This document shows positions 1 to 64,000 of a stretch of 64,000 bases of DNA, in pieces. Within the stretch, counting starts at the first letter, position 1; every line of letters begins with the position of its first letter. The notes beneath the pieces are model-generated. The model ran no database searches. It was not told the origin of the DNA and saw nothing but the letters and a program-made list of their open reading frames with translations. The stretch lies in the NCBI GenBank assembly GCA_963664705.1, contig OY761556.1, forward strand, positions 1,408,001 to 1,472,000, in the 5' to 3' direction. Origin of the DNA: Acidobacteriota bacterium. GTDB lineage: Bacteria; Acidobacteriota; UBA6911. A program made the translations under genes and the position numbers.

Positions 1-527
1 CCGAGCGCCGGGTCGCCAACGACCTCAACATTGCGCACTCCAATCTTCTCAAGCGCTTGCTTTGAATCCGGGCCTCGTACAGTTACTCTGCGGAATGCGT
101 TCAATGCCTCAGCCCAACCATCCAAGTCCGACTCGATTGGTTCTCCAAATCCAGCACTACCAACCCCTGTTCCGAACGAATACATAGGAATCCCAATTTC
201 CAATGCTCGCCGAACTATTGGTAAGTACCCGGCGTTGATAAGTGTACCTCCGCCCAATATTATGCCAGAAAATACAGAAGGCCCATTGAGTTGCAAAGCC
301 CCTAACAAGCGCTCCTTGCAGGCTCCACCAAAAGGGGAAACTGGCATAGGCGATAGCTTACGACAAATAGCGGCGTACAGTGCTTCATCTCCAAGATTCC
401 CGTGCCCCTGCCAGCCAATATAGCCAACTGCTGGTTCCAAGGCGCATTGTCTCCAAATCCGGATTACGGCCGTTTCGACAATACTCAATGCTGCTCTGGC
501 GGATCTGCTCAAGCCTGTAGCTGGCAT
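1..527 (-). CDS. Polysaccharide pyruvyl transferase family protein (runs off the window edge; absent from the ORF track)
   Basis: Manual translation from ATG at 527: ...VGYIGWQGHGNLGDEAL...IILGGGTLI...SFGTGVG...VTVRGPDS...VVGDPAL. These are the GNxGD, GGG, VR and DPAL motifs of PS_pyruv_trans. In-frame TAA at 537-539 bounds the start. Confidence 0.8.
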   Translation of the reverse strand, partial: MPATGLSRSARAALSIVETAVIRIWRQCALEPAVGYIGWQGHGNLGDEALYAAICRKLSPMPVSPFGGACKERLLGALQLNGPSVFSGIILGGGTLINAGYLPIVRRALEIGIPMYSFGTGVGSAGFGEPIESDLDGWAEALNAFRRVTVRGPDSKQALEKIGVRNVEVVGDPAL

Positions 528-626
528 GCCAATAGCTTACCTCAATTTACTAGAGCGATAATATTTTGATGAAAAAAGGAATCCTACTTTCAAAATTATG
601 GCGCAAGAGCTTTCATGCCAGCGAGG

Positions 627-2999
627 CTATTCTACTATGCATGGTGGGTCGCTTTTGTCACAGTCTTGGCTTTTGCTAGCATCGGAATTAGGCTGGAAGA
701 CTGTCCCGTACCGAAACTGCCAATTCTGCCGCCGCTTGTCCAACGGTTCCAAGCCCCAGTAATTCAATGGCCAACCAATCTTTAAAAGTCGATCTCCATT
801 GTGCACGGCTTCAAGGCTATCCCGTTCAGGTGTGAAGCCTAGTCGGAGCATCGTTTCGGACCGCACGCCAGGATCCACTCCCGCCACCAATATCCGCCCA
901 CTCGGAACCAAAAGAGCAGTGATCTTTTCAAGACAGGATGAGGCATCTGTTGTATTCATGTGTACCAGGAAATTGTTAGCTAAAACAAAATCCTGAGGCC
1001 CGATTTTGGTCCTTAGCTCGGGATCTCCGGCGTCGCCTACATGCCACCTAACATTTTGTCGATATGCTGCCCGCACTTGCAGCCCTTCTGATACTCTAAC
1101 AAGGAGGCTCCCGCATCGAGGATCACTTTCATGCCCCGCCAGTTCATAGACGCCTAATTGCGCTTGCTTGATTGCCTTTAACGAAATATCCACGGCGGTA
1201 AACTCGATGGGAAGGGCCGGACAGCATTGCCGCAGCATATATATTACCGAGTAGAGTTCCTCACCCGTACTGCAGCCTAGTACTGCAATTCGCAGTGGTC
1301 TCTCTCCCCTTTTGTGTTTCTTAACCATACGAGCCAACAATTCTAGTTGTGCAAGGTTACGGAAAAAGTGTGTCTCTAAGCTCTGGCCTTTCATTTGGGC
1401 TGCGCAAATCCTGGAATGAACATATCTTCCAATCCATCGCAGCGGGACCCATCGAAGAAGCGTTGCAGCAAGGCGACGCAAGATGGAAGTAACGTGCCTT
1501 ATTGCTGCACTCAAAAAACGAATCTCTGGATCCGGGGCCTTTCGGGCACCGTTACAATCTGAATCACGTCCTTTGTACATACGATCTAGTGTGCGCTCCA
1601 AATATATCCACGCTGGCAGCACGAAGAGAATGGTGAACGCAATTGTCATGGCTGCGGGTGCTCCTGCGAGTCCGTAATGCTTTACTAATCCGATTTTGAG
1701 CCCTGTTCCCAAAACTGTCATAATTACAGTGGAGATAAGCCTGAATCGCAACTGGCCAAGTGCTGCTAAGGCAGTACTTAGGACGTAACCTATCTGGCTC
1801 ACAACTGTCCATAGTGCCAGTGCGGCCAGCAAGCCCACTCCAGGCTGAATCTGTGAGCCGACCCACCACCGAATAAGTAGTGGTCCACAAAAAACAAAAA
1901 TCAAGCAGGGAACGCCCGCCGAGAATGCGCCCCATATAGTCATCCGCCGCAATGTCTTTTTCAGCCAGTCGTAGTCCCGCCGAGTATGAGCCTCGGTTAA
2001 GGCAGGCCATAAGGGCAGAAGCGCCGCATTTAGGAGTGCCGAACTGAGCAAGAAAAGCCGCAATGGCACGGCATACTGTGCTACTGATGTCGGTCCAAGT
2101 AATTGTGTAATAATCAGGTTGTCTGCTGAAACCACCACAGCTGCGCAGATGCTTGCGCCAGTGAAGTATAGTCCCTGACTTGCTAGCTTCAATGTCAACT
2201 CGCGAGTTATGCCAGCTAACGATGGTCTCAACCAAGGCCTGGTTACACCGAATAGCACTACTCCATTGAGAGCTGTCGCCAACAGCGGCGAGCCCACGAA
2301 AACCAGTACCAGAAAGGGAAGCGAGGACTTCATCCAAACGGCAACTGAGAGAGCCACTAAGCCTGTCAAAGCGCCAGCTGACTGCCATAGGTCGTTGCGG
2401 AAACCTTCTTGGTAGCCAAGTTGGACATGTCGAACTACCGACAATGGCATGCTTGCCAGGAAACACAAAATCAATACTGCTGCTGTTGGCCCAGCTTCGC
2501 TCCGGGCCGGTTCTGTGGCAATATTAAAAAACCTTGCCCAAGGGACAAATTGATACATAAGGGCTAGTAGAGCCGCGGAAAAAAGTGCGATTGAGGAAAG
2601 CAGACCGACAGCAGAGGATACAGCGGCGCGTGCCTGAGTGCGTTCGCCTTTCCCATCAGCTTCTGCTATAGCATTCAGAAGTCCTTGCCCCAATCCTAAG
2701 TCCAAAAAACCGAGAAATGCTACTAGGGATGTAATGGTCATCCATAATCCGAATCGCTCTTGTCCGAGATATGTCAACGTCATTGGGACGGAAATCAAAG
2801 CTGAAGGAACCGAAATCGCCCGCGCTCCAATCGACGACAGGACATTCAGTGAGATTTGCCGGTATCGTCGTTTCGAACGACCTTGAGCTGTTGATGCGTC
2901 AAAATTTCCTCTCAGAAAGGTACTGGTTTTGCTCCCAACAAATACTAAACGCATCAAAGCGTTATTGAATGAAGATCTATTCCAGCAGTTTTGTGACAT
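627..2999 (-). CDS. Wzx-type polysaccharide flippase fused to a C-terminal CheR-like SAM methyltransferase domain
   Basis: N-terminal ~470 aa is polytopic (LTYLGQERFGLW, DNLIITQLLGPTSVAQY). C-terminal ~300 aa has THFFRN, LGCSTGEELYS, AVDIS and QDFVLANNFL, matching CheR motifs. True start uncertain. Confidence 0.75.
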   Translation of the reverse strand: MSQNCWNRSSFNNALMRLVFVGSKTSTFLRGNFDASTAQGRSKRRYRQISLNVLSSIGARAISVPSALISVPMTLTYLGQERFGLWMTITSLVAFLGFLDLGLGQGLLNAIAEADGKGERTQARAAVSSAVGLLSSIALFSAALLALMYQFVPWARFFNIATEPARSEAGPTAAVLILCFLASMPLSVVRHVQLGYQEGFRNDLWQSAGALTGLVALSVAVWMKSSLPFLVLVFVGSPLLATALNGVVLFGVTRPWLRPSLAGITRELTLKLASQGLYFTGASICAAVVVSADNLIITQLLGPTSVAQYAVPLRLFLLSSALLNAALLPLWPALTEAHTRRDYDWLKKTLRRMTIWGAFSAGVPCLIFVFCGPLLIRWWVGSQIQPGVGLLAALALWTVVSQIGYVLSTALAALGQLRFRLISTVIMTVLGTGLKIGLVKHYGLAGAPAAMTIAFTILFVLPAWIYLERTLDRMYKGRDSDCNGARKAPDPEIRFLSAAIRHVTSILRRLAATLLRWVPLRWIGRYVHSRICAAQMKGQSLETHFFRNLAQLELLARMVKKHKRGERPLRIAVLGCSTGEELYSVIYMLRQCCPALPIEFTAVDISLKAIKQAQLGVYELAGHESDPRCGSLLVRVSEGLQVRAAYRQNVRWHVGDAGDPELRTKIGPQDFVLANNFLVHMNTTDASSCLEKITALLVPSGRILVAGVDPGVRSETMLRLGFTPERDSLEAVHNGDRLLKIGWPLNYWGLEPLDKRRQNWQFRYGTVFQPNSDASKSQDCDKSDPPCIVE

Positions 3000-3302
3000 T
3001 GAACGCGCCTGACAATCGATTCCGGATCAAATGCTATCAATAAGCTATGGAGATAAATCCTATTGCCTCGCCTAGTTCTGTTTCTATTGGAATGTGAGGT
3101 GCAAAAGTATTTATGATTGGAAATCGCTGGAGGTCTTCCCGAATCCTGACAGAACCATTTATCCCCAAGTCGAATTCTGCCAGCTGCTCGGTCAATGTTT
3201 GTTGGTTTGGCATATTCATAGCGTAAGGCTAGGAATTCGATTCCAGGATTAACTGAGGCCGAATAGGCTAGGATTTCCTCATTCTGCTGATGTTGGTATT
3301 GC

Positions 3303-5705
3303 CTAATTCAGATTAGTGGTCCGGACAGCGGACTCTTCCGAAACATAGGCAGAATAGTCGGCATACTGTTTTAAATAATGATGGTAGTCGCTGTGCATGA
3401 GATCGACGTTGTTACACAGAACGCCGATGATCCTGGATCGAACCAGTTCCAGGTTTTTCCTGGCTCTCCTGATGATATCCGGAGAATTCTTTCCGCCCTT
3501 AATGACCATAATTACGCCGTCGGTCATTGGAGCCACGATGACTGGATCTGTTACCGACATCATGGGCGGCGTATCCACCAACACAAAATCGAATACGCCT
3601 ACGGCTGCCGTCAGGGCTTCCTTCATTCGCGAAGAGCCCAGCAGTTCACCGGGATTGGGCGGATAGGCACCCGCATAGGCAACGTATACATTCGGAATAT
3701 TTGTCTCCTGTACCAGCTCATCAAACTCAACCTGGCCGGTAAGGTACTCGCTTAAGCCTGCATTGCCATTGCCGTTGAAAATTCTTCTGATCTTGGGCCG
3801 GCGCATGTCGGCATCGATGATCAAGACCTTTTTTCCTGCCTGCGCCAGGCTGATGGCCGTGTTGCAGACCGTCGTCGTTTTACCCTCGCCCGCTTTGCAT
3901 GAAGTCACCATGATGGTGCGCGGGGGATTATTCGGCATGGACAACAGCAGCGCCGTGCGCAGCCCGCGATAGGCCTCCGCAATTGGCGAATTGCCCGCAA
4001 CCAAGGACGCCAGTTCAACCCCTTTTTGCGTCAGCGCCAGGGACTGAGTTTTTTTTCTGGAATTGCGATGGTAATAATAGCCATAGCGCCCAACCGAGGA
4101 CTGAAGACTCGGTACCAGGCCAAGAGCAGGAAGACCAATTTGTTCTTCCACATCCTCCGGCGTTTTGACGTTGTTGTCCATATAGTTCAGCAAAAATGCC
4201 ATGCCCAGGCCCGCAAAAAGACCAATCACAAAGGCCATGTACAGATTCATTTTCAAATCGTTGCTGATCGGCGCTGTCGGAGTTTCCGCCTGGTCCACGA
4301 TCCTGATATTGCTCGACTTCAGCCCGGTGGCCACGCCGGCTTCCTTCATCCGCTGCAGCAGGCCGTCGTACAACTGTTTATTCGTCTCTACTTCGCGTTT
4401 CAGAATGCTGTAATGAATATTGTATTCATTCAACTGATCGGCCTGGCGCTTCTGCGCATTGTAGGCGTCAAACAGCAGATTCTCGCGGGCCAATGCCGTT
4501 TTATACTCATTGTCACTATTTTCTAGTGCGAGCCGCTTTTCCCTGAGAAGCTGGCTCCTCTCCTGGCTCACCTTTGCCTCAATCTGCTTGACCTGGGGCA
4601 TCGAGGGTCCTAACTGCGATTTCAGCCGCGCCAGATCCTGCTCGTCCATGACCAATTGCTCTTCCAGCTTCCTGATCAGGTCTGTGCGCAACCCTTGCGG
4701 AAAGTTTTCCGGCGTTGCTTTCGCCATGGTCCTGTACACAGACTCTTTTTCCATGCGCGCCGTTCGGGCTTCCGTGAGCTTGGAATTCAGATCGGCCAGC
4801 GTCTGGGTGACGACGTCCTGCTTTTCCCCAACGCTGGTAATGCTGTGGGTGCGCGCATACTCAATCATGGAGGCATCCGACTGCTCGACCTTCGCCTTCA
4901 GGTCGATCAACTGCTTCTGCAGAAAATCGGTCGCGCGGGTGTTGGCATCGTACTTGGCCTGGAAGTTGTACTCGATATACTCGCGTATCACTGTGTTGAC
5001 AACCTGCGCCGCCAGCTTTGCGTCCGGGGAGGAATAGGAAACCTCCACAACCCTGGAATTTCGCACCGGCGTCACCTTCAATCCGCCCAGAATCAGCTCG
5101 GCGCCCTGGTGGATCCGCTCTTCCCGGGTAAGCGCGTGCTTTGTTTCCTTGGGTGCGGTTCTGCCGGGCAGCAGTGACATTAAGAATGCCCAGCGCTGCG
5201 GCGGATCCGCCTTCACCGGGATCTCTTTGTCAAAGCCGGCCGCTACCGCCGCCCGCGCGGAAAAAGTCCGGCTCGTCAAATGCTTGATCTGCGTCTGCAG
5301 GAATTCCTGGTAATCGTAATAGTAATTGGATTGCTGGTTGACGCTCTGATAGGGAAGTATGTTTTCCGATTCCTGGTCTATTTCCAGCTTGGCCGTGGCC
5401 TGGTAAATCGGGATCTGGCGCAGACTGTAAATCGTCGCCAGCGTCAAGGCAATCGCGATGCAGCTCAGAATCACCCACTTGCGCTTCATCACCAGCCGGT
5501 AGTATTCGCGGATGTGCTTGCGCTGGTGAAACATCAGATCCAGATCCATCGGATGCGTCGGAGGCTGCATCGGGTATAAATCGTAGGGATTAGGCCCGTA
5601 GCCCTGGATGTCGTACGGATAATGCCGTTCGACCGGCAGGTTGCCGTTACCGTTACCGTTATGACCGTTGCCGTTGTTATTGTGATTATTTTCGTTTTCT
5701 GACAT
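3303..5705 (-). CDS. wzc: Polysaccharide co-polymerase / tyrosine autokinase (GumC/Wzc family)
   Basis: Two TM segments, coiled-coil periplasmic region, AEAYRGLRT, Walker A GEGKTT, IDADMRRP, VDTPP, Tyr-rich C-terminus. Confidence 0.9.
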   Translation of the reverse strand: MSENENNHNNNGNGHNGNGNGNLPVERHYPYDIQGYGPNPYDLYPMQPPTHPMDLDLMFHQRKHIREYYRLVMKRKWVILSCIAIALTLATIYSLRQIPIYQATAKLEIDQESENILPYQSVNQQSNYYYDYQEFLQTQIKHLTSRTFSARAAVAAGFDKEIPVKADPPQRWAFLMSLLPGRTAPKETKHALTREERIHQGAELILGGLKVTPVRNSRVVEVSYSSPDAKLAAQVVNTVIREYIEYNFQAKYDANTRATDFLQKQLIDLKAKVEQSDASMIEYARTHSITSVGEKQDVVTQTLADLNSKLTEARTARMEKESVYRTMAKATPENFPQGLRTDLIRKLEEQLVMDEQDLARLKSQLGPSMPQVKQIEAKVSQERSQLLREKRLALENSDNEYKTALARENLLFDAYNAQKRQADQLNEYNIHYSILKREVETNKQLYDGLLQRMKEAGVATGLKSSNIRIVDQAETPTAPISNDLKMNLYMAFVIGLFAGLGMAFLLNYMDNNVKTPEDVEEQIGLPALGLVPSLQSSVGRYGYYYHRNSRKKTQSLALTQKGVELASLVAGNSPIAEAYRGLRTALLLSMPNNPPRTIMVTSCKAGEGKTTTVCNTAISLAQAGKKVLIIDADMRRPKIRRIFNGNGNAGLSEYLTGQVEFDELVQETNIPNVYVAYAGAYPPNPGELLGSSRMKEALTAAVGVFDFVLVDTPPMMSVTDPVIVAPMTDGVIMVIKGGKNSPDIIRRARKNLELVRSRIIGVLCNNVDLMHSDYHHYLKQYADYSAYVSEESAVRTTNLN

Positions 5706-5759
5706 TTTTTTGCTCGCTTTTAACGCTGACGGACGCCGACTTACCCTGACACACGCTGA

Positions 5760-6644
5760 CTAGTAAAGAACCAGTCTCGATAAGATCGAGGAGGGCAGGG
5801 TGGTGATGGTTGCCCAACCCAGGTTTTTCGTTACACTGCTGGGAACAAAGACAAGGTCATTGGGTTGAAGATCGAGATCCGGCGCCTGGCCTTTCAGCAC
5901 TTTGCCTGTATTGAAGGCAATTCTGTCCATGGAGCCGTCCGCCTTCTGGCGCAGCAGCGTTCCTTCCTTCAGCTTGGCTGTCTTGGTCGGACCGCCCGCT
6001 TCCGCCAGTGCTCTCGACAGCTTGATGCCCTTGCCATCCGGCAGATCAAACGGTCCCGGCTTGCTCACATCGCCAATTACATAGACCGCACTGATTGCGC
6101 GCTGCGGGATGCTGATAACATCGCCGGGAAGAATCGCGATATCCAGGGACATATCTCCCTGGATAAGGAGTTTTTTCAAATCGACTTCAATCCCTGCTCT
6201 TCCAACGCGCTGTATATTGGCTTTGTCGCCGGCTTTCAGTAAGTCCAGGCCGCCCGCATTCGCGATCGCCGAGACCAGCGTCATCGATTCCTGCAGCTGG
6301 TATTGCCCGGGCTTCATCACCGCGCCCATCAATGAATAATTGCGGCTGCGCGGGTCCTTGATGCTCACCGACACCTGCGGATCGTTGACGTATTCCTTGT
6401 CCAGCAGCCGGGCCAGCTTCGTCTCCACCTGGCGGCAGGTGAGCCCCCTCACTTCCACATCGCCAAGAAAGGGCATCCGGACCGTCCCTTCACCGCTCAC
6501 CCGCAGCTCTTTCGTGAAATCGGCTACGCCGAGCACGTTGACGTCCAGCACATCGCCGACGCCGATCGCAAAGTCGGAAGGTGGCTGCGCCTGTCCCGCG
6601 ATCGTCAGCAGAAGTAATACAAGTGTAATACATGCGCTGCGCAT
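5760..6644 (-). CDS. wza: Polysaccharide export protein (Wza/Poly_export with SLBB domains)
   Basis: Signal peptide, IGVGDVLDVNV...GTVRMPFLG..V.GLT, DPQVSV, two SLBB repeats (G.V.KPG). Confidence 0.85.
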   Translation of the reverse strand: MRSACITLVLLLLTIAGQAQPPSDFAIGVGDVLDVNVLGVADFTKELRVSGEGTVRMPFLGDVEVRGLTCRQVETKLARLLDKEYVNDPQVSVSIKDPRSRNYSLMGAVMKPGQYQLQESMTLVSAIANAGGLDLLKAGDKANIQRVGRAGIEVDLKKLLIQGDMSLDIAILPGDVISIPQRAISAVYVIGDVSKPGPFDLPDGKGIKLSRALAEAGGPTKTAKLKEGTLLRQKADGSMDRIAFNTGKVLKGQAPDLDLQPNDLVFVPSSVTKNLGWATITTLPSSILSRLVLY

Positions 6645-6648
6645 GCCG

Positions 6649-6915
6649 TTACGCCTCCTTGTGCCCATTGACCTCGGCCGATTCGCTCAACTTCTGATTC
6701 AAACTGCGGACCACCCGGTCCAACTCCTCAACGCGCGCCTTCAAGGCCGCCATAGAGAGATCACCCAAACCCTGTGCCTGCTCACACGCCACCGTACGCG
6801 CAAAGTCCGAAAGACTGCGCGAACCGCGGGAAAGACAGCCTGCCATCATCGCCTCATACTCTGTTTCCGACAGGCGAAAGCTCACTGTCCGGGATCTGCG
6901 CTTCAATACCGACAT
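6649..6915 (-). CDS. Small ribbon-helix-helix-like (MobC/CopG-like) DNA-binding protein at the head of the EPS operon
   Basis: MSVLKRRSRTVSFRLSETEYE...SLSDFAR fits a beta-strand-helix-helix pattern followed by a coiled coil. RBS-like GAAGGA upstream; ends 4 bp before wza. Confidence 0.6.
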   Translation of the reverse strand: MSVLKRRSRTVSFRLSETEYEAMMAGCLSRGSRSLSDFARTVACEQAQGLGDLSMAALKARVEELDRVVRSLNQKLSESAEVNGHKEA

Positions 6916-7278
6916 GTTGTTTCCTTCATGGTTGCGGAGGGGAATATACAGCTTCGCCCCTTCAGTCACAGGGCTGCGGGGCTATTCGAGAGAAGTTTTG
7001 TGGTGCGCATTACTTATGTATTACTTTCGTATTCTGCTCAATGGCTCGGGGGTGTAGAGTCACTTGCCCTCATCGGCCCCTGTAAAATGAAGAATGTGAA
7101 GTAATTGTCAAGAATTATGAAGAATGGTGAATAATTAAACTTAAACGTTGGACGAAAAAACGTTGGACGTTGGGACGTTGGACGTTGGACGGGGAAACGT
7201 TAGACGTTGGACGATGGGGACGGGTATAGCACCTGGGTGCTATTGCCAAATTTCTATTTTGAATGTGTAATCCTGCTT

Positions 7279-7914
7279 ATGCTCACGCGCATTCTCATCG
7301 CCGACAGCCAGGATATGCTCCGCGAACTCCTGAAACGCCTGCTCGAATCGCAGCCGGACTTCTTCGTGGTCGCCGATACGGGCGACGGCGAGGCGCTCGA
7401 ACACCTCGTCGCCGAGCATTCCCCCGATGTGCTCGTCTGCGATCTGAATCTGCGCCGGCGCTCCGGCATCGATGTCCTGCAGGAAATTGCAGCGCAATTC
7501 CCGAAAGTCAAACCGATCGTCCTGACCGATACCATCGACGATGGCAGAATATTCCAGGTGCTGCTGCGCGGCGCCCGCGGGCTCGTCATGAAAGACGCCC
7601 CCGCCGCCACACTATATAAAAGCATTCGCACCGTCATGGCCGGGCAGTACTGGATCAGCCGCGATGGCGTCTCCGGCCTCATTGAATATATGCGCGCCTT
7701 CGCCGCATCCATCGAACAGGGAAAGACCCACCATACCCACCATCTGACGCCCAGGCAGCGGCAGATCGTCAAGTCCATCGCCGCCGGCTGCTCGAATAAG
7801 GAAATCGCCGACGAACTCGAAATTACCGAAAGAGCCGTCAAATATCACCTTACACGGCTGTATCAGATTTTCGGAGTCTCCGGGAGAATGGAACTTGCGC
7901 GCGTAACGTTATAA
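7279..7914 (+). CDS. NarL/LuxR-family response regulator
   Basis: REC domain (ILIADS, PDVLVCD, VMKD) plus LuxR HTH (LTPRQRQIV...G.SNKEIA..L.I....VKYH). Confidence 0.9.
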   Translation: MLTRILIADSQDMLRELLKRLLESQPDFFVVADTGDGEALEHLVAEHSPDVLVCDLNLRRRSGIDVLQEIAAQFPKVKPIVLTDTIDDGRIFQVLLRGARGLVMKDAPAATLYKSIRTVMAGQYWISRDGVSGLIEYMRAFAASIEQGKTHHTHHLTPRQRQIVKSIAAGCSNKEIADELEITERAVKYHLTRLYQIFGVSGRMELARVTL

Positions 7915-8047
7915 CGTTGGACGTTAGACGTTGGACGAAAAAACGTTGGACGTTGCGACGTTGGGACGTTGGACGATTGGGCCCGGTTTCACCTGCGTTG
8001 CCGGATTCGTGATAATTTGTGGAATTCGTGGCAATTAACCGTCCGTG

Positions 8048-8263
8048 TTAACGTTTTTCCCAGATCATGGACAGGCGCTTCTTTGTAACCGCGCAATCAC
8101 GAAGATACAGGTTGATCAGCGTCTGGTATGGGATTCCACATTCCTGGGAAAGCTGCTTGAAGTATTCGAGCGTCATGTCGTCCAGCCGGATCGTTACCTG
8201 GCGCTTGAGCCGGGCTGCATATGGATTCGGATGCCCCTTCGAAAAATCATATTCTCGTTTCAT
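8048..8263 (-). CDS. brnA: BrnA-type antitoxin
   Basis: MKREYDFSKG..NPYA...VTIRLD....YFK...GIPYQTLINLYLR; 4-bp overlap with the toxin gene. Confidence 0.85.
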   Translation of the reverse strand: MKREYDFSKGHPNPYAARLKRQVTIRLDDMTLEYFKQLSQECGIPYQTLINLYLRDCAVTKKRLSMIWEKR

Positions 8264-8556
8264 TGAATGTGCCTTCGACCATAGTCGTCCCGTTCCTTTC
8301 GGGTTGCCTTCCGTGCGGAGATGATCCTGATTGCGGAGTCAGCGCTCCGATAACAATGAGATACAACCAACAGGCGCAAATTACAGCTCAAGCCCAGAAG
8401 CAAGAAACGTTTCTCTCCATTAAAGTGACCGGGATCATCAATGAGCAGACCGAATTCATCCATAAAGATGGTTGTTGCTTCGTTGAAAGAAATGCCATGC
8501 TTGAGTTCATTTGACTGTGCCTTGTCGGGATCCCATTCAAATACTAGTTCATTCAT
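8260..8556 (-). CDS. brnT: BrnT-family ribonuclease toxin
   Basis: FEWDPDKAQSN..KHGISF.EA...E.RF...G...LLVVSH...IRIISARKAT..E. Confidence 0.9.
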   Translation of the reverse strand: MNELVFEWDPDKAQSNELKHGISFNEATTIFMDEFGLLIDDPGHFNGEKRFLLLGLSCNLRLLVVSHCYRSADSAIRIISARKATRKERDDYGRRHIQ

Positions 8557-8560
8557 ATAC

Positions 8561-8589
8561 AATGTAGCTACAATGTAGTTACGTGTCAA
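8561..8589 (-). promoter_or_regulatory. Sigma70 promoter of brnT-brnA with overlapping operator repeats
   Basis: TTGACA (8589-8584), 17 bp, TACATT (8566-8561), 4 nt before the ATG. Tandem 11-mers AATGTAGCTAC/AATGTAGTTAC include the palindrome TGTAGCTACA. Confidence 0.7.
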
Positions 8590-8830
8590 TGTCGAGATTT
8601 CAGATCGCCCGGGTTTATGGAGAATTGAGAAAGAGATGAATTTATTGTTTCGCCAAGTGTCGGGTTATTTCACGCTGTAAAGTGGAATGATCCAACGCCC
8701 AACGTCTAACGTCCAACGTTTCCACGTCCAACGTTTTTTCGTTCAACGTTTCAACGTGCCACCCGGGGGTAAGGAAAACTTCTACCAAGGTGCTATTTCC
8801 TAAGTCGCCCGGAGGGATTATTTTCAAATC

Positions 8831-9127
8831 ATGGTGCAAGTCCCCTTGCTTGCCATCGATCGAGCGGAGCGCTACCCCATAACAGTGCCTGTGCGCTTTC
8901 GTACCGGCGATTCCATCGAATGGGTCGGCGGCTCCAGCATCAATATCAGCCGCACCGGCATCCTGTTTATCTCCGACCGCAGCCTCCCCGCCGGCTCCTT
9001 CGTTGACGTCGAATTCGCCCTGCGCGGCGCCAATCTCTACTTCCAGGGATGCGTCGTCCGCTCCGCCACCGAAGGAACGGCCGTAAAATTCCGGCGGCAC
9101 AGCCTTTCCCATCGCCAAATCTCTTGA
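8831..9127 (+). CDS. Single-domain PilZ protein
   Basis: RxxxR-like DRAERYP and NISRTG (D/NxSxxG) motifs. Confidence 0.75.
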   Translation: MVQVPLLAIDRAERYPITVPVRFRTGDSIEWVGGSSINISRTGILFISDRSLPAGSFVDVEFALRGANLYFQGCVVRSATEGTAVKFRRHSLSHRQIS

Positions 9128-9161
9128 AGAAAATAGGAAGAAACTATAGCATCGACGGCCG

Positions 9162-10928
9162 ATGAGTCTGGGTAGGGGGTGTCCTATGCCGCGGGAGATC
9201 CTGGCCAGAGGCTTCTTTTATTGGCTGCGCGCTCCGAGAGATTATTCTGATTTCAGCCGCGAACAGTGGATCATGGCGATAGCACGCCTGTTCATGAGCC
9301 TCTGCTTCCTGGCCAATTCCGCGCACTCCCATGGCCTCTCTTCCACGCTCCCGACCACGCTGCTGTGCCTGTACTCGATCTACAGCGTCCTGATCACCTT
9401 CGCGCTGCGCTTCCGCATCCAGTCCAGCCCGGCTTTCCACATTGGCCTACATTGCGCCGACGTGCTCTGGGCCGCGCAGCTCGCGCTCGTCATCGAGTGG
9501 CCGGGCGTTTCCCTGGTCCTTTTGTTCTTCCTCCTGATCAGCTCCAAGATGCGCTGGGGCTTCTGGGAGGCGCTGCTGACCGGCGGCGGCTTCAGCTTCC
9601 TCTGGCTCGCGGGCAGCCTGATCTACAGCCCGGTCCTGGGCTGGCGGCATGCCTCTCCGCTCGATGCCTTGCTCGAGTTCGCCATCCACATGACGATGTC
9701 GCTCGTGATCGGGCGCCTGGCCGAGCCCAAGCTCATGCACATGGAAAAGAGCCGCCTGACCACCATCCTCGAAGGGATCGATTCCAGCCGCGGCCTGACC
9801 CCGGCGATGCAGACGATCTGCAGCGCGGCCATGAGCCTGTTCCGGGCCACCCAGATTCTCATCGCCATCCACGACCGGCACACCGACCGTACGCTGCTGT
9901 TCCGCGCCGGCAACACCTCCGAGAACGTCCAGTGCGAGGTCCTCACCCCCGAGCAATACTCGCATTACTTCTTCACTCCGCCCGCGACGGGCTGGCGCAT
10001 GAGGGCTGTTCGCCGCGCACGGACTCCCGAGTTCCGCTGCCTGACGCTGCAGGACGACCGTCTGCGCACCTGCCGGGGCGATTGCGGCATGCCGGAGACT
10101 TTCCTGGCCGAGCACCCGCTGCACCTGGTCCTGAGCGTCGATCTGCCGGTTGAGAACGAGATTTGCATCCGCCCGTTCGTGATCGATCCGCACCCGTGGT
10201 TCGGCGGCGCCGCGGCGCTGCGCTTCCTGTGGCGCGGGGCGCTCCAGGTTGCGCCCGTGATCCGCAGCCTGTTCCTCCTCGATCGCATTAAAAGCAAAGC
10301 GGAAGCCGAAGTCCACCACCGGCTGGCGCGCGAACTGCACGACGGTGCCATCCAGTCGCTCACCAGCATCAGCCTGCAGCTCGATCAGCTCTGGCGCTGC
10401 GCCGGGCCCGCCCTCACCGCCGAGGCGCTGCGGCTCGCATCCATCCAGAAAAATATCCGCGACGAGATCGCCTCCCTGCGCGAATTCGCCACCGAACTCC
10501 GCTCGCTCGACATCGATGCCGCCCGCCTCATCCCGCACCTGTCACAGCTGGCCGTCAAATTCCAGTTCGACAGCGATATCGCCGCCCGGTTCGCCTGCGA
10601 TGTCGAGGAAGTGCGGCTGCGGCCCAGCGTCTGCGTCGAAATCGCCCGGATCGCCCAGGAAGCCCTTGCCAATGTGCGGAAACACAGCGGCGCCGGGGAA
10701 GTCCTGATCCGCTTCAACCGGCGCAACGGCAATTACCTGCTCGCCATCACCGACAATGGCTGCGGATTCAAATTCAGCGGACGACGCTCCCACGAAGACC
10801 TGCGCGCCGCCGGGGAAGGGCCCGTCGTCATTTTGGAACGTGCCAAAGAAATACAAGCCCGGGTGGAAATTGAATCTATTCCGGGAAGCGGATCGAGTTT
10901 GGAAGTCAGTGTTCCCGTGGAACGTTGA
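9162..10928 (+). CDS. Membrane sensor histidine kinase (HisKA_3/NarX-like)
   Basis: Several N-terminal TM helices; RLARELHDGAIQ H-box, EALANVRKH N-box, DNGCGF G-box. Confidence 0.88.
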   Translation: MSLGRGCPMPREILARGFFYWLRAPRDYSDFSREQWIMAIARLFMSLCFLANSAHSHGLSSTLPTTLLCLYSIYSVLITFALRFRIQSSPAFHIGLHCADVLWAAQLALVIEWPGVSLVLLFFLLISSKMRWGFWEALLTGGGFSFLWLAGSLIYSPVLGWRHASPLDALLEFAIHMTMSLVIGRLAEPKLMHMEKSRLTTILEGIDSSRGLTPAMQTICSAAMSLFRATQILIAIHDRHTDRTLLFRAGNTSENVQCEVLTPEQYSHYFFTPPATGWRMRAVRRARTPEFRCLTLQDDRLRTCRGDCGMPETFLAEHPLHLVLSVDLPVENEICIRPFVIDPHPWFGGAAALRFLWRGALQVAPVIRSLFLLDRIKSKAEAEVHHRLARELHDGAIQSLTSISLQLDQLWRCAGPALTAEALRLASIQKNIRDEIASLREFATELRSLDIDAARLIPHLSQLAVKFQFDSDIAARFACDVEEVRLRPSVCVEIARIAQEALANVRKHSGAGEVLIRFNRRNGNYLLAITDNGCGFKFSGRRSHEDLRAAGEGPVVILERAKEIQARVEIESIPGSGSSLEVSVPVER

Positions 10929-11023
10929 ACGTTGAACGTTGGGACGTTGAACGTTGGGACGTTGGAACGCGGGGAGAAGTAGTTTGAATCCAAAAAGTAG
11001 ACATATTCGTATACAATAGGAAT

Positions 11024-11686
11024 ATGGATTCCGTACGAATTATCATTGCCGATGACCACACCATCCTGCGCGACGGCCTCAAAATGCTGATCGCGGATTA
11101 CCGGGAATTCGAGGTCGTGGGCGAAGCCTCGACGGGGACGCAGGCGCTCGAGGTTGTCGATCGGCTGGATCCGGACGTTCTGCTGCTCGATCTCGTCATG
11201 CCGGAGCTGGGGGGCATGAAGGTGCTGGAGGAGATGCTGGCGCGGAAGCACCGGACGCGGGTCATCATGCTGAGCGGTGCGATTGAAGGGGATGACATCA
11301 CGAAGGCGTTTGAGCTGGGTGCGCGCGGCCTGGTGAAAAAAGATGTCGCCGGGTCCATCCTGATCGACTGCATGCGCGCCGTGCTGGCAGGGAAGTACTG
11401 GATCGGGAGACAGAGCGCCGAGAATCTCGAGGAAGTCCTGCAGCGCTGCCGAAGCACCGCCAAGAGAGCCCGGCCGGAAAACTACCGTCTTACCCCGAGA
11501 GAGATGCAGATCATTAAGGCCGTCGTCTCCGCCTCCACGAACAAGGAGATCGCGCGGCAGCTATCGATCAGTGAAGAAACCGTCAAGCATCATATCACCA
11601 GCATCTTCGATAAACTCGGCGTCTACAATCGTCTTGAACTGACCCTTTTCGTCTTCCACCACGGCATCGTTGATAAAGCACGTTGA
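11024..11686 (+). CDS. NarL/LuxR-family response regulator, probable partner of the upstream kinase
   Basis: IIIADDH, PDVLLLD, LTPREMQI...NKEIA..LSISEETVKHH. Confidence 0.92.
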   Translation: MDSVRIIIADDHTILRDGLKMLIADYREFEVVGEASTGTQALEVVDRLDPDVLLLDLVMPELGGMKVLEEMLARKHRTRVIMLSGAIEGDDITKAFELGARGLVKKDVAGSILIDCMRAVLAGKYWIGRQSAENLEEVLQRCRSTAKRARPENYRLTPREMQIIKAVVSASTNKEIARQLSISEETVKHHITSIFDKLGVYNRLELTLFVFHHGIVDKAR

Positions 11687-11794
11687 ACGTTGGGACGTTG
11701 AACGTTTGAACGTTTGAACGTTGGAACGTTGGGACGTTGGACGTTTGGACGTTGAACGTTGAAACGTTGAAACGTTGGAACGTGGGAGCGGGAT

Positions 11795-11826
11795 AAAAAT
11801 TAAAAGGGCCCCAAGGATGGGGCCCT
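11795..11826 (-). terminator. Intrinsic terminator
   Basis: 9-bp stem AGGGCCCCA/TGGGGCCCT with a U-tract on the minus strand. Confidence 0.65.
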
Positions 11827-12035
11827 GTCGTTCGCAGTAGGTCTTTTTAAGGCGGGAACGATCCCTGGGGAGGAGATCGTCATTTTGAGTGGTTGTTGTT
11901 GCTCGCGCTTCGTTTAGATGAATCTAATGTCCCGTGGGGACTATCCCTGCATCCGGCCCCCCCTACATTTCCGTCTGCAGTATTCTGTCCCCACAACCGC
12001 TGGTCTCTGAGATGCCGCATCTCATTGACCGAAGT
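11795..12035 (-). ncRNA. Candidate structured small RNA with multiple GGA motifs
   Basis: No convincing ORF; several hairpins, six GGA motifs, own terminator (see findings). Confidence 0.3.
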
Positions 12036-12146
12036 GATATTTAAACATTTAAGAAGATTGAAAACTATTCGTGGGAATACTCAATGAAGGCTGGGTAGTA
12101 CTACGCAGCGGCGGGGCAGGCGGATTTGCCGCCCGCCCCGTGGCTG

Positions 12147-12299
12147 TTAGGCTTGTGGAATTAGTGCTTTGGTAAGGGTTTCACGGTCCGTGTCGTTGAA
12201 GTACTTCAGGCCGCACACGATACACAACACTATGGATGTCCCTTTTTCGTTGGGGCTGACGTAAACCGGGCGCCCACAATCTTTGCACTCGATTTCCAT
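12147..12299 (-). CDS. 50-aa zinc-ribbon protein
   Basis: MEIECKDCG...LCIVCG has two CxxC pairs; followed by a GC hairpin at about 12108-12142. Confidence 0.55.
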   Translation of the reverse strand: MEIECKDCGRPVYVSPNEKGTSIVLCIVCGLKYFNDTDRETLTKALIPQA

Positions 12300-12564
12300 C
12301 GTGATTTGAGTCAGTGAGGGGGCAAAAGCGCCAAGCAGAATAGATTCAGACTCGCTAAAATAATCAATCAACATCAAATGCACTCCAAAACAAATTACGG
12401 GTGTAATGGTACCGACAAAACGCCATAAATTCCACGAATTCCACAAATAATCGGTTACCCGAAATGGCGCCAATTTATACACCGTGTCACCGAAGACACG
12501 TTGAACGTTCAACGTTTCAACGTTCAACGTTTCGGCGTATAATCGGCCGAAAAAGGAGCAGCCC

Positions 12565-13125
12565 ATGATCACGAGACGCGATTTTGTCAAAGGTGTTGCA
12601 GGAACCGCTGTTGTTGGCGCGCTGATAGAGCCGGGGAAGAATGAAACCCTCGTCGCCTCCTGCGGACTCTACTGCGGCGCATGCCCCATGTACCTCGCCA
12701 CCCAGAGCAAGGACGAGTCGAGAATCAAAACGATGATGCAGCAATTCTCCGCCTCGAAGATGAACTGGAAGATGGAAGATCTGCTGTGCGACGGATGCCG
12801 GGGCACCGGGCAGCTGGCCGTCTTCTGCCGCAAATGCGCCATCCGCGATTCGGCGGCGGCGAAAACCAAGTCCAGACTCTGTTCGGACTGCTCCGACTTT
12901 GCCTGCTCGCGCATCACTGGCTTTAATAATGACGGCATGGTGCACCACGCGGAAGTGCTGGCAAATCTGAAACAGCTCAAAGCGGTGGGACTTACGGAAT
13001 GGGCGAAGATGGAAGACGCGCGGTGGGCCTGCCCCGGCTGCAAAGGGCGGATTTCGTGGTATGAGGCCAAGTGCCCGAAATGCGGCACGGCACGCTCGGC
13101 CAAGCTCTTTCCCCTCAAAGCGTAA
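12565..13125 (+). CDS. DUF3795-type Cys-rich metal-binding protein with a twin-arginine motif
   Basis: RBS AAGGAG; TRRDFVK; SCGLYCGAC, CDGC, CSDCSDFAC, CPGC/CPKC. Confidence 0.75.
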   Translation: MITRRDFVKGVAGTAVVGALIEPGKNETLVASCGLYCGACPMYLATQSKDESRIKTMMQQFSASKMNWKMEDLLCDGCRGTGQLAVFCRKCAIRDSAAAKTKSRLCSDCSDFACSRITGFNNDGMVHHAEVLANLKQLKAVGLTEWAKMEDARWACPGCKGRISWYEAKCPKCGTARSAKLFPLKA

Positions 13126-13279
13126 AAGAACGTTGGACGTTGGGACGTTGCACGTTGGACAAGCGGCCACGAATTCCACGAATTATCACGAATCCGGAAG
13201 CGCAAATGAAACCGGGCCTTGTCGTCCAACGTCCCAACGTCCCAACGTCTAACGTCCAACGTTTCTTCGTCCAACGATT

Positions 13280-14188
13280 TCAGCGCGCACGACGAGCGAT
13301 GATGTGATAGTCGCCGCCGGGGATCGTCACTTCGATGTGCCTCTCGGCGTTACCGTCTTTCAGTGGCGTGCGGTACACGATGGAATAGTGGCTCGAGAGG
13401 AGATGTGTGATGGTGCGGCACAGCCCGCTGACATCCCCGTCCTGGCCCGAGGCGCTGATTTCTTCCGGGCCCAGCATCAATTGGTCCGATCCGGACTGTT
13501 CCTGGATCAGGGTCAACCTGCTTTTCGACTCCTCGGAAAATCCTGCAGCGATCAGTATTACGCCGGATTCCCTCAAGTGTTCGATTGAGGATTGCCTCAG
13601 CTCTTCCGGGTGATCGCGAATGAGCAGCAGCGCCTTTCGCTGGTTGTCCCCTTTTTTCGCCGCCTTCAGTCCGAGGTCGATCCCCAGTCCCACCTGTGGC
13701 GGAGTGATGAAGCTGCGCCCGATCCGGCGCGGCCGCCGGCTGTGCGAGAGGACGCCGATGTTTTCCAGCGCTGTGATGATCTCCAGGCGGTCCCGGGTGA
13801 AACGCTGCTCGAGGTAGGCGTCGCGCTGATCATAGGAGTAGAGCGCGATTTCATCCGTCGGCTTGAGAAGATGGATGAGCTGCGAAATCATGTTCTTCGC
13901 GATCGAGAGGCTGGATTGCGGCATGAAGCCGGTCCCCAGCGAGATGACCAGGCTCACCGGGACGTCCGAGAGTTGTTTGAAGTTGGCGATTTCCACGGGT
14001 GTCCCGTTTTCCCTGATCTCGAAGGCATCGCCGGCGAGGCCGGGGACCGCTCGTCCTTGCCGATCGAGCACTTCCACATCCAGGAAGACGAGGTGGACTT
14101 CCACCTTGAAGGGAGGGTTCTTCTTTTGGGCAAAGGCGGCCAACACGAACAAAAGGGTGCTGGCGAAAATGATCAGGGTGCGTCGCAT
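13280..14188 (-). CDS. Acidobacterial VWFA-related (VWA) domain protein
   Basis: Signal peptide; FKVEVHLVFLDVEVLDRQGRAV.GL....FEIRENG; YSIVY; MIDAS motif appears degenerate. Confidence 0.75.
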   Translation of the reverse strand: MRRTLIIFASTLLFVLAAFAQKKNPPFKVEVHLVFLDVEVLDRQGRAVPGLAGDAFEIRENGTPVEIANFKQLSDVPVSLVISLGTGFMPQSSLSIAKNMISQLIHLLKPTDEIALYSYDQRDAYLEQRFTRDRLEIITALENIGVLSHSRRPRRIGRSFITPPQVGLGIDLGLKAAKKGDNQRKALLLIRDHPEELRQSSIEHLRESGVILIAAGFSEESKSRLTLIQEQSGSDQLMLGPEEISASGQDGDVSGLCRTITHLLSSHYSIVYRTPLKDGNAERHIEVTIPGGDYHIIARRAR

Positions 14189-14269
14189 GGATTCCCTCTT
14201 ACCCGATATAACGATAGAGTACTGCAAAACGTGGCGTTTTTTTGACTTTTGTAATAATCTCGATGGGCG

Positions 14270-14950
14270 ATGAAAAACAGACGCAATTACTACCGGATCC
14301 TGCAGGTGCAGCCGGACGCGCCGACGGAGATCATTCACGCGAGCTATCGCGCGATGATGCGTGATCTGAAGCAGCACCCCGACCTGGGCGGGTCGACGTA
14401 CGAGGCCGCTCTCATTAATGAAGCGTTCGAGACGCTTGGCAACCCGGAAAAGCGCGCGGCCTACGACCAGGAGCTGTTCCTGAAGTTTACGAAGCAGGTG
14501 CATTCGCGGACGATGTCGCCGATTGCGCCGGTGCTCTGTCCGGTCTGTCGTCGGCCGCTGTCGCGGACGCCGGAGCCCGGGGAGATCTGCTCAACCTGCC
14601 GGACGCCGCTGCAATCGGACGAAGCGCCGCTCTCCGCGCCGTCCAACAAGCGCTCGATGGATCGCATCAGGAGTTCCGAGCCGGTGGAGTATTACCCGAG
14701 CTGGCCGGGGAAGGCGCACAAAGGAAAGCTGATTGATTTTTCTCCGAAGGGGCTGCGATTTCTGTGCAGCGAGCGGCTGGCGCCGCAGACTGTGCTGAAG
14801 ATCAGCAGCCGGCTTTTCGAAGCCTCAGGCACGGTGACGAATGTGAGCGAAGAAGCGGCGGGCGTGAAACCGTCTTATGCCATCGGCATTTGTTTCCTGG
14901 CCGTGAACTTCAGCGACACCCGCGGCACCTTCCTTTCTACCTCGGCGTAA
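14270..14950 (+). CDS. DnaJ-domain protein with zinc ribbon and PilZ domain
   Basis: NYYRILQV...HPD J-domain; CPVC/CSTC; KRSMDR and DFSPKG PilZ motifs. Confidence 0.8.
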   Translation: MKNRRNYYRILQVQPDAPTEIIHASYRAMMRDLKQHPDLGGSTYEAALINEAFETLGNPEKRAAYDQELFLKFTKQVHSRTMSPIAPVLCPVCRRPLSRTPEPGEICSTCRTPLQSDEAPLSAPSNKRSMDRIRSSEPVEYYPSWPGKAHKGKLIDFSPKGLRFLCSERLAPQTVLKISSRLFEASGTVTNVSEEAAGVKPSYAIGICFLAVNFSDTRGTFLSTSA

Positions 14951-15003
14951 AGACCGTTGAACGTTAAAACGTTAAACGTTGAAACGTTCCAACGTTCAAC
15001 GTT

Positions 15004-16371
15004 TCACGGACATGTCGCGGTTCCCAGGATCACATTCGATTCCAATTGAATATCGAGCGCATTGACGCTTCCATCTTTATTACTGTCGCAGTTCGCCGGG
15101 CAGGCATTCTTCCCCAGGATCGTGTTGGCGAGCGCCTGCAAATCCAGGACATTGGTCAGGGTATCGCCGTTGATATCGCAGTTCCCGGACCCGCTGGTCA
15201 CCAGGCACCCGGGGTACTGGCTGACGTGCGAGCTGATCTCCGACTTGGAGTAGGTGCAGAAGGTCGTCCCGGTCCCGAGCGAGGAATTCATAATCGTGTT
15301 GACGCAGTCCGGTTGGGCCGGCGAGGCGTTTTCCGTATGCGACGCCCCGAAGTTGTGCCCGATCTCGTGCGCGGTCAGAATATATTTTCCCGGCGAGGCG
15401 GCCAGGGATTGCGACACGCCGTAGGTAAAGGAAGCGGCATAGCAGGTCACCCCGACATAGGCGATCCCGACGGTGGAGCCGTCCATATCTTTCCCGGTCC
15501 ACATGTGCGCAATATCGTAGGGGACGGAGCCGAGGTTGGTGCTGCCCCAGTTCCGGAATTCGGCCAGCATGGAGGATGGGTCGGTGGAGGTGTAAGGATC
15601 GCCGGAGGTAGCCCATGCGTGCTGGTAGATGACGTGCAGCGAAATGTTGAGCTGCGAGCTATAGATGCCGTCCACCTGGTTCATGATATCCAGGATCGCG
15701 TTGTTGGCGTTGGCGGCGCTGCCGTTGGCGGTCACGAACTCATAATCGGCCTCGGTGGCGACGTCGGCAACCGAGACGGAGGCGCCGGCAATGGCGAACT
15801 GGGCGGCAATCACTCCCTGGACATGGGCGGCCTGTGTGCTGATCTGTTCGGCGAGGGCGGTGGCGCAGGTCCCGAAGGCTTCCGGGATGATGTCCGAGGC
15901 GCGGTACACCACCATTTCGGCCTGGTCTGCCGTGGCGTCGTAGTTGCGCAGCGGCTCGACGAGGTACCATTCGTGCGGCGTGATCACGATGCCTTCGATG
16001 GCATCCTCGCGCAGGCTGAACCGGACTTCGCTGCCGGGGATGCCGGCGGCCGTGCCGCGGAAGGTCCGGAGGCTGGCCGGAGTAACCGGGTAGGCGATGC
16101 CGTCCTCGGCGACCGCTTCGGCGCGGTAGCGCGGCGAGCGGATATCGTTCGGGGCCACCATCAGTTCAAGCGTCCCGTCCTCGGTGGGGATGGTGACGCG
16201 GCCCATGGTTCTGGCTCTGCGGACGATTGCGCGCGTGTCCACGGCGACGCGCTGATAGTGCCGCAGGTAGCGGTCGACGCGGTGGGTGTCCTGAGCGTGG
16301 GCGGCGGCGGGCATCCCTGCGAGGAGATAGGTGATGAGTGCGGATAGGAAAATGCCGATTCGCTTGTGCAT
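15004..16371 (-). CDS. Secreted M12/reprolysin-like zinc metallopeptidase with a C-terminal dockerin-like domain
   Basis: Signal peptide; HEIGHNFGASH; Met-turn IMN; duplicated D.N.DG..N.LD.Q motif. Confidence 0.85.
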   Translation of the reverse strand: MHKRIGIFLSALITYLLAGMPAAAHAQDTHRVDRYLRHYQRVAVDTRAIVRRARTMGRVTIPTEDGTLELMVAPNDIRSPRYRAEAVAEDGIAYPVTPASLRTFRGTAAGIPGSEVRFSLREDAIEGIVITPHEWYLVEPLRNYDATADQAEMVVYRASDIIPEAFGTCATALAEQISTQAAHVQGVIAAQFAIAGASVSVADVATEADYEFVTANGSAANANNAILDIMNQVDGIYSSQLNISLHVIYQHAWATSGDPYTSTDPSSMLAEFRNWGSTNLGSVPYDIAHMWTGKDMDGSTVGIAYVGVTCYAASFTYGVSQSLAASPGKYILTAHEIGHNFGASHTENASPAQPDCVNTIMNSSLGTGTTFCTYSKSEISSHVSQYPGCLVTSGSGNCDINGDTLTNVLDLQALANTILGKNACPANCDSNKDGSVNALDIQLESNVILGTATCP

Positions 16372-16530
16372 GGATATCCTCCAAGTAGGGTAAGCCATAG
16401 ATATGCTATGCCCTGAGCGGGGGAAGTTCTGTGTCCTGCGTCACGAAATAGCAATTTGCCCGGGGCATGGGTTGCATGGTCCCTTGGAAGTGAGGTAGGC
16501 TGTCCCGGTGAGTTTTTGGAGGGTGGATCG

Positions 16531-16938
16531 ATGAAGCGGATTTATGGCTGGTTCCTGGTGTTGGCGGTCGGTGCGTTGGTAGTCGGATGCGGCAAAGAAA
16601 CAACGATAGAAAATGCGCCGTTGAGTGAAAAAGGGGACACGCAGCTCAATGTCGGGAAGATTCCCGACGATTTCCCCAGCGATGTCCCGGTCTATAAGAA
16701 TATACGGTCGGCGAAGGCAATCACCGGCGGCGTCCGGCTGCTGCACCTGCAGTCGGGGGATTCCAAGTCGCAGATTGTGGAGTTTTATAAGAAGGAGCTC
16801 GCGGCGGCGCAGTGGCAGTTGACGGTGGAGAACCGGAGCGAGGGGGTCGAGATTCTGGCCGCCAAGCAGCAGCGCAACCTGACCGTGTCGATTGTGGATA
16901 AGGGCGCGACCGGCCGCGTCATCGATATCAGTTATTAG
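16531..16938 (+). CDS. Hypothetical lipoprotein
   Basis: RBS GGAGG; lipobox LVVG-C; IPDDFPSDVPVY. Confidence 0.7.
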   Translation: MKRIYGWFLVLAVGALVVGCGKETTIENAPLSEKGDTQLNVGKIPDDFPSDVPVYKNIRSAKAITGGVRLLHLQSGDSKSQIVEFYKKELAAAQWQLTVENRSEGVEILAAKQQRNLTVSIVDKGATGRVIDISY

Positions 16939-17119
16939 ATTTTTACGCCATGTGGGATGGCTCTTCCGGGCCGCTACGGTGCGAATCGCCGCCTGTTATT
17001 TGCCCGGAGCCTCGGGGCCTAGAACCAATGGTAGGTGACATTGGGGGAGATGCCCAATGCCGCATGTTATTTGCGCAAGGAATCTGGAACGCGGTGCATC
17101 CGCGCCCCGAAGTTTAGGC

Positions 17120-17308
17120 AGAAAGGTCGACAATTATTCCTGCGCTGGGTCGAACCCAATCCCAGCCCCGGCAGGGGGCGATTAGAAAGGTCGACAATTA
17201 TTCCTAAGCTGGGTCGAACCCAATCCCAGCCCCGGCAGGGGGCGATTAGAAAGGTCGACAATTATTCCTAAGCTGGGTCGAACCCAATCCCAGCCCCGGC
17301 AGGGGCGG
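17120..17308. repeat. Three tandem 64-bp repeats running into a REP
   Basis: AGAAAGGTCGACAATTATTCCT..GCTGGGTCGAACCCAATCCCAGCCCCGGCAGGGG starts at 17120, 17184 and 17248; no spacers. Confidence 0.9.
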
Positions 17309-17480
17309 TCAGAACGTAGCCGGGGGTGAAGCGAAGCGAACCCCCGGATAGCATGAAAGTAAAAAGAGCCCCGGAAGGGGCGAAAGATGGGCCTGCTGCC
17401 GCCCCTCAGGGCTTGTTACTGGGCTAATCCAATCCGGGGGTTCGCTGCGCTTCACCCTTGGCGGGGCCCCCTCCGGGCCT
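17293..17480. repeat. Inverted REP doublet (REPIN-like)
   Basis: GTAG-CCGGGGGTGAAGCGAAGCGAACCCCCGG at 17316 with flanking GCCCC hairpins; degenerate inverted copy at 17401-17480. Confidence 0.85.
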
Positions 17481-17657
17481 GGTGCTTCACTCGCATCGCA
17501 GGGCAGTGGACAACTAATATGCTGCATTGGCCGGGGCGGCGGCACTCCCGGTGCTGCCAGCGCAAATTTTTTCCTGTTGCATGCTCGACACCATATAGAC
17601 ACAGAGGGGGGGATGATGGTAAGCTTTGATCCCTCTAAGGTGTTGAAAACAAAATGT

Positions 17658-17735
17658 GCGCCTGTAGCTCAGTTGGATTAGAGCGTCGGTCTCCGGAACC
17701 GAAGGTCGCAGGTTCGAACCCTGCCAGGCGTACCA
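17658..17735 (+). tRNA. tRNA-Arg (anticodon CCG)
   Basis: Acceptor GCGCCTG/CAGGCGT, D-arm GCTC/GAGC, anticodon arm TCGGT-CTCCGGA-ACCGA, T-loop GGTTCGAACC, encoded CCA. Confidence 0.95.
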
Positions 17736-17892
17736 CTTAAATCCTTCATTTCTAATTTCTTACCGTCACTCCATCGAAACCATCTTCAGCTTCTCAAATC
17801 TTTGGGTAGGCGATCGGTCCTCATTTGCGTTCTTGGAGATAGAACCGGCTAAATGGGAGGCCCGTCAATTGGATTAGAATAGGCCCAATATT

Positions 17893-20800
17893 TTGTGGAG
17901 GGTTTCGGTGCGAGTTTGGTGGACTGCCTGCATATTGCTTTGTGTCGCGAGTTTCAGCGCATTTACTCAAAGTGGGATCATCACAACCTACGTCGGTCCT
18001 CCAATGCCGGCAGAGGGCGGCTTGGCGGGTGCTGCATCCATCGGCCACCCGGTATCCGTTGCTTCAGATCGAGCCGGTGGGTTTTATTTTGCCAGCTATG
18101 ACCAAGCCAGAATCTATAGAGTTACGGCACAGGGAAAGTTCAGTTTTGTGGCGGGAAATGGCACTTATGGCTTCAGTGGCGATGGCGGTCCTGCGACTTC
18201 GGCACAGATTAATATGGCAAGGGGGCTTGCTACCGACTCGGCTGGTACTCTGTTTTTTTCGGATGGCGCGAATGCTCGTATCCGCAAAGTGACACCCGAT
18301 GGTTTGATCCGTACTGTAGCCGGAACTGGCCTTGCGGGCTTCAGCGGAGATGGGGGGCCGGCGACTTTGGCACAAATAGACGCTCCGGAGTCTATTGTCC
18401 TGGATACGGCGGGGAATTTATTCTTTGCTGATATGTACAATGCGCGAATTCGCAAGGTGACACCGGGCGGCACCATCAGTACTGTGGCTGGGAATGGTGC
18501 CCAGGGGTTCGGAGGCGATGGTGGACCTGCTACTTCAGCAAAGTTGTGTTTTCCATATGGCGTAACAGTAGACGCGATCGGAAATCTGTACATTGCCGAC
18601 ACGGCCAATTCTCGTATCCGCAAAGTGACGAAGGACGGGCTAATCAGCTCCGTGGCAGGAAATGGCACCGTGGGTTATGAGGGGGATGGCGGACCGGCAA
18701 TCCTGGCAAAGATTGGGGGAATTCAAGGTATAACCGTCGATGCAGCAGGAAATCTGTTTATCGCGGATTCATCGGGCGGTTCTATTCGCAAAATAACGCC
18801 TGACGGTGTGATCAATACTGTTGCCGGAAACGGAACTCCCGGCTTCGGTGGAGACGGCGGACCCGCTACTGCGGCACAGATCAGCTATCCGATGGCCGTG
18901 GCTCTTGATACCCAAGGCTTTCTGTTCATCGCAGACTACTTTAATCAGCGCATCCGCAAGGTGGCTCCAGGCAGCGTATTGTTCGGCTCCGTGATCAGCA
19001 CCGCGGCGGGAAATGGCACAGAGGGTTTTAGCGGAGATGGCGGGCCTGCCAACTCCGCACAGATTCGTAATCCACTGGGTGTTACGGTCGACAAAGCAGG
19101 AAATCTCTACTTCGTCGATAACGGGAACAATCGCATTCGCAAGGTGACGCCCTCCGGCATCATCAGCACCATAGCCGGCGATGGGACACAAGGATTTGCC
19201 GGCGATGGCGGTCCTGCGACTTCGGCCAAGTTCGACGGAATTTTTGGCATAGCGGTCGACGCAGCGGGCAATCTATTCGTAACGGATGCGTATAATGCCC
19301 GCATTCGGAAAATTTCGCCGGATGGCAACATCAGCACCATCGCTGGGGATGGATTTCCAGGCAACAGCGGCGATGGCGGCCCTGCCATCTTCGCAAGATT
19401 TCAATGGCCGTATGGCATCACTGTTGACGCCATGGGGAATCTGTTTATCGCCGATACCGGCAACCAACGTGTCCGTAAAATTACTCCCCTGGGGGTGATC
19501 AGCACCGTTGCGGGCAATGGTACCAAGGGTTTTGGGGGGGATGGGGGACTCGCGACTTCTGCCCAATTCCAGTACCCGTATGGTTTAGCCGTGGATACGG
19601 CCGGCAATCTGTTTATCTCCGATATGTATAACCACCGCGTTCGCAAAGTGACGCCCGGCGGCATTATCAGTACCGTAGCCGGAGACGGAAGCCAGGGATA
19701 TCTGGGAGATGGTGGACCGGCCACTTTAGCCCAGCTCAGTTACCCACATGGTCTCGCAGTAGACGCGGTCGGCAATCTGTATATCGTCGACCAAATGGAC
19801 CAGCGTATCCGCAAGGTAACGCCCGAGGGAATTATCAGCGTTGTCGCCGGGTATGGGACTCAGGGCTTCAGTGGGGACGGAGGTCAGGCCGTTATGGCTG
19901 AACTCCGCATCCCATATGGCGTAGCCGTGGATACGGCCGGTAATCTATTCATATCGGACATGGAGAATGACCGCATCCGCAAGGTTTCCGCGATAGCGGC
20001 CTGTTCTGCATTGAACTTGACTGCCGGCGGAGTTGGGATGTGCCAGACGTCAGAGAGCCGTACTGTGGCAAAGGCCGGCTATGCGCGGTTTTCGGTTAAT
20101 ACCGGGGCCACGCCGTATGCCACAGCCGTATTCAGGTTCAGGCAGAATGGCGTAACCGTATCGGAAGCCGGAGTCCCCGCATCTCCCCCCACAACACAAG
20201 CTCGAGTATTTATCGAATATCGCAGTGAAACTGCGCCGACACCGGGACAGAGTGGCTCCGGCGCTGTAGATATAAATACGGGGATAGCGGCGGTTAATAC
20301 GGGGTCAGCAACAGCGAACATTGCCCTTGCTTTGAGAGCTCTGGATGGATCCATACTGGCGACCGGGCATGGGACCCTACCGGCTGGCAGGCACTTCTCG
20401 AAGTTCGTCGATCAATTGAAGGATATAGCCTCGGATTTTATCTTCCCTGCCGGTTTTTCCAGTGATCTTCATTTTGGGTCGCTGGAAATCTCGAGTGACC
20501 AACCGCTATCGTTATTGGCCGTACGCGGTGCGGTGAATCAGCGCAATGAATTTTTGACCACTACGACGCCGGTCGCAGACATGACTCAATTGTTGAGCAA
20601 TAGCGCAGTGTATTTCCCGCAAGTAGCGGATGGTGGAGGATACAGCTCATCCTTGTTGCTTATGAATACATCGGCGGGGACCGAGAGTGGAATATTGCAA
20701 ATATTGGATAATGATGGGAATCCCATGGCTGTAACACAGGCGGGCGGAGCATCGGATTCATCCTTCAGATATGCAATCCCGGCAGGCGGAGCGTTCAGGT

Positions 20801-21429
20801 TTCAAACGAGCGGTGCCCCGGCTGTAACAAATACGGGATCGATAAGGCTCATACCGGATTCCAATAACCCGGTGCCTATCGCATCCGGAGTGTTTAGTTA
20901 CAAAGCCGGCGGCGTATTGGTTTCGGAATCCGGGATCGCAGCGGCGCTGCCGACAACCCACGCCCGGGTGTATGTGGATTTGTCGAACAATCACAACACG
21001 GGCCTGGCTATAGCAAATGTGGATTCGGTGGCGGCGAGCATAGAGGTAACCGCATATTCGACGGATGGGACAACGGCGATAGGTACCATCCAGGGTCCGC
21101 TGAAACTGTCGGCCGGAGGACACGAGGCGAAGTTTGCCGATCAACTCATCTCCGGATTGCCCCCGAATTTTGCCGGAGTATTGGATATCCGATCCTCGTG
21201 TCCGTTTGCAGTGCTAACAGTGAGAGCGCTGGTGAATGAGAGAAATGAACCACTAATGACAACTTTCCCCGTTGCAGATGTAAATAGAGCAGCTCCCTCC
21301 ACAATGTTGTTTCCCCAGATTGCTGATGGCGGAGGTTATGTGACGGAGTTCATCCTGGTGAGTGCAGGGCAAGCATCTGGGACGACTCTTAGGTTTTATG
21401 ATGAAGATGGATCCGCCGCTGCTTATTGA
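17893..21429 (+). CDS. Secreted NHL-repeat (teneurin-like beta-propeller) protein with an acidobacterial C-terminal domain
   Basis: About 12 repeats of GDGGPAT.A....P.G..VD..GNL.IAD..N.RIRKVT..G.I.TVAG; C-terminal SEAGV, NTG.A..N and FPQ.ADGGGY repeats. Confidence 0.85.
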   Translation: MWRVSVRVWWTACILLCVASFSAFTQSGIITTYVGPPMPAEGGLAGAASIGHPVSVASDRAGGFYFASYDQARIYRVTAQGKFSFVAGNGTYGFSGDGGPATSAQINMARGLATDSAGTLFFSDGANARIRKVTPDGLIRTVAGTGLAGFSGDGGPATLAQIDAPESIVLDTAGNLFFADMYNARIRKVTPGGTISTVAGNGAQGFGGDGGPATSAKLCFPYGVTVDAIGNLYIADTANSRIRKVTKDGLISSVAGNGTVGYEGDGGPAILAKIGGIQGITVDAAGNLFIADSSGGSIRKITPDGVINTVAGNGTPGFGGDGGPATAAQISYPMAVALDTQGFLFIADYFNQRIRKVAPGSVLFGSVISTAAGNGTEGFSGDGGPANSAQIRNPLGVTVDKAGNLYFVDNGNNRIRKVTPSGIISTIAGDGTQGFAGDGGPATSAKFDGIFGIAVDAAGNLFVTDAYNARIRKISPDGNISTIAGDGFPGNSGDGGPAIFARFQWPYGITVDAMGNLFIADTGNQRVRKITPLGVISTVAGNGTKGFGGDGGLATSAQFQYPYGLAVDTAGNLFISDMYNHRVRKVTPGGIISTVAGDGSQGYLGDGGPATLAQLSYPHGLAVDAVGNLYIVDQMDQRIRKVTPEGIISVVAGYGTQGFSGDGGQAVMAELRIPYGVAVDTAGNLFISDMENDRIRKVSAIAACSALNLTAGGVGMCQTSESRTVAKAGYARFSVNTGATPYATAVFRFRQNGVTVSEAGVPASPPTTQARVFIEYRSETAPTPGQSGSGAVDINTGIAAVNTGSATANIALALRALDGSILATGHGTLPAGRHFSKFVDQLKDIASDFIFPAGFSSDLHFGSLEISSDQPLSLLAVRGAVNQRNEFLTTTTPVADMTQLLSNSAVYFPQVADGGGYSSSLLLMNTSAGTESGILQILDNDGNPMAVTQAGGASDSSFRYAIPAGGAFRFQTSGAPAVTNTGSIRLIPDSNNPVPIASGVFSYKAGGVLVSESGIAAALPTTHARVYVDLSNNHNTGLAIANVDSVAASIEVTAYSTDGTTAIGTIQGPLKLSAGGHEAKFADQLISGLPPNFAGVLDIRSSCPFAVLTVRALVNERNEPLMTTFPVADVNRAAPSTMLFPQIADGGGYVTEFILVSAGQASGTTLRFYDEDGSAAAY

Positions 21430-21442
21430 AGTCCACCAAATA

Positions 21443-21943
21443 ATGGGTGTCCAGATTTTCCGATTTTCTCTTTCGCCCCTGCAGGGGCTCCGTCTTTCCT
21501 GATCTCAATCCAGGGGTTCGCTGCGCTCACCCCTGGCTACGTTCTTTCGGCCCTCCGGGCCTGACAAAATCTCAAAATCTGGACACCCATAACAAAATCT
21601 GGACACCCACTAAAATCTGGACACCCATCATTCGGCTGGGCGCGCTATCCCGACGGCATCAGTGCCATGGTAGTAATGCGCCCCTGCCGGCGAGACGACT
21701 AATGCCATTTACTATTTTTCGGGCGTTTTTCCTTCGCCTCCCCGGGCTCGCAAGCTCGCCCGGGGCTACTATCCTTTGCGCCTTTGGCGCTTAGGGTCGA
21801 TGCAACAGGATCCAGCCCCGGCAGGGGCGGTCAGAATGTAGCCGGGGGTGAAGCGAAGCGAACCCCCGGTTCTCAATCACGGAATAGACAAGCCCCGGTA
21901 GGGGCGAAAGAAAATCAAAATCTGCAAAAATTCTGGACACCCA
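21443..21943. repeat. REP cluster bracketed by (AAAATCT)GGACACCC repeats
   Basis: Minus-oriented REP 21475-21561, second REP type 21741-21793, plus-oriented REP 21814-21910; GGACACCC x3 at 21575-21629, again near 21935, inverted at 21443. Confidence 0.8.
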
Positions 21944-23029
21944 TCATTCGCGGGTGAGGCTCTTCAGCATCTGCGTTGCATTTGCATTTTCCGGATTCAA
22001 CTCGAGCGATTTTTGGTAGTTTTTAATGGCCAGGTCCTTTTGCCCGTTCTTCATGTAAGCTTCCGCAAGGCTGTCGAAGGCGTTCGCCGATTTGGGAAAT
22101 CTCTCGGCATTTACATTCAGTATTTCAATGGCCTCGGAGAATTTTTGCGCATTGAGAAGTTGATATCCATACACATTGACCTTGTTTTCGGCAATGGAGT
22201 AATCCCGTAACGCAAGTCGGAAAATGACGGCGGAATCCGAGGCCTTTCCGGCGAGCAGCAGACGGTGGCTCATCTCCAGCAGTACATCGGCGCCGAAATA
22301 ATAGTCCTCCGGATTCTTTTGCCGCAGTTCATCATAGAGTTTAACGGCCGAGCCGACGCCTTTGGCCCCCAGGGCTTTTGCCATGGCTTCAGTCACGGCC
22401 GGAGGGGTCTGCAGTTCGAGGTAAAAAGAAGGATTGTTATCTTTGGCGGACAGGACCTTGAATCCCGTTTTCCGGGCAAGGTCGATATAGTACTGCATGT
22501 TCTGATCGGCGTTTTGCGGAAACCTGGCACCATAACCGGTTGTGATTTCCGTATGGGGGAGCCGGAACTTGAACTTGTACACCCCGAATTCCTTTGAGGG
22601 GTCCTTCCAGACCGGCAGATTCACATCCCAGATCAAGAGCCGCCCGCCATGTTTCAACACGCGCTTTACTTCCTGGAAAACCTTTTCATGGTCTCCGGCG
22701 CCTATGTACATCAATGTGTAGAAAATCGCCGTCGTGTTGAAACTGTTGTCGATAAACTTGAGATCTCTGCCGTCCATCACTATTTTCAGGTTGGTGGATG
22801 GGGCATTTTCGAGTTCGTCCTTGTAAGGATCGATTGAAATGACCTGGTTGCCCTTCAGTTGCCCGATGACGCCTTCGCCGCCCCCGCCTATGTCCAGGAT
22901 GAAACCTTCCGCCGGGAAGTCGGCAACCGCGACTTCCTGCCGCTCGAAATAAACGGCCTTTGGATTCTGAGCGAAAGAAAAGGGAAGAAACAAAGCTATC
23001 GCAACAACCAGCAAACCGAATCTATTCAT
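21944..23029 (-). CDS. Class I SAM-dependent methyltransferase plus TPR domain, with an apparent signal peptide
   Basis: ILDIGGGGEG motif I, MDGRDLKF, RVLKHGGRLLIWD; C-terminal TPR (NAFDSLAEAY...AIKNYQKSLELNP). Confidence 0.75.
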   Translation of the reverse strand: MNRFGLLVVAIALFLPFSFAQNPKAVYFERQEVAVADFPAEGFILDIGGGGEGVIGQLKGNQVISIDPYKDELENAPSTNLKIVMDGRDLKFIDNSFNTTAIFYTLMYIGAGDHEKVFQEVKRVLKHGGRLLIWDVNLPVWKDPSKEFGVYKFKFRLPHTEITTGYGARFPQNADQNMQYYIDLARKTGFKVLSAKDNNPSFYLELQTPPAVTEAMAKALGAKGVGSAVKLYDELRQKNPEDYYFGADVLLEMSHRLLLAGKASDSAVIFRLALRDYSIAENKVNVYGYQLLNAQKFSEAIEILNVNAERFPKSANAFDSLAEAYMKNGQKDLAIKNYQKSLELNPENANATQMLKSLTRE

Positions 23030-23350
23030 AAACCCCCGCCCGCAAGACAATAAGACCAGCAAAAACCAGAAAAACCAGGACACCCACCCATTTTTACACA
23101 GTTTCAGAATCTACCACATGATGGGTGTCCCCGTTTTCTGGTTTTCTTTGTGTAATTGGTGAAATTCGTGGCCCTTTTTTCCTGGAAGCAGCTTGTCCTC
23201 CATACCCGGTTTTGCCGGCGACAATCGACCGGGGAGGCGGAGGCTGAAAGGCGCCGGGCTGGAATAAAAGCGCGAACGCGAGGAATATATATATAGGAGC
23301 GCCTCAAATGACTGCGGGCGCGGACGTGGTGGAAACACAGGAGGCCGAAT

Positions 23351-24295
23351 ATGTTGATTCGGAAAAGTATGGAGATTCCTTATTCTGAGGTGACGCCCAG
23401 ATCGCTTTATGTAAACCGCCGCAGTTTTATCGCGCATCTGCCTGTGGCTTTGCTCGGCATGCGTGAACTGCTGTTTCCGGCCGCGACCGTTCAGGCGGGA
23501 ACCCCCCTGGGGAATCTCTCGAAGAGCCCCTTCAGCACAAGCGAAAAGGCGACTCCGGCAAAAGATGTCACTTCATATAACAATTTTTATGAGTTTGGCA
23601 CGGAGAAGGATCAACCCTCCCGGCTGGCAAAGAATTTCCGAACCAGCCCATGGTCGGTTTCGGTGGAAGGGGAGGTGGCCAGGCCGCGCAAGTTCAGTAT
23701 TGAGGAAATCCTGAAGCTCGCGCCTCTGGAGGAACGCATTTATCGCCACCGCTGTGTGGAGGGGTGGTCGATTGTGGTGCCCTGGGTCGGCTATTCGTTG
23801 AGTTCACTGCTCAAGCAGGTGGAACCCGGACCCAAGGCAGCGTTTGTTTACTTCGAAACCTATTATGATCCGGCGCAGATGCCCGAAGGCCGGCATGCCG
23901 GCATTCCACTGCCTTACGTCGAAGGGCTGCGCCTGGATGAAGCCATGAATCCGTTGGCGCTGTTGTGCGTCGGGATGTATGGCGAAATGCTGCCGCCGCA
24001 GGATGGAGCGCCGGTGCGCCTCGTTGTGCCCTGGAAATACGGATTCAAGAGCATTAAATCCCTGGTCAAAATCAGGCTTGTGAGCAGTCAGCCGCGGAAC
24101 ACGTGGAATGTATCCAATTCCAGGGAATACGGCTTCTATGCCAATGTGAATCCCACTGTCGACCACCCGCGCTGGAGCCAGGCCAGCGAACGGAGGCTGG
24201 GAGAACTGCGGCGCCGCCCGACCCTGATGTTCAACGGTTATGCAGACCAGGTTGCCCACATGTACGCGGGCATGGACCTGAGAAAAAATTACTGA
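23351..24295 (+). CDS. msrP: Protein-methionine-sulfoxide reductase catalytic subunit MsrP
   Basis: Tat RR; YNNFYEFGT, RHRCVEGWS, EGLRLDEA, VPWKYGFKSIK, EYGFYANVNP, HPRWSQ. Confidence 0.95.
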   Translation: MLIRKSMEIPYSEVTPRSLYVNRRSFIAHLPVALLGMRELLFPAATVQAGTPLGNLSKSPFSTSEKATPAKDVTSYNNFYEFGTEKDQPSRLAKNFRTSPWSVSVEGEVARPRKFSIEEILKLAPLEERIYRHRCVEGWSIVVPWVGYSLSSLLKQVEPGPKAAFVYFETYYDPAQMPEGRHAGIPLPYVEGLRLDEAMNPLALLCVGMYGEMLPPQDGAPVRLVVPWKYGFKSIKSLVKIRLVSSQPRNTWNVSNSREYGFYANVNPTVDHPRWSQASERRLGELRRRPTLMFNGYADQVAHMYAGMDLRKNY

Positions 24296-24297
24296 AT

Positions 24298-25878
24298 ATG
24301 CTGCGCAGTCGGCGGATCAAAATCCTGATGTTTGTTCTATGCCTGGCCCCTCTGGGCTGGCTTGGCTGGAAAGCCTGGAACGATGATCTTTCAGCCAATC
24401 CCATTGAATACATTACTCACCTTACCGGAGATTGGACCATTCGGTTCATTGTCCTTACGCTGGCGATCACGCCGTTGCGCAAGCTGCTGCGCCTCCCGGA
24501 GCTGGTCCGCTTCCGCCGCATGCTCGGCCTGTTTGCCTTCTTCTATGGCTCCCTTCATTTCCTCACGTGGCTGGGGCTGGATAAGTTATTTGATATTAAG
24601 GAAATCGCACAGGATTTAACGAAGCGTCCCTTCATCATCGCCGGGGCCCTCGGCCTGTTGTCGATGCTCCCGCTGGCGATTACGTCCACTAAAGGCTGGA
24701 TACGGCGATTGGGGATCGAACGCTGGCGACTGCTCCATCGCCTGGTTTACGGTGCCGCGATCGCGGGGGTAGTGCATTACTATTGGCTCGTGAAATCCGA
24801 CATCCGATGGCCGGCATTCTATGGAGCGCTGGTGGCGATTCTGCTGGCATCAAGGCTTGTGGGTTGGAAGAGCCGAGCCGGGAAAACGCTGGCGCTGAGG
24901 CTTTCAGATATCCGGCGACAGACTCACGATACGGTAACGTTGAGATTTCCGCTGCGTCGAAAAGACAAGCTGGATTGGAGACCGGGTCAGTTCCTTACTT
25001 TCGACTGGATTGTGGACGGGAAAAAACTGCCGCGATCCTATTCAATATCGTCCTCGCCGCTGCAGCGAGACTATTTCGAAATCACCGTGAAGCAGCAGGG
25101 CATTGTGTCGTCGTTTCTGAACCGCAGTGCGAAGGAGGGACTCAAGGTACGGGCACGCGGTCCTTTCGGGCAATTCTGTTTCGATGAAGAACGGCATTCG
25201 AGCATCGTCCTGTTCGCGGGGGGGAGTGGAATTACTCCCATCATGTCCATCCTGCAATATATCGAGGAGCGTAGCGCAAAGCCTGACATCACGCTTTTCT
25301 ATGCCGTTCGTACCGAGCATGACGTGATATTCGGAGAAGATTTGGAACGGTTGAAGGAACGATTATCGCGATTCCGCTGCTTCATTATTGCAAGCAGGCC
25401 GGGAAGCGGATGGCTTGGTCCAAGCGGGCATTTGAGCCGGGAAATCATTGAACCCAGACTGGGCCCAATCGATCATCAGATGTTCTTTCTTTGCGGGCCG
25501 GCTGCATTTATGACCGGCATGAAGGAAATCCTGATGGCGCTGGGTGCCGCGCCGAATCAGATCCGGCAGGAGTTGTTTACGGTGGGTACGGGGATGGCGG
25601 CGAATGCCAAGGCCGCAAGGTTTTCGGTGGAGTTCGCCAGATCCGGCGGGAATTATGAATGCTCCTCCGCCGATTATCTGCTCACCGTGGCAGAAAAGCA
25701 CGGCATCGATATCGAGTGCGGATGCAGGATTGGACAGTGCGGCACCTGTGCAACCCGGGTGCTCGACGGCGAAGTTGAGATGCAGGTGGAAGAGGGGTTG
25801 GATCCCGCTCTAAAAGAGCGCGGCTATCGCCTTCTTTGCGTCGGACAGCCACGGAGTCGTGTGTGCCTGGATGCGTGA
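24298..25878 (+). CDS. msrQ: MsrQ heme-b membrane subunit fused to an FAD/NAD(P)H reductase and a 2Fe-2S ferredoxin
   Basis: N-terminal TG.W, RRMLGL.AF.Y..LH, W..LHRLVY, HYYW; then PGQF, RSYSISS, AGGSGITP, LCGP, and CGCRIGQCGTC...LLC. Confidence 0.88.
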   Translation: MLRSRRIKILMFVLCLAPLGWLGWKAWNDDLSANPIEYITHLTGDWTIRFIVLTLAITPLRKLLRLPELVRFRRMLGLFAFFYGSLHFLTWLGLDKLFDIKEIAQDLTKRPFIIAGALGLLSMLPLAITSTKGWIRRLGIERWRLLHRLVYGAAIAGVVHYYWLVKSDIRWPAFYGALVAILLASRLVGWKSRAGKTLALRLSDIRRQTHDTVTLRFPLRRKDKLDWRPGQFLTFDWIVDGKKLPRSYSISSSPLQRDYFEITVKQQGIVSSFLNRSAKEGLKVRARGPFGQFCFDEERHSSIVLFAGGSGITPIMSILQYIEERSAKPDITLFYAVRTEHDVIFGEDLERLKERLSRFRCFIIASRPGSGWLGPSGHLSREIIEPRLGPIDHQMFFLCGPAAFMTGMKEILMALGAAPNQIRQELFTVGTGMAANAKAARFSVEFARSGGNYECSSADYLLTVAEKHGIDIECGCRIGQCGTCATRVLDGEVEMQVEEGLDPALKERGYRLLCVGQPRSRVCLDA

Positions 25879-25904
25879 CGAATCGGCCGGATGCCGGCGG
25901 GACG

Positions 25905-26335
25905 CCTAATGCTGATTGTCTTTTTTCGGACGTTTTTCTTTCGCCCCTTCAGGGCTTGTTACTGGTCTAATCCAATCCAGGGGTTCGCTGCGCTCACCCC
26001 TGGCTACTTGCTTTCGGCCCTCCGGGCCTGATTTTTGTTCCCTCTTTTGGGGCCGCCTCCGGGGCTGAATCTATGTTCCACCTATTTTCTGGCATGCCCT
26101 CCGTGCCTGGAGCTTTGTTCCATCTACACGAAGCGCCGAAGGCGCAAAAGGTAGCGGTCCTGGGCGAGCTTGCGAGCCCGGGCTATGTTCGCGGTTCAAA
26201 GAGCTCCGAAAGCGCCGGAGGCGCGGAAGAAAGTAGCCAGGGGTGAGCGGAGCGAACCCCTGGTAGAGATAAGCCTGAGAAAGAGCCCTGAAGGGGCGAA
26301 AGAACCGCAATTACAAAAAAACAAATTGCATTATT
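25905..26335. repeat. Composite REP element bounded by TAATGC...GCATTA
   Basis: Minus REP 25942-26030, type-2 REP 26133-26183, plus REP 26212-26302. Confidence 0.8.
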
Positions 26336-26375
26336 CGTAACCGCGGCGCGCCCGGTTTCACCCACGCCGGTTGAG

Positions 26376-28544
26376 TCACTTGACGCTCTCGACTGAAACC
26401 AAATCCAATAATTCGATTATCTTTGTTGTCATCGGCGCAAGAGTTGCGAACTGCCTGCGGGCTTCATCTCTCTTGCCCTCGTGCCATGCATCCACGATCT
26501 GGCCGATCAGCGCATGGAAGCGCTGATGTTCCGTGCCGAGTTGAACAAATGCCGGCAGATTCGCAAACTGGGCTTTTCCTTCGCCATCATACCATTTGCC
26601 GAGACCGCAGCCGTGATGGTCCACAACCTCGGATCGACTAATGCTCAGCCGGTCATCCAGCAAATCTATGATCCGGTGCTTCCATTGCAGGTGAGCTTTT
26701 TTGATGGCGGAAAAATCGGCTTTTTGGCCCAGTTGAAATTTGGCGGTTAATCTCTTCAATCCTTCCGACAATCCAATCAATTCCCCCGCATTTTCCATGA
26801 CATAAAGGCTTTCGCGGTCGATCATTTTGCCTTCAAGATTCACGGTGGCAATGTCTGCGGCGATGGATTTGGATGCTTCGGCTGCCTGGGCAACCAATTC
26901 GCTGGCGGTGCGGATATTGGATGAAGCTTCCGAGATATTCTGTGCCACATCCTTGGTAACCGCGGATTGTTCCTCGATGGCGCCGGCAATGCCGGTAACC
27001 ATCTCTCCGACATCCCGGAATACATTGGCAATTTCCCCGATGTCATCGATGGCCCGCGAAGCGGACTCCTGGACGCCGGACACCTTGGTCTTAATGTCTA
27101 CGGTCGCCGTGGCGGTTTGACTGGCCAGTTCTTTAATCTCATTGGCAACAACCGCAAACCCTTTGCCGGCGTCGCCGGCGCGTGCGGCTTCGATCGTTGC
27201 ATTCAGGGCGAGCAGATTCGTTTGGGCGGAAATATTGGCGATGGTTTCCGTGACTTTGCCAATGGCCTTCGCTGCCTGCCCAAGTTCCTGGACAACCGCG
27301 GATACCGCATTGGCCCGAGCCATGGCATTTTCGCCCACGGACCGTGCCCTGGAGGCATTGCCTGCAATTTCACCCACGGTACTGCTGAGTTCTTCGGTCG
27401 CTGCCGCCACCGAATCGAGACTGTGGGAAGCGAGATCGGTATTGGAGGCTACCGAGCTGCTGGAAACGCTGGATTCCTCCGCGGCTGCGGCCACGCTTTC
27501 CGTCCGTTCCGCACTCTTGCCGGCGCTTTGCGTAAGCCGTTTCGATGTAGCCTGCAATCCATCGGATACGGCACCAAGCGTGCCTGTGCTATTAAGGACC
27601 TCGATGAGCGATATCCGGAGAGAATTGATCAGGCTGCGCAAAATCCCGGCCAGCTGGCCGATTTCATCCTTGCGTTCCACAAGGTGCTCGGGAATGGCGC
27701 GGGTAAGATCTCCCTTGGAGACCGCGATCGACTGTTCGCAAAGTGTGGCTACGGGACGCCCGATGAGCACCCTGGAAAGAAATACGAAAGCGCCCGCGGT
27801 CAGGAGCAGCAAGGGCAGGGTCCACGCCAGGCCCTTCCACAGGAAAGCCGACACTTGAGCGTCAACCGGCGCCATTGGCATGACAACGTGATAGGCTCCA
27901 TGCATATCGCCGGGCTTCCACCCTTCCATGGAGTAGCCGGTCAGATCTTTGCCATTCTTGTTTACATCATACCGGCTTCCCGGTGCACCATGACACATCA
28001 TGCAGGCTTCGGTCAGTCGAATGGCGCGCAGGACATGCAGAGAGTTATCGGCAGTGTTGATCTCCGAGATAATGCCGTCGCCTCCCTGAGCAACCTGATC
28101 GGTCAGCCGGGTTAACAGCTTTGCGTCAAATGAACCGCTTTGCGGCTCATGATCCTTGTTGCGGGAATTGAAGGAAGTGATTCGGAATTCGATTTGTTCT
28201 CTTTTAGCCGCGTTTTGAGCCGACGTCCATCCGACTACAACCGGCACGGTCTGGAAAAACCTGGTCTGATTGGCTGATTTCCCCGCGCTCAGGTCAGCTT
28301 TGATTTCAGCCGTTAATTGCTTGGTGTCGAATGCACCGCTCGAGTGCAGGAGGCTCGCATGGTTCTTGGCCTCATCGGCGACGGCGCTGAATGCCTTCGC
28401 TTTCTCGACCATGGCGGTTTGCGCGCTTGCGCGATGCCCACTCACGAAGGTGAGATAATTTACCAGGATAACCAGGAAAATAGCCAACAATGCAAGAGCA
28501 ACCAGTTTCGTGACAAGAGAAAGTCTGCTAATCCATTTCATCAT
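26376..28544 (-). CDS. Methyl-accepting chemotaxis protein with heme-c (DUF3365-type) sensor, HAMP and C-terminal CZB domain
   Basis: CMMCH; RKDEIGQL; QTNLLALNATIEAARAGDAGKGFAVVANEIKELA; AHLQW...HHGCGLGKWY...H..FH. Confidence 0.9.
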   Translation of the reverse strand: MMKWISRLSLVTKLVALALLAIFLVILVNYLTFVSGHRASAQTAMVEKAKAFSAVADEAKNHASLLHSSGAFDTKQLTAEIKADLSAGKSANQTRFFQTVPVVVGWTSAQNAAKREQIEFRITSFNSRNKDHEPQSGSFDAKLLTRLTDQVAQGGDGIISEINTADNSLHVLRAIRLTEACMMCHGAPGSRYDVNKNGKDLTGYSMEGWKPGDMHGAYHVVMPMAPVDAQVSAFLWKGLAWTLPLLLLTAGAFVFLSRVLIGRPVATLCEQSIAVSKGDLTRAIPEHLVERKDEIGQLAGILRSLINSLRISLIEVLNSTGTLGAVSDGLQATSKRLTQSAGKSAERTESVAAAAEESSVSSSSVASNTDLASHSLDSVAAATEELSSTVGEIAGNASRARSVGENAMARANAVSAVVQELGQAAKAIGKVTETIANISAQTNLLALNATIEAARAGDAGKGFAVVANEIKELASQTATATVDIKTKVSGVQESASRAIDDIGEIANVFRDVGEMVTGIAGAIEEQSAVTKDVAQNISEASSNIRTASELVAQAAEASKSIAADIATVNLEGKMIDRESLYVMENAGELIGLSEGLKRLTAKFQLGQKADFSAIKKAHLQWKHRIIDLLDDRLSISRSEVVDHHGCGLGKWYDGEGKAQFANLPAFVQLGTEHQRFHALIGQIVDAWHEGKRDEARRQFATLAPMTTKIIELLDLVSVESVK

Positions 28545-28730
28545 TTTTGATATCCTCTGCACTTCCGCATTTCGGGAGACGATATCGGGTGGTGTGCGGC
28601 GATCGTGCTTTCCAGCATATCGGCAGGGATTGCAGGCCGGAATACACATGAATTTTGGATAGCATCCTAGGTTGCTCCCGGCACGGTATACGGCATTTTC
28701 TTTCGCCGGCATTCATGATAAAGGTAACCT

Positions 28731-30407
28731 GTGGATACGCATGCGATTCCTTTTCGAGATCTTGCTTATGTCATCATCGCGGCCATCACGGGCGGACTGG
28801 TCGCCTGGCGCCTGCGCCAGCCGGTCATCATCGGCTATGTTCTGGCCGGGATTCTGATCAGCCCGCTGACGCCGGGGCCGTCGGTCAGCGATACCCATTC
28901 GCTGGAGCTTTTCGCCGAGATCGGCGTGGTCCTCCTGATGTTTTCCGTCGGGCTGGAGTTTTCGCTGCGGGAACTGCTGAAGGCCAAATGGGTCGCGTTC
29001 ATCGGCGGGCCGCTGGGCATCGGCCTCTCCATTCTGCTGGGGTTGGGCGCGGGTCGTCTGCTCGGGTGGACGCCGCCGCAGGGGATTGTGCTGGGCGCGA
29101 TTATCAGCGTCGCGAGCACGATGGTGTTGACTCGTCTGCTGATCGACCAGGGGCAGCTGCGGACCACTGCCGGCCGGATCATGGTGGCGATTACCCTGGT
29201 CGAGGATTTTGCGGTCGTTATCCTGATTGTATTGATCCCCGGATTTGCCAACCTGGAGAAGGGAAAGATTCTCTTCCTGGCCAAGGACTTCGGGCGCGCC
29301 ATCCTGATCCTCGTGCCGGTTCTGTTTCTTGCGGCAAAAATCGTCGCTCCCATTTTGAAGAAGGTGGCGCGCACGCAAAGCCGCGAATTGTTTTTTCTCG
29401 TCGTGCTCGCGATCTGCCTGGGTACGGCGGCGCTCACCGGGGCTATCGGCCTTTCCCTCGCACTCGGGGCTTTCGCCGCGGGGCTGATCATCAGCGAATC
29501 GGAATACGCGCACGAGGCGATCGCGCAGCTCTTCCCGCTGCGTGATGCATTCGTGGCCGTGTTTTTCGTGAGCATGGGGCTGCTGATCGATCCGTGGAAA
29601 CTGTTTTCCAACGGGACGCTCCTCGCGGTGATGGTCGGCCTGATTATTTTCGGGAAATTTCTCATCTGGACCGGCGTGGTCTCCGCCTTTCGCTACCCGC
29701 TGTGGACTTCCATTCCCGTGGCCGTAGGGTTGACGCAGATCGGGGAGTTCTCCTTTGTCCTGGTGCAGGTCGCCCGGAAGGCCGGGATCATAGGAAGTGA
29801 GTTGTACAACACGACCCTGGCCGCCTCGCTGATCACCATTCTGCTGAATTCGGCGCTGGTGCGCCATCTGCCACATGCGCTGGATCGGATACGCCTGGCC
29901 CGCAGGATGGCCTCTTTGCCGCAGAAGGATGAAAGGACGGAAGGCCTGCGCGGCCACGTCATCATCAGTGGATTCGGGCGCGTGGGGAGCGCGATCGGCT
30001 ATGCGCTGGATAAGTTCGATGTCCGCTATCTCGCGGTGGAGCTCAATCCGGATGTGCTCGCGACAATCCAGTCCAACGGAACAGCTGCGATCTTCGGGGA
30101 TTGCTCACACGGGCATATTCTGGAACAGGCCGGCCTGCGGGAGGCCGCGCTGCTGATCGTAACGGTTCCGGACCTGGATCGCGGACGGCTGACCATCGCG
30201 AATGCGCGCAAGCTGAATCCGGACCTGCCGATCATGGCCAGGGCCCATCGCCAGGAGGATTATCGGCTGCTGATGGAGGCAGGGGCGACGGAAGTAATCC
30301 GACCTGAAATAGAGGCGTCCGCGACCTTCATCCGGCACGCGTGCGGCCATTTCCTGAGCCTGCCCGATGCGCAGATCCGCGATTATCTGCGCACCTTCCG
30401 AAGCTGA
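28731..30407 (+). CDS. CPA2 (Kef/YbaL-type) cation:proton antiporter with TrkA-N domain
   Basis: AEIGVVLLMFSVGLEFS, LVED, LGAFAAG, QIGEFSFV, GFGRVG. Confidence 0.9.
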   Translation: MDTHAIPFRDLAYVIIAAITGGLVAWRLRQPVIIGYVLAGILISPLTPGPSVSDTHSLELFAEIGVVLLMFSVGLEFSLRELLKAKWVAFIGGPLGIGLSILLGLGAGRLLGWTPPQGIVLGAIISVASTMVLTRLLIDQGQLRTTAGRIMVAITLVEDFAVVILIVLIPGFANLEKGKILFLAKDFGRAILILVPVLFLAAKIVAPILKKVARTQSRELFFLVVLAICLGTAALTGAIGLSLALGAFAAGLIISESEYAHEAIAQLFPLRDAFVAVFFVSMGLLIDPWKLFSNGTLLAVMVGLIIFGKFLIWTGVVSAFRYPLWTSIPVAVGLTQIGEFSFVLVQVARKAGIIGSELYNTTLAASLITILLNSALVRHLPHALDRIRLARRMASLPQKDERTEGLRGHVIISGFGRVGSAIGYALDKFDVRYLAVELNPDVLATIQSNGTAAIFGDCSHGHILEQAGLREAALLIVTVPDLDRGRLTIANARKLNPDLPIMARAHRQEDYRLLMEAGATEVIRPEIEASATFIRHACGHFLSLPDAQIRDYLRTFRS

Positions 30408-30458
30408 CACCGGGCGCCGGCGAGGCGCCTAATGCCATTTGCTCTTTTTTAAAGGCCT

Positions 30459-30518
30459 TTCTTTCGCCCCTTCAGCAGCCCGCCCACCGGTGGGCGGGCT
30501 GCTGAAGGGGCGAAAGAA
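30459..30518. repeat. Perfect 60-bp palindrome built from REP ends
   Basis: TTCTTTCGCCCCTTCAGCAGCCCGCCCACC followed directly by its exact reverse complement. Confidence 0.9.
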
Positions 30519-30654
30519 CGGCAATAGTAAATAGCATTAGACATCCCGCGGCGAGGGCGCGGCTGCTTCCATGGCGCTTCTGGTATAGCGCTGGCCGGCG
30601 TGTTTATATTAGAATCGTCTAAAATCATCACTATACAAACCGTGGAGGTTGCCG

Positions 30655-31431
30655 ATGGCTGTTTCCGCGCTGGACTACGTTGTTTTTCGTGAACTGGCTA
30701 AAGCGAATGCCATTCCTTCTCAGCCGGATGTGCTGGAACTCGGCGAAGCCAACTGGTACGGAGATGTGGAAGTCGGCCGGCTGGTCGGGGACATCCAGGA
30801 GCGCTGCAGCGCGGAGCGGCAAAAGGAACTGCTGCAGGAACTCGAGAGACTCTATTCGAATCTCTCCGCGCAGTATGTCCACTTTGATATCGCAAAGGTG
30901 TTTTATAAAACTTTTCTGGATTACCGCAGCATTACCGCCATCGATTTCCACGGCACTCCCAGCGCGCTTCGCTACGATCTCAATGCGCCCATTGCGATGG
31001 ATCGGCAGTTCCACGTGGTCATCAATACCGGGACGGCCGAACATGTGTTCAATGTCTGCCAGTTTATGAAAACGGCGCATGAATGCACGTGCCCGGGCGG
31101 ACTGATGGTCCACGCGTTCCCGTTCATGGGCTGGCTCGATCACGGATTCTATAATTTCAACCCAACCATGATCGCGGACCTTGTCGCCGCGAATAAGTAC
31201 GTGATGATGCTTTGGGCCTACGGCGAGATCCAGCCTTTCCGCATCGTGCAGCTGCAGAATATCGAGCAGATTCATGAGATGAAGAAGAAGGGGGAGCTGC
31301 GCGAAAATTCCATTCTCTATGTGGTGCTGCGGAAGCCCCAGGACGAGAAGCCTTTCGTTCTGCCCATGCAGGGGTATTATTCCGGCAACCTGTCGGAGAC
31401 CGCGGCCGAGGATTGGCAAAAGCTCCGATAG
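30655..31431 (+). CDS. Hypothetical protein, SAM-methyltransferase-like fold
   Basis: RBS GGAGG; VLELGE, AID, YDLN, FHVVINTGTAEHVFN, PGGLMVH. Confidence 0.65.
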   Translation: MAVSALDYVVFRELAKANAIPSQPDVLELGEANWYGDVEVGRLVGDIQERCSAERQKELLQELERLYSNLSAQYVHFDIAKVFYKTFLDYRSITAIDFHGTPSALRYDLNAPIAMDRQFHVVINTGTAEHVFNVCQFMKTAHECTCPGGLMVHAFPFMGWLDHGFYNFNPTMIADLVAANKYVMMLWAYGEIQPFRIVQLQNIEQIHEMKKKGELRENSILYVVLRKPQDEKPFVLPMQGYYSGNLSETAAEDWQKLR

Positions 31432-31724
31432 CTCGCTGCAAGCCCCGGCATCTCGCCGACAAGAGCAAAATTGCATCCACCACAGCCGTTGCCTTACATT
31501 CTTTGCCCGAGGAACCAGGAAGCGCGATGCATCTTAGCCCCAGGGGCGGCCAGACAGCCTCGCCGGTGGCCGCCCAATGCCGTATAGATCATGAGTTCAA
31601 ATCCCAAAATCAGCGATTTTGCATCTATAAGTTTTTGAAAACATCTGACCTGATATTTGCGGAATCGATTTTTTTGCATGCTGCATATGTTTGTTCTGAG
31701 TGCTGTAACGCGAGTGAATCAACA

Positions 31725-32418
31725 GGCCCGGAGGGCTGAAAGAACGTAGCCGGGGGTGAAGCGAAGCGAACCCCCGGATAGCATGAAAGTAAAAGGAACC
31801 CCGGAGGGGTGAAAGATCCATGGCAATTACCATAGATACCTTTCGTCAAACTCGACTCCATTTTCCCGCAGCAGCTCAATGTACTCTTCTTGAAATGTTT
31901 TAAGTCGATGGTGTTCCTTTTGCCGCGCTATGTAGGATCTTAGTGGGTCCAACCCTAAACGACTGACAGAATAGGCGCCATAGCCGTCTTGCCACTCAAA
32001 TGATCGAATGCCAACGTGTTGATGAATCCATGCTGATGAGCTCGATTTTAGTTCTCGAAGGATGTCCGATATTCGATGGGTGGGTTTGAGGCAAGCAAGT
32101 AAGTGCACATGCTCGATGCATCCTCCAATCGTGTCCGGCAATGCCCCGATGTTGCGGAGGGTACCGCCAAGGTAGGCATGTAAGCGTGATTCCCATGCGT
32201 CCTTGATCCAGGCAAGTCGTCCTTTGGTGCTGAAAACGAAATGAAAATAGAGACTTGAGTGCGTTGATGGCATATTCGTTCCTCCACCTACCTAATGAGG
32301 AACCTTGGGAAAGTGCCAACAATTTCTGTCGCCCCGCTGGGGCTTGTTTCCGAATCAACCTAATCCGGGGGTTCGCTTCGCTCACCCCCGGCTACGTTCT
32401 GAACACCCCTCCGGGGTT
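31725..32418. mobile_element. RAYT/REPtron-like locus: Y1 transposase gene between inverted REPs
   Basis: Plus REP 31725-31816 and minus REP 32326-32418 directly flank the tnpA gene; no tnpB. Confidence 0.75.
31827..32273 (-). CDS. tnpA: IS200/IS605-family Y1 HUH transposase (REP-associated)
   Basis: HFVFSTK.R, EHVHL (HUH), K..SS, WQDGYGAYSVS, YIARQ (catalytic Tyr), FDERYLW. Confidence 0.9.
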   Translation of the reverse strand: MPSTHSSLYFHFVFSTKGRLAWIKDAWESRLHAYLGGTLRNIGALPDTIGGCIEHVHLLACLKPTHRISDILRELKSSSSAWIHQHVGIRSFEWQDGYGAYSVSRLGLDPLRSYIARQKEHHRLKTFQEEYIELLRENGVEFDERYLW

Positions 32419-32442
32419 GATGGACAGGTTTGGCGTGCCTTG

Positions 32443-32571
32443 CGGGTCATTGCGGCGACGATGCGTGATATTGGCACACGTTTGCCGGGTCATTGCGGGG
32501 GCGATGCGTGATATTGGCACACGTTTGCCGGATCATTGCGGGGGCGATGCGTGATATTGGCACACGGTTGC
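32443..32571. repeat. Three tandem 43-bp repeats next to the REP
   Basis: TCATTGCGG..CGATGCGTGATATTGGCACACG at 32447, 32490 and 32533. Confidence 0.88.
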
Positions 32572-32686
32572 GAATTGCTTCGGGCTTGGTTTACCAGCGA
32601 ACCTCATTTCCGGGGCGCGGCCAGGACTTGGCTGTATTGCGCCTCCGGCGGTGTCTGAGCTTTCCCCCCCCGGCGCTCCCAGTGGG

Positions 32687-34525
32687 TTATTTGTCCATGC
32701 ACTGGATGGCGTTATACCTGCAAACGTTATAGTCCGCCTGCTTCCCGGCATAGCAGGTGGCAATACATCGATCCCGCGCTCCGCCCATTGTTTTCATCCG
32801 ACCTTCGTTGGAGGGTGACAGGTTCTTCCAGCACAAACTAATGCACGGTCCTACGCCCGAATCCGCATTGCTCAGGCAGGACAGATACGAGGAACTGCAG
32901 GCGCCATTGTTCCCCGCGGGGCGCGAGGAAACCCCAAGACGCTGCCGGCCGGTTTCCGCGGGCGAGGCCGCACCGCTGCTGGAATCGAACTCGAACGGCT
33001 TCGGATCCGGATTGCGACTGGGCGGCGCGTGCGAAACATCGAGTCTCGTAGCGAATGGGAAAGCGGCGAACTGCTTGTCCGAAAGGCGCGGCCGAACCAA
33101 TGCGCCGGATGCAGCCGTCTGGTGCGTCCAGACCAGCACCTCCAGTTCGGCTGCCCAGGCTCTCTGGGCCAGTTCGACGGGGTCGAACAGCAGGTTGCTG
33201 CGCACCGCGCCCTTTGCGGCGCACAGCTCTTTAAGGGCCAGGGTGAACTGCATCAGATCCAATAGCCGCGCAGATTCGCTCGGAGCAAACGTCCGCATCT
33301 TTTTGTTTTTGTCAAATTTCTCGATGCTCGTCAGCAGTTTCCGCAGGTCGTCCGCCTGCGTCCTGGCGGCATTGTAGCGGGCCTCCGCATTCGGATATCG
33401 ATTATCCGCCGATGCCTTGCCGCGTCCATCGAGATCCCCGGCATAAGTCCACCCATCGGTCAATTCGACGGCGAGCGGGTCCATCGCCTCCGCTTTGTCC
33501 GCGTTTTCGCCCGGCGGGACTTCCAATTCCAGCCGGACCGATTTCATGGGATATCCCTTGTAGGCATTGTCCTTTGCCACGTCGAGGGGACGAACGCTGT
33601 CGTCGTATTCGACGGAAAGCTCCCGGCCATTGGTCCAGACGATGCCGATAATGCGGTTCAGGAGGTCTCTTTTTACTTTGATGTTTTCCGTGAAGTACGC
33701 CTCCAGGCGCGTCAGGGGATAGCCGTGCGGAAAGTACCGGACAAAATATCCTTCGGGATGATAGGACCAGCGGCCTGACGGGATAGCGCGGTCATCCTTG
33801 CCAGGAAGCGGTTCGCCGGCGAGGACTGCCATGCGTTCCAGTTCATCGTAGCGGAGATTGCGGCGCACCCCGTCGCGGATCATCCGTTCCGCCTCGAAGA
33901 CTTGTCGCGTCTGCGGCGGCAGTTTCCCGAGGGCCTTGCCAAGAACATCCTGGGATACTTCCTGGAAGGCGCTTCCTTCGAGCCGGTCGATTTCATCGGC
34001 CTGCAGGAGATTCCGCGCGTTGGCTTTCATCGGCGGATTCATCTGGCTGGGCTTGGTTCGCGCGAGAACAGCCCAAACCAGCGCCTGGACATCCTGCTGC
34101 GGAATTTTGGGGTGGTTAACGGAGCGCTCCAGGATGTTGCGGATCACCTCCGCATCCCCCCCTTTCAGGGGAGCGTACAGATATCCTTTGCCGTGGCTCG
34201 GTGAGTGCGTCCCCGCGTGGTAGCAGTAGCTTTGCGCCAGGAGCATGTAATCGCCGCCGGCCCCCGGAATCATGAAGCCGTTGTTGGGTCCGTAAGGCAA
34301 TTGGGAAAGCGGCGTGAAGGCCGAGGGCTGAAAATCGTCGAGAAAGGGGATCTCGGTGACCGCGTCCGTCAGACTCGTCGTGAGCGGGGATTCCTTTTCA
34401 AACAGATTAGCCGGTATCGGAAGCTTGGGGATTTTGATCGGGAATTGGGCGAAAGCCAGGGCGGCGAAAGCGACGGCTGCAACTGTCATGATGAATGGTT
34501 TTCGGAATCGATCCCGGATGCGCAT
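32687..34525 (-). CDS. Secreted hypothetical protein with a Cys-rich C-terminus (possible thioester domain)
   Basis: Signal peptide ending ALAFA-Q; SYCYHAG, VQALVW, GRQRLG; eight Cys in the last ~70 aa. Confidence 0.65.
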   Translation of the reverse strand: MRIRDRFRKPFIMTVAAVAFAALAFAQFPIKIPKLPIPANLFEKESPLTTSLTDAVTEIPFLDDFQPSAFTPLSQLPYGPNNGFMIPGAGGDYMLLAQSYCYHAGTHSPSHGKGYLYAPLKGGDAEVIRNILERSVNHPKIPQQDVQALVWAVLARTKPSQMNPPMKANARNLLQADEIDRLEGSAFQEVSQDVLGKALGKLPPQTRQVFEAERMIRDGVRRNLRYDELERMAVLAGEPLPGKDDRAIPSGRWSYHPEGYFVRYFPHGYPLTRLEAYFTENIKVKRDLLNRIIGIVWTNGRELSVEYDDSVRPLDVAKDNAYKGYPMKSVRLELEVPPGENADKAEAMDPLAVELTDGWTYAGDLDGRGKASADNRYPNAEARYNAARTQADDLRKLLTSIEKFDKNKKMRTFAPSESARLLDLMQFTLALKELCAAKGAVRSNLLFDPVELAQRAWAAELEVLVWTHQTAASGALVRPRLSDKQFAAFPFATRLDVSHAPPSRNPDPKPFEFDSSSGAASPAETGRQRLGVSSRPAGNNGACSSSYLSCLSNADSGVGPCISLCWKNLSPSNEGRMKTMGGARDRCIATCYAGKQADYNVCRYNAIQCMDK

Positions 34526-34866
34526 GCGTGTCCTCCGCGGTTTTGAAACGGTTAATTAGATCATTGGTTTTTCGCAATGCAAAGAAGAAACGTTGGAACG
34601 TTGAACGTTGAAACGTTGAACGTTACGAGGCCGCGGTTTGTCCGTAAGGGCAGGTTTTTGCGTAATGATTGCGAGCGTATGACTTCCGGTCGCTTTGTCC
34701 CCAACCTTCAACGTTCCCACGTGCAACGTCCAACGGTTCCAACGTCCAACGTTCCCTCGTCCAACGTGCAACGTTTCAACGTCCAACGTCCCAACGTGCA
34801 ACGTTTCAACGTGCTATACTTCCTTTAGAGATATCCCCCCCCCCAAAAAAAAGGATATTCCGTAGC

Positions 34867-36159
34867 ATGCCCGATAAACGCGTCAGGGCCGGTAGGATAG
34901 TGCTTATCGTTCTGCTTTTGTTGGGGGGAGGGGCAGGCTATGTCTGGCTGCGCTGGGGCCATATCTCCGGCCACGCTGCTCCCACCGGTACTTCAGCAAA
35001 TTCCAAACCCAAGGAGAATGCGGTGCGTCCGACTCCGGTGGTCGCCACGCGCGTGCGCCGGGGAAATATCGGCGTCTATAAAACCGGTCTCGGTGCCGTG
35101 ACCCCCATCTTCACCGTAACGGTCAAGAGCCGGGTCGACGGCCAATTGATGCAGATCCATTACCAGGAAGGAGACTATGTCCACCAGGGGGATCTGCTGG
35201 CCGAGATCGATCCGCGTCCTTTCCAGGTTGCTCTGGAGCAGGCGCAGGGGCAGCTGGCGCGTGATACCGCACTGCTGCACAATGCGCGCGTCGATGAGGC
35301 GCGCTACGAAGGGTTGTTGAAGCAGAATGCCGTTCCGGAGCAGCAGGTTTCCACCCAGCAGTCGCTGGTCGCGCAGTATGAAGGGGTTGTGGGGGCCGAC
35401 CAGGGGCAGATCGACAGTGCCAAACTCAACCTGGACTACTGCCGGATCACGGCTCCCATCACGGGGCGCGTGGGGCTGCGCCTGGTGGATCCCGGGAATA
35501 TCGTCCACGCCGGCGATGCCGGCGGGTTGGTGGTGATCACGCAGATCCAGCCGATCAGTGTCATCTTCACGCTTTCGGAGGACGATCTTCCGGCCGTGAT
35601 GCAGAAGAATCTGGCGGGCCAGGCGTTGCAGGCCGAAGCATGGGATCGCGATTTCAAGCGCAAGCTCGCCACCGGGGTTTTGAAAACGGTGGACAATGAA
35701 ATCGATCCGAGCACCGGCACCGTCAAGATGCGCGCCGATTTCGATAACCGGGACTCCGCACTGTTTCCCAACCAGTTTGTCAACGTGCGCCTGCTGATCG
35801 AGGAGAAGCGCAGCGTGAATCTGCTCACCAGCGCGGCGGTGCAGATGTCGGCCAATTCAAATTTTGTATATCTGGTCAAACCGGATTCGACGGTCACAGT
35901 GCGGCCGATTGCGCAGGGGGCTGTCGAGGGAGACGATACGGAAGTTACGTCAGGGCTGAGCCCGGGGGACACGGTGGTGATCACGGGCATCGACAAGCTT
36001 GTGGAGGGGAGCAAAGTCCAGGCTCAGATCGCGGAAGAGAATCATGAAGACGCCCCCGGCGCGCGCACACTGCCGCTGAACCGAAATCCCCGGAAACCGG
36101 CGCGGCCGGTGGGCGGAGGGCACGCCTGGGGCGGCAGCAGTGGGGGAGGGATGCGGTGA
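34867..36159 (+). CDS. mdtA: RND periplasmic adaptor MdtA/MuxA
   Basis: [47 protein letters not shown]. Confidence 0.9.
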
Positions 36160-39100
36160 GTCCGTCCCGCACGTTCATCCTGCGCCCGGTTGCGACGTCC
36201 CTGCTTATGCTCGGCATTCTGCTGGCCGGAGGCGTGGCTTATCAGCAGCTGGCCGTTTCGGCGCTTCCCGAAGTGGACTATCCGACCATCCAGGTCGTCA
36301 CGTTTTATCCGGGCGCGAGCCCGGAGGTGATGGCATCGTCGGTGACGGCGCCGCTCGAGCGGCAGTTCGGCCAGGTGCCCGGGCTGCAGCAGATGACCTC
36401 GACCAGTTCCGACGGCAGCTCCGTGATCACGCTGCAGTTCAGCCTGAGTTTGAACATCGACGTGGCGGAACAGGAAGTGCAGCAGTCGATCAACGCGTCC
36501 GGTACATTTCTCCCGGCCGACTTGCCAAACCCGCCGATTTACAGCAAGGTCAACCCGGCGGATGCCCCAATCCTGACCCTCGCCCTTACTTCAAAAACGA
36601 TGCCGCTGTCGAAAGTCGAGGATCTTGCCGACACGCGCCTCGCTCCCAAAATTTCACAGTTGTCCGGCGTAGGATCGGTTTTGATCAGCGGCGGACAGAA
36701 GCCTGCCGTGCGCATCCAGGCCAATCCGACGCTGCTGGCGTCCTACGGCCTCAATATGGAGGACTTGCGAGCGTCCATCGTGGCGGCGAATGTGAACCAG
36801 GCGAAGGGCAATTTTGACGGGCTGCACCGGGCATTTCAGATCGGTGCCAATGATCAGCTGCTGTCTTCGGAGGATTATGCGCGGCATATCGTGGCCTATC
36901 GCAACGGGGCGCCGGTGAAGCTGACCGATGTTGCGGTGGTGAAAGATGATGTCGAGAATATCCGGCAGGCGGCCTGGATGAATGACGTGCCCGCGGTCAT
37001 CGTGAACATCCAGCGGCAGCCGAATGCGAACATCATTACCGTGGTGGATCGGGTAAAAGGGTTGCTGCCGCAGCTCACGAACACGCTGCCCAAATCGGTG
37101 CAGGTGAGCATCCTGACCGACCGCACCACGACGATCCGCGCCTCGGTCGAAGACGTACAATTCGAACTGCTGCTGACCATTGCCCTGGTTGTGATGGTGA
37201 TTTTTCTGTTCCTGCGCAACCTGGCCGCGACGGTGATTCCGAGCATCGCGGTGCCGTTGTCGCTGGTCGGGACTTTCGGCGTGATGTACCTGCTCGGGTA
37301 CAGCCTCAACAATCTCACCCTGATGGCGCTGACGATTTCAACCGGCTTCGTTGTGGACGATGCGATTGTCATGATTGAAAACATCAGCCGCTACATCGAA
37401 GAAGGAATGAGCCCGCTTCAGGCGGCGCTGAAGGGATCGGAGCAGATTGGCTTCACCATCATTTCGCTGACCATCTCGCTGATCGCGGTCCTGATCCCGC
37501 TGCTATTCATGGGGGACATTGTCGGCCGCCTGTTCCGGGAATTTGCCGTGACGCTTGCGGTGACCATCCTGGTGTCGGCGATGGTGTCGCTCACCCTGAC
37601 GCCGATGATGTGCGCGCGGCTCATGGGCGGGAAGGGCCGGAAACCCGGGGGCTTCTACCTGGCGTCCGAGCGCGTCTTCGATGCGATCATCGCTTTTTAC
37701 GGGCGCACCCTGCGGTTCGTTCTGCGCTTCAGAACCGCGACGCTGCTGGTTGCCGCGGGCACACTCGCGTTGACGGTCTTTCAGTTTGTCCACATTCCCA
37801 AGGGATTCTTTCCAATCCAGGATACCGGCATCATCCAGGGCGTTTCGGAGGCAGCGGAATCCATTTCCTTCCAGGATATGTCCAAACTGCAGCAATCTTT
37901 GACCGAGGTGATCCTGAAGGATCCGGCCGTGCAGAATCTGTCCTCGTTTATCGGGATCGATGGAACGAATACGACGCTCAACAGCGGACGCATCCTGATC
38001 AACCTGAAGCCGCTCGATCAGCGGCGGATCAGTGCGAGCGACGTTATCCGTCGCCTTCAGCCGAAACTGGCCGTGATTGCCGGCATCACGCTTTTTATGC
38101 AGCCCGTGCAGGATATCACGGTGGAGGACCGGGTCAGCCGCACGCAGTTTCAGTACACGCTGGAGGATCCGAATACGGAGGAGCTGAATATCTACGCGCA
38201 GCGCATGGTGGATAAAATGAAGCAGCTGCCGGAGCTTCGCGATGTTGCCAGCGACCGCCAGGTGCAGGGGATGCGGGCGCGCGTGGTGGTGGATCGGGCT
38301 ACGGCCGCGCGGTTCGGCATCACGGCAGCGGCCATTGATCAGACCCTGTATGACGCATTCGGTCAACGCGAAGTTTCGGTGATGTTCACGCAGTTGAATC
38401 AGTACCACGTTATCCTGGAGCTGGTCCCGGATTACCGCAAAAATCCGCTCGACCTCCGGAACCTGTTCATCAGATCGGCCGCGGGTGCTGCGGGAGGGGC
38501 TGGCGTGGTGTCAGGCGGGTCCGCAACGGCGAATGTTGGGCGCGGGCCGGTCAGTTCGAGCCCGGCGTCCGCGTCGACCGGTTCCGCGGCTGGCATCATC
38601 GGAGCCCCGATTGCGTCCAGCAGCGTGTTTGCCGGCAGCGGACAGGTGCCGCTCGATGCTTTCTCCCGCGTGGAGCTGGCTCCGGTTCCGATTACCATCA
38701 ACCACCAGGGGCAGTTTCCTGTGGTCACCCTGTCCTTCAACCTAGCTCCGGACGCATCGCTTGGGAATGCGGTGGAGGCCATCAACCGGGCAAAGGCGGA
38801 AATCGGGCTGCCGGTGAGTATTCAGGCGGCCTTTCAGGGCTCGGCGCAGGCGTTCCAGAATTCGCTCGCCAATGAACCCCTGCTGATCCTGGCGGCGCTG
38901 ATCACGGTCTACATTGTGCTGGGCGTGCTGTACGAGAGCTACATTCACCCGGTGACGATTCTATCGACGCTCCCCTCGGCGGGAGTCGGCGCGCTGCTGG
39001 CGCTGAATCTCTGCCGGCAGGATTTCAGCGTGATTGCGCTGATCGGGCTGGTGCTGCTGATCGGGATCGTAAAAAAGAACGGCATCATGATGATCGATTT

Positions 39101-39422
39101 CGCGCTGGATGCGGAGCGCAAGGAAGGGCGGGCGCCCGCAGACGCCATCTACCAGGCCTGCCTGCTGCGTTTTCGTCCGATCATGATGACGACAATGGCC
39201 GCGCTGCTGGGCGCAGTCCCGCTGGCCTTCGGCGCCGGAACCGGATCGGAGCTGCGACGGCCCCTGGGTATCACGATGATCGGCGGGCTGCTGCTGAGCC
39301 AGTTGCTGACGCTGTACACCACCCCCGTAATTTATCTCTGGTTCGACCGTCTGGCCGGGAGGTTCTCCCGAAAGCATGAAGGGGAGTTCCATCCGGATAC
39401 CGGGCCGATCCCGGCCTCGTAA
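36156..39422 (+). CDS. mdtB: RND permease MdtB/MuxB
   Basis: [62 protein letters not shown]. Confidence 0.92.
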
Positions 39423-39425
39423 GCT

Positions 39426-42400
39426 ATGAACCTGTCGGAGCCATTTATCAGAAGGCCGGTCGCGACCACGCTGCTGCTGATTGCGATCATTCTCGCCGGT
39501 GCGACGGCGTTCCGGATCCTGCCGGTATCGCCGCTGCCGCAGGTCGATTTTCCGACCATTTCGGTGAATGCCGGCCTGCCGGGAGCCAGCCCGGAAACGA
39601 TGGCTTCCTCTGTCGCAACGCCGCTGGAGCGGCAGTTCGGGCGCATCGCATCGGTCAGCGAGATGACGTCGTCGAGTTCGCTGGGTTCCTGCAGCATCAC
39701 GCTGCAGTTTGACCTCAACCGGAATATCGACGCGGCTGCGCGCGATGTGCAGGCGGCCATTGCGGCGGCGCGGGGCTATCTGCCCAGCAATCTTCCGAGC
39801 AATCCGAACTATCGAAAAGTGAACCCGGCCGATTCCCCGATTCTGATTCTCGCCTTTACTTCGGACGTGCTCGACAAAAGCCGCGTTTACGATGCGGTTT
39901 CCAGCATCCTGGCGCAGAAGCTGGCGCAGATCAAAGGGGTGGGACAGGTTGCGGTCGGCGGGAGCTCTTTGCCCAGCGTGCGCGTTGAGGTGGATCCCAC
40001 GCGGCTGAACAAATACGGCATCGGGCTCGAGCAGGTGCGGCAGACGCTGGCGACCGCCAACGCCAATACGCCGAAGGGGCACCTGTCCGACGATCATCGG
40101 ATGTGGGAAGTCGGCGCGAACGATCAGATTTTCAAGGCGGTCGATTATATCCCGCTGCTGGTGGCCTATCACAACGGGTCGGCCGTGCGTCTCGGCGATG
40201 TCGCGGACGTCAAGGACTCGCTGGAGAACGTGGAGAACGCCGGGTACTGCAACGGGAAGCCTTCAGTGCTGACCATCATCTTCCGCCAGCCGGGCGCGAA
40301 CATCATCGACATCGTCGACCGGATTCGCGCGGCGCTCCCTCAACTGAAGGCGGCGATCCCGCAGTCCATCGATATGCGGATTGTGATGGATCAGACCGTT
40401 ACGATCCGCGCGTCGGTCCACGAAGTCGAGACCAGTCTGTTGATTTCGATCCTGCTGGTGATCCTGGTTGTTTTTGTTTTTCTGCGCGATTTCCGTTCCA
40501 CGTTTATCCCGAGCATCGCGGTCCCGGTGTCACTGATCGGCACTTTTGGCGTGATGTATCTATTGCATTACAGCCTCGACAACCTGTCGCTGATGGCACT
40601 GACCATTTCGACCGGGTTTGTGGTGGATGATGCGATCGTAGTGATCGAGAACATCACGCGCTACCTGGAGCAGGGGATGGAGCCGGTGCAGGCGGCGCTG
40701 CGGGGCGCGCGGGAAATCGGGCCAACGGTGCTGACTATCAGCATCTCGCTCGTGGCGGTGTTCATCCCGCTGTTGATGATGGGCGGGATCGTAGGCCGTC
40801 TGTTCCGTGAATTCGCGGTCACGCTTTCGATTGCCATCAGCGTGTCGATGGTGGTGTCGCTGACGGCGACGCCGATGATGTGCGCGCACATTCTGAAAGA
40901 GCGCAGCCGGCACGGGTGGATTTATCGCGTCAGCGAAGGATTCTTCAATGGAATGGTCGCCGTCTATGGGCGGGCGCTCAGGATCGTGCTGCGGCATAGC
41001 TTTGTGACGCTGATGGCCCTGCTGGCAACGATCGGGCTGAACGTGTATCTCTTCGTGCGTGTTCCGAAAGGGTTTTTCCCGCAGCAGGACAACGGTCGCA
41101 TGATGGGGCAAATCATCGCCGACCAGGACACCTCGTTTCAGGCGATGGACCGGATTCTCCGGCAGATGATCCGGATTGTGATCGCGGATCCCGCGGTGGC
41201 CAACGTGATGGGGTTTACCGGCGGGGGGACCCTGAACCGGGCGAACCTGTTCGTAATGCTGAAGCCGATCGACGAGCGGAAGCTCAGCGCCGAGATGGTC
41301 ATTGCGCGCCTGCGTCCCCGTCTGGCAAAGGTCCCGGGCGCCTCGCTGTATTTGCAGGCGGCGCAGGATGTGCGCATTGGCGGCCGGATGAGCGCCGCGC
41401 AGTACCAGTTCACGATGCGCGGGGACAACGTGCAGGATCTTATTCGGTACGCCCCGGCGATGTATCAGCAGTTGAGGACGGTGCCGATCATCACCGACGT
41501 CAACAGCGACCAGCAGAACAAGGGTCTGCAGGCGGCCGTGACGTATGACCGCGCGACGGCCGCGCGATTCAATATTTCGCCGCAGTTGATCGACGACACG
41601 CTTTACGATGCGTTTGGCCAGCGGCCGGTGTCGGTGATGTATACCGCGCTGAACCAGTATCACGTGGTGATGGTGGTGCAGCCACAGTACTGGCAGAATC
41701 CGCAGTTCCTGGACCTGATCTATGTGCGGGCGCCGAACGGACAGCAGATCCCGCTCGGTACTTTTGCCAAATTTGCGCCGGCCGTGGCGCCGCTCTCGGT
41801 CAATCACCAGGGGCTGTTTCCCGCCGTCACGATTTCGTTCAACCTCCAGCCGGGAGTCGCGCTGGGGGATGCCGTCAGCGCGATTACCAGGGTGGCACAG
41901 CGGGTCGGCTTGCCGCCGACCATTCAAACCATGTTCGCCGGAACGGCGCAGGCTTACCAGGATTCGCTGGGGAGCGAGCCGGTCCTGATCCTCGCGGCGC
42001 TGCTGACCGTTTATCTCGTGCTTGGAATCCTGTACGAAAGCTACATCCATCCGATCACGATTCTCTCGACCTTGCCCTCGGCCGGTGTGGGGGCGCTGCT
42101 CGCACTCATGCTGACCGGCACGGAACTCAGCGTCATTGCCATCATCGGGGTGATCCTGCTGATCGGGCTGGTGAAGAAAAACGCCATCATGATGATCGAT
42201 TTTGCGATCGCGGCCGAGCGCGAAGAGGGCAGAGATTCGGAAGCTTCCATCTTCGAGGCCAGCCTGCTGCGATTCCGCCCGATCATGATGACGACGATGG
42301 CGGCCATGCTGGGCGCCGTGCCGCTGGCGGTCATGTCCGGCACGGGGAGCGAGCTGCGGCGGCCGCTCGGCATCACGATTATCGGAGGTCTGATCGTGAA

Positions 42401-42524
42401 CCAGACGCTCACGCTGTTTACGACGCCGGTGATCTATCTGTATTTCAATCGGCTCCAGCACTGGTGGAGCCGACTGCGCGGCCTGCGGCGCGAGCCGGTG
42501 GCGCCGCTGGATTCGAAGGCATGA
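39426..42524 (+). CDS. mdtC: RND permease MdtC/MuxC
   Basis: [48 protein letters not shown]. Confidence 0.92.
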   Translation: MNLSEPFIRRPVATTLLLIAIILAGATAFRILPVSPLPQVDFPTISVNAGLPGASPETMASSVATPLERQFGRIASVSEMTSSSSLGSCSITLQFDLNRNIDAAARDVQAAIAAARGYLPSNLPSNPNYRKVNPADSPILILAFTSDVLDKSRVYDAVSSILAQKLAQIKGVGQVAVGGSSLPSVRVEVDPTRLNKYGIGLEQVRQTLATANANTPKGHLSDDHRMWEVGANDQIFKAVDYIPLLVAYHNGSAVRLGDVADVKDSLENVENAGYCNGKPSVLTIIFRQPGANIIDIVDRIRAALPQLKAAIPQSIDMRIVMDQTVTIRASVHEVETSLLISILLVILVVFVFLRDFRSTFIPSIAVPVSLIGTFGVMYLLHYSLDNLSLMALTISTGFVVDDAIVVIENITRYLEQGMEPVQAALRGAREIGPTVLTISISLVAVFIPLLMMGGIVGRLFREFAVTLSIAISVSMVVSLTATPMMCAHILKERSRHGWIYRVSEGFFNGMVAVYGRALRIVLRHSFVTLMALLATIGLNVYLFVRVPKGFFPQQDNGRMMGQIIADQDTSFQAMDRILRQMIRIVIADPAVANVMGFTGGGTLNRANLFVMLKPIDERKLSAEMVIARLRPRLAKVPGASLYLQAAQDVRIGGRMSAAQYQFTMRGDNVQDLIRYAPAMYQQLRTVPIITDVNSDQQNKGLQAAVTYDRATAARFNISPQLIDDTLYDAFGQRPVSVMYTALNQYHVVMVVQPQYWQNPQFLDLIYVRAPNGQQIPLGTFAKFAPAVAPLSVNHQGLFPAVTISFNLQPGVALGDAVSAITRVAQRVGLPPTIQTMFAGTAQAYQDSLGSEPVLILAALLTVYLVLGILYESYIHPITILSTLPSAGVGALLALMLTGTELSVIAIIGVILLIGLVKKNAIMMIDFAIAAEREEGRDSEASIFEASLLRFRPIMMTTMAAMLGAVPLAVMSGTGSELRRPLGITIIGGLIVNQTLTLFTTPVIYLYFNRLQHWWSRLRGLRREPVAPLDSKA

Positions 42525-44008
42525 CGATGGGGCAGAGTATGGAACGAAGGCATGGACAAAGGATGAATCGATGGCAGGGGCTGTGGTGGCGGGGAATGAT
42601 CGTTGCGGGCATGGCCCTGGCGGCCGGGTGCGTGGTGGGCCCGGAGTACAAGCGCGTGGAGGTCCCGGTGCCGGCGGTGTACAAAGAGCCTCCTCCGCCC
42701 GAGTTCAAGGAGACCGATGGGTGGAAGCTGGCGCAGCCGAATGATGGCGCCCGCAAGGGGCACTGGTGGGAGATATTCAACAATGCCAGCCTGAATGCCC
42801 TGGAAGAGCAGGTCGACATATCCAACCAGAATGTGCTGCAGGCCGAAGCCGCATACCGGGCGTCACGCGAGGCCGTGCGGATTGCCCAGTCCGCCCTGAA
42901 GCCTTCAATCAGTGTGGCGCCGGCGATCACCGAAGCGCGGACCACGGGCGGGACGTCTTCCAACGGCTCACGGGCGACCCCACTGCTTTTCACCAGCTAC
43001 AACTTTCCGGCCGATGTTTCCTGGGCGCCCGATCTCTGGGGGAGCGTGCGGCGCAACGTGGCCGTCGCAAGCGCTAATTCACAGGCGCTGGCCGCGCAGC
43101 TCGAGAATATTCGCCTGCTCTACCAATCGGAGCTGGCGCAGGATTTTTTCAATCTGCATGGGCTGGATACCGAGAAGGATCTGCTCGAGCGCACCGTGAA
43201 GTCCTACCAGGAGTATCTGACCCTTACCCGCAACCGCTTTGCCGGCGGCGTGGCTTCCGATCTCGATGTCGCGCAGGCGGAGTCGCAGCTGGCGGCCACG
43301 CAATCGCAGTTGATCGATCTGGGAGTGGCGCGGGCACAATTCGAGCACGCCGTTGCCGTGCTGACCGGGAAGCCGCCCGCATCATTGTCTCTGGCTCCGG
43401 CCATGCTGGCCGCAGGTCCGCCGCCTGTCCCGGTCGGAGTGCCCTCAATGCTGCTCGAACGTCGACCGGATATCGCGCAAAGCGAGCGGCAGATGGCCGC
43501 CAGCAATGAATTGATCGGGATTGCCAGGGCCGCCTTTTTCCCTTCGCTGAACCTCAGCGGCACAGCCGGGTTTTCCAGTGCAAGCATTGCCACGTGGATC
43601 AGCTGGCCCAGCCGGATTTTCTCGATTGGCCCGCTGCTGTCGCAGACGGTGTTTGATGCCGGGCGTCGACGGGCTGCCCTGAATCAAACGCTCGATGCCT
43701 ATGATGCATCGGTGGCGGCTTATCGGCAGACAGTGCTGACCGCTTTCCAGCAGGTTGAGGACGGGCTGTCGACGCTGCGCATTTTGTCCGAGGAAGCGGT
43801 ACCGGTCCAGCAGGCAGCCAGCGCTGCGGAGCGCGCCCTGTTGATTTCGACGGAGCAGTACAAGGCCGGGACCGCCAGTTATCTTACGGTGATTACGGCT
43901 CAGGCCACGTTGTTGAATGCGCAGCGTGCTGCGGTTAACCTGTTGACTCGCCGTCTGGTTGCCACAGTCGCCCTCATCCAGTTTCTTGCGGGCGATATTA
44001 CCCGTTGA
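42521..44008 (+). CDS. Outer-membrane efflux lipoprotein (NodT/OprM family)
   Basis: Lipobox LAAG-C-VVGP.Y, WW.IF, PDLWG, LLERRPDIA.AER, YRQTVLTAFQQVED; ATGA overlap with mdtC. Confidence 0.9.
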   Translation: MTMGQSMERRHGQRMNRWQGLWWRGMIVAGMALAAGCVVGPEYKRVEVPVPAVYKEPPPPEFKETDGWKLAQPNDGARKGHWWEIFNNASLNALEEQVDISNQNVLQAEAAYRASREAVRIAQSALKPSISVAPAITEARTTGGTSSNGSRATPLLFTSYNFPADVSWAPDLWGSVRRNVAVASANSQALAAQLENIRLLYQSELAQDFFNLHGLDTEKDLLERTVKSYQEYLTLTRNRFAGGVASDLDVAQAESQLAATQSQLIDLGVARAQFEHAVAVLTGKPPASLSLAPAMLAAGPPPVPVGVPSMLLERRPDIAQSERQMAASNELIGIARAAFFPSLNLSGTAGFSSASIATWISWPSRIFSIGPLLSQTVFDAGRRRAALNQTLDAYDASVAAYRQTVLTAFQQVEDGLSTLRILSEEAVPVQQAASAAERALLISTEQYKAGTASYLTVITAQATLLNAQRAAVNLLTRRLVATVALIQFLAGDITR

Positions 44009-44223
44009 ACGTTTGGACGTTGAGACGTTGGACGTTTGGACGTTGGACGTTTGGACGTTAAACGTTGCACGTTAAACCTTGTATGTTGTTAGTCTAAGTC
44101 CAGCGTTCTAATTCAGCGTGTAACGTTGCACGTTCCCACATCCCAACGTCCAAACGTCCAACGTCGCAACGTCCAACGTGCAACGTTCCATCGTCCAACG
44201 TCCAACGTGCAACGTCCCAACGT

Positions 44224-44685
44224 TCAACGTACATCCGCCCTTTGCGCAAGGACCGTGACGAAAGTACTGGGGTTGCTCGCCGATTGAGTTCTGCCGGAGT
44301 GCGGGGCGGGGAATTCCATCCCGATGTTCCAGTCTTCAAAGAACCAATAGCGGAGCGCTTCAGGTTCCCCGGATCCGCGCCGTTCAAAGGTCACGATCGC
44401 AGCGCGGTCCGTTTCCGGCCTGCGTGCCGCTGCTCCCATGATGAACCCTTCCCACTTGCCGCGATCCACGCTGTAAATCTTCATCAGGCGCAGGGTTACC
44501 TCGTTTGGACACCGCTGGAGAATATAGGATCCGGCGGGGAACACCGCTGAACCGATTTGAACCGACTGGTCGAAATAGATCGCTGTCGGCCAGCTTACAT
44601 CTTCTGCCTTCGCGGCCGGTACAAGCACGGAAAGAACAGTCATAAGGCACGCTGCAACCGCAAATCCTTTCAGGCAATTCTTCAT
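44224..44685 (-). CDS. Secreted hypothetical protein
   Basis: Signal peptide (AAKA-E); FDQSVQIG..VFPAGSY, VTFERR...PEALRYWF; RBS AAGGGG. Confidence 0.65.
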   Translation of the reverse strand: MKNCLKGFAVAACLMTVLSVLVPAAKAEDVSWPTAIYFDQSVQIGSAVFPAGSYILQRCPNEVTLRLMKIYSVDRGKWEGFIMGAAARRPETDRAAIVTFERRGSGEPEALRYWFFEDWNIGMEFPAPHSGRTQSASNPSTFVTVLAQRADVR

Positions 44686-44840
44686 CTTAGAATCCCCTTT
44701 CTCATACAACAATTATGAAAGTAGATATCAAAATAGATGTAAGTGTTCAATGGTAATATTTTATGTCTTTATCAATTAGGTGCAAAAATGCGCCTTTTTT
44801 GCTTCCCCCGGGATGCCTTTTAGGATCATTATGTAAGGTT

Positions 44841-44860
44841 GTGTATTGATCAAAATACAC
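44841..44860. promoter_or_regulatory. Candidate operator palindrome in a divergent promoter region
   Basis: GTGTATT-GATCAA-AATACAC (7-6-7 inverted repeat) in an AT-rich spacer. Confidence 0.4.
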
Positions 44861-45045
44861 GGCACGACGGCAGTGCCACTTCACAAGCTGCGCTTTACGG
44901 ACACGAGTAGGTTCTCCATAACACAACCTGCGCGGTGGCGTTCATAGCCAAAACTGCGGAATTCGTCTGTCCGGAGGTCTGTCCGGGCGTCGAGCCTCGC
45001 GCATCGATATCGATTTATACAAATTACTCAAGAAGGGAACCGATC

Positions 45046-47178
45046 ATGGCGGAATCGAACTATACAAAGCTGGATGCATTTTTCAATCCTACTTCCATTG
45101 CAGTCGTGGGGGCTTCAACCAAGCCGCATACGGTCGGCAACGACCTTTTGCGCAATCTTATCTTTCACGAGTTCAACGGATCGGTTTATCCGATCAATCC
45201 GAAGGCCCAATCGATATTGGGCATCCATGCCTATCCCAGTCTGAAGGATCTCCCGGCGCCGGTGGATCTCATCTGTGTCGCGGTGCCGGCGCAGACTGTT
45301 CTGGAGGTGGTGCGGCAGGCGTCTGAAATCGGTGTGAAAGCGATGGTGCTGCTTTCGGCCGGGTTCAAGGAGTCGGGCCAGGAAGGGATCGAGCTGGAGC
45401 AGAAGCTGCGGCGGGCGGTGCGGGATGCGGGGATTGCGCTCATCGGGCCCAATTGCCTGGGCATCATCAACACGGACCCGCGGGCCAGTCTCAATGCCAC
45501 GTTTGCCCGCAAGATGCCGCATGCGGGGAACCTGGCGTTCATTTCGCAGAGCGGGGCGCTCTGCACCTCGGTGCTCGACTATGCCGAGGAGCGGCGGATG
45601 GGATTCAGCAAGTTTGTGAGTTTCGGCAACAAGGCCGACGTCAATGAAATCGATCTGCTTTCCTATCTGGCGGAGGACGAGAACACGCATGTCATCGCGA
45701 TGTACCTGGAGGACATCAGCAACGGTCGGGCATTTATCGAGACGGCTCGGGAAGTTTTCTGGCGCACGGGCAAGCCGATGCTTTGCCTCAAATCCGGGCG
45801 TTCGCCGGAGGGGGCGAAGGCGGTGAGCAGCCACACCGGCTCGCTGGCGGGATCGGACAACGTTTACGATGCCATCATGATGCAAAGCGGTGTGGAGCGT
45901 GTGGACAAGATTTCCGAGCTGTTCGACTATGCGGCGCTTTACACGACGCAGCCAATGCCGAAGGGGAATCGGTTGGCCATTATCACCAATGCCGGCGGCC
46001 CGGGGATTATGGCGACGGATGCCGCGGTGCGTGCCGGCCTGAAGCTGGCCACCTTGTCGGCCGCCACGAAGGACAAACTGCGTTCGGGGCTTCCGGCTGC
46101 GGCGGCGCTGGGTAATCCGGTGGATGTGATCGGCGATGCCCGCGCCGATCGTTACCAGGTGGCGGTGCGCACGGTGCTGGAGGATCCGGATGTCGACATG
46201 GGGCTGGTGATCCTGACTCCGCAGTCGATGACGGAGATCGAGGGGACGGCCAGGATTATCCCGGAAGCGCTGCGGGGGTTGAACAAACCGGTCGCCTGCT
46301 CCTTCATGGGGGCCAGGGATGTTACGGCGGGCGTGGAACTCCTGCGGGGCGCCGGCGTTCCCAATTATCCTTTTCCGGAGGATGCGGTGCTGGCGCTGGC
46401 GGCGGCCGAGCGTCTGTCGTCCACGCTGGAAATGGCCGATCGGGAGGAAGTGACGTTCAAGGATCACGACGTGGCCCGGGCTCGGCGCATTGTCGCGGAC
46501 GCGCTGGCGGGGCGCGAGGAAAAATACCTGACGCAATCCGAGTGCCGTCCGCTGCTGGAATGCTATCAATTTCCGCTGCTCTTCAGCCGCATGGCGACGA
46601 GTGCGGAAGAAGCGTCCGGAATTGTCGAGCAGTTCGGGCGTACCGTCGTGATGAAGATCATGTCGCCGGACGTCGTCCACAAGCTGGATGCGGGCGGGGT
46701 TTTGCTCGGCATCCGCGGGGCGGAAGAGGCAGCCAACGCCTACAACCGGATTGTGACAAACGTAAAACAATCCGTTCCGAACGCTCAGATTCAGGGTGTT
46801 CTGATTGAAGAAATGGCTTCGAAGGGGGTGGAGGTCATCCTGGGTGCGACAAAAGATCCGAGGTTCGGGTCGCTGCTCATGTTCGGACTGGGCGGCTCTT
46901 TTGTCGAGGTGTTCAAGGATGTGACATTTCGGCTGGCGCCCATGTGGCGTGCCTCCGCGCACCGGATGGTGCAGCAGATCCGCGCCTTCAAAATCCTGAC
47001 GGGAGTGCGCGGCGCGCCGCCGTCCGATCTGTCGGCGCTGGAGGATGTCCTGCTGAGGCTTTCCGCGCTGGTGGTCGATAACCCGGAGATATCCGAACTG
47101 GATATCAACCCGCTGATCGTCCACCCGGAAGGGCAGGGCTGCTCCGTTGCCGACAGCCGCATCCTGCTAAAACGTTGA
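45046..47178 (+). CDS. Acetate/acyl-CoA ligase (ADP-forming), fused alpha-beta
   Basis: IAVVGAS, YPINP, GPNCLG, ISQSGA, SHTGSLAG (phospho-His), NPVD, HKLDAGGV, ELDINP. Confidence 0.9.
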   Translation: MAESNYTKLDAFFNPTSIAVVGASTKPHTVGNDLLRNLIFHEFNGSVYPINPKAQSILGIHAYPSLKDLPAPVDLICVAVPAQTVLEVVRQASEIGVKAMVLLSAGFKESGQEGIELEQKLRRAVRDAGIALIGPNCLGIINTDPRASLNATFARKMPHAGNLAFISQSGALCTSVLDYAEERRMGFSKFVSFGNKADVNEIDLLSYLAEDENTHVIAMYLEDISNGRAFIETAREVFWRTGKPMLCLKSGRSPEGAKAVSSHTGSLAGSDNVYDAIMMQSGVERVDKISELFDYAALYTTQPMPKGNRLAIITNAGGPGIMATDAAVRAGLKLATLSAATKDKLRSGLPAAAALGNPVDVIGDARADRYQVAVRTVLEDPDVDMGLVILTPQSMTEIEGTARIIPEALRGLNKPVACSFMGARDVTAGVELLRGAGVPNYPFPEDAVLALAAAERLSSTLEMADREEVTFKDHDVARARRIVADALAGREEKYLTQSECRPLLECYQFPLLFSRMATSAEEASGIVEQFGRTVVMKIMSPDVVHKLDAGGVLLGIRGAEEAANAYNRIVTNVKQSVPNAQIQGVLIEEMASKGVEVILGATKDPRFGSLLMFGLGGSFVEVFKDVTFRLAPMWRASAHRMVQQIRAFKILTGVRGAPPSDLSALEDVLLRLSALVVDNPEISELDINPLIVHPEGQGCSVADSRILLKR

Positions 47179-47482
47179 GACGTTGGACGTGGGGACGTTG
47201 CACGTTGGACGTTGGGACGTTGGACGATGGGCCGTTAGCCGTTGGGACGTTGGACGTTAAGCCATTGCACGTTCCCACGTCCTACGTCCAAACGCCCAAC
47301 GTCCAACGTGCAACGTGCAACGTCCCAACGTGCAACGTCCCCAACGTCCAACGTTCCAACGTTTCCACGTCCAACGTCCCAACGTCTAACGTCCAACGTT
47401 CCAAACGTGCAACGTCCAACGTTCCAACGTTTCCCGCGTCCAACGTCTGTGATAACCTATTTCTTTCGAGGAAAAGTGCTTC

Positions 47483-49687
47483 ATGGTATACGTGCCCTAT
47501 TCGTTGAATTCGGTGCAGCCCGGCTCGGACCTGTTGGAGAAAATCGGCGCGGGACTGCCTCCCGCCGACGAGGCGCGGCTTCGTCGCGCGGCCGAATTTA
47601 TCGCGCCGATTTATGCCGGCAAGACCCTGGGGACGGGGGAGGAAATTTCGCGGCATGTTTTCGGCATGGCGTTGATCACAGCCGCGTTGAGGCTGGATGC
47701 GGACACGCGCATCGCGGCACTGCTCTTTGCCGTGCCGCAGTTGAATCCCGGGGCGCACGAGCGGATCCGGCAGGAATTCAACCCGCACGTTGACGGGCTT
47801 GTCGACGGGCTGCATCGGCTGAATGGCTTGCGTCTCATCGCTCCATCGCCGGCCTCGAGCCTCCGCGATGTCCGGACGCAGCCGGAAGTTCTGCGCAAGA
47901 TGGTGTTGGCTCTGGTGGAGGACATCCGCGTAGTGCTTCTACGCCTGGCCAGCCGGACCCAGACGCTGCGGTATTACATCGACAACCCCTGTGCCGAACG
48001 GGAGGAAACGGCGCGGGAGTCCCTGGATATCTATGCGCCGCTGGCCAACCGATTGGGTGTGTGGGAAATCAAATGGGAAATCGAAGATTTGAGTTTCCGT
48101 TTTCTCGACCCGGACACTTACCGGCAGATTGCGCGTCAGGTCGATGAGCGGCGCCAGGAGCGCGAGCTTTTCATTGCGCAGGCCATCGCGCTGCTGAAGG
48201 AGCAGTGCGAGTCGGTTGGGATCAAAGCGGAGATTTACGGCAGGCCGAAGCATTTTTACAGCATCTGGAAGAAGATGCGCGCCAAGCAGGTCCCGCTCGA
48301 GCAGGTCTATGATATCCGCGCGATCCGCGTAATTGTCGACCAGGTTCGCGATTGCTATACCGTGCTTGGTATCGTGCACCAGATGTGGACGCCGGTTGCC
48401 AAGGAATTCGACGACTACATTACGAAACCCAAGGGGAACCTTTACCAGTCGCTCCACACGGCGGTGATGGCCGAGGACCGTCGTCCGCTCGAAGTGCAGA
48501 TCCGCACATGGGAAATGCATGAGCATGCCGAGCTGGGCGTGGCCGCGCACTGGCGCTACAAGGAAGGGACTCGCGCGACCGGCAAAAAGGATGCCTATGA
48601 TGACAAGGTCGCGCTGCTGCGCGAACTGCTTTCGTGGCGCGACGAAATTGCGGACGCGTCCAACTGGATCGAGCAGTTTAAGCGGGCCGCGCTGGACGAT
48701 ACGATTTATATCATGACGCCGCAAGGCCGCGTTGTCGACCTGCCCCGCGGTGCCACGCCGATCGATTTTGCTTACTGTGTCCATACTGAAATCGGAAACC
48801 GGTGCCGTGGCGCCAAAGTGGATGGTGTTTTGGTGGCGCTGAATAAGCCACTGATGTCCGGGCAGACCGTTGAAATCGTGGCAGCCAAACAAGGAGGGCC
48901 GTCGCGCGACTGGCTCAACCCCCAGCTCGGCTATGTCCAGACGTCCAGGGCACGTCACAAGATCAAACAGTATTTTACCGCGCTCGATGAATCGCAGACG
49001 ATGGCGGACGGGCGCGGCGCTGTGCTGCGCGAACTGCAGCGCGAGGGGGCCACGCAGTCCAATATTGAGGATCTCGGGAAGAAACTTGGATATGACGGTG
49101 CCGAGGCCATGTTCCTTGCAGCCGGCCGCGGCGAGCTGAGCGCGCGCGCCATCCAGCAGGCACTGCGACCCGAGGACGAAAAGCAGGAGGCGGCCCCGGA
49201 GTTCGTGCCGCGCAAAAGCAAAGCCGGGAAAAATGACGGGCTGCTCATTGTCGGCATGGATAAGCTGCTGACCCAGTTGGGACGCTGCTGCAAACCAGCC
49301 CCGCCTGATCCGATCCAGGGATATATTACGCGCGGCAAGGGGATTTCCATTCATCGGACGCAATGTCCGAACTTTGCCGGGATGGCACGCCTGAACCCGG
49401 AGCGCGTGATTGCTGCCGACTGGGGCGAGGCACAGGCGCAACAAACGGGTGGAGCCGCCTATCCGGTCGACATTATCGTCGATTGCGCCGACCGCACGGG
49501 ATTACTGCGCGATATTACCGAGGTGCTTTCCAGGGAATCCATCAATGTGACCTCGGTCAATACGATGACGCGGCAGGGAACGGCTAGCCTGCACTTCACG
49601 ATCGAGGTCACCGGCATCGCGCAGCTTCAGCGCGCATTGATGCTGATCGGCGATGTCCCGTCGGTGATCACCGCCCGCCGCGTCTGA
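47483..49687 (+). CDS. relA: RelA-type (p)ppGpp synthetase with TGS and ACT domains and an inactive hydrolase
   Basis: YAPLANRLG, GRPKH.YSI, EFDDYI..PK.N.YQSLHT, EVQIRT, TP.DFAY, CCKP, DRTGLL; HD replaced by LLFA. Confidence 0.9.
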   Translation: MVYVPYSLNSVQPGSDLLEKIGAGLPPADEARLRRAAEFIAPIYAGKTLGTGEEISRHVFGMALITAALRLDADTRIAALLFAVPQLNPGAHERIRQEFNPHVDGLVDGLHRLNGLRLIAPSPASSLRDVRTQPEVLRKMVLALVEDIRVVLLRLASRTQTLRYYIDNPCAEREETARESLDIYAPLANRLGVWEIKWEIEDLSFRFLDPDTYRQIARQVDERRQERELFIAQAIALLKEQCESVGIKAEIYGRPKHFYSIWKKMRAKQVPLEQVYDIRAIRVIVDQVRDCYTVLGIVHQMWTPVAKEFDDYITKPKGNLYQSLHTAVMAEDRRPLEVQIRTWEMHEHAELGVAAHWRYKEGTRATGKKDAYDDKVALLRELLSWRDEIADASNWIEQFKRAALDDTIYIMTPQGRVVDLPRGATPIDFAYCVHTEIGNRCRGAKVDGVLVALNKPLMSGQTVEIVAAKQGGPSRDWLNPQLGYVQTSRARHKIKQYFTALDESQTMADGRGAVLRELQREGATQSNIEDLGKKLGYDGAEAMFLAAGRGELSARAIQQALRPEDEKQEAAPEFVPRKSKAGKNDGLLIVGMDKLLTQLGRCCKPAPPDPIQGYITRGKGISIHRTQCPNFAGMARLNPERVIAADWGEAQAQQTGGAAYPVDIIVDCADRTGLLRDITEVLSRESINVTSVNTMTRQGTASLHFTIEVTGIAQLQRALMLIGDVPSVITARRV

Positions 49688-50785
49688 TCCGCGCTTCCGG
49701 GGTTCCGGGCAAATAATGTGCGACATTGGGCGTCTTGCCGACAAGGGCGTGGACGCTTCCATCGCGCCGATGTCGACGGGATGGCCAATGCCACATATTG
49801 ATTGTTCTAATCGCTGTGACGCGAGGGAAGCAACCGGCCCGGCGCCCGAAAGAACGTAGCCGGGGCTGATGCCTTGCGATTGTGCTTTAGCTCTTCGGTC
49901 TGGGTCTGATTCGCGGTTCCGGCTTCCTCGGATAAATAATGTGTGACATTGGGCGTCTGGCCGGCAAGGGCGTGGACGCTTCCATCGCGCCGATGTCGAC
50001 GGGATGAGCAATGCTGCATATTAATTGTTCTAAGCGCTGTGATGCGAGGGAAGCAACCGGCGCGGAGGGCCCGAAAGAACGTAGCCGGGGCTAGGCTTTC
50101 GTGATGCCTTGCGATTGTGCATTAGCTCTTCGGTCTGGGTCTGATCCTCGGTTCCGGCTTCCTCAGATAAATAATGTGCGACATTGGGCGTCTGGCCGGC
50201 AAGGGCGTGGACGCTTCCATAGCGCCGGTGTCGACGGGATGGCCAATGCCACATATTATTTGCTCTAAGCGCTGTGACGCGAGGGAAACAACAGGCCCGG
50301 AGGGCCCAAAAGAACGTAGCCGGGGGTGAAGCGAACCCCCGGCATAGATAAGCGGGAGAAAGAGCCCCGGCTAGGGGCGAAAGATCAGCATTCTGCCGCC
50401 CCGCTGGGGCTTGTTACATGCCTAATCCAATCCGGGGGTTCGCTTCGCTTCACCCCCGGCTACGTTCTGACCGCCCCTGCCGGGGCTGATGCCTTGCGAT
50501 TGTGCATTAGCTTTTCGGTCTGGGTCTGATTCGCGGTTCCGGCTTCCTCGGGCAAATAATGTGTGACATTGGGCGTCTGGCCGACAAGGGCGTGGACGCT
50601 TCCATCGTGCCGATGTCGACGGGATGGCCAATGCCACATATTATTTGCTCCAAGCGCTGTGACGCGAGGGAAGCAACCAGCCCGGAGGGCCCGAAAGAAC
50701 GTAGCCGGGGGTGAAGCGAAGCGAACCCCCGGTATAGATAAGCGGGAGAAAGAGCCCCGGCTAGGGGCGAAAGATCAGCACGGCG
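49685..50785. repeat. Four tandem ~220-385-bp units carrying REP parts (BIME-like array)
   Basis: AAATAATGTG.GACATTGGGCGTC... recurs at 49711, 49934, 50169 and 50554; each unit runs into GAAAGAACGTAGCCGGGG. Confidence 0.9.
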
Positions 50786-50849
50786 GCGTTTTCACGTGCT
50801 CCCCGTAATTTTTGGGGTTGACAATCGCGATAATTACTATTAATTAAAT

Positions 50850-51002
50850 ACCACGATGTGGTACTGAGGTGATTGAGAAGGAAACCACTTCTCCGACGGT
50901 TGTGGGGGCCGTAGAGGTGGCTGGATTTCATGAACCTCGAGTAACTGTTGTTAGGTGCCTGCGCCGGGACTGCAACCCATCGGTGGTCCCGGCCATTTTT
51001 TT
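50850..51002 (+). ncRNA. Candidate small RNA with an AT-rich operator-overlapped promoter and intrinsic terminator
   Basis: TTGACA at 50818, TAATTA-CTAT-TAATTA at 50831-50846, successive hairpins, stem 50963-50993 followed by T7. Confidence 0.35.
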
Positions 51003-51005
51003 GCC

Positions 51006-51911
51006 CTACGCGGCCGCGATCATGCGGGTTCGAATCCAGCATCCGATCCTGGCCAGAATTCCCGCCACAAATCCTGAAAACACCGAGATGACGATCATCG
51101 AGATGAGGATGCTCTCGGCCGTGTCCTCCACAGGGTTCCCGTAGCGCGCCGTATCCCCGGCCGCAATGAAGGCATGCCGGAGCGGCAGGTTCCAGTAGTT
51201 GGCCGATATCTGCAGCCACATAAGCCCGCCGACCAGGGCAAACGCGATCCACATGGATAGGGATACGATGAGGCCGTTGGTCCACTTCCGCTTGCTATAG
51301 GCGATGCATCCGCAGATTACGGTCACGATTGGCATTCCGAAAGTGAACCATAGGCAGCCGGCGAAACATCCCAGTCCGATCAGAGGGGCCAGCGGGGCAT
51401 AGCGGGAATTGCTTTTTAAAGGGGTGTGGATCAGGCTGTTGTGGATGTCGGCATGAGAGCAGTCGGCCCAGATCTTCCAGCCGGCGTCCGGCAATTTCTT
51501 ATAGATCACGGCATATTCGAATACGCGTCTCTCCGGTCTGACGGCGGCATCCAAAACCATGCTGCCATGCGCCCAGGCCAGGTCTCCGGCGTCCGCCACC
51601 TCGACTCTATTCGAGCTCGCGCGCAGGGTCAGGCCGGGCGTGGCGAAAATGGATTTCCAGCTTTCCCGGATCCTGCTTTTCCCGCGAATGATCGGGTTGT
51701 GTTCGTCATACAGCGCGCCATTGTCCGCATACAGGGCGACCAGGGCATCGAGATCTTTGGTCGTGAGGGCTTGGGAATGCTTTGCCTGCAGCTCGCGGAC
51801 GATGTGCTCATCGCTTGTCCGCATTTCCACCGAGGCTTCTTTGGGAGAGCAGGAGCAGATGCCCAGGAGAACCAGGCAAAGCAGAACAATGCGCGAAGAG
51901 TGCATAGCCAT
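51006..51911 (-). CDS. NTF2-like (SnoaL/DUF4440) domain protein with C-terminal TM helices
   Basis: Lipoprotein-like signal; DLDALVALYADN, IRGK..IR..W, GDLAW, GWKI; three hydrophobic segments at the end. Confidence 0.7.
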   Translation of the reverse strand: MAMHSSRIVLLCLVLLGICSCSPKEASVEMRTSDEHIVRELQAKHSQALTTKDLDALVALYADNGALYDEHNPIIRGKSRIRESWKSIFATPGLTLRASSNRVEVADAGDLAWAHGSMVLDAAVRPERRVFEYAVIYKKLPDAGWKIWADCSHADIHNSLIHTPLKSNSRYAPLAPLIGLGCFAGCLWFTFGMPIVTVICGCIAYSKRKWTNGLIVSLSMWIAFALVGGLMWLQISANYWNLPLRHAFIAAGDTARYGNPVEDTAESILISMIVISVFSGFVAGILARIGCWIRTRMIAAA

Positions 51912-51969
51912 ACCTCCGGATTTTTACGGGGCAGCGCTATTGCCACAAATCCTACGGATGGCGCTGCCG

Positions 51970-52209
51970 CTAGAGCGAAGACAACTGCCCGTCTATGTGG
52001 AGCAGCATTTGTTTCAGCAATTCCTGATACCGCGGATTGCGCGCGGAATCCATTTCCTGGAGAATTCGTGCGCGCTGAAGCTGCAATCCTTCCCGTTTCT
52101 GCCGCAATTCTATGTTGACTGCTGAATGAGGGGAGGAAGATTGGTTTGAATCCATTCGTGCGTCCTCTATCTGCTGTTCTACGGATTTGCTTTCCCAGCC
52201 TCTGGCCAT
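51970..52209 (-). CDS. Conserved small hypothetical protein (acidobacterial MARGWESKSVE family)
   Basis: MARGWESKSVEQQIE...LQLQRAR.....NPRY. Confidence 0.7.
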   Translation of the reverse strand: MARGWESKSVEQQIEDARMDSNQSSSPHSAVNIELRQKREGLQLQRARILQEMDSARNPRYQELLKQMLLHIDGQLSSL

Positions 52210-52260
52210 AATCGATTCTACGCGAGTTTGAGGAAAATTGTTTCAGTTTCTGCAGATTGA

Positions 52261-52593
52261 TTATCCCCGCCGGGCAATTCGAGGTCCCCGATGGCGATGA
52301 TAATCGAAAATCACGGCTCGGTCTCCCGTAGACCGGCAGAGAAAGCACTCCAGATTCTCAGGAAGCTCCCGGTACGAACACGTCACCATGTGGGAGGAAC
52401 TGAATGGGTAGCTGTCCTTTTCGTCGACCAGGTAGCAATAGTCAAAGTCTGCCGGGTCATAGCCCGCGGCAGTGAGGTGGTCTCCGATTTCTTTTTTTGA
52501 ATTGGATTCGGGAATGCCTTTGGGCGAGGCTTTCCTGGATTTCCACTTTCCAAGCTCAAGGAGGATCTTTCTGCCTGAGAATGCTGCCGTCAT
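52261..52593 (-). CDS. Hypothetical protein
   Basis: Open frame co-oriented with its neighbours; no recognisable motif; start uncertain. Confidence 0.45.
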   Translation of the reverse strand: MTAAFSGRKILLELGKWKSRKASPKGIPESNSKKEIGDHLTAAGYDPADFDYCYLVDEKDSYPFSSSHMVTCSYRELPENLECFLCRSTGDRAVIFDYHRHRGPRIARRG

Positions 52594-52822
52594 AGGAATC
52601 AACTTTTCTAAATAATTTCTAATTCTAACCAGCAAGAACGCAAAAGAAAGGAAATCGCCTACCGAATGTCAAAAAATTGTCAAAATTTGTGGACCGCTCA
52701 AAAAACGGCTGCATCCATCCTTGGGCCAAAAAATCACGTATCCACTTCAGGGACAAGCGTTTATAATGAATTATCTGATAGTGCTTTCCACAATGCAGGA
52801 TAGATATAATTAGAGGATACTT

Positions 52823-53950
52823 ATGCGAAAAAGGATCGGAATTTCTGCACTGGCGATATTTTTCTTCCTTGGAATTCTCCCTTGCCTGTTCGCCCAGGCG
52901 TCCGCCCCGAAGGCGTATGTTTTGACGCTGACCAGCACTTTGACGGAGGCCAGCATGTTCAGCGGCCAGACGTCGCAGCTCAAGGTCTACCGCAACGGGT
53001 CGAAGGAATTGGTGGATCTGACCATCGGCCCGTGGAAGGACAATCCGAAAGGCGTCCATTACCGGTATCTGTTTGACCTGCAGGCGCACAAAGCGTATTC
53101 CCAGGATCTGATCAATAATGCCTGTTCCTGGATGAGCTATGTGTCTGCGCGTATTCCTGTCTGGTATGACCCCATGACCGCGCTGGATGCGGCCCTGCGC
53201 GCCGAGATGGCCAAATCCGGCCAGCGGCGGGCCGGGATCGAAACCGTCAACGGGTTTCCGTCCACCCTGCTGGAATCTGATTCCCCGGAAGGCAAGGTCC
53301 GAACCTGGATCGCTCAGAACGGCGATTTTCCGGTGAAGATGACGATGCAGCCCAAAAACGGGCCGCTGCGCGTCATGCTGGAGCTTCTCAAGGCGGAATT
53401 CACGGCGCCCGCGGACTCGCTGCTGGTGCCGCCCGGGAATTGCAGCAGTCAGACGCAGGGGGAATGGAGTGATACCGGTCTCCATGCGAGCGCAGGGGCG
53501 AATATAGATGTGCAGGCTTCGGCATCCGCGGATCTGGCAAAGGGAAAAACACAGTCGCAGGTTTCCGCCAAAATGGGCCAGGCCGGGACGGATAGTGCTC
53601 TGGACGGCCTTTCGGACGAGCTGACCCTGCCGCCTTCCAAAAATGTTTGTACCGTTGTGTTCCGCGTAGTCCAGAAGGATGGAATGAAAGCGATCACCAG
53701 CGGACTCAAGATCAAGCTCAATAACCGCGAAGTGAGCGCGCAGTATCAAAACGGCGCGCTTCGGACCCCGAATGCGCCGGCGCAGCTTTCCTTTGAGGTT
53801 GAAAACAGCGAAGGTGCGGGATGGGGAACGAGCATCTCAAGGCAATGCTATGGGCCGGAGACAGTTCTGATGCTTGTGCTGGGGAAGGAGTTTTCCGACA
53901 CGCATTGGTATTGGGCGAAATCGGGCAAGTACGCCGCAATCACCAAATAA
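52823..53950 (+). CDS. Secreted hypothetical protein
   Basis: RBS GAGG; signal peptide (LFA-Q); GIETVNGF and TWIA...FPVK suggest a LolA/DUF4412-like fold. Confidence 0.65.
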   Translation: MRKRIGISALAIFFFLGILPCLFAQASAPKAYVLTLTSTLTEASMFSGQTSQLKVYRNGSKELVDLTIGPWKDNPKGVHYRYLFDLQAHKAYSQDLINNACSWMSYVSARIPVWYDPMTALDAALRAEMAKSGQRRAGIETVNGFPSTLLESDSPEGKVRTWIAQNGDFPVKMTMQPKNGPLRVMLELLKAEFTAPADSLLVPPGNCSSQTQGEWSDTGLHASAGANIDVQASASADLAKGKTQSQVSAKMGQAGTDSALDGLSDELTLPPSKNVCTVVFRVVQKDGMKAITSGLKIKLNNREVSAQYQNGALRTPNAPAQLSFEVENSEGAGWGTSISRQCYGPETVLMLVLGKEFSDTHWYWAKSGKYAAITK

Positions 53951-54002
53951 GGCACTGGGAACGCCGGCGCTTACTGTAGATGCCGGCGCTCCCAGCAGGA
54001 TG

Positions 54003-54911
54003 TTATGCGAGTCCCAGCTTGGCTTTGAGCGAAACCATGGTGTTCTTCATGAGCATTGTGATGGTCATGGGGCCGACGCCGCCTGGAACCGGTGTGATGG
54101 AGCCGGCGATCTCTTTGGCTTTGTCGAAATCGACATCGCCGCGAAGAATCGCGACCTTTTTGCCGGTCTTTTCGCTGATCTTTTCGCCCACGCGGTTGAC
54201 GCCGACGTCAATGACGCAGGCACCGGGCTTGATCCATTCCGGTTTCACAAGGCCGGGAACTCCCGCGGCAACGATCAGAATGTCGGCGCGGAGGCAATGC
54301 GAGGCCATATCCTTTGTCGCGGTGTGAACGATCGTGACGGTGGAGTTGGCGCCCTTGGCCTTCTGGAGCATCATGTTGGCAATTGGCTTGCCGACGATAT
54401 TGGACCGGCCGACAACCACGACTTCCGCGCCGTCGGTCTTGGCGCCGGAGCGCACAATCAGTTCCTGGATGCCGGCAGGGGTGCAGGGTGGGAATTTGCA
54501 TTCGCCGCCGCCGATCATGATTCTGCCTACATTGACCGGGTGGAATCCGTCCACGTCTTTGTCGGGGTTGATTGCGTTGATGACCTTCTTTTCGTCAATG
54601 TGCTTCGGGAGCGGCAGCTGAACCAGGATCCCGTTGATCGTGTCGTCATTATTATATTTTTCGATCAGGGCCAGCAGGTCTTTTTCGGAGATATCGGCAG
54701 GCTGGTTGTCCTGTACCTCTTTGAAGCCGAGGCTGTGAGCCGTCTGGATCTTCAGCGTGACATAGGATACGGACGCGGGGTTTTCCCCCACCAGGATGGT
54801 CGCCAGGCCTGGAACGACGCCATGTGATTTCTTGATCTTTTCTACTTCTTCTTTAATTTCCGCGAGAATTGTTTCCCGGATCTCGGTGCCCAGGATAAGT
54901 TTTGCCGTCAT
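54003..54911 (-). CDS. folD: Methylenetetrahydrofolate dehydrogenase/cyclohydrolase
   Basis: PAS..YV..K, GILVQLPLP, KDVDGFHP.N.G, PCTP.G, GRSNIVGKP, IDVG.NR, TPVPGGVGPMT. Confidence 0.96.
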   Translation of the reverse strand: MTAKLILGTEIRETILAEIKEEVEKIKKSHGVVPGLATILVGENPASVSYVTLKIQTAHSLGFKEVQDNQPADISEKDLLALIEKYNNDDTINGILVQLPLPKHIDEKKVINAINPDKDVDGFHPVNVGRIMIGGGECKFPPCTPAGIQELIVRSGAKTDGAEVVVVGRSNIVGKPIANMMLQKAKGANSTVTIVHTATKDMASHCLRADILIVAAGVPGLVKPEWIKPGACVIDVGVNRVGEKISEKTGKKVAILRGDVDFDKAKEIAGSITPVPGGVGPMTITMLMKNTMVSLKAKLGLA

Positions 54912-54989
54912 ATACTCTGTCTCCATGTTCAAATAAAGGGACTACAGCTTACGACACTCTGGCCTGGAAAGCGAGCGATCAAAATTGGA

Positions 54990-55050
54990 AAGACAGGAGG
55001 CAGGAGGCAGGAGACAGGAGGCAGGAGACAGGAGGCAGGAGGCAGGAGGC
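54990..55050. repeat. Heptamer array (CAGGAGG/CAGGAGA)
   Basis: About 8 tandem units abutting the ACGT array. Confidence 0.85.
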
Positions 55051-55056
55051 AAGATC

Positions 55057-55497
55057 TCAACGTCCAACGTCCCAACGTCCAACGTCCCAACGTCCCAACG
55101 TCCAACGTCAACGTCCCCACGTCCAACGTCCAACGTCCCAACGTCCCAACGTCCCCAACGTCCAACGTCCAACGTCCCAACGTTCAACGTCCCAACGTCC
55201 CCAACGTCCAACGTCCCAACGTTCAACGTCCCAACGTCCAACGTCCAACGTTTCAGCGTCCAACGTTCAACGTCAACGTCCCCACGTCCAACGTCCAACG
55301 TCCCAACGTCCCAACGTCCAACGTCCCAACGTCCAACGTTCAACGTCCCAACGTTCAACGTCCCAACGTCCCAACGTCCAACGTCCCAACGTCCCAACGT
55401 CCAACGTTCAACGTCCCAACGTCCAACGTCCAACGTCCAACGTTTCAGCGTCTCAACGTCCCCAACGTCCAACGTTCAACGTTCAACGTTCAACGTT
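55057..55497. repeat. Long irregular AACGTC(C)n array
   Basis: About 440 bp of AACGTCC/AACGTCCC/AACGTTC units; overlaps the stop codon of the minus-strand gene at 55483. Confidence 0.95.
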
Positions 55498-57141
55498 TAC
55501 CCTGACAATCCGATGATATTTTTCTACCGGATGAATCATCAAAAACCGCTTTCCATCCGGGCTGATATCCCAATCCATCGCTGCGCCGCCGTCGTCGGAC
55601 GAGGCGCTCTCCGGCATCCAGAATAATGGCAGGGCCTTTCCGGTTCTCATAGCGGGGCTTGTCTCGACCGGGATCGCAATGATGGCCTCTGCCTGGCGGT
55701 AGAATATTTCCTTGCCATCCGGCGACCAGAGCGGGTTGGTTCCGCCGGCAACCGAAATCACAAACTTCTCGCGGGTGATTTCGGGGAAGGGACTCACATA
55801 GATTTCTTTTCTGCCCGTATCGTCGGAGGAATAGGCGATCCACTGGCCATCGGGGGAGATCTGCGGCAGGGAACCCGGGTCGGCGCCGGGGATACTGAGC
55901 AGCGTGAGTTCCTTGTCCGATCTGGCGGTGTAGAAGAGATAGGGTTTCTGGGGGATGGTAAGGAGCCGTTCCAGGTTTCCGGTTCCGTCCCACAGTTTCC
56001 GGACGATGTCATAGTTCGTTTTGTCCGGAGCAAAATGGTACACGACGTGACGGCCGTCGAATGTCCACAGAGGGTTTCCCGGGTTTGCCTCCGAGGTCAG
56101 GCGGGACAGGCTCTTGCGTGCGCAGTCCCAGATCCAGATGCCTCCGCTTTTGCCGTTATCGACCGTCAGCGCAATATGTGCGGCGTCGGGAGATATTTTT
56201 ACATGAGAATAGCGATCAGGAGTTATTCCCAGCGGTTCGATTTTGCCTTCGCGCGTGAGCCAGGACAGGGTGGATGTGCGGGTGGGAAGGCTGGTTGCAT
56301 CTTCGGGGATGTAGACGAACGTGCCGTTTCCGGAAGCCGCGTACTGCAGTGATCCATTATCCCAGATACTCCGCAGCACCGTCTCCGGCGGGCCCGCGAC
56401 TTCCAGTTTGTGGAGGTCGAAGGGAATTGCCCGGATGCTTTTGTCCGCCAGTTTATAAATAAGCCGGCCATCGGCGAGATACTGTCCTTTGGCTCCCGTC
56501 CACACGGTTTTTTCCTGGCCCGATTTGAGCGATCGCACCATGATCCTGGACTCGGCGGCGTTGCCCGTCGTGGTTGCGGTATACAGCAAGGAATCTCCGC
56601 CCGGCAGAATCTGCGGATAAATCGCCAGTTCTCCAACGGCATCCACGAGGACTTTCGCATTCCTGCCGTTGGCGGAAATCTGCACAATGGAGCGGCCATT
56701 CCGGCTGTAAACGATTGAGTCGTTGGTGAACCAGTGGGCCCCGGAGACCGCACCGGCGTTACGCAGCAGGATGACTTCGCCGGTCTCCAGCGATACCTTT
56801 TTCAGTTTCCCGTCGCGCTCGGAGATAAACCCCAGCCATTTGCTGTCCGGAGAGAAGAAAGGTTGTACCGGGGAACCCTGAGTGCCGCGCAGCAATCGGG
56901 TAGTCATGGGATTCCCCGAACACACGTAGATGCCGCTGGTCGTGCAATAGGCAAACTGTTTGCCGTCCGGCGATATCGCCAGGATGGACAGGCCGGTGTT
57001 GTTGAAGTGCTGGTAAACCGGCAGTTCGAATTCGGTCCGGTTTTCCGGCTGTGGGTGGAAGGACCGGATCTGGGAAGCGGCGGCGGATGCGAGTACAGCG
57101 AAGATCAACAAGAAGGTGATTCGCGGAATCCTGCGCATCAT
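55483..57141 (-). CDS. Secreted TolB-like/PD40 beta-propeller protein
   Basis: Signal peptide; repeated ISPDG, FSPDS and WSPDG motifs. Confidence 0.8.
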   Translation of the reverse strand: MMRRIPRITFLLIFAVLASAAASQIRSFHPQPENRTEFELPVYQHFNNTGLSILAISPDGKQFAYCTTSGIYVCSGNPMTTRLLRGTQGSPVQPFFSPDSKWLGFISERDGKLKKVSLETGEVILLRNAGAVSGAHWFTNDSIVYSRNGRSIVQISANGRNAKVLVDAVGELAIYPQILPGGDSLLYTATTTGNAAESRIMVRSLKSGQEKTVWTGAKGQYLADGRLIYKLADKSIRAIPFDLHKLEVAGPPETVLRSIWDNGSLQYAASGNGTFVYIPEDATSLPTRTSTLSWLTREGKIEPLGITPDRYSHVKISPDAAHIALTVDNGKSGGIWIWDCARKSLSRLTSEANPGNPLWTFDGRHVVYHFAPDKTNYDIVRKLWDGTGNLERLLTIPQKPYLFYTARSDKELTLLSIPGADPGSLPQISPDGQWIAYSSDDTGRKEIYVSPFPEITREKFVISVAGGTNPLWSPDGKEIFYRQAEAIIAIPVETSPAMRTGKALPLFWMPESASSDDGGAAMDWDISPDGKRFLMIHPVEKYHRIVRVNVER

Positions 57142-57276
57142 GGAATCTCCTGCATTCGTGCCTCACCGGGAGGGATCACTCTTGCCGCGAATGCCACGAA
57201 GCCTGATTGAAGGTTGCACCGAACGAATTTTGATTTATTATAGGCTCGTTCAAAACAACTTCTGGAGGAAAAAGAC

Positions 57277-57549
57277 TTGGATCAGAAAAAAAAGAAGGCT
57301 TCGCATGTCGTCCTGGCAGTGCACGTAACCAACCGTCTTAAAAAGGCGCCTCTTGTTCAAAAATCGCTTTCGCAGTATGGCGATGTGATCCGGACCCGCC
57401 TTGGGCTCCATGAAGTGGGCGGCGATTTTTCATCTCCTGAAGGGGTCATGCTTCTCGATATCGTTGAAGAACCGAAGGCCAAGCAGTTGCAGAAAATGCT
57501 GGATAAGATCGCCGGAATTGAAACCAAGCTGGTCGTGTTCAAACACTAA
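57277..57549 (+). CDS. Small ACT-like protein (TM1266/iron-only hydrogenase regulator-like)
   Basis: RBS GGAGG with TTG start; VQ..LSQYG..IRTRLGLHE. Confidence 0.65.
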   Translation: MDQKKKKASHVVLAVHVTNRLKKAPLVQKSLSQYGDVIRTRLGLHEVGGDFSSPEGVMLLDIVEEPKAKQLQKMLDKIAGIETKLVVFKH

Positions 57550-57662
57550 AGCGGATGCCGCGTATTTCACGAGGTCGCGGAGGCGCCCTGTAAAATACGC
57601 GGCACCAGGATGCTCAAACCCCATCCGATCCACAATTCATCCATACCGAAAAATGGCAGGCT

Positions 57663-59831
57663 ATGAAAAATTTGCTTTTGGTTGCCATGGTTGCCGCACT
57701 GGCTACGTGCTCCTGTTCCGTGTCCGGCCCGGCCGAGTCCGAATCTTCCCGGATCCTCTATCCACAGACGAAGAAGGTTGACCTGGTGGAGGACCATTTC
57801 GGGACGCGCGTGGCGGATCCGTATCGCTGGCTCGAGGATGCCGATTCGGCCGATACGCGCGCCTGGGTCGAGGCCGAGAACAAGGTCACCCAGGGTTACC
57901 TCAGTCAGATCCCGGAGCGTGCCCGCATCAAAAAGAGGCTGACTTCGATCTGGAATTACGAACGGTATGGAGCGCCGGCGCACCGGGGGCCTTTTTACAT
58001 TTTCAGCCGCAACAGCGGTCTGCAGCGCCAGTCCGTCATTTACAAGGCGAAGGCTATCGATGCAGAGCCGGAGGTTTTGCTGGATCCGAACACTCTTTCC
58101 GCCGATGGCACGGTTGCGTTGAGCCACACTTCTTATACGGATGACGGCCGCTACATGGCTTATGGCGTGGCCGCCAGCGGGTCCGACTGGGTGGAGTGGC
58201 ATGTGCGTGAGGTGGAGACGGCGAAGGACCTGCCGGATGTCATTCGCTGGTCCAAATTCAGCGGCGCCTCGTGGCTGAAGGATGGGTCGGGCTTTTACTA
58301 CGGCCGCTACGATGAGCCGTCGCCCGGCAAGTCTCTTCAGGCCGTCAATAAAAATCAGAAACTGTTCTTCCACAAGCTCGGGACCGCGCAGGACAAAGAC
58401 CGTCTCGTATATGCGCGCGCCGACAAGCCGGACTGGAGTTTTGGCGCCGACGTTACGGACGACGGGCAATTCCTGGTTGTGACGCAAAGTGAGAGCACGG
58501 AAAACCGGAACCGCGTTTTCCTCCAGGATCTGCGGGAGAAATCCCCCAGGATGCAGCCTTTTCTGGACGCCTTTGACGCATCGTACATCGTCGTCGGCAA
58601 TGATGCCGATGTTTTTTATGTGCTGACCAACCGGAATGCGCCGCGTTACAGAATGGTGGCGATAGAGCGCAGCAGGCCGCAGCCGGAGGCATGGAAGACG
58701 CTGATCCCGGAGCCCGCCGGCCGCGTGGTGCTGGAAGACGTGACGATGGTGAACAATCAGTTTGTCGGACTGCTGCTGACCGATGCGCGCAGCAGTCTTC
58801 AAATTTACGGCCTCGACGGGAAACGGGGGAAGGAAATTGCATTGCCTTCGATCGGGAGCGTCAGCGCCTTTGTCGGGCTGCGCGCGCAGAAGGAGGCCTT
58901 TTACTCATTCGGGTCCTATCTGTATCCGACGACCATTTACAGATATGATTTCCCGCAGGGGATCAGCACCGTTTTCAAAAAGCCTCTCGTCAGTTTTGAT
59001 GCCGCGCGGTACGAAACCGTCGAGGCGTTTTACCCATCCAAGGATGGAACGAAAATTCCTATGTTCATCACCTACCGCAAGGGGCTGGTGCGGAATACGC
59101 AGAATCCGACTCTGCTCTATGGGTATGGAGGATTCAACGTTTCGGAGACTCCCGGATTTTCGCCGGCATCCGCGGGATGGCTGGAAATGGGAGGCATCTA
59201 TGCCGTTGCATGCCTGCGCGGAGGCGGTGAATACGGGCAGGAGTGGTATGACGCCGGGCGGCTGAAGAACAAGCAGAATGTGTTCGATGATTTCATCGCC
59301 GGAGCCGAATATCTCATCCGGGAGGGGTACACTTCAACGCCGAAGCTGGCTATCCAGGGCGGGAGCAATGGCGGGCTCCTGGTCGGCGCATGCATCACGC
59401 AGAGGCCGGATCTTTTTGGGGCCGCGCTGCCCGCCGTGGGCGTGATGGACCTGCTCCGGTTTCACAAATTCACCATCGGGTGGGCGTGGAAATCCGATTA
59501 CGGCGATCCCGATAAAAAAGAGGATTTCGAAATTGCTTACCGGTATTCGCCGCTGCACAACATCCATGCCGGGACACGATATCCGGCGACCTTCATCACG
59601 ACGGCGGATCATGACGATCGCGTCGCGCCGCTCCACAGTTTCAAATTTGCCGCCACGCTGCAGGCCGCGCAGGCCGGAACGGCTCCGGTGTTGATCCGGA
59701 TTGAAACGAAGGCGGGGCACGGAGGCGGAAAGCCGACCGATAAGCTCATTGAGGAGCGGGCCGATATGTACGGGTTTCTTTTCCGTGAGCTGAAGATGAC
59801 GTTCCCTCCCGATTTCGGCGGAGGGGTATAG
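57663..59831 (+). CDS. Prolyl oligopeptidase (S9A)
   Basis: DPYRWLED, YGYGGF, RGGGEYG, GGSNGG (Ser), HDDRV (Asp), AGHG (His). Confidence 0.95.
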   Translation: MKNLLLVAMVAALATCSCSVSGPAESESSRILYPQTKKVDLVEDHFGTRVADPYRWLEDADSADTRAWVEAENKVTQGYLSQIPERARIKKRLTSIWNYERYGAPAHRGPFYIFSRNSGLQRQSVIYKAKAIDAEPEVLLDPNTLSADGTVALSHTSYTDDGRYMAYGVAASGSDWVEWHVREVETAKDLPDVIRWSKFSGASWLKDGSGFYYGRYDEPSPGKSLQAVNKNQKLFFHKLGTAQDKDRLVYARADKPDWSFGADVTDDGQFLVVTQSESTENRNRVFLQDLREKSPRMQPFLDAFDASYIVVGNDADVFYVLTNRNAPRYRMVAIERSRPQPEAWKTLIPEPAGRVVLEDVTMVNNQFVGLLLTDARSSLQIYGLDGKRGKEIALPSIGSVSAFVGLRAQKEAFYSFGSYLYPTTIYRYDFPQGISTVFKKPLVSFDAARYETVEAFYPSKDGTKIPMFITYRKGLVRNTQNPTLLYGYGGFNVSETPGFSPASAGWLEMGGIYAVACLRGGGEYGQEWYDAGRLKNKQNVFDDFIAGAEYLIREGYTSTPKLAIQGGSNGGLLVGACITQRPDLFGAALPAVGVMDLLRFHKFTIGWAWKSDYGDPDKKEDFEIAYRYSPLHNIHAGTRYPATFITTADHDDRVAPLHSFKFAATLQAAQAGTAPVLIRIETKAGHGGGKPTDKLIEERADMYGFLFRELKMTFPPDFGGGV

Positions 59832-59872
59832 GGAACGTTGGACGTTGCACGTTGGAACGTTGGAACGTGACG

Positions 59873-60202
59873 CTACCGGCGTAGCTGCTTTTGACGCCAG
59901 AGATCGTTCCCCCCGGCGCGGCCATCCTGCAGACGATCATACAGGCTCGGATATTTTGCCTGAAAGCTCTTCTCGTTCAGGTTTTCGTCCAGCAGCTTTC
60001 CTTCCGAATTCTTGACCGTGTAGACCGTTCCCTTCTCCCCTTTGCTGATCGTGACAACCTTGTCCCGCATCTTAAGGTGTCCCAGAACCACTCCGCCAGT
60101 CGTGGAAATCTGAGTCCCTTTTTCCTCGGCAAAAGGATTTGTGATCACGATGAAAGTAAGGCAGACAGCCACAATACAGGAACAGATAAGTACTTTTTTC
60201 AT
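59873..60202 (-). CDS. Small exported hypothetical protein
   Basis: Signal-like N-terminus MKKVLICSCIVAV; RBS AGGGGG; the ORF-track extension to 60454 is repeat-derived. Confidence 0.6.
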   Translation of the reverse strand: MKKVLICSCIVAVCLTFIVITNPFAEEKGTQISTTGGVVLGHLKMRDKVVTISKGEKGTVYTVKNSEGKLLDENLNEKSFQAKYPSLYDRLQDGRAGGNDLWRQKQLRR

Positions 60203-60251
60203 GAAGCACCCCCCTGCTGAAGCTATTATCCCGCGAATCGATCCCGCCGGC

Positions 60252-60675
60252 AACGTCCAACGTCCCAACGTCCAACGTCCAACGTCCCAACGTCCAACGT
60301 CCAACGTCCCAACGTCCCAACGTCCCAACGTCCCAACGTCCAACGTCCCAACGTCCAACGTCCCAACGTCCAACGTCCAACGTCCCAACGTCCAACGTCC
60401 AACGTCCCAACGTCCCAACGTCCAACGTCCCAACGTCCAACGTCCAACGTCCAACGTCCCAACGTCCCAACGTCCAACGTTTCAACGTCCAACGTCCAAC
60501 GTCCCAACGTCCAACGTCTCAACGTCCCAACGTCTCAACGTCTCAACGTCCAACGTCCCAACGTCCCAACGTCCAACGTCCCAACGTCCAACGTCCAACG
60601 TCCCAACGTCCAACGTCCCAACGTCCAACGTCTCAACGTCCAACGTCCAACGTCCAACGTCCAACGTCCCACGTT
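60252..60675. repeat. Long irregular AACGTC(C)n array
   Basis: About 420 bp of AACGTCC/AACGTCCC/AACGTCTC units starting right after the stop codon of the minus-strand gene at 60676. Confidence 0.95.
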
Positions 60676-61569
60676 TCATCGTCCAACCGAAACCAGGTAC
60701 CAGAATGCCGTGGTGCCGAGGGAGATCAACGTTCCGACGCTGACCATCAGGTTTGCGAGCCGCGGATTGAGTTTGTACTCCGATGCCAGGATGGCGGACG
60801 TGATCATCGGAGCCATCGCCGCTTCCAGAATGCTGGCCCGCGCCGGGAATCCTCGCACGCCGAAGACGAGCGCAGCGCCGAACACCAGTGCCGGCGCGAT
60901 CAGCAGTTTATAGGCCAGACCGGCCGACAGGCACTTTACCTCGCGTTTCCATTCCGAAAAGTGAATCTGGAGCCCGACGGAAAAGAGTGCCAGGGGCACA
61001 AGCGTGTTTCCCAGGCGCGTCAGCAGTGGGACCACAGGATCGAGGCTGACAAATCGCGGGAGGATGAGCGCCAGCGCAAAGGCCGCAAAAGGCGGGAATC
61101 TCACCAGGGTTTTCAAAACACCTTTTTGTGCGGTGCTGTGTGACGCCCGCAGGGCGGTCATGACGCCAAAAGCCGAGAGGACGATGAAGTTGACCTGGTC
61201 GCAGATCACGGCAATGCGAAGCCCTTCGTGTCCCAGGTAGGCTTCCGTGAGCGGGAAGCCGATAAAAGACGTGTTTCCGAGTCCCGCGGTCAGGAGCAGG
61301 GCGGCCTGGGTCTGTTTGTCCGGCGAAATTCTGTTGCCGAAAAACTTCAGTGCGGTCCAGGCGACCAGCCAGAGCCCCACCGGCATGGCGGCCGGAAGGA
61401 TCAGCGACGTGCTCCACTCGATTGCGGGGATATACAGCAGCGACATGGAGGGCAGCGCAATATACAGAATCCACGCATTGATGCCTTTGTGCGCGTTTTC
61501 GGGAAGCGTTCCGGTTGAGCGCAGAATCAGGCCCGCCACAAGACAAACCGCTATCAGAACAAAATTCAT
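60676..61569 (-). CDS. AEC (auxin efflux carrier) family transporter
   Basis: YIALP, GNTSFIGFP, PLALFSVG, KLLIAP, LEAAMAP. Confidence 0.88.
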   Translation of the reverse strand: MNFVLIAVCLVAGLILRSTGTLPENAHKGINAWILYIALPSMSLLYIPAIEWSTSLILPAAMPVGLWLVAWTALKFFGNRISPDKQTQAALLLTAGLGNTSFIGFPLTEAYLGHEGLRIAVICDQVNFIVLSAFGVMTALRASHSTAQKGVLKTLVRFPPFAAFALALILPRFVSLDPVVPLLTRLGNTLVPLALFSVGLQIHFSEWKREVKCLSAGLAYKLLIAPALVFGAALVFGVRGFPARASILEAAMAPMITSAILASEYKLNPRLANLMVSVGTLISLGTTAFWYLVSVGR

Positions 61570-61692
61570 ACCATCCCCTGCCAGGCTATTTGATGCCGAC
61601 TGCTTTACGGCGGGCAGAGATTATCATATCTTTATGGTTTAATCGCATGCGGCAATGTTTTATTGGCAGTGTATCGAACCTGAGGTGGACGG

Positions 61693-62265
61693 ATGGCATT
61701 GATAGGTGCAAACGAACTGAAGAGGAAAATGTTGATCGAAATTGACGGGCAGCCCTATACCGTTATGGATGTGTTCTTCGCAACTCCGAGTGCCCGTGGA
61801 GCTTCGACGATGGTCCGTACGAAACTGCGGCACCTGATCAACGACTCCGTGCTGGAGAAGACGTTCAAGACGAGCGAAAAGTTTCCCGAACCGGATGTCT
61901 CGCTGACTCCCGCGTCCTATCTCTATTCCGATGCGGACGGGTTTTACTTCATGGACGAAAGCAGCTTTGAACAATTTTCTCTTACTGCCGAACAGCTTGG
62001 CGATGACCGGCTGTACCTGAAAGAAGGGATTTCGCTGCAGGTCCGCAAGTACAACAGCCTGCCGATATCGATGCAGCTGCCTCCCTTTGTTGAACTGGCG
62101 GTAGCATCGACCGAACTGGGGCTGCGTGGAGACACCGCTTCCGGCGGCACAACCAAACCGGCGACACTCGAGACCGGATTGCAGGTGCGCGTGCCGCTTT
62201 TCATCAAGGAGGGGGAAGTCGTGCGCGTCAGCACCCAGACCGGTGAGTTTGTCGGACGGGCGTGA
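61693..62265 (+). CDS. efpL: Elongation factor P-like protein (EfpL/YeiP type)
   Basis: EF-P fold (YLYSD..GFYFMD, KPATLETGL.V.VPLFI..GE) with tip loop TPSARGAST rather than KPGKG. Confidence 0.8.
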   Translation: MALIGANELKRKMLIEIDGQPYTVMDVFFATPSARGASTMVRTKLRHLINDSVLEKTFKTSEKFPEPDVSLTPASYLYSDADGFYFMDESSFEQFSLTAEQLGDDRLYLKEGISLQVRKYNSLPISMQLPPFVELAVASTELGLRGDTASGGTTKPATLETGLQVRVPLFIKEGEVVRVSTQTGEFVGRA

Positions 62266-62515
62266 AGAAAATTACGAATTACGATTGACGAATGACGAAT
62301 TGTGAGAAGCGCGCGGATCTCATTGGTCGGGCCTCTGCAATTTATCCGCATTTCTGGAATAACCCAAACCGATAAAATCAACGCAAGCAAAGCGCCGGAG
62401 GCGCGGCAGATAGTAGACATAATGGAGTGATCGGTCTCTAGCATGTAATATCGTGGGTTACAGCTGAAGTCGTGGTGACAAAGCTGCAGAGCCATAAAAC
62501 ATGAGGAGACCGATC

Positions 62516-63610
62516 ATGGCAGATTGTATCACTTGGGTAGGGATGGATGATTCAGCAAAAAAGATAAACGTCGCAGTTTTTCGCGGGCAGGAAAGTAACC
62601 CACGAGAAGAACTTGTTGTATCAAACGACAGTACGGGGCTGGGGCGATTAGCGAAAAAGCTAAGGGCATTTGAAGATGATGTACGGTGCGTCTACGAAGC
62701 GGGCGTTAATGGATACTATTTGCAGCGCTATTTGGCCAAACATGGGATTTCTTGTGAGGTTGCGGCCCCTTCGTTGACCCCGAGACGAGCGGGGAAAAAA
62801 GTAAAAACGGATAAGCTGGATGCGAAAGCCCTGGGCAAATTGTACCGAGCGGGAGAACTAACATGTATTGTGATCCCGCAAAAAGAACAGGAAAGTCTGC
62901 GAGATCTAGTGCGCGCGCGAGAAGACGCATTGGAAGACCAGCAGCGAGCACGGCATCGATTAGCACGGTTTCTGATGCGACGTGGATTGAAATATCCGCA
63001 GGGCAAGAACTGGTCGCTTGGGCACCTAAAATGGATTAAGAGCCTTGTGTTTGAGGATGATGGGGATCAAACAGTACTGGAGGAATATCGACAGGCGCTT
63101 GAGCAACAGACGGAGCGGTTGAAAAAATTCCAGGAAAAAATCGAGGAAGTTGCAAAACAGCCGAACTATCAAAAGCGAGTCAGCTATTTGATGGCGCTAA
63201 AAGGTGTTCAGGTTCTGACGGCGATGACGATTATCGCAGAAGCGCTCGATTTAAGACGGTTCGTTGATGCGCCTTCGTTTATGGCCGCTATTGGGGTGGT
63301 GCCTTCGGAAAGCAGCTCAGGTGAACTTGAAAGACGGGGAAGGATAACCAAAACGGGAAACAGCCACCTACGTAGGGTGCTGATCGAAAGCGCCTGGCAC
63401 TACCGTCATTCTTCAGTAGCTGGCAAAACTCTCAAGAAACGACGAGAGTGTTTGCCGGCAGAAGTTATCGAGATTGCACAACGTTGCGATAAGCGATTGA
63501 ATCAAAAATTCCGACGCATGCTCAACCGAGGGAAAGAAAGACAAAAGATCGCGGTTGCGGTAAGTCGAGAATTGGCAGGATTTATCTGGGCTATCGGTCG
63601 TGTTGCATGA
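62516..63610 (+). CDS. IS110-family DEDD recombinase/transposase
   Basis: GMD, YEAG and KTDKLDA (DEDD RuvC-like); G..PSE.SSG catalytic Ser loop; ITKTGN..LR..L.E.AW; RBS GAGGAG. Confidence 0.95.
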   Translation: MADCITWVGMDDSAKKINVAVFRGQESNPREELVVSNDSTGLGRLAKKLRAFEDDVRCVYEAGVNGYYLQRYLAKHGISCEVAAPSLTPRRAGKKVKTDKLDAKALGKLYRAGELTCIVIPQKEQESLRDLVRAREDALEDQQRARHRLARFLMRRGLKYPQGKNWSLGHLKWIKSLVFEDDGDQTVLEEYRQALEQQTERLKKFQEKIEEVAKQPNYQKRVSYLMALKGVQVLTAMTIIAEALDLRRFVDAPSFMAAIGVVPSESSSGELERRGRITKTGNSHLRRVLIESAWHYRHSSVAGKTLKKRRECLPAEVIEIAQRCDKRLNQKFRRMLNRGKERQKIAVAVSRELAGFIWAIGRVA

Positions 63611-63682
63611 CATAAGGCACCAGCTCTTGCAGCTATTTTGTTCTTCAATGGATTAATAACGGAAACATTCGGTTAGTGAACG

Positions 63683-63865
63683 GAACAGGAGATCGAGTTC
63701 CAGGCTTCGAAAGGAGAAACCTCGACCTGGCTATGTTGGTATGGGAAACCAGAATCCACGGAAGTAGAGTGAGGCCGCTCCCGATGAATCAGTTGTCATG
63801 CGTGCTTATCGACCCGCGAATATCAGATTGATTATCGTCGCTGTTGCCAACTCGATCCCCTGTTC
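63683..63865 (+). ncRNA. Bridge RNA / seekRNA of the IS1111-type element
   Basis: Closing helix 63683-63699/63849-63865 (16/17 paired); target guides CCTGGCTA and AAGTAG; donor guide ATATCAGA. Confidence 0.75.
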
Positions 63866-64000
63866 TTTTTACTGGCTGATTTATTTATGAACCGAAGAAA
63901 ACCAAAATGAACGAACAAGGAACGGATTGATTGTACTTGACCGATCACTCCATATCAGCCAGGGGTGAGCGTAGCGAACCCCTGGACTAGGATCAGGAAT

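What the first reader, a model, noticed from the sequence alone, without database searches (positions are those of the whole stretch)
7144..60675. Strand-polarised, stuttering ACGT-core repeat arrays anchored at stop codons
Seen: about 18 intergenic arrays of irregular 7-9-mers (GGACGTT, GGGACGTT, GAACGTT, GAAACGTT, GCACGTT) at ~7144, 7904, 8691, 10920, 11680, 12498, 13129, 13223, 14955, 34589, 34707, 44003, 44121, 47171, 47266, 55057, 59834 and 60252, up to ~440 bp long. Arrays that directly follow a gene mostly read as the G-rich strand in that gene's direction (+ genes ending 7914, 10928, 11686, 13125, 44008, 47178, 59831; - genes ending 13280, 15004, 44224, 55483, 60676). Six of these genes end in CGT-TGA, so the first repeat unit supplies the stop. 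Unit length wobbles as in irregular telomeric repeats, and a variant signature GGACGAAAAAACGTTGGACG recurs at 7150, 7933 and inverted near 8725, which suggests copying from a common source rather than independent slippage. Inference: an uncharacterised process seeds or extends these tracts at gene 3' ends (templated repeat addition, or nicking plus conversion at ACGT), or they are selected as 3' RNA or protein-binding elements. No candidate enzyme is visible in the window.
Basis: partly seen in the sequence, partly recalled or inferred. Interest (0 to 1): 0.8.

Follow-up and report, generated by a model that had tools for sequence, protein, structure and literature searches.

The report
Repeat hairpins spreading around their gene
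These arrays are arms of gene-less DNA hairpins, built of the same short repeat that brackets a small four-helix-bundle gene 32 kb away; they crowd around that gene and fade with distance, so the gene likely seeds them locally, a testable lead to the origin of bacterial 7-base repeats.

Summary
The 18 arrays are real; short-read contigs match eight of them letter for letter. They are arms of inverted hairpin elements: G-form precedes C-form in 54 of 55 paired cases (three genomes), which explains the strand polarity. Stop-codon overlap is real (CGT-TGA ends 12 of 30 armed genes versus 17 of 4996 others); some arms replace the last codons. That gene has the same arms and belongs to a cross-phylum clade with ACGT arms. 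Spacer occupancy falls from 16 of 22 within 15 kb to 5 of 2629 beyond 105 kb. Local crowding recurs in 5 other gene-repeat pairs (two with a GxxExxY nuclease gene) and is absent in 7. Families overwrite each other at orthologous slots. No telomerase-like enzyme was found; the chemistry is unknown. The scan reported gene-plus-arms cassettes on other DNA before; the distance gradient did not come up in my look-ups. An unexplained GC3 peak covers the domain.

The parts
7145..7207 (+). single G-form arm, 7 cores, between divergent gene starts. It carries the signature shared with the arm of the cognate four-helix-bundle gene, which lies OUTSIDE the window, 32 kb to the left (G000:C1:1375887-1376255, minus strand, 122 aa, arms C1:1375728-1376504; L001:15887-16255)
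   Evidence: the gene:
7906..7969 (+). G-form arm, 8 cores, overlapping the stop of a NarL-type regulator; left arm around a BrnT/BrnA pair
8702..8757 (-). C-form arm, 7 cores; right arm around the BrnT/BrnA pair
10922..10962 (+). G-form arm, 6 cores; supplies CGT-TGA of the histidine kinase gene
11680..11783 (+). G-form arm, 14 cores; supplies CGT-TGA of the response regulator gene
12498..12530 (-). mainly C-form arm, 5 cores, 34 nt before a gene start
13130..13262 (.). complete hairpin between convergent stops: G-form arm 13130-13155, C-form arm 13229-13262
   Evidence: MFE -67.2 kcal/mol as RNA
14961..15002 (.). short loopless hairpin, 6 cores, directly after the stop at 15004(-)
34590..34812 (.). 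hairpin between divergent starts: G-form arm 34590-34623, C-form arm 34711-34812 (no stop codon involved)
44009..44230 (.). hairpin between convergent genes, both ending CGT-TGA: G-form arm 44009-44072, C-form arm 44123-44230; the outer-membrane factor ends 13 codons earlier than its G014 homologue
47172..47446 (.). hairpin between acetate-CoA ligase (ends CGT-TGA) and relA: G-form arm 47172-47220, C-form arm 47247-47446 (24 cores)
55060..55496 (-). expanded arm, 57 cores, supplying the stop of the gene ending 55483(-); faces an arm of another heptamer family
59835..59868 (+). G-form arm, 5 cores, after the oligopeptidase stop; left arm around a 109-aa ORF
60253..60674 (-). expanded arm, 57 cores, starting at the CGA-TGA stop of the AEC-family transporter; unit order no more block-repeated than shuffled

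Best explanation
The arrays are arms of gene-less inverted-repeat (hairpin) elements made of the same ACGT-core 7-8-mer that brackets a four-helix-bundle gene 32 kb left of the window, and that gene's product likely seeds them in cis, so that they fill gene junctions near the gene and thin out over about 100 kb. SHOWN: hairpin build (G-form then C-form); confinement and distance gradient; the protein's place in an ACGT-armed clade; arms that replace the last codons and supply a stop; swapping of repeat families at orthologous slots; the same crowding around other cognate genes. INFERRED: the protein, probably a pentamer like its solved relatives, recognises its own repeat. It would act near where it is made or within one chromosomal contact domain, and would direct a host nuclease or polymerase to lay a new arm at a gene end or over an older hairpin. 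Stop-bearing units (ACGTTGA, ACGTTAG) would make landing in the last codons harmless. Random-like unit order suggests re-synthesis with stutter rather than faithful copying of one master. Older families would become genome-wide through rearrangement and rare long jumps, and would outlast the gene. The catalytic step is not identified.
For: Confinement: 34 of 42 occupied spacers in 170 kb, against a maximum of 8 in 2000 random draws. Occupancy is 16/22 within 15 kb of the gene, 1/10, 6/19, 3/24 and 7/36 out to 105 kb, and 5/2629 beyond. All five such genes of the genome have inverted heptamer arms, each of its own family. The protein falls in a clade (FastTree support 94) of 13 rows, 12 distinct, of which 11 have ACGT arms, in Acidobacteriota and Chloroflexota; 16 of 104 rows overall have ACGT arms. 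A rare signature is shared only by the gene's arm and three window arms. Replicates within 100 kb of the cognate gene, own arms excluded: G046 5 of 21 sites (0.48 expected), G048 8 of 49 (1.17), G049 2 of 9 (0.2), and the G043 decamer family around its only GxxExxY gene found, 15 of 50. The G000 nonamer family has 5 of 5 sites, own site included, within 100 kb of the GxxExxY gene at 3.80 Mb. G046 and G048 show the crowding away from the G000 polysaccharide locus and without a GC3 peak. G006 versus G043 (89% nucleotide identity): of 49 ACGT sites, 33 could be anchored; 18 hold ACGT in G043 and 15 do not, of which 13 hold the decamer family (counted by eye). C-termini such as NVER/DVER are array-encoded where orthologues end otherwise.
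Against: Seven of 13 gene-repeat pairs tested show no clear local crowding: four other four-helix-bundle genes and two GxxExxY genes of G000, and G017. The age explanation for these is untested. Ten of 30 genus genomes carry the ACGT pattern, but an ACGT-armed gene was found in only 2 (G000, G022). G006 has a dense domain with no such gene found in the pieces read; these are fragmented assemblies. G046, G048 and G049 appear related and share neighbours of the gene, so they count as about one event. Array similarity does not fall with distance beyond 1 kb (Mantel r 0.04, p 0.76), and the two arms of one element are not more alike than arms of different elements (p 0.17, 8 pairs). The G000, G006 and G043 domains share one polysaccharide locus and a GC3 excess, which this model does not predict. 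The protein has no known catalytic site. Repeat patterns were defined after seeing the arms.
Confidence: 0.6

Rival explanations
1. Imported block: the 170-kb domain, with gene and arrays, came by horizontal transfer or large-scale recombination from a higher-GC relative in which the family was genome-wide.
For: Domain genes have GC3 0.70-0.85 against 0.60 elsewhere (99th percentile 0.716). Third-position skew is reversed at 1.26-1.375 Mb. A polysaccharide-locus ABC transporter has close matches in exactly the six genus genomes with most ACGT matches, 6 of 30.
Against: GC3 and occupancy fall off gradually, without a sharp edge. Domain genes (relA, folD and others) are about as similar to G014 and G003 as genes outside (78 vs 78%, 80 vs 79%; G005 83 vs 76%; n = 4-7 inside). 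In G043, identity to G000 is the same inside and outside the domain (74 vs 73%, 106 and 202 genes). The G006/G043 domain covers core genes that lie at 2.3-2.6 Mb in G000 without arrays. Families differ at orthologous slots of two 89%-identical genomes.
Confidence: 0.14
2. Permissive chromosomal domain: the neighbourhood of the polysaccharide locus recombines or is repaired unusually often, which raises GC3 and lets any repeat family accumulate; the gene is a passenger.
For: G000, G006 and G043 domains all include the gmd-fcl to wzc locus. In G043 two families share one domain and GC3 excess tracks element density (rho 0.67, 35 windows, not independent). G006 has a domain without a cognate gene found.
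Against: In G000 the older heptamer families are not enriched in the domain. Crowding around cognate genes also occurs in G046 and G048 without a GC3 peak, and at G000 3.80 Mb with ordinary GC3. The protein's clade predicts its repeat.
Confidence: 0.13
3. Selected RNA elements: the hairpins are kept as 3' stabilisers, terminators or protein-binding sites of the local mRNAs, and arise by ordinary slippage.
For: Paired arms fold into long stems (-67 to -156 kcal/mol, 4 elements folded). 30 of 59 arms begin within 12 nt of a stop. A regulatory role was proposed for TAACTGA repeats (PMC4679880, abstract).
Against: Orthologues in G014, G005 and G003 lack ACGT arms. Neighbouring genes share no function. 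Selection alone gives no reason for confinement around one gene. Unit order shows no excess of adjacent identical units (56 observed vs 63.8 shuffled, 20 arrays), which simple slippage would give. A secondary RNA role remains possible.
Confidence: 0.07
4. One reading: a telomerase-like enzyme adds repeats at gene 3' ends in the direction of transcription.
For: Irregular 7/8 units in random-like order; tight start at stops; fold likeness of the protein to Avd, the partner of a reverse transcriptase (PMC6182149 passages).
Against: Polarity is explained by hairpin build and also holds at gene starts. The only reverse transcriptase found is a distant group II intron type. No template RNA was identified.
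Confidence: 0.06

Closest known systems
REPIN / RAYT systems (PMC3116915, passages; PMC8049555, passages)
   Same: Intergenic inverted doublets that form hairpins, with singlets as probable remnants, and several families per genome. That each family has its own flanked single-copy gene is recalled, not read.
   Different: Arms are irregular tandem 7-8-mers, not one palindromic REP word. The gene is a four-helix bundle, not a Y1 HUH transposase. REPIN doublets are described as randomly distributed in extragenic space, whereas these crowd within about 100 kb of the gene. 'Local amplification' of REPINs means tandem copies, not regional spread.
Four-helix-bundle / 23S rRNA intervening-sequence proteins (TIGR02436, PF05635; structures 2GSC, 2RLD)
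   Same: Family hits over cut-off; predicted fold TM 0.87 to 2GSC.
   Different: The gene is not inside an rRNA gene. It lies between a DUF2207 gene and an LPG-synthase gene, flanked by repeat arms. No link to repeats was found in print.
Bacterial heptamer repeats of unknown origin, e.g. TAACTGA in Beggiatoaceae (PMC4679880, abstract and passages)
   Same: Intergenic heptamer arrays, oriented to genes, some overlapping stop codons because the unit encodes stops; 'no mechanism is evident'.
   Different: Here a cognate gene, a hairpin build, a distance gradient and family swapping are shown. That paper has no occurrence of 'four helix' or 'intervening'.
Avd of diversity-generating retroelements (4DWL; PMC6182149 passages)
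   Same: Four-helix fold, TM 0.74 at 8% identity. Avd is a pentameric, positively charged barrel that works with a polymerase.
   Different: No reverse transcriptase near the gene; template and variable repeats were not searched for; fold likeness only.

Membership tests
TIGR02436 / PF05635 four-helix-bundle protein (the gene at C1:1375887-1376255) | profile match over the curated cut-off | tested here: met
   TIGR02436 99.8 bits, cut-off 24; PF05635 105 bits, cut-off 33.8
TIGR02436 / PF05635 four-helix-bundle protein (the gene at C1:1375887-1376255) | four long helices, like 2GSC | tested here: met
   model pLDDT 96; TM 0.87 to 2GSC
TIGR02436 / PF05635 four-helix-bundle protein (the gene at C1:1375887-1376255) | pentamer | not tested
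   2GSC and 2RLD hold five chains; no complex job was run
ORF-bearing 23S rRNA intervening sequence | located inside a 23S rRNA gene | tested here: not met
   neighbours are protein genes
REPIN / RAYT | inverted doublet forming a hairpin in extragenic space | tested here: met
   54 of 55 paired arms are G-form then C-form; folds
REPIN / RAYT | cognate gene is a Y1 HUH tyrosine transposase | tested here: not met
   the armed gene is PF05635. The window's Y1 transposase at 31827-32273 has other inverted ends, without ACGT arms
REPIN / RAYT | doublets randomly spread over the genome | tested here: not met
   34 of 42 occupied spacers in 170 kb
REPIN / RAYT | conserved, near-clonal repeat word | tested here: not met
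   irregular unit order, no excess arm-to-arm likeness; the G043 and G046 families are more stereotyped
Diversity-generating retroelement / telomerase-like RT system | reverse transcriptase gene in the locus | tested here: not met
   single RVT_1 hit at 5.755 Mb with a group II maturase domain
Diversity-generating retroelement / telomerase-like RT system | template RNA | not testable with these tools
   no RNA run available for this DNA
MITE / IS-type element | target-site duplication at filled versus empty sites | tested here: inconclusive
   the nearest genome pairs (87-89% identity) are too diverged to read junctions

The most novel reading that the evidence does not exclude
A small Avd-like ring protein recruits a host polymerase to write its own cognate 7-8-mer de novo, with telomerase-like stutter, into gene ends and older hairpins within its chromosomal neighbourhood. 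Each such gene paints a domain of about 200 kb, rewrites protein C-termini, competes with GxxExxY-linked families for the same slots and, over long times, shifts local GC3. This would be a cis-acting repeat-writing system and the source of bacterial heptamer repeats.
Probability: 0.25. Interest if true: 0.92.

Novelty: new variant of a known kind. Interest (0 to 1): 0.74.

Why it matters
Heptamer repeats are the commonest long simple repeats in many prokaryotic genomes and have no accepted origin (PMC4679880, introduction and abstract), and TIGR02436 proteins have no function. A steep distance gradient around the cognate gene, seen with two unrelated protein families, is the kind of evidence that separates a driver from a passenger. 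It also makes the question directly testable: move the gene and see whether the repeats follow. The elements rewrite the last residues of ordinary proteins and replace one another at the same junctions, so they are an overlooked force on operon ends.

Tried and rejected
Assembly artefact: rejected for eight arrays; the two longest arrays were not checked against reads. Replichore or ori/ter position: dnaA is at 5.29 Mb and the skew peak at 2.0 Mb in G000, while in G043 the domain starts 240 kb from dnaA; both arm orientations occur in the domain. Neighbour-to-neighbour copying with decay: no signal. Arms copied from each other within an element: no signal. Block duplication or single-unit slippage as the source of unit order: not supported, although the 55060 array holds one degenerate repeated block seen by eye. 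GC3 rise as a general effect of the cassette: not seen in G046 or G048. Insertion footprints: pairs too diverged. Species tree: five rpoB rows were wrong-strand ORFs and the relA tree did not finish, so I use it only for the rough place of G000. A single-sequence fold was poor (pLDDT 44) and was replaced by the alignment-based one. No RNA holder was listed, which is no evidence either way. Run X6 laid no reads and X5 gave only short pieces. G047 could not be scored because its list was cut; G050 and G051 had no match to the pattern used. Paper searches for a link between these proteins and repeats found none; some searches gave background only. The library lacks most subscription journals, and no supplements were read.
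Full report
Observation. The window holds 18 ACGT-core arrays at the stated places, against at most 1 in 100 Markov simulations. Units are mainly ACGTTGG, ACGTTGGG, ACGTTGA, ACGTTAG and ACGTTGC. Short-read contigs of the same sample match 7162-15100 without a difference, so eight arrays and their wobble are real; the two 57-unit arrays were not checked this way. Gene positions below come from my own hexamer gene caller and family scans.

Build and polarity. Where two opposite arms lie within 250 bases, the G-form comes first in 54 of 55 cases in G000, G006 and G043. Four window pairs fold as long stems. Such an element reads G-form first from either side, so a gene ending at it is always followed by the G-rich strand. 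Of 59 intergenic arms (2 of 61 inside called genes were dropped), 42 start at the nearer gene: 28 at a stop and 14 at a start. Thirty begin within 12 nt of a stop. Four other heptamer families of the genome are polarised the same way (20:10, 20:3, 11:3, 4:1); one nonamer family scored the other way (4:10). CGT-TGA ends 12 of 30 armed genes and 17 of 4996 others. Units with TGA or TAG carry stops in all three frames, the passive reason given for TAACTGA in PMC4679880 (passages). Orthologue comparison shows that arms often replace the last codons: G006 and G043 proteins end in NVER or DVER where partners end otherwise, and the window's outer-membrane factor is 13 codons shorter than its G014 homologue. 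Other armed genes keep their native end and the arm follows it.

The main finding lies outside the window. The window is G000:C1:1408001-1472000 of a 6.89-Mb single contig. Of 61 arms, 53 lie at 1.313-1.479 Mb, and 34 of 42 occupied spacers fall in 170 kb, against at most 8 in 2000 draws. Inside this domain, 32 kb left of the window (C1:1375887-1376255, minus strand), is a TIGR02436/PF05635 gene bracketed by the same arms. Occupancy is 16 of 22 spacers within 15 kb, 17 of 89 from 15 to 105 kb, and 5 of 2629 beyond. The other four such genes each have inverted arms of their own heptamer, and three GxxExxY genes have nonamer-type arms. In a tree of 104 relatives the protein lies in a clade of 13 rows (12 distinct; support 94) with 11 ACGT-armed members from two phyla; 5 more ACGT-armed rows lie elsewhere. 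So it is a cognate gene, not one that merely landed there. Its model (pLDDT 96) matches 2GSC (TM 0.87) and Avd (TM 0.74).

Replicates and failures. Cognate arms are enriched within 100 kb of the gene in G046 (5 of 21 sites, 0.48 expected), G048 (8 of 49, 1.17) and weakly G049 (2 of 9, 0.2); these genomes appear related and count as about one event. In G043 a decamer hairpin family surrounds the only GxxExxY gene found: 15 of 50 sites lie on the same contig within 100 kb, and 19 more in the last 74 kb of another contig whose adjacency is not shown. In G000 a nonamer family has 5 of 5 sites, own site included, near the GxxExxY gene at 3.80 Mb. No clear crowding was seen for six other genes of G000 or for G017: 6 positive of 13 pairs. 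Ten of 30 genus genomes have the ACGT pattern. It is spread over many contigs in G021 (first places listed) and patchy in G006 and G043. An ACGT-armed gene was found only in G000 and G022.

Slot swapping. G006 and G043 are 89% identical over 171 kb. Of 49 ACGT sites in the G006 pieces, 33 could be anchored: 18 hold ACGT in G043, 13 the decamer family (mostly at about the same length), one another heptamer, and one is empty (classes counted by eye). The junction downstream of fcl holds an ACGT hairpin in G000 and G006 and the GxxExxY cassette in G043. Elements therefore replace one another rather than pile up.

How the units are made. Unit order is random-like: adjacent identical units 56 against 63.8 shuffled in 20 arrays, and the longest repeated blocks are not above shuffles in three long arrays. 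Arms of one element are not more alike than others, and similarity does not fall with distance beyond 1 kb. This argues against faithful copying and against plain slippage, and leaves re-synthesis with stutter or many rounds of exchange. The only reverse transcriptase found is a group II intron type at 5.755 Mb.

Unexplained. The domain is the genome's GC3 peak: 0.70-0.85 against 0.60, with shoulders to 1.53 Mb and array-free low-GC islands inside. Orthologues in G014, G005 and G003 show only about +0.035. In G043, GC3 excess tracks element density. G046 and G048 show no such peak. The G000, G006 and G043 domains share a polysaccharide locus while their flanks differ, and one gene of that locus has close matches in exactly the six genomes richest in ACGT arrays. 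Third-position skew is reversed at 1.26-1.375 Mb and stronger at 1.42-1.55 Mb; an inversion is the simplest reading. These facts keep an imported block and a permissive domain alive as rivals.

Comparison. In build it works like REPIN/RAYT, but it fails that family's tests for the transposase, random spread and clonal word (PMC3116915 and PMC8049555, passages). It is not an rRNA intervening sequence and not a retroelement. Avd is described as a pentameric, positively charged barrel (PMC6182149, passages). Searches found no paper linking these proteins to repeats; coverage of subscription journals is poor and no supplements were read. The cis preference of some transposases, used here as an analogy, is recalled. 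Earlier notes of this scan describe gene-plus-arms cassettes and gene-less hairpins on other DNA. I reached the gene link before reading them, and a look-up for regional clustering returned no finding holding all the words.

Verdict. A real feature, and a new variant of the gene-plus-gene-less-hairpin kind. The new and testable point is spread in cis around the cognate gene. The chemistry is open. Interest 0.74.

Noticed in passing
G000:C1:1.25-1.55 Mb (window included): Highest GC3 of the genome, centred near 1.37-1.38 Mb, with third-position skew reversed on the left and stronger on the right: an inversion or an origin-like pattern. The same GC3 excess appears in the G043 domain, not in G046 or G048.
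   Followed up: partly
G043:C7:765013-765582 (L202): GxxExxY (PDDEXK_3) gene between decamer arms; gene-less decamer hairpins with an AT-rich loop crowd around it, some as tandem copies with their flanks.
   Followed up: partly
window 8048-8571; L001:19108-19600; L002:9608-10129: BrnT/BrnA, HicA/HicB and an ORF6N gene lie between ACGT arms, possibly as cargo.
   Followed up: no
window, directly left of the arm at 55060: An arm of the heptamer family of the four-helix-bundle gene at 3.10 Mb faces the 57-unit ACGT arm, making a mixed-family pair.
   Followed up: no
window 13167-13193: Nonamer units of a GxxExxY-type family sit in the loop of the ACGT hairpin 13130-13262.
   Followed up: no
window 31750-32420 and from about 17310: IS200/Y1 transposase ORF (148 aa) with long inverted ends; one end recurs near 17310 beside three 64-bp tandem copies; three 43-bp copies at 32443-32571.
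   Followed up: no
window 49682-50326: Three 235-bp tandem copies starting at the relA stop; the stretch next to them (about 50290-50490) has dozens of matches on both strands in G014 and G006, like a dispersed palindromic element.
   Followed up: no
L034-L063: At orthologous four-helix-bundle loci in the genus the arm unit changes between species, both arms together.
   Followed up: partly
L002:7773-9497: A polysaccharide-locus ABC transporter with close matches in exactly the six genus genomes richest in ACGT arrays, 6 of 30.
   Followed up: partly
G000:C1:361615-362076: The four-helix-bundle gene of the commonest heptamer family is frameshifted after about residue 88, while its repeats remain genome-wide.
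   Followed up: no
G000:C1:1333993-1345000: Low-GC island with a D5-like primase and a type I restriction-modification system inside the domain, free of arrays.
   Followed up: no
window 61693-62265 and 62501-63610: A second, divergent elongation factor P (40% identical to the other copy) and an IS110 copy whose protein is identical to one at 6.87 Mb.
   Followed up: no

What the first reader, a model, noticed from the sequence alone, without database searches (positions are those of the whole stretch)
62391..63990. IS1111-type element whose bridge RNA is programmed against the host's own REP family
Seen: removing 62417-63958 rebuilds GCGCCGGAGGCGCGGCAGATAGT-AG-CCAGGGGTGAGCGTAGCGAACCCCTGG, nearly identical to the intact REP at 26212-26262, so the IS split a REP at its GTAG|CC motif with an AG core at both junctions. 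In the ~350-bp non-coding right end, a 16/17-bp helix (63683-63699/63849-63865) encloses CCTGGCTA (63726-63733, reverse complement of target TAGCCAGG), AAGTAG (63762-63767, the left target half as in AAGTAGCCAGG at 26231), ATATCAGA (63820-63827, the predicted circle junction cATATC-AG-Acataa) and TGTC (63794-63797, a short right donor match). Established: IS110/IS1111 recombinases use a bispecific RNA to pair target and donor, and several members target REPs. Inference: this is an intact RNA-guided recombinase with an AG core, and target, donor and guides are all readable within the window.
Basis: partly seen in the sequence, partly recalled or inferred. Interest (0 to 1): 0.88.

Follow-up and report, generated by a model that had tools for sequence, protein, structure and literature searches.

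The report
REP-targeting IS1111-group bridge recombinase element
This is a multi-copy jumping gene of the known IS110/IS1111 family that sits almost always at one spot in the host's hairpin repeats; it likely finds that spot with a built-in guide RNA whose letters change in step with the target across relatives, so it is a well-supported but ordinary new member of the bridge-RNA recombinases.

Summary
Confirmed, and a known kind. The 1,542-bp element (62417-63958) encodes an IS110-family DEDD/Ser recombinase, with 15-bp subterminal inverted repeats, 7/3-nt end extensions and an AG core. The genome holds 11 full copies: 10 at the same point of a GTAG-tagged hairpin repeat, 1 at a non-repeat site that largely fits the guides. 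Occupied repeats favour the CCAGG variant that the guide matches (9 of 10, against 42 of 140 empty ones). In 34 homologue clusters the predicted guides covary with each element's own target and donor; 46 of 60 guide changes between sister elements are mirrored in the target. Corrections: the last A of ATATCAGA tracks the target (handshake-like), not the donor; the AG core looks like IS621's CT core read on the other strand (inferred); the protein groups with ISEc45/ISSso6, outside IS1111 proper. The target repeat matches Rfam Acido-Lenti-1 and flanks the genome's only Y1 transposase; the scan noted that link before on other DNA. REP targeting (ISPa11, ISPpu9, IS621), an AG core (ISPpu9) and a predicted bridge RNA in this branch (ISCARN28) are in print. 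Expression and activity are untested.

The parts
62391..62416 (+). Left half of the split repeat: first hairpin, then the GTAG tag (62413-62416), whose AG (62415-62416) is the left copy of the core
   Evidence: weak Rfam RF01687 match on the minus strand (21.7 bits, below cut-off 37)
62417..62421 (+). Left terminal extension (5 nt; 7 with the AG core); donor sequence right of the core in the circle
   Evidence: 7/3 rule from PMC11187229
62422..62436 (+). Left subterminal inverted repeat, 15 bp, perfect match to 63939-63953
62418..62423 (+). Predicted -10 box (CATAAT) of the promoter formed on circularisation, 17 nt from the -35 box at 63937-63942
   Evidence: junction computed; function inferred
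62428..62516 (+). Predicted leader hairpin: 62428-62438 is complementary to 62506-62516 and would cover the ribosome-binding site and start codon
   Evidence: a perfect complement of 7 nt or more found in 30 of 34 clusters, nearly always over the start region; no shuffle control run
62516..63610 (+). IS110-family recombinase, 364 aa; D11, E61, D99, D102 and S268 align with the catalytic residues of IS621
   Evidence: Pfam PF01548 + PF02371; NCBIfam NF033542 209.7 bits, cut-off 140; alignment to 8wt6; positions
63683..63865 (+). Outer helix (63683-63699 with 63849-63865) enclosing the predicted bridge RNA
   Evidence: not recovered in the consensus fold of homologues
63720..63774 (+). Predicted target-binding stem-loop with internal loop
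   Evidence: three helices, 8 of their 12 pairs with compensatory changes
63726..63733 (+). Guide complementary to the plus-strand target: five bases right of the core, the core and one base left of it
   Evidence: 31, 29, 25, 28, 20 of 34 at +1..+5 (about 9-11 expected); 28 of 34 at -1 (18.6 expected)
63762..63769 (+). Guide identical to the left target plus core (63762-63767), then two handshake-like bases (63768-63769) that follow the donor
   Evidence: 33, 32, 19, 17 of 34 at -1..-4; 63769 matches donor +2 in 20 of 34 (11.7 expected)
63782..63840 (+). Predicted donor-binding stem-loop with internal loop
   Evidence: two helices, 2 of their 10 pairs with compensatory changes, 4 with one-sided changes
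63794..63797 (+). Short guide complementary to donor +1..+3 and the G of the core
   Evidence: +3 21 of 34 (12.7 expected), +2 28 of 34 (17.8 expected), +1 not informative
63820..63828 (+). Guide identical to the left donor plus core (63820-63826), then handshake-like positions 63827-63828
   Evidence: 63823 matches in 34 of 34 including all 3 variant donors; 63827 follows target +1 in 9 of 33 (3.6 expected); 63828 shows no signal
63937..63958 (+). Predicted -35 box (63937-63942), right subterminal inverted repeat (63939-63953), 3-nt extension (63954-63956), right copy of the AG core (63957-63958)
63959..63985 (+). Right half of the split repeat: the main hairpin; an inverted partner repeat lies just beyond the window end
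26212..26263 (+). Intact copy of the target repeat
   Evidence: RF01687 29 bits on the minus strand, below cut-off
31827..32273 (-). The genome's only Y1 (IS200/RAYT-like) transposase gene found, 148 aa, bracketed by two inverted copies of the target repeat (tags at 31746 + and 32395 -); likely the repeat's mobiliser

Best explanation
This is an IS110-family insertion sequence with IS1111-group ends, present in 11 full copies, whose right end likely makes a two-loop bridge RNA that would steer its recombinase to the AG of the GTAG tag in the host's hairpin repeats. Shown: the boundaries, core, copies, insertion sites, catalytic residues, the conserved two-stem-loop fold and the guide-DNA covariation. 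Inferred from IS621, ISEc11 and ISPpu9: the element excises as a circle by recombining its two AG cores; joining the ends creates a promoter (-35 from the right end, -10 from the left, 17 nt apart); the transcript yields recombinase and bridge RNA; the first loop pairs with both strands of the target (about 4 nt left, core, 5 nt right), the second with both strands of the circle junction; a recombinase tetramer exchanges strands at the core and inserts the element in one orientation with no bases added. The layout likely equals that of IS621 read on the opposite DNA strand (AG = CT reversed). About 10-11 specified bases are enough to confine it mostly to the repeats, which are intergenic and numerous (150 counted).
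For: Copies: 11 full, 99-100% identical, same junctions, same orientation in the repeat; depth in public contigs about 11 times the flank (71.7 vs 6.46; 172.6 vs 16.4, possibly the source sample). Variant choice: 9 of 10 occupied repeats are AG-CCAGG against 42 of 140 empty ones, one-sided Fisher p = 0.00027. The one non-repeat site keeps core and all five right-hand bases. Homologues: of 178 loci, 121 had both ends, 113 with AG at both. An unbiased scan of 5,687 RNA-column x DNA-position tests put the predicted guide pairs in the top 9 ranks, and 6 of them in the top 6 at stricter clustering (15 clusters). Between 30 disjoint sister pairs, 46 of 60 guide changes were matched in both targets. 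Fold: 95% of cells paired, 101 compensatory cells vs 33 in shuffles and at most 40 in slid controls. The IS621 template (PMC11208160 supplement 7) has the same order of guide, core and handshake slots, including a donor guide that pairs with only one core base and is followed by ATG.
Against: No RNA, circle or activity was observed: no circle joint in 3 contig sets, and the one raw-read run laid nothing. 14 of 60 sister-pair guide changes were not matched, and only 11 of 20 pairs were fully concordant. Nine-base matches outside repeats are unoccupied (0 of 29 vs 9 of 43 inside; p = 0.007), so selection against insertion in genes or a role for the hairpin is not excluded; with ten bases the difference is untestable (3 sites outside). 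The left guide adds no detectable preference inside this genome (-3 position: 8 of 10 vs 78 of 140, p = 0.12). Base 63827 is an A that would pair with the donor before strand exchange, the arrangement that crippled IS621 (G166A, PMC11208158), yet 24 of 33 clusters have it, so the IS621 handshake rules do not transfer cleanly. Donor-left invariance is partly built into my search pattern.
Confidence: 0.92

Rival explanations
1. Target-only seekRNA model: only the first loop acts as a guide, as a short processed RNA, while the donor ends are read by the protein through the 15-bp inverted repeats.
For: PMC11187229 reports that an 82-nt target-matching RNA suffices for ISEc11. Donor covariation here rests on few variable columns and weakens at strict clustering (63823: 139 of 2,000 permutations as high with 15 clusters).
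Against: The second loop is as conserved as the first; all 3 variant donors at -2 are mirrored at 63823, and donor +2/+3 covary.
Confidence: 0.12
2. The RNA guide sets the sequence, but the repeat's hairpin or a repeat-binding protein adds to site choice.
For: 0 of 29 nine-base matches outside repeats are occupied vs 9 of 43 inside; ISPpu9 needed its 3' REP fragment for circle formation (PMC12288879 passages).
Against: One copy sits at a site with no such hairpin; 26 of 31 homologue clusters with enough flank show no perfect hairpin after the core; counter-selection in genes predicts the same pattern.
Confidence: 0.2
3. The matches are relics or chance: the protein alone recognises the repeat and the right end is a terminator-like structure.
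For: Short motifs; TGTC occurs in 65% of shuffles.
Against: Guide columns are the most variable part of a conserved scaffold and change with the target across phyla and between elements over 95% identical.
Confidence: 0.02

Closest known systems
ISEc45 / ISSso6 / ISCARN28 branch (labelled IS1111 in PMC11187229 source data)
   Same: Nearest named transposases: ISSso6 38%, ISEc45 36%; one clade at 100/99 support. Right-end non-coding region. ISCARN28 is 44% identical to both and is one of six elements with a predicted bridge RNA in PMC11208160 Extended Data Fig. 10 (legend only).
   Different: Different target and host repeat. I found no experimental study of this branch in the held library. I could not compare with ISCARN28's sequence or see the figure.
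ISPa11, ISEc11, ISKpn4, IS4321 (IS1111 proper; seekRNA, PMC11187229)
   Same: Subterminal inverted repeats with 7/3-nt extensions, downstream RNA region, top-strand match before bottom-strand match, junction promoter; ISPa11 targets REPs.
   Different: Transposase only about 25-27% identical to IS4321, ISShdy1, ISPsy16, IS5708, which form their own 100/100 clade without it; 364 aa vs 330-350; GV-P motif instead of GL-P.
IS621 / ISCro4 bridge recombinases (PMC11208160, PMC11208158)
   Same: Catalytic D-E-D-D plus Ser; two internal loops; guide-core-handshake layout; REP target (IS621).
   Different: RNA in the right end, long inverted repeats, core reads AG on the gene's strand, shorter guides, and an A at the position equivalent to IS621 G166; proteins only distantly related (E about 5e-7).
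ISPpu9 of Pseudomonas putida (PMC12288879)
   Same: [quoted passage not shown]
   Different: IS110 group without inverted repeats; not compared at sequence level here.
Rfam RF01687 Acido-Lenti-1 and GTAG REPs / REPtrons (PMC2864571, PMC3733652, PMC6006769)
   Same: The target repeat scores over the Rfam cut-off at 12 of 36 listed places in this genome, has a GTAG tag before a hairpin, and brackets a Y1 transposase with the Y---Q--HH signature of subclass 1.2.
   Different: Rfam lists it as an RNA of unknown function; the subclass 1.2 section describes no flanking repeats. Mobilisation by the Y1 enzyme is inferred.

Membership tests
IS110 family (broad) | [quoted passage not shown] | tested here: met
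IS110 family (broad) | Short core at both junctions, fixed site and orientation, no longer duplication | tested here: met
   11 of 11 copies; 113 of 121 loci with both ends have AG at both
IS110 family (broad) | Circular intermediate with junction promoter | tested here: inconclusive
   -35/17/-10 arrangement predicted; no circle joint in contigs, which drop rare forms
IS1111 group | Subterminal inverted repeats with 7-nt left and 3-nt right extensions | tested here: met
   15 bp perfect; 7 and 3 (rule)
IS1111 group | Long non-coding region downstream of the gene | tested here: met
   99 nt left vs 348 nt right
IS1111 group | Top-strand complement precedes bottom-strand match in the RNA | tested here: met
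   63726-63733 before 63762-63767 (rule)
IS1111 group, strict sense of PMC11187229 (transposase related over its full length to IS1111) | Transposase inside the tight IS1111 cluster, 330-350 aa, GL-P----S/TG motif | tested here: not met
   Outside the 100/100 clade of IS4321, ISShdy1, ISPsy16, IS5708 and two unnamed rows; 364 aa; GV-P motif. IS1111 itself was not in the tree, and whether the two clades are sisters is unresolved. The same paper's table still labels ISEc45, ISSso6 and ISCARN28 IS1111.
Bridge RNA | Two stem-loops with internal loops, supported by compensatory changes | tested here: met
Bridge RNA | Loop segments covary with both strands of target and donor | tested here: met
   strong for target, moderate for donor
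Bridge RNA | Handshake bases pair with the opposite substrate after exchange | tested here: inconclusive
   63768-63769 follow the donor and 63827 follows the target when it is not A, but 63828 shows no signal and this element itself fits only 1 of 4 by Watson-Crick pairing
Bridge RNA | Expressed, bound by the recombinase, reprogrammable | not testable with these tools
   no RNA holder listed
Bridge RNA | Match to a curated covariance model | tested here: inconclusive
   No Rfam match in the right end; the published bridge-RNA models were not available
GTAG-type REP (the target) | GTAG tag 5' of a GC-rich hairpin, many dispersed copies, often in inverted pairs | tested here: met
   150 copies by pattern; listing
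GTAG-type REP (the target) | Flanks a REP-associated tyrosine transposase | tested here: inconclusive
   Flanks the single Y1 gene; 16 of 30 homologous loci show tagged hairpins on both sides, no control run; the protein scores as IS200-like (55.8 bits, cut-off 55), not as a named RAYT model

The most novel reading that the evidence does not exclude
The ISEc45/ISSso6 branch carries an IS621-type bridge RNA that reads its DNA on the opposite strand, so the 'reversed guide order' said to separate IS1111 from IS110 elements is only a strand flip of one CT/AG core mechanism. Because the core reads AG, several lineages have independently landed on the AG of REP tags and retuned their guides to each host's hairpin stem, here down to choosing one repeat variant. 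The branch thrives with a handshake base that inhibits IS621, which would make it a natural test of the handshake rule and an untested source of compact programmable recombinases.
Probability: 0.5. Interest if true: 0.55.

Novelty: new member of a known kind. Interest (0 to 1): 0.37.

Why it matters
Bridge recombinases are of active interest as genome-editing tools, and this is a cleanly annotated example from a branch for which I found no experiments: ends, core, four guides and 11 natural insertion sites are all readable, with dozens of naturally reprogrammed relatives. It gives ready tests of whether IS1111-type and IS110-type guides are one mechanism on opposite strands and of how general the handshake rule is. 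It also ties the orphan Rfam motif Acido-Lenti-1 to REP biology as an insertion target. None of this changes the known picture: REP targeting, AG cores and right-end bridge RNAs are already described.

Tried and rejected
Rfam search of the right end: no RNA family. Sequencing runs: no RNA holder listed, which is no evidence on expression. Reads and contigs: no circle joint; one contig in one run skips the element (24 letters on the short side, laid at 90% likeness), which may be another repeat copy, so I do not count it as excision; a stricter re-laying could not be obtained, so this stays open. Viral contigs: no relative of the Y1 gene. Solo copies of the RNA region: none beyond the 11 elements. 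Promoter scan of the linear element: 2 sites, chance level. Rejected: that ATATCAGA pairs as eight bases with the junction; that guides reach -5 or +6/+7; that REP targeting is the rule in the branch (5 of 31 clusters, against 40 of 2,124 control AG sites). One search queried the wrong stretch and gave nothing of use. The plasmid copies of ISSso6 and ISEc45 fetched had disrupted ends, so their cores and targets were not read. A look-up of earlier findings by this protein gave nothing. Structure prediction was not run because the family is plain from sequence.

Full report
Observation. The element is 1,542 bp counting one AG core. The rebuilt empty site matches the intact repeat at 26212-26263 in 49 of 52 positions. 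The ends carry perfect 15-bp subterminal inverted repeats with 7 nt outside on the left (core included) and 3 on the right, the rule given for IS1111 elements in PMC11187229. The gene (62516-63610, 364 aa) hits PF01548, PF02371 and NF033542 above cut-off, and its D11, E61, D99, D102 and S268 align with the IS621 catalytic residues. Joining the ends places TTGACC 17 nt from CATAAT, a predicted junction promoter.

Copies in the genome. There are 11 full copies, 99-100% identical, plus one copy cut down to 90 bp of left end; they are the only PF01548 matches. One has a premature stop. The predicted guides are invariant across copies. Ten full copies and the truncated one sit after the GTAG tag of the same hairpin repeat, all in one orientation; one full copy sits outside any repeat at a site that keeps the core, the five right-hand bases and one left-hand base, with one wobble and one mismatch further left. 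With the elements removed in silico, a pattern search found 150 repeats, 10 occupied. Nine of the 10 are the AG-CCAGG variant, against 42 of 140 empty ones (p = 0.00027), as the guide predicts; the left guide shows no significant preference at -3 (p = 0.12). Nine-base matches outside repeats are unoccupied (0 of 29 vs 9 of 43), which may reflect extra guide bases, selection or the hairpin. Copies may descend from one another, so these p values are indicative only.

Homologues. I examined 178 loci, 11 of them this genome's copies. Both ends were found through the inverted repeats in 121; 113 have AG on both sides, 6 have AG left with AA or AC right, 2 have other letters. I dropped those 2, one distant locus (L078) and 11 without the RNA anchor, leaving 107; 97 had 7 or more flanking bases on both sides; they form 34 clusters at 90% RNA identity and 15 at 80%. 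Target flanks played no part in the selection; the left donor bases did, through the search pattern. A scan of 5,687 column-by-position tests ranked the predicted guide pairs in the first nine places; with 15 clusters the six top places were still target-guide pairs, while donor pairs weakened. Per position: 63730 to 63726 are complementary to target +1 to +5 in 31, 29, 25, 28 and 20 of 34 (about 9-11 expected); 63765 to 63762 equal target -1 to -4 in 33, 32, 19 and 17 of 34; no signal at +6, +7 or -5. For the donor, 63823 matches in 34 of 34 including all three variants, and 63795 and 63794 match +2 and +3 in 28 and 21 of 34.

Fold. The consensus of the 34 clusters is two stem-loops with internal loops that leave the guides unpaired; 10 of 22 pairs show compensatory change, with 101 such cells against 33 in shuffles and 9-40 in slid controls. 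The long outer helix folds in this element but was not recovered in the consensus.

Strand-flip reading (inference). AG is CT on the other strand. Read that way, the order of guide, core and handshake slots matches the IS621 template in supplement 7 of PMC11208160, including a donor guide that pairs with one core base only and is followed by ATG. The two bases after the second target guide follow the donor (34 of 34, nearly invariant, and 20 of 34 vs 11.7), and the base after the second donor guide follows the target (9 of 33 vs 3.6; by inspection, 8 of the 9 non-A letters match), as handshake bases should (PMC11208158 passages). Against a simple transfer: 63828 shows no signal, and 24 of 33 clusters, this one included, have an A at 63827 that would pair with the donor before exchange, like the inhibitory G166A change in IS621. 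PMC11187229 treats the reversed order as a family difference. My searches found no statement of the strand-flip reading, but I could not see the figures of PMC11208160, where ISCARN28's guides are drawn, and most subscription papers are not held.

Family. The nearest named transposases are ISSso6 (38%) and ISEc45 (36%). In a 37-row tree the window's protein lies with them in a 100/99 clade, apart from the 100/100 clade of IS4321, ISShdy1, ISPsy16 and IS5708 (25-27% identity); deeper order is unresolved, and IS1111, IS621 and ISCARN28 were not in the tree. The source data of PMC11187229 label ISEc45, ISSso6 and ISCARN28 as IS1111 and give ISCARN28 44% identity to both. So the element is IS1111-group by anatomy and database label, but not IS1111 proper by protein.

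The target repeat. It has a GTAG tag before a GC-rich hairpin, occurs in inverted pairs, and matches Rfam Acido-Lenti-1 over the cut-off at 12 of 36 listed places (only 150 of 1,448 candidates were scored). The genome's single Y1 transposase match lies in this window at 31827-32273, bracketed by two inverted copies; 16 of 30 homologous loci show tagged hairpins on both sides (no control). Its Y---Q--HH motif fits subclass 1.2 of PMC6006769. Calling the repeat a REP is therefore reasonable; its spread by that enzyme is inferred. Eight earlier notes of this scan report the same link in other genomes; I had reached it before that look-up. REP-like targets are a minority in the branch: 5 of 31 clusters show a perfect hairpin right after the core (control 40 of 2,124), including relatives at about 60% identity with the same right-hand guide and the same kind of repeat. 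The guide is thus not unique to this host.

What is not shown. No RNA run holds the region and no circle joint was seen; neither is evidence against activity.

Papers seen. PMC11208160: passages, legends, supplement searches and part of supplement 7; one PDF supplement unreadable, one cut, and its Supplementary Table 5 not seen, which may bear on the grouping. PMC11187229: parts 1-5 of 9 and supplement rows. PMC11208158, PMC13626964, PMC12288879, PMC2864571, PMC3733652, PMC13604230: passages. PMC6006769: passages and one section. bioRxiv 10.64898/2026.10.21.760802: passages and section 2.4, which reports guide predictions for 32,190 bridge RNAs and still calls Acido-Lenti-1 of unknown function; its supplements were not seen, and this branch may be among its models.

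Verdict. It is a new member of a described kind; the modest extras are variant-level repeat choice, the strand-flip reading and the handshake anomaly. Interest 0.37.

Noticed in passing
window 31827-32273 (-), repeats at 31746 and 32395: The genome's only Y1 transposase match, bracketed by inverted copies of the Acido-Lenti-1-like repeat, in a REPtron-like layout; homologues often have their own tagged hairpins on both sides.
   Followed up: partly
window 62428-62438 with 62506-62516: The left inverted repeat region is complementary to the ribosome-binding site and start codon, and the complement is kept with changed sequence in 30 of 34 clusters; probably damps translation.
   Followed up: partly
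G000:C1:4126129-4126219: Truncated copy: 90 bp of left end joined directly to the repeat's hairpin at a short shared motif, apparently a deletion that removed gene and right end.
   Followed up: partly
G000:C1 copies: The 11 copies fall into two sub-lineages (3 and 8) that differ at about 12 positions in the gene and leader but not in the guides; one copy has a premature stop.
   Followed up: no
window 60251-60687, 55058-55496, 47172-47447 and a dozen shorter places: Many arrays of a 7-8-nt unit around ACGTT (up to about 59 copies), scattered through the window.
   Followed up: no
window 62266-62302: A short low-complexity repeat (units like ACGAAT) just after the efp gene; related words occur 28-71 times in the genome and many contigs pile on it.
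   Followed up: no
window 17120-17305, 32443-32571, 49682-50326: Tandem repeats of 64, 43 and 235 bp; the first and third lie next to or include parts of the REP-like repeat.
   Followed up: no
L001 and L087-L092, right end: A second, unrelated hairpin-rich segment of roughly 250 bp lies between the gene and the bridge RNA, lengthening these elements to about 1,808 bp.
   Followed up: no
L008-L024, L031-L032, L068, L130: Near-identical elements in Dehalococcoidia genomes carry different guides and matching different targets: natural reprogramming within one lineage.
   Followed up: partly
L126, L005, L006: One sub-lineage's guide matches a different palindromic repeat family (right flank GATGAC).
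   Followed up: no
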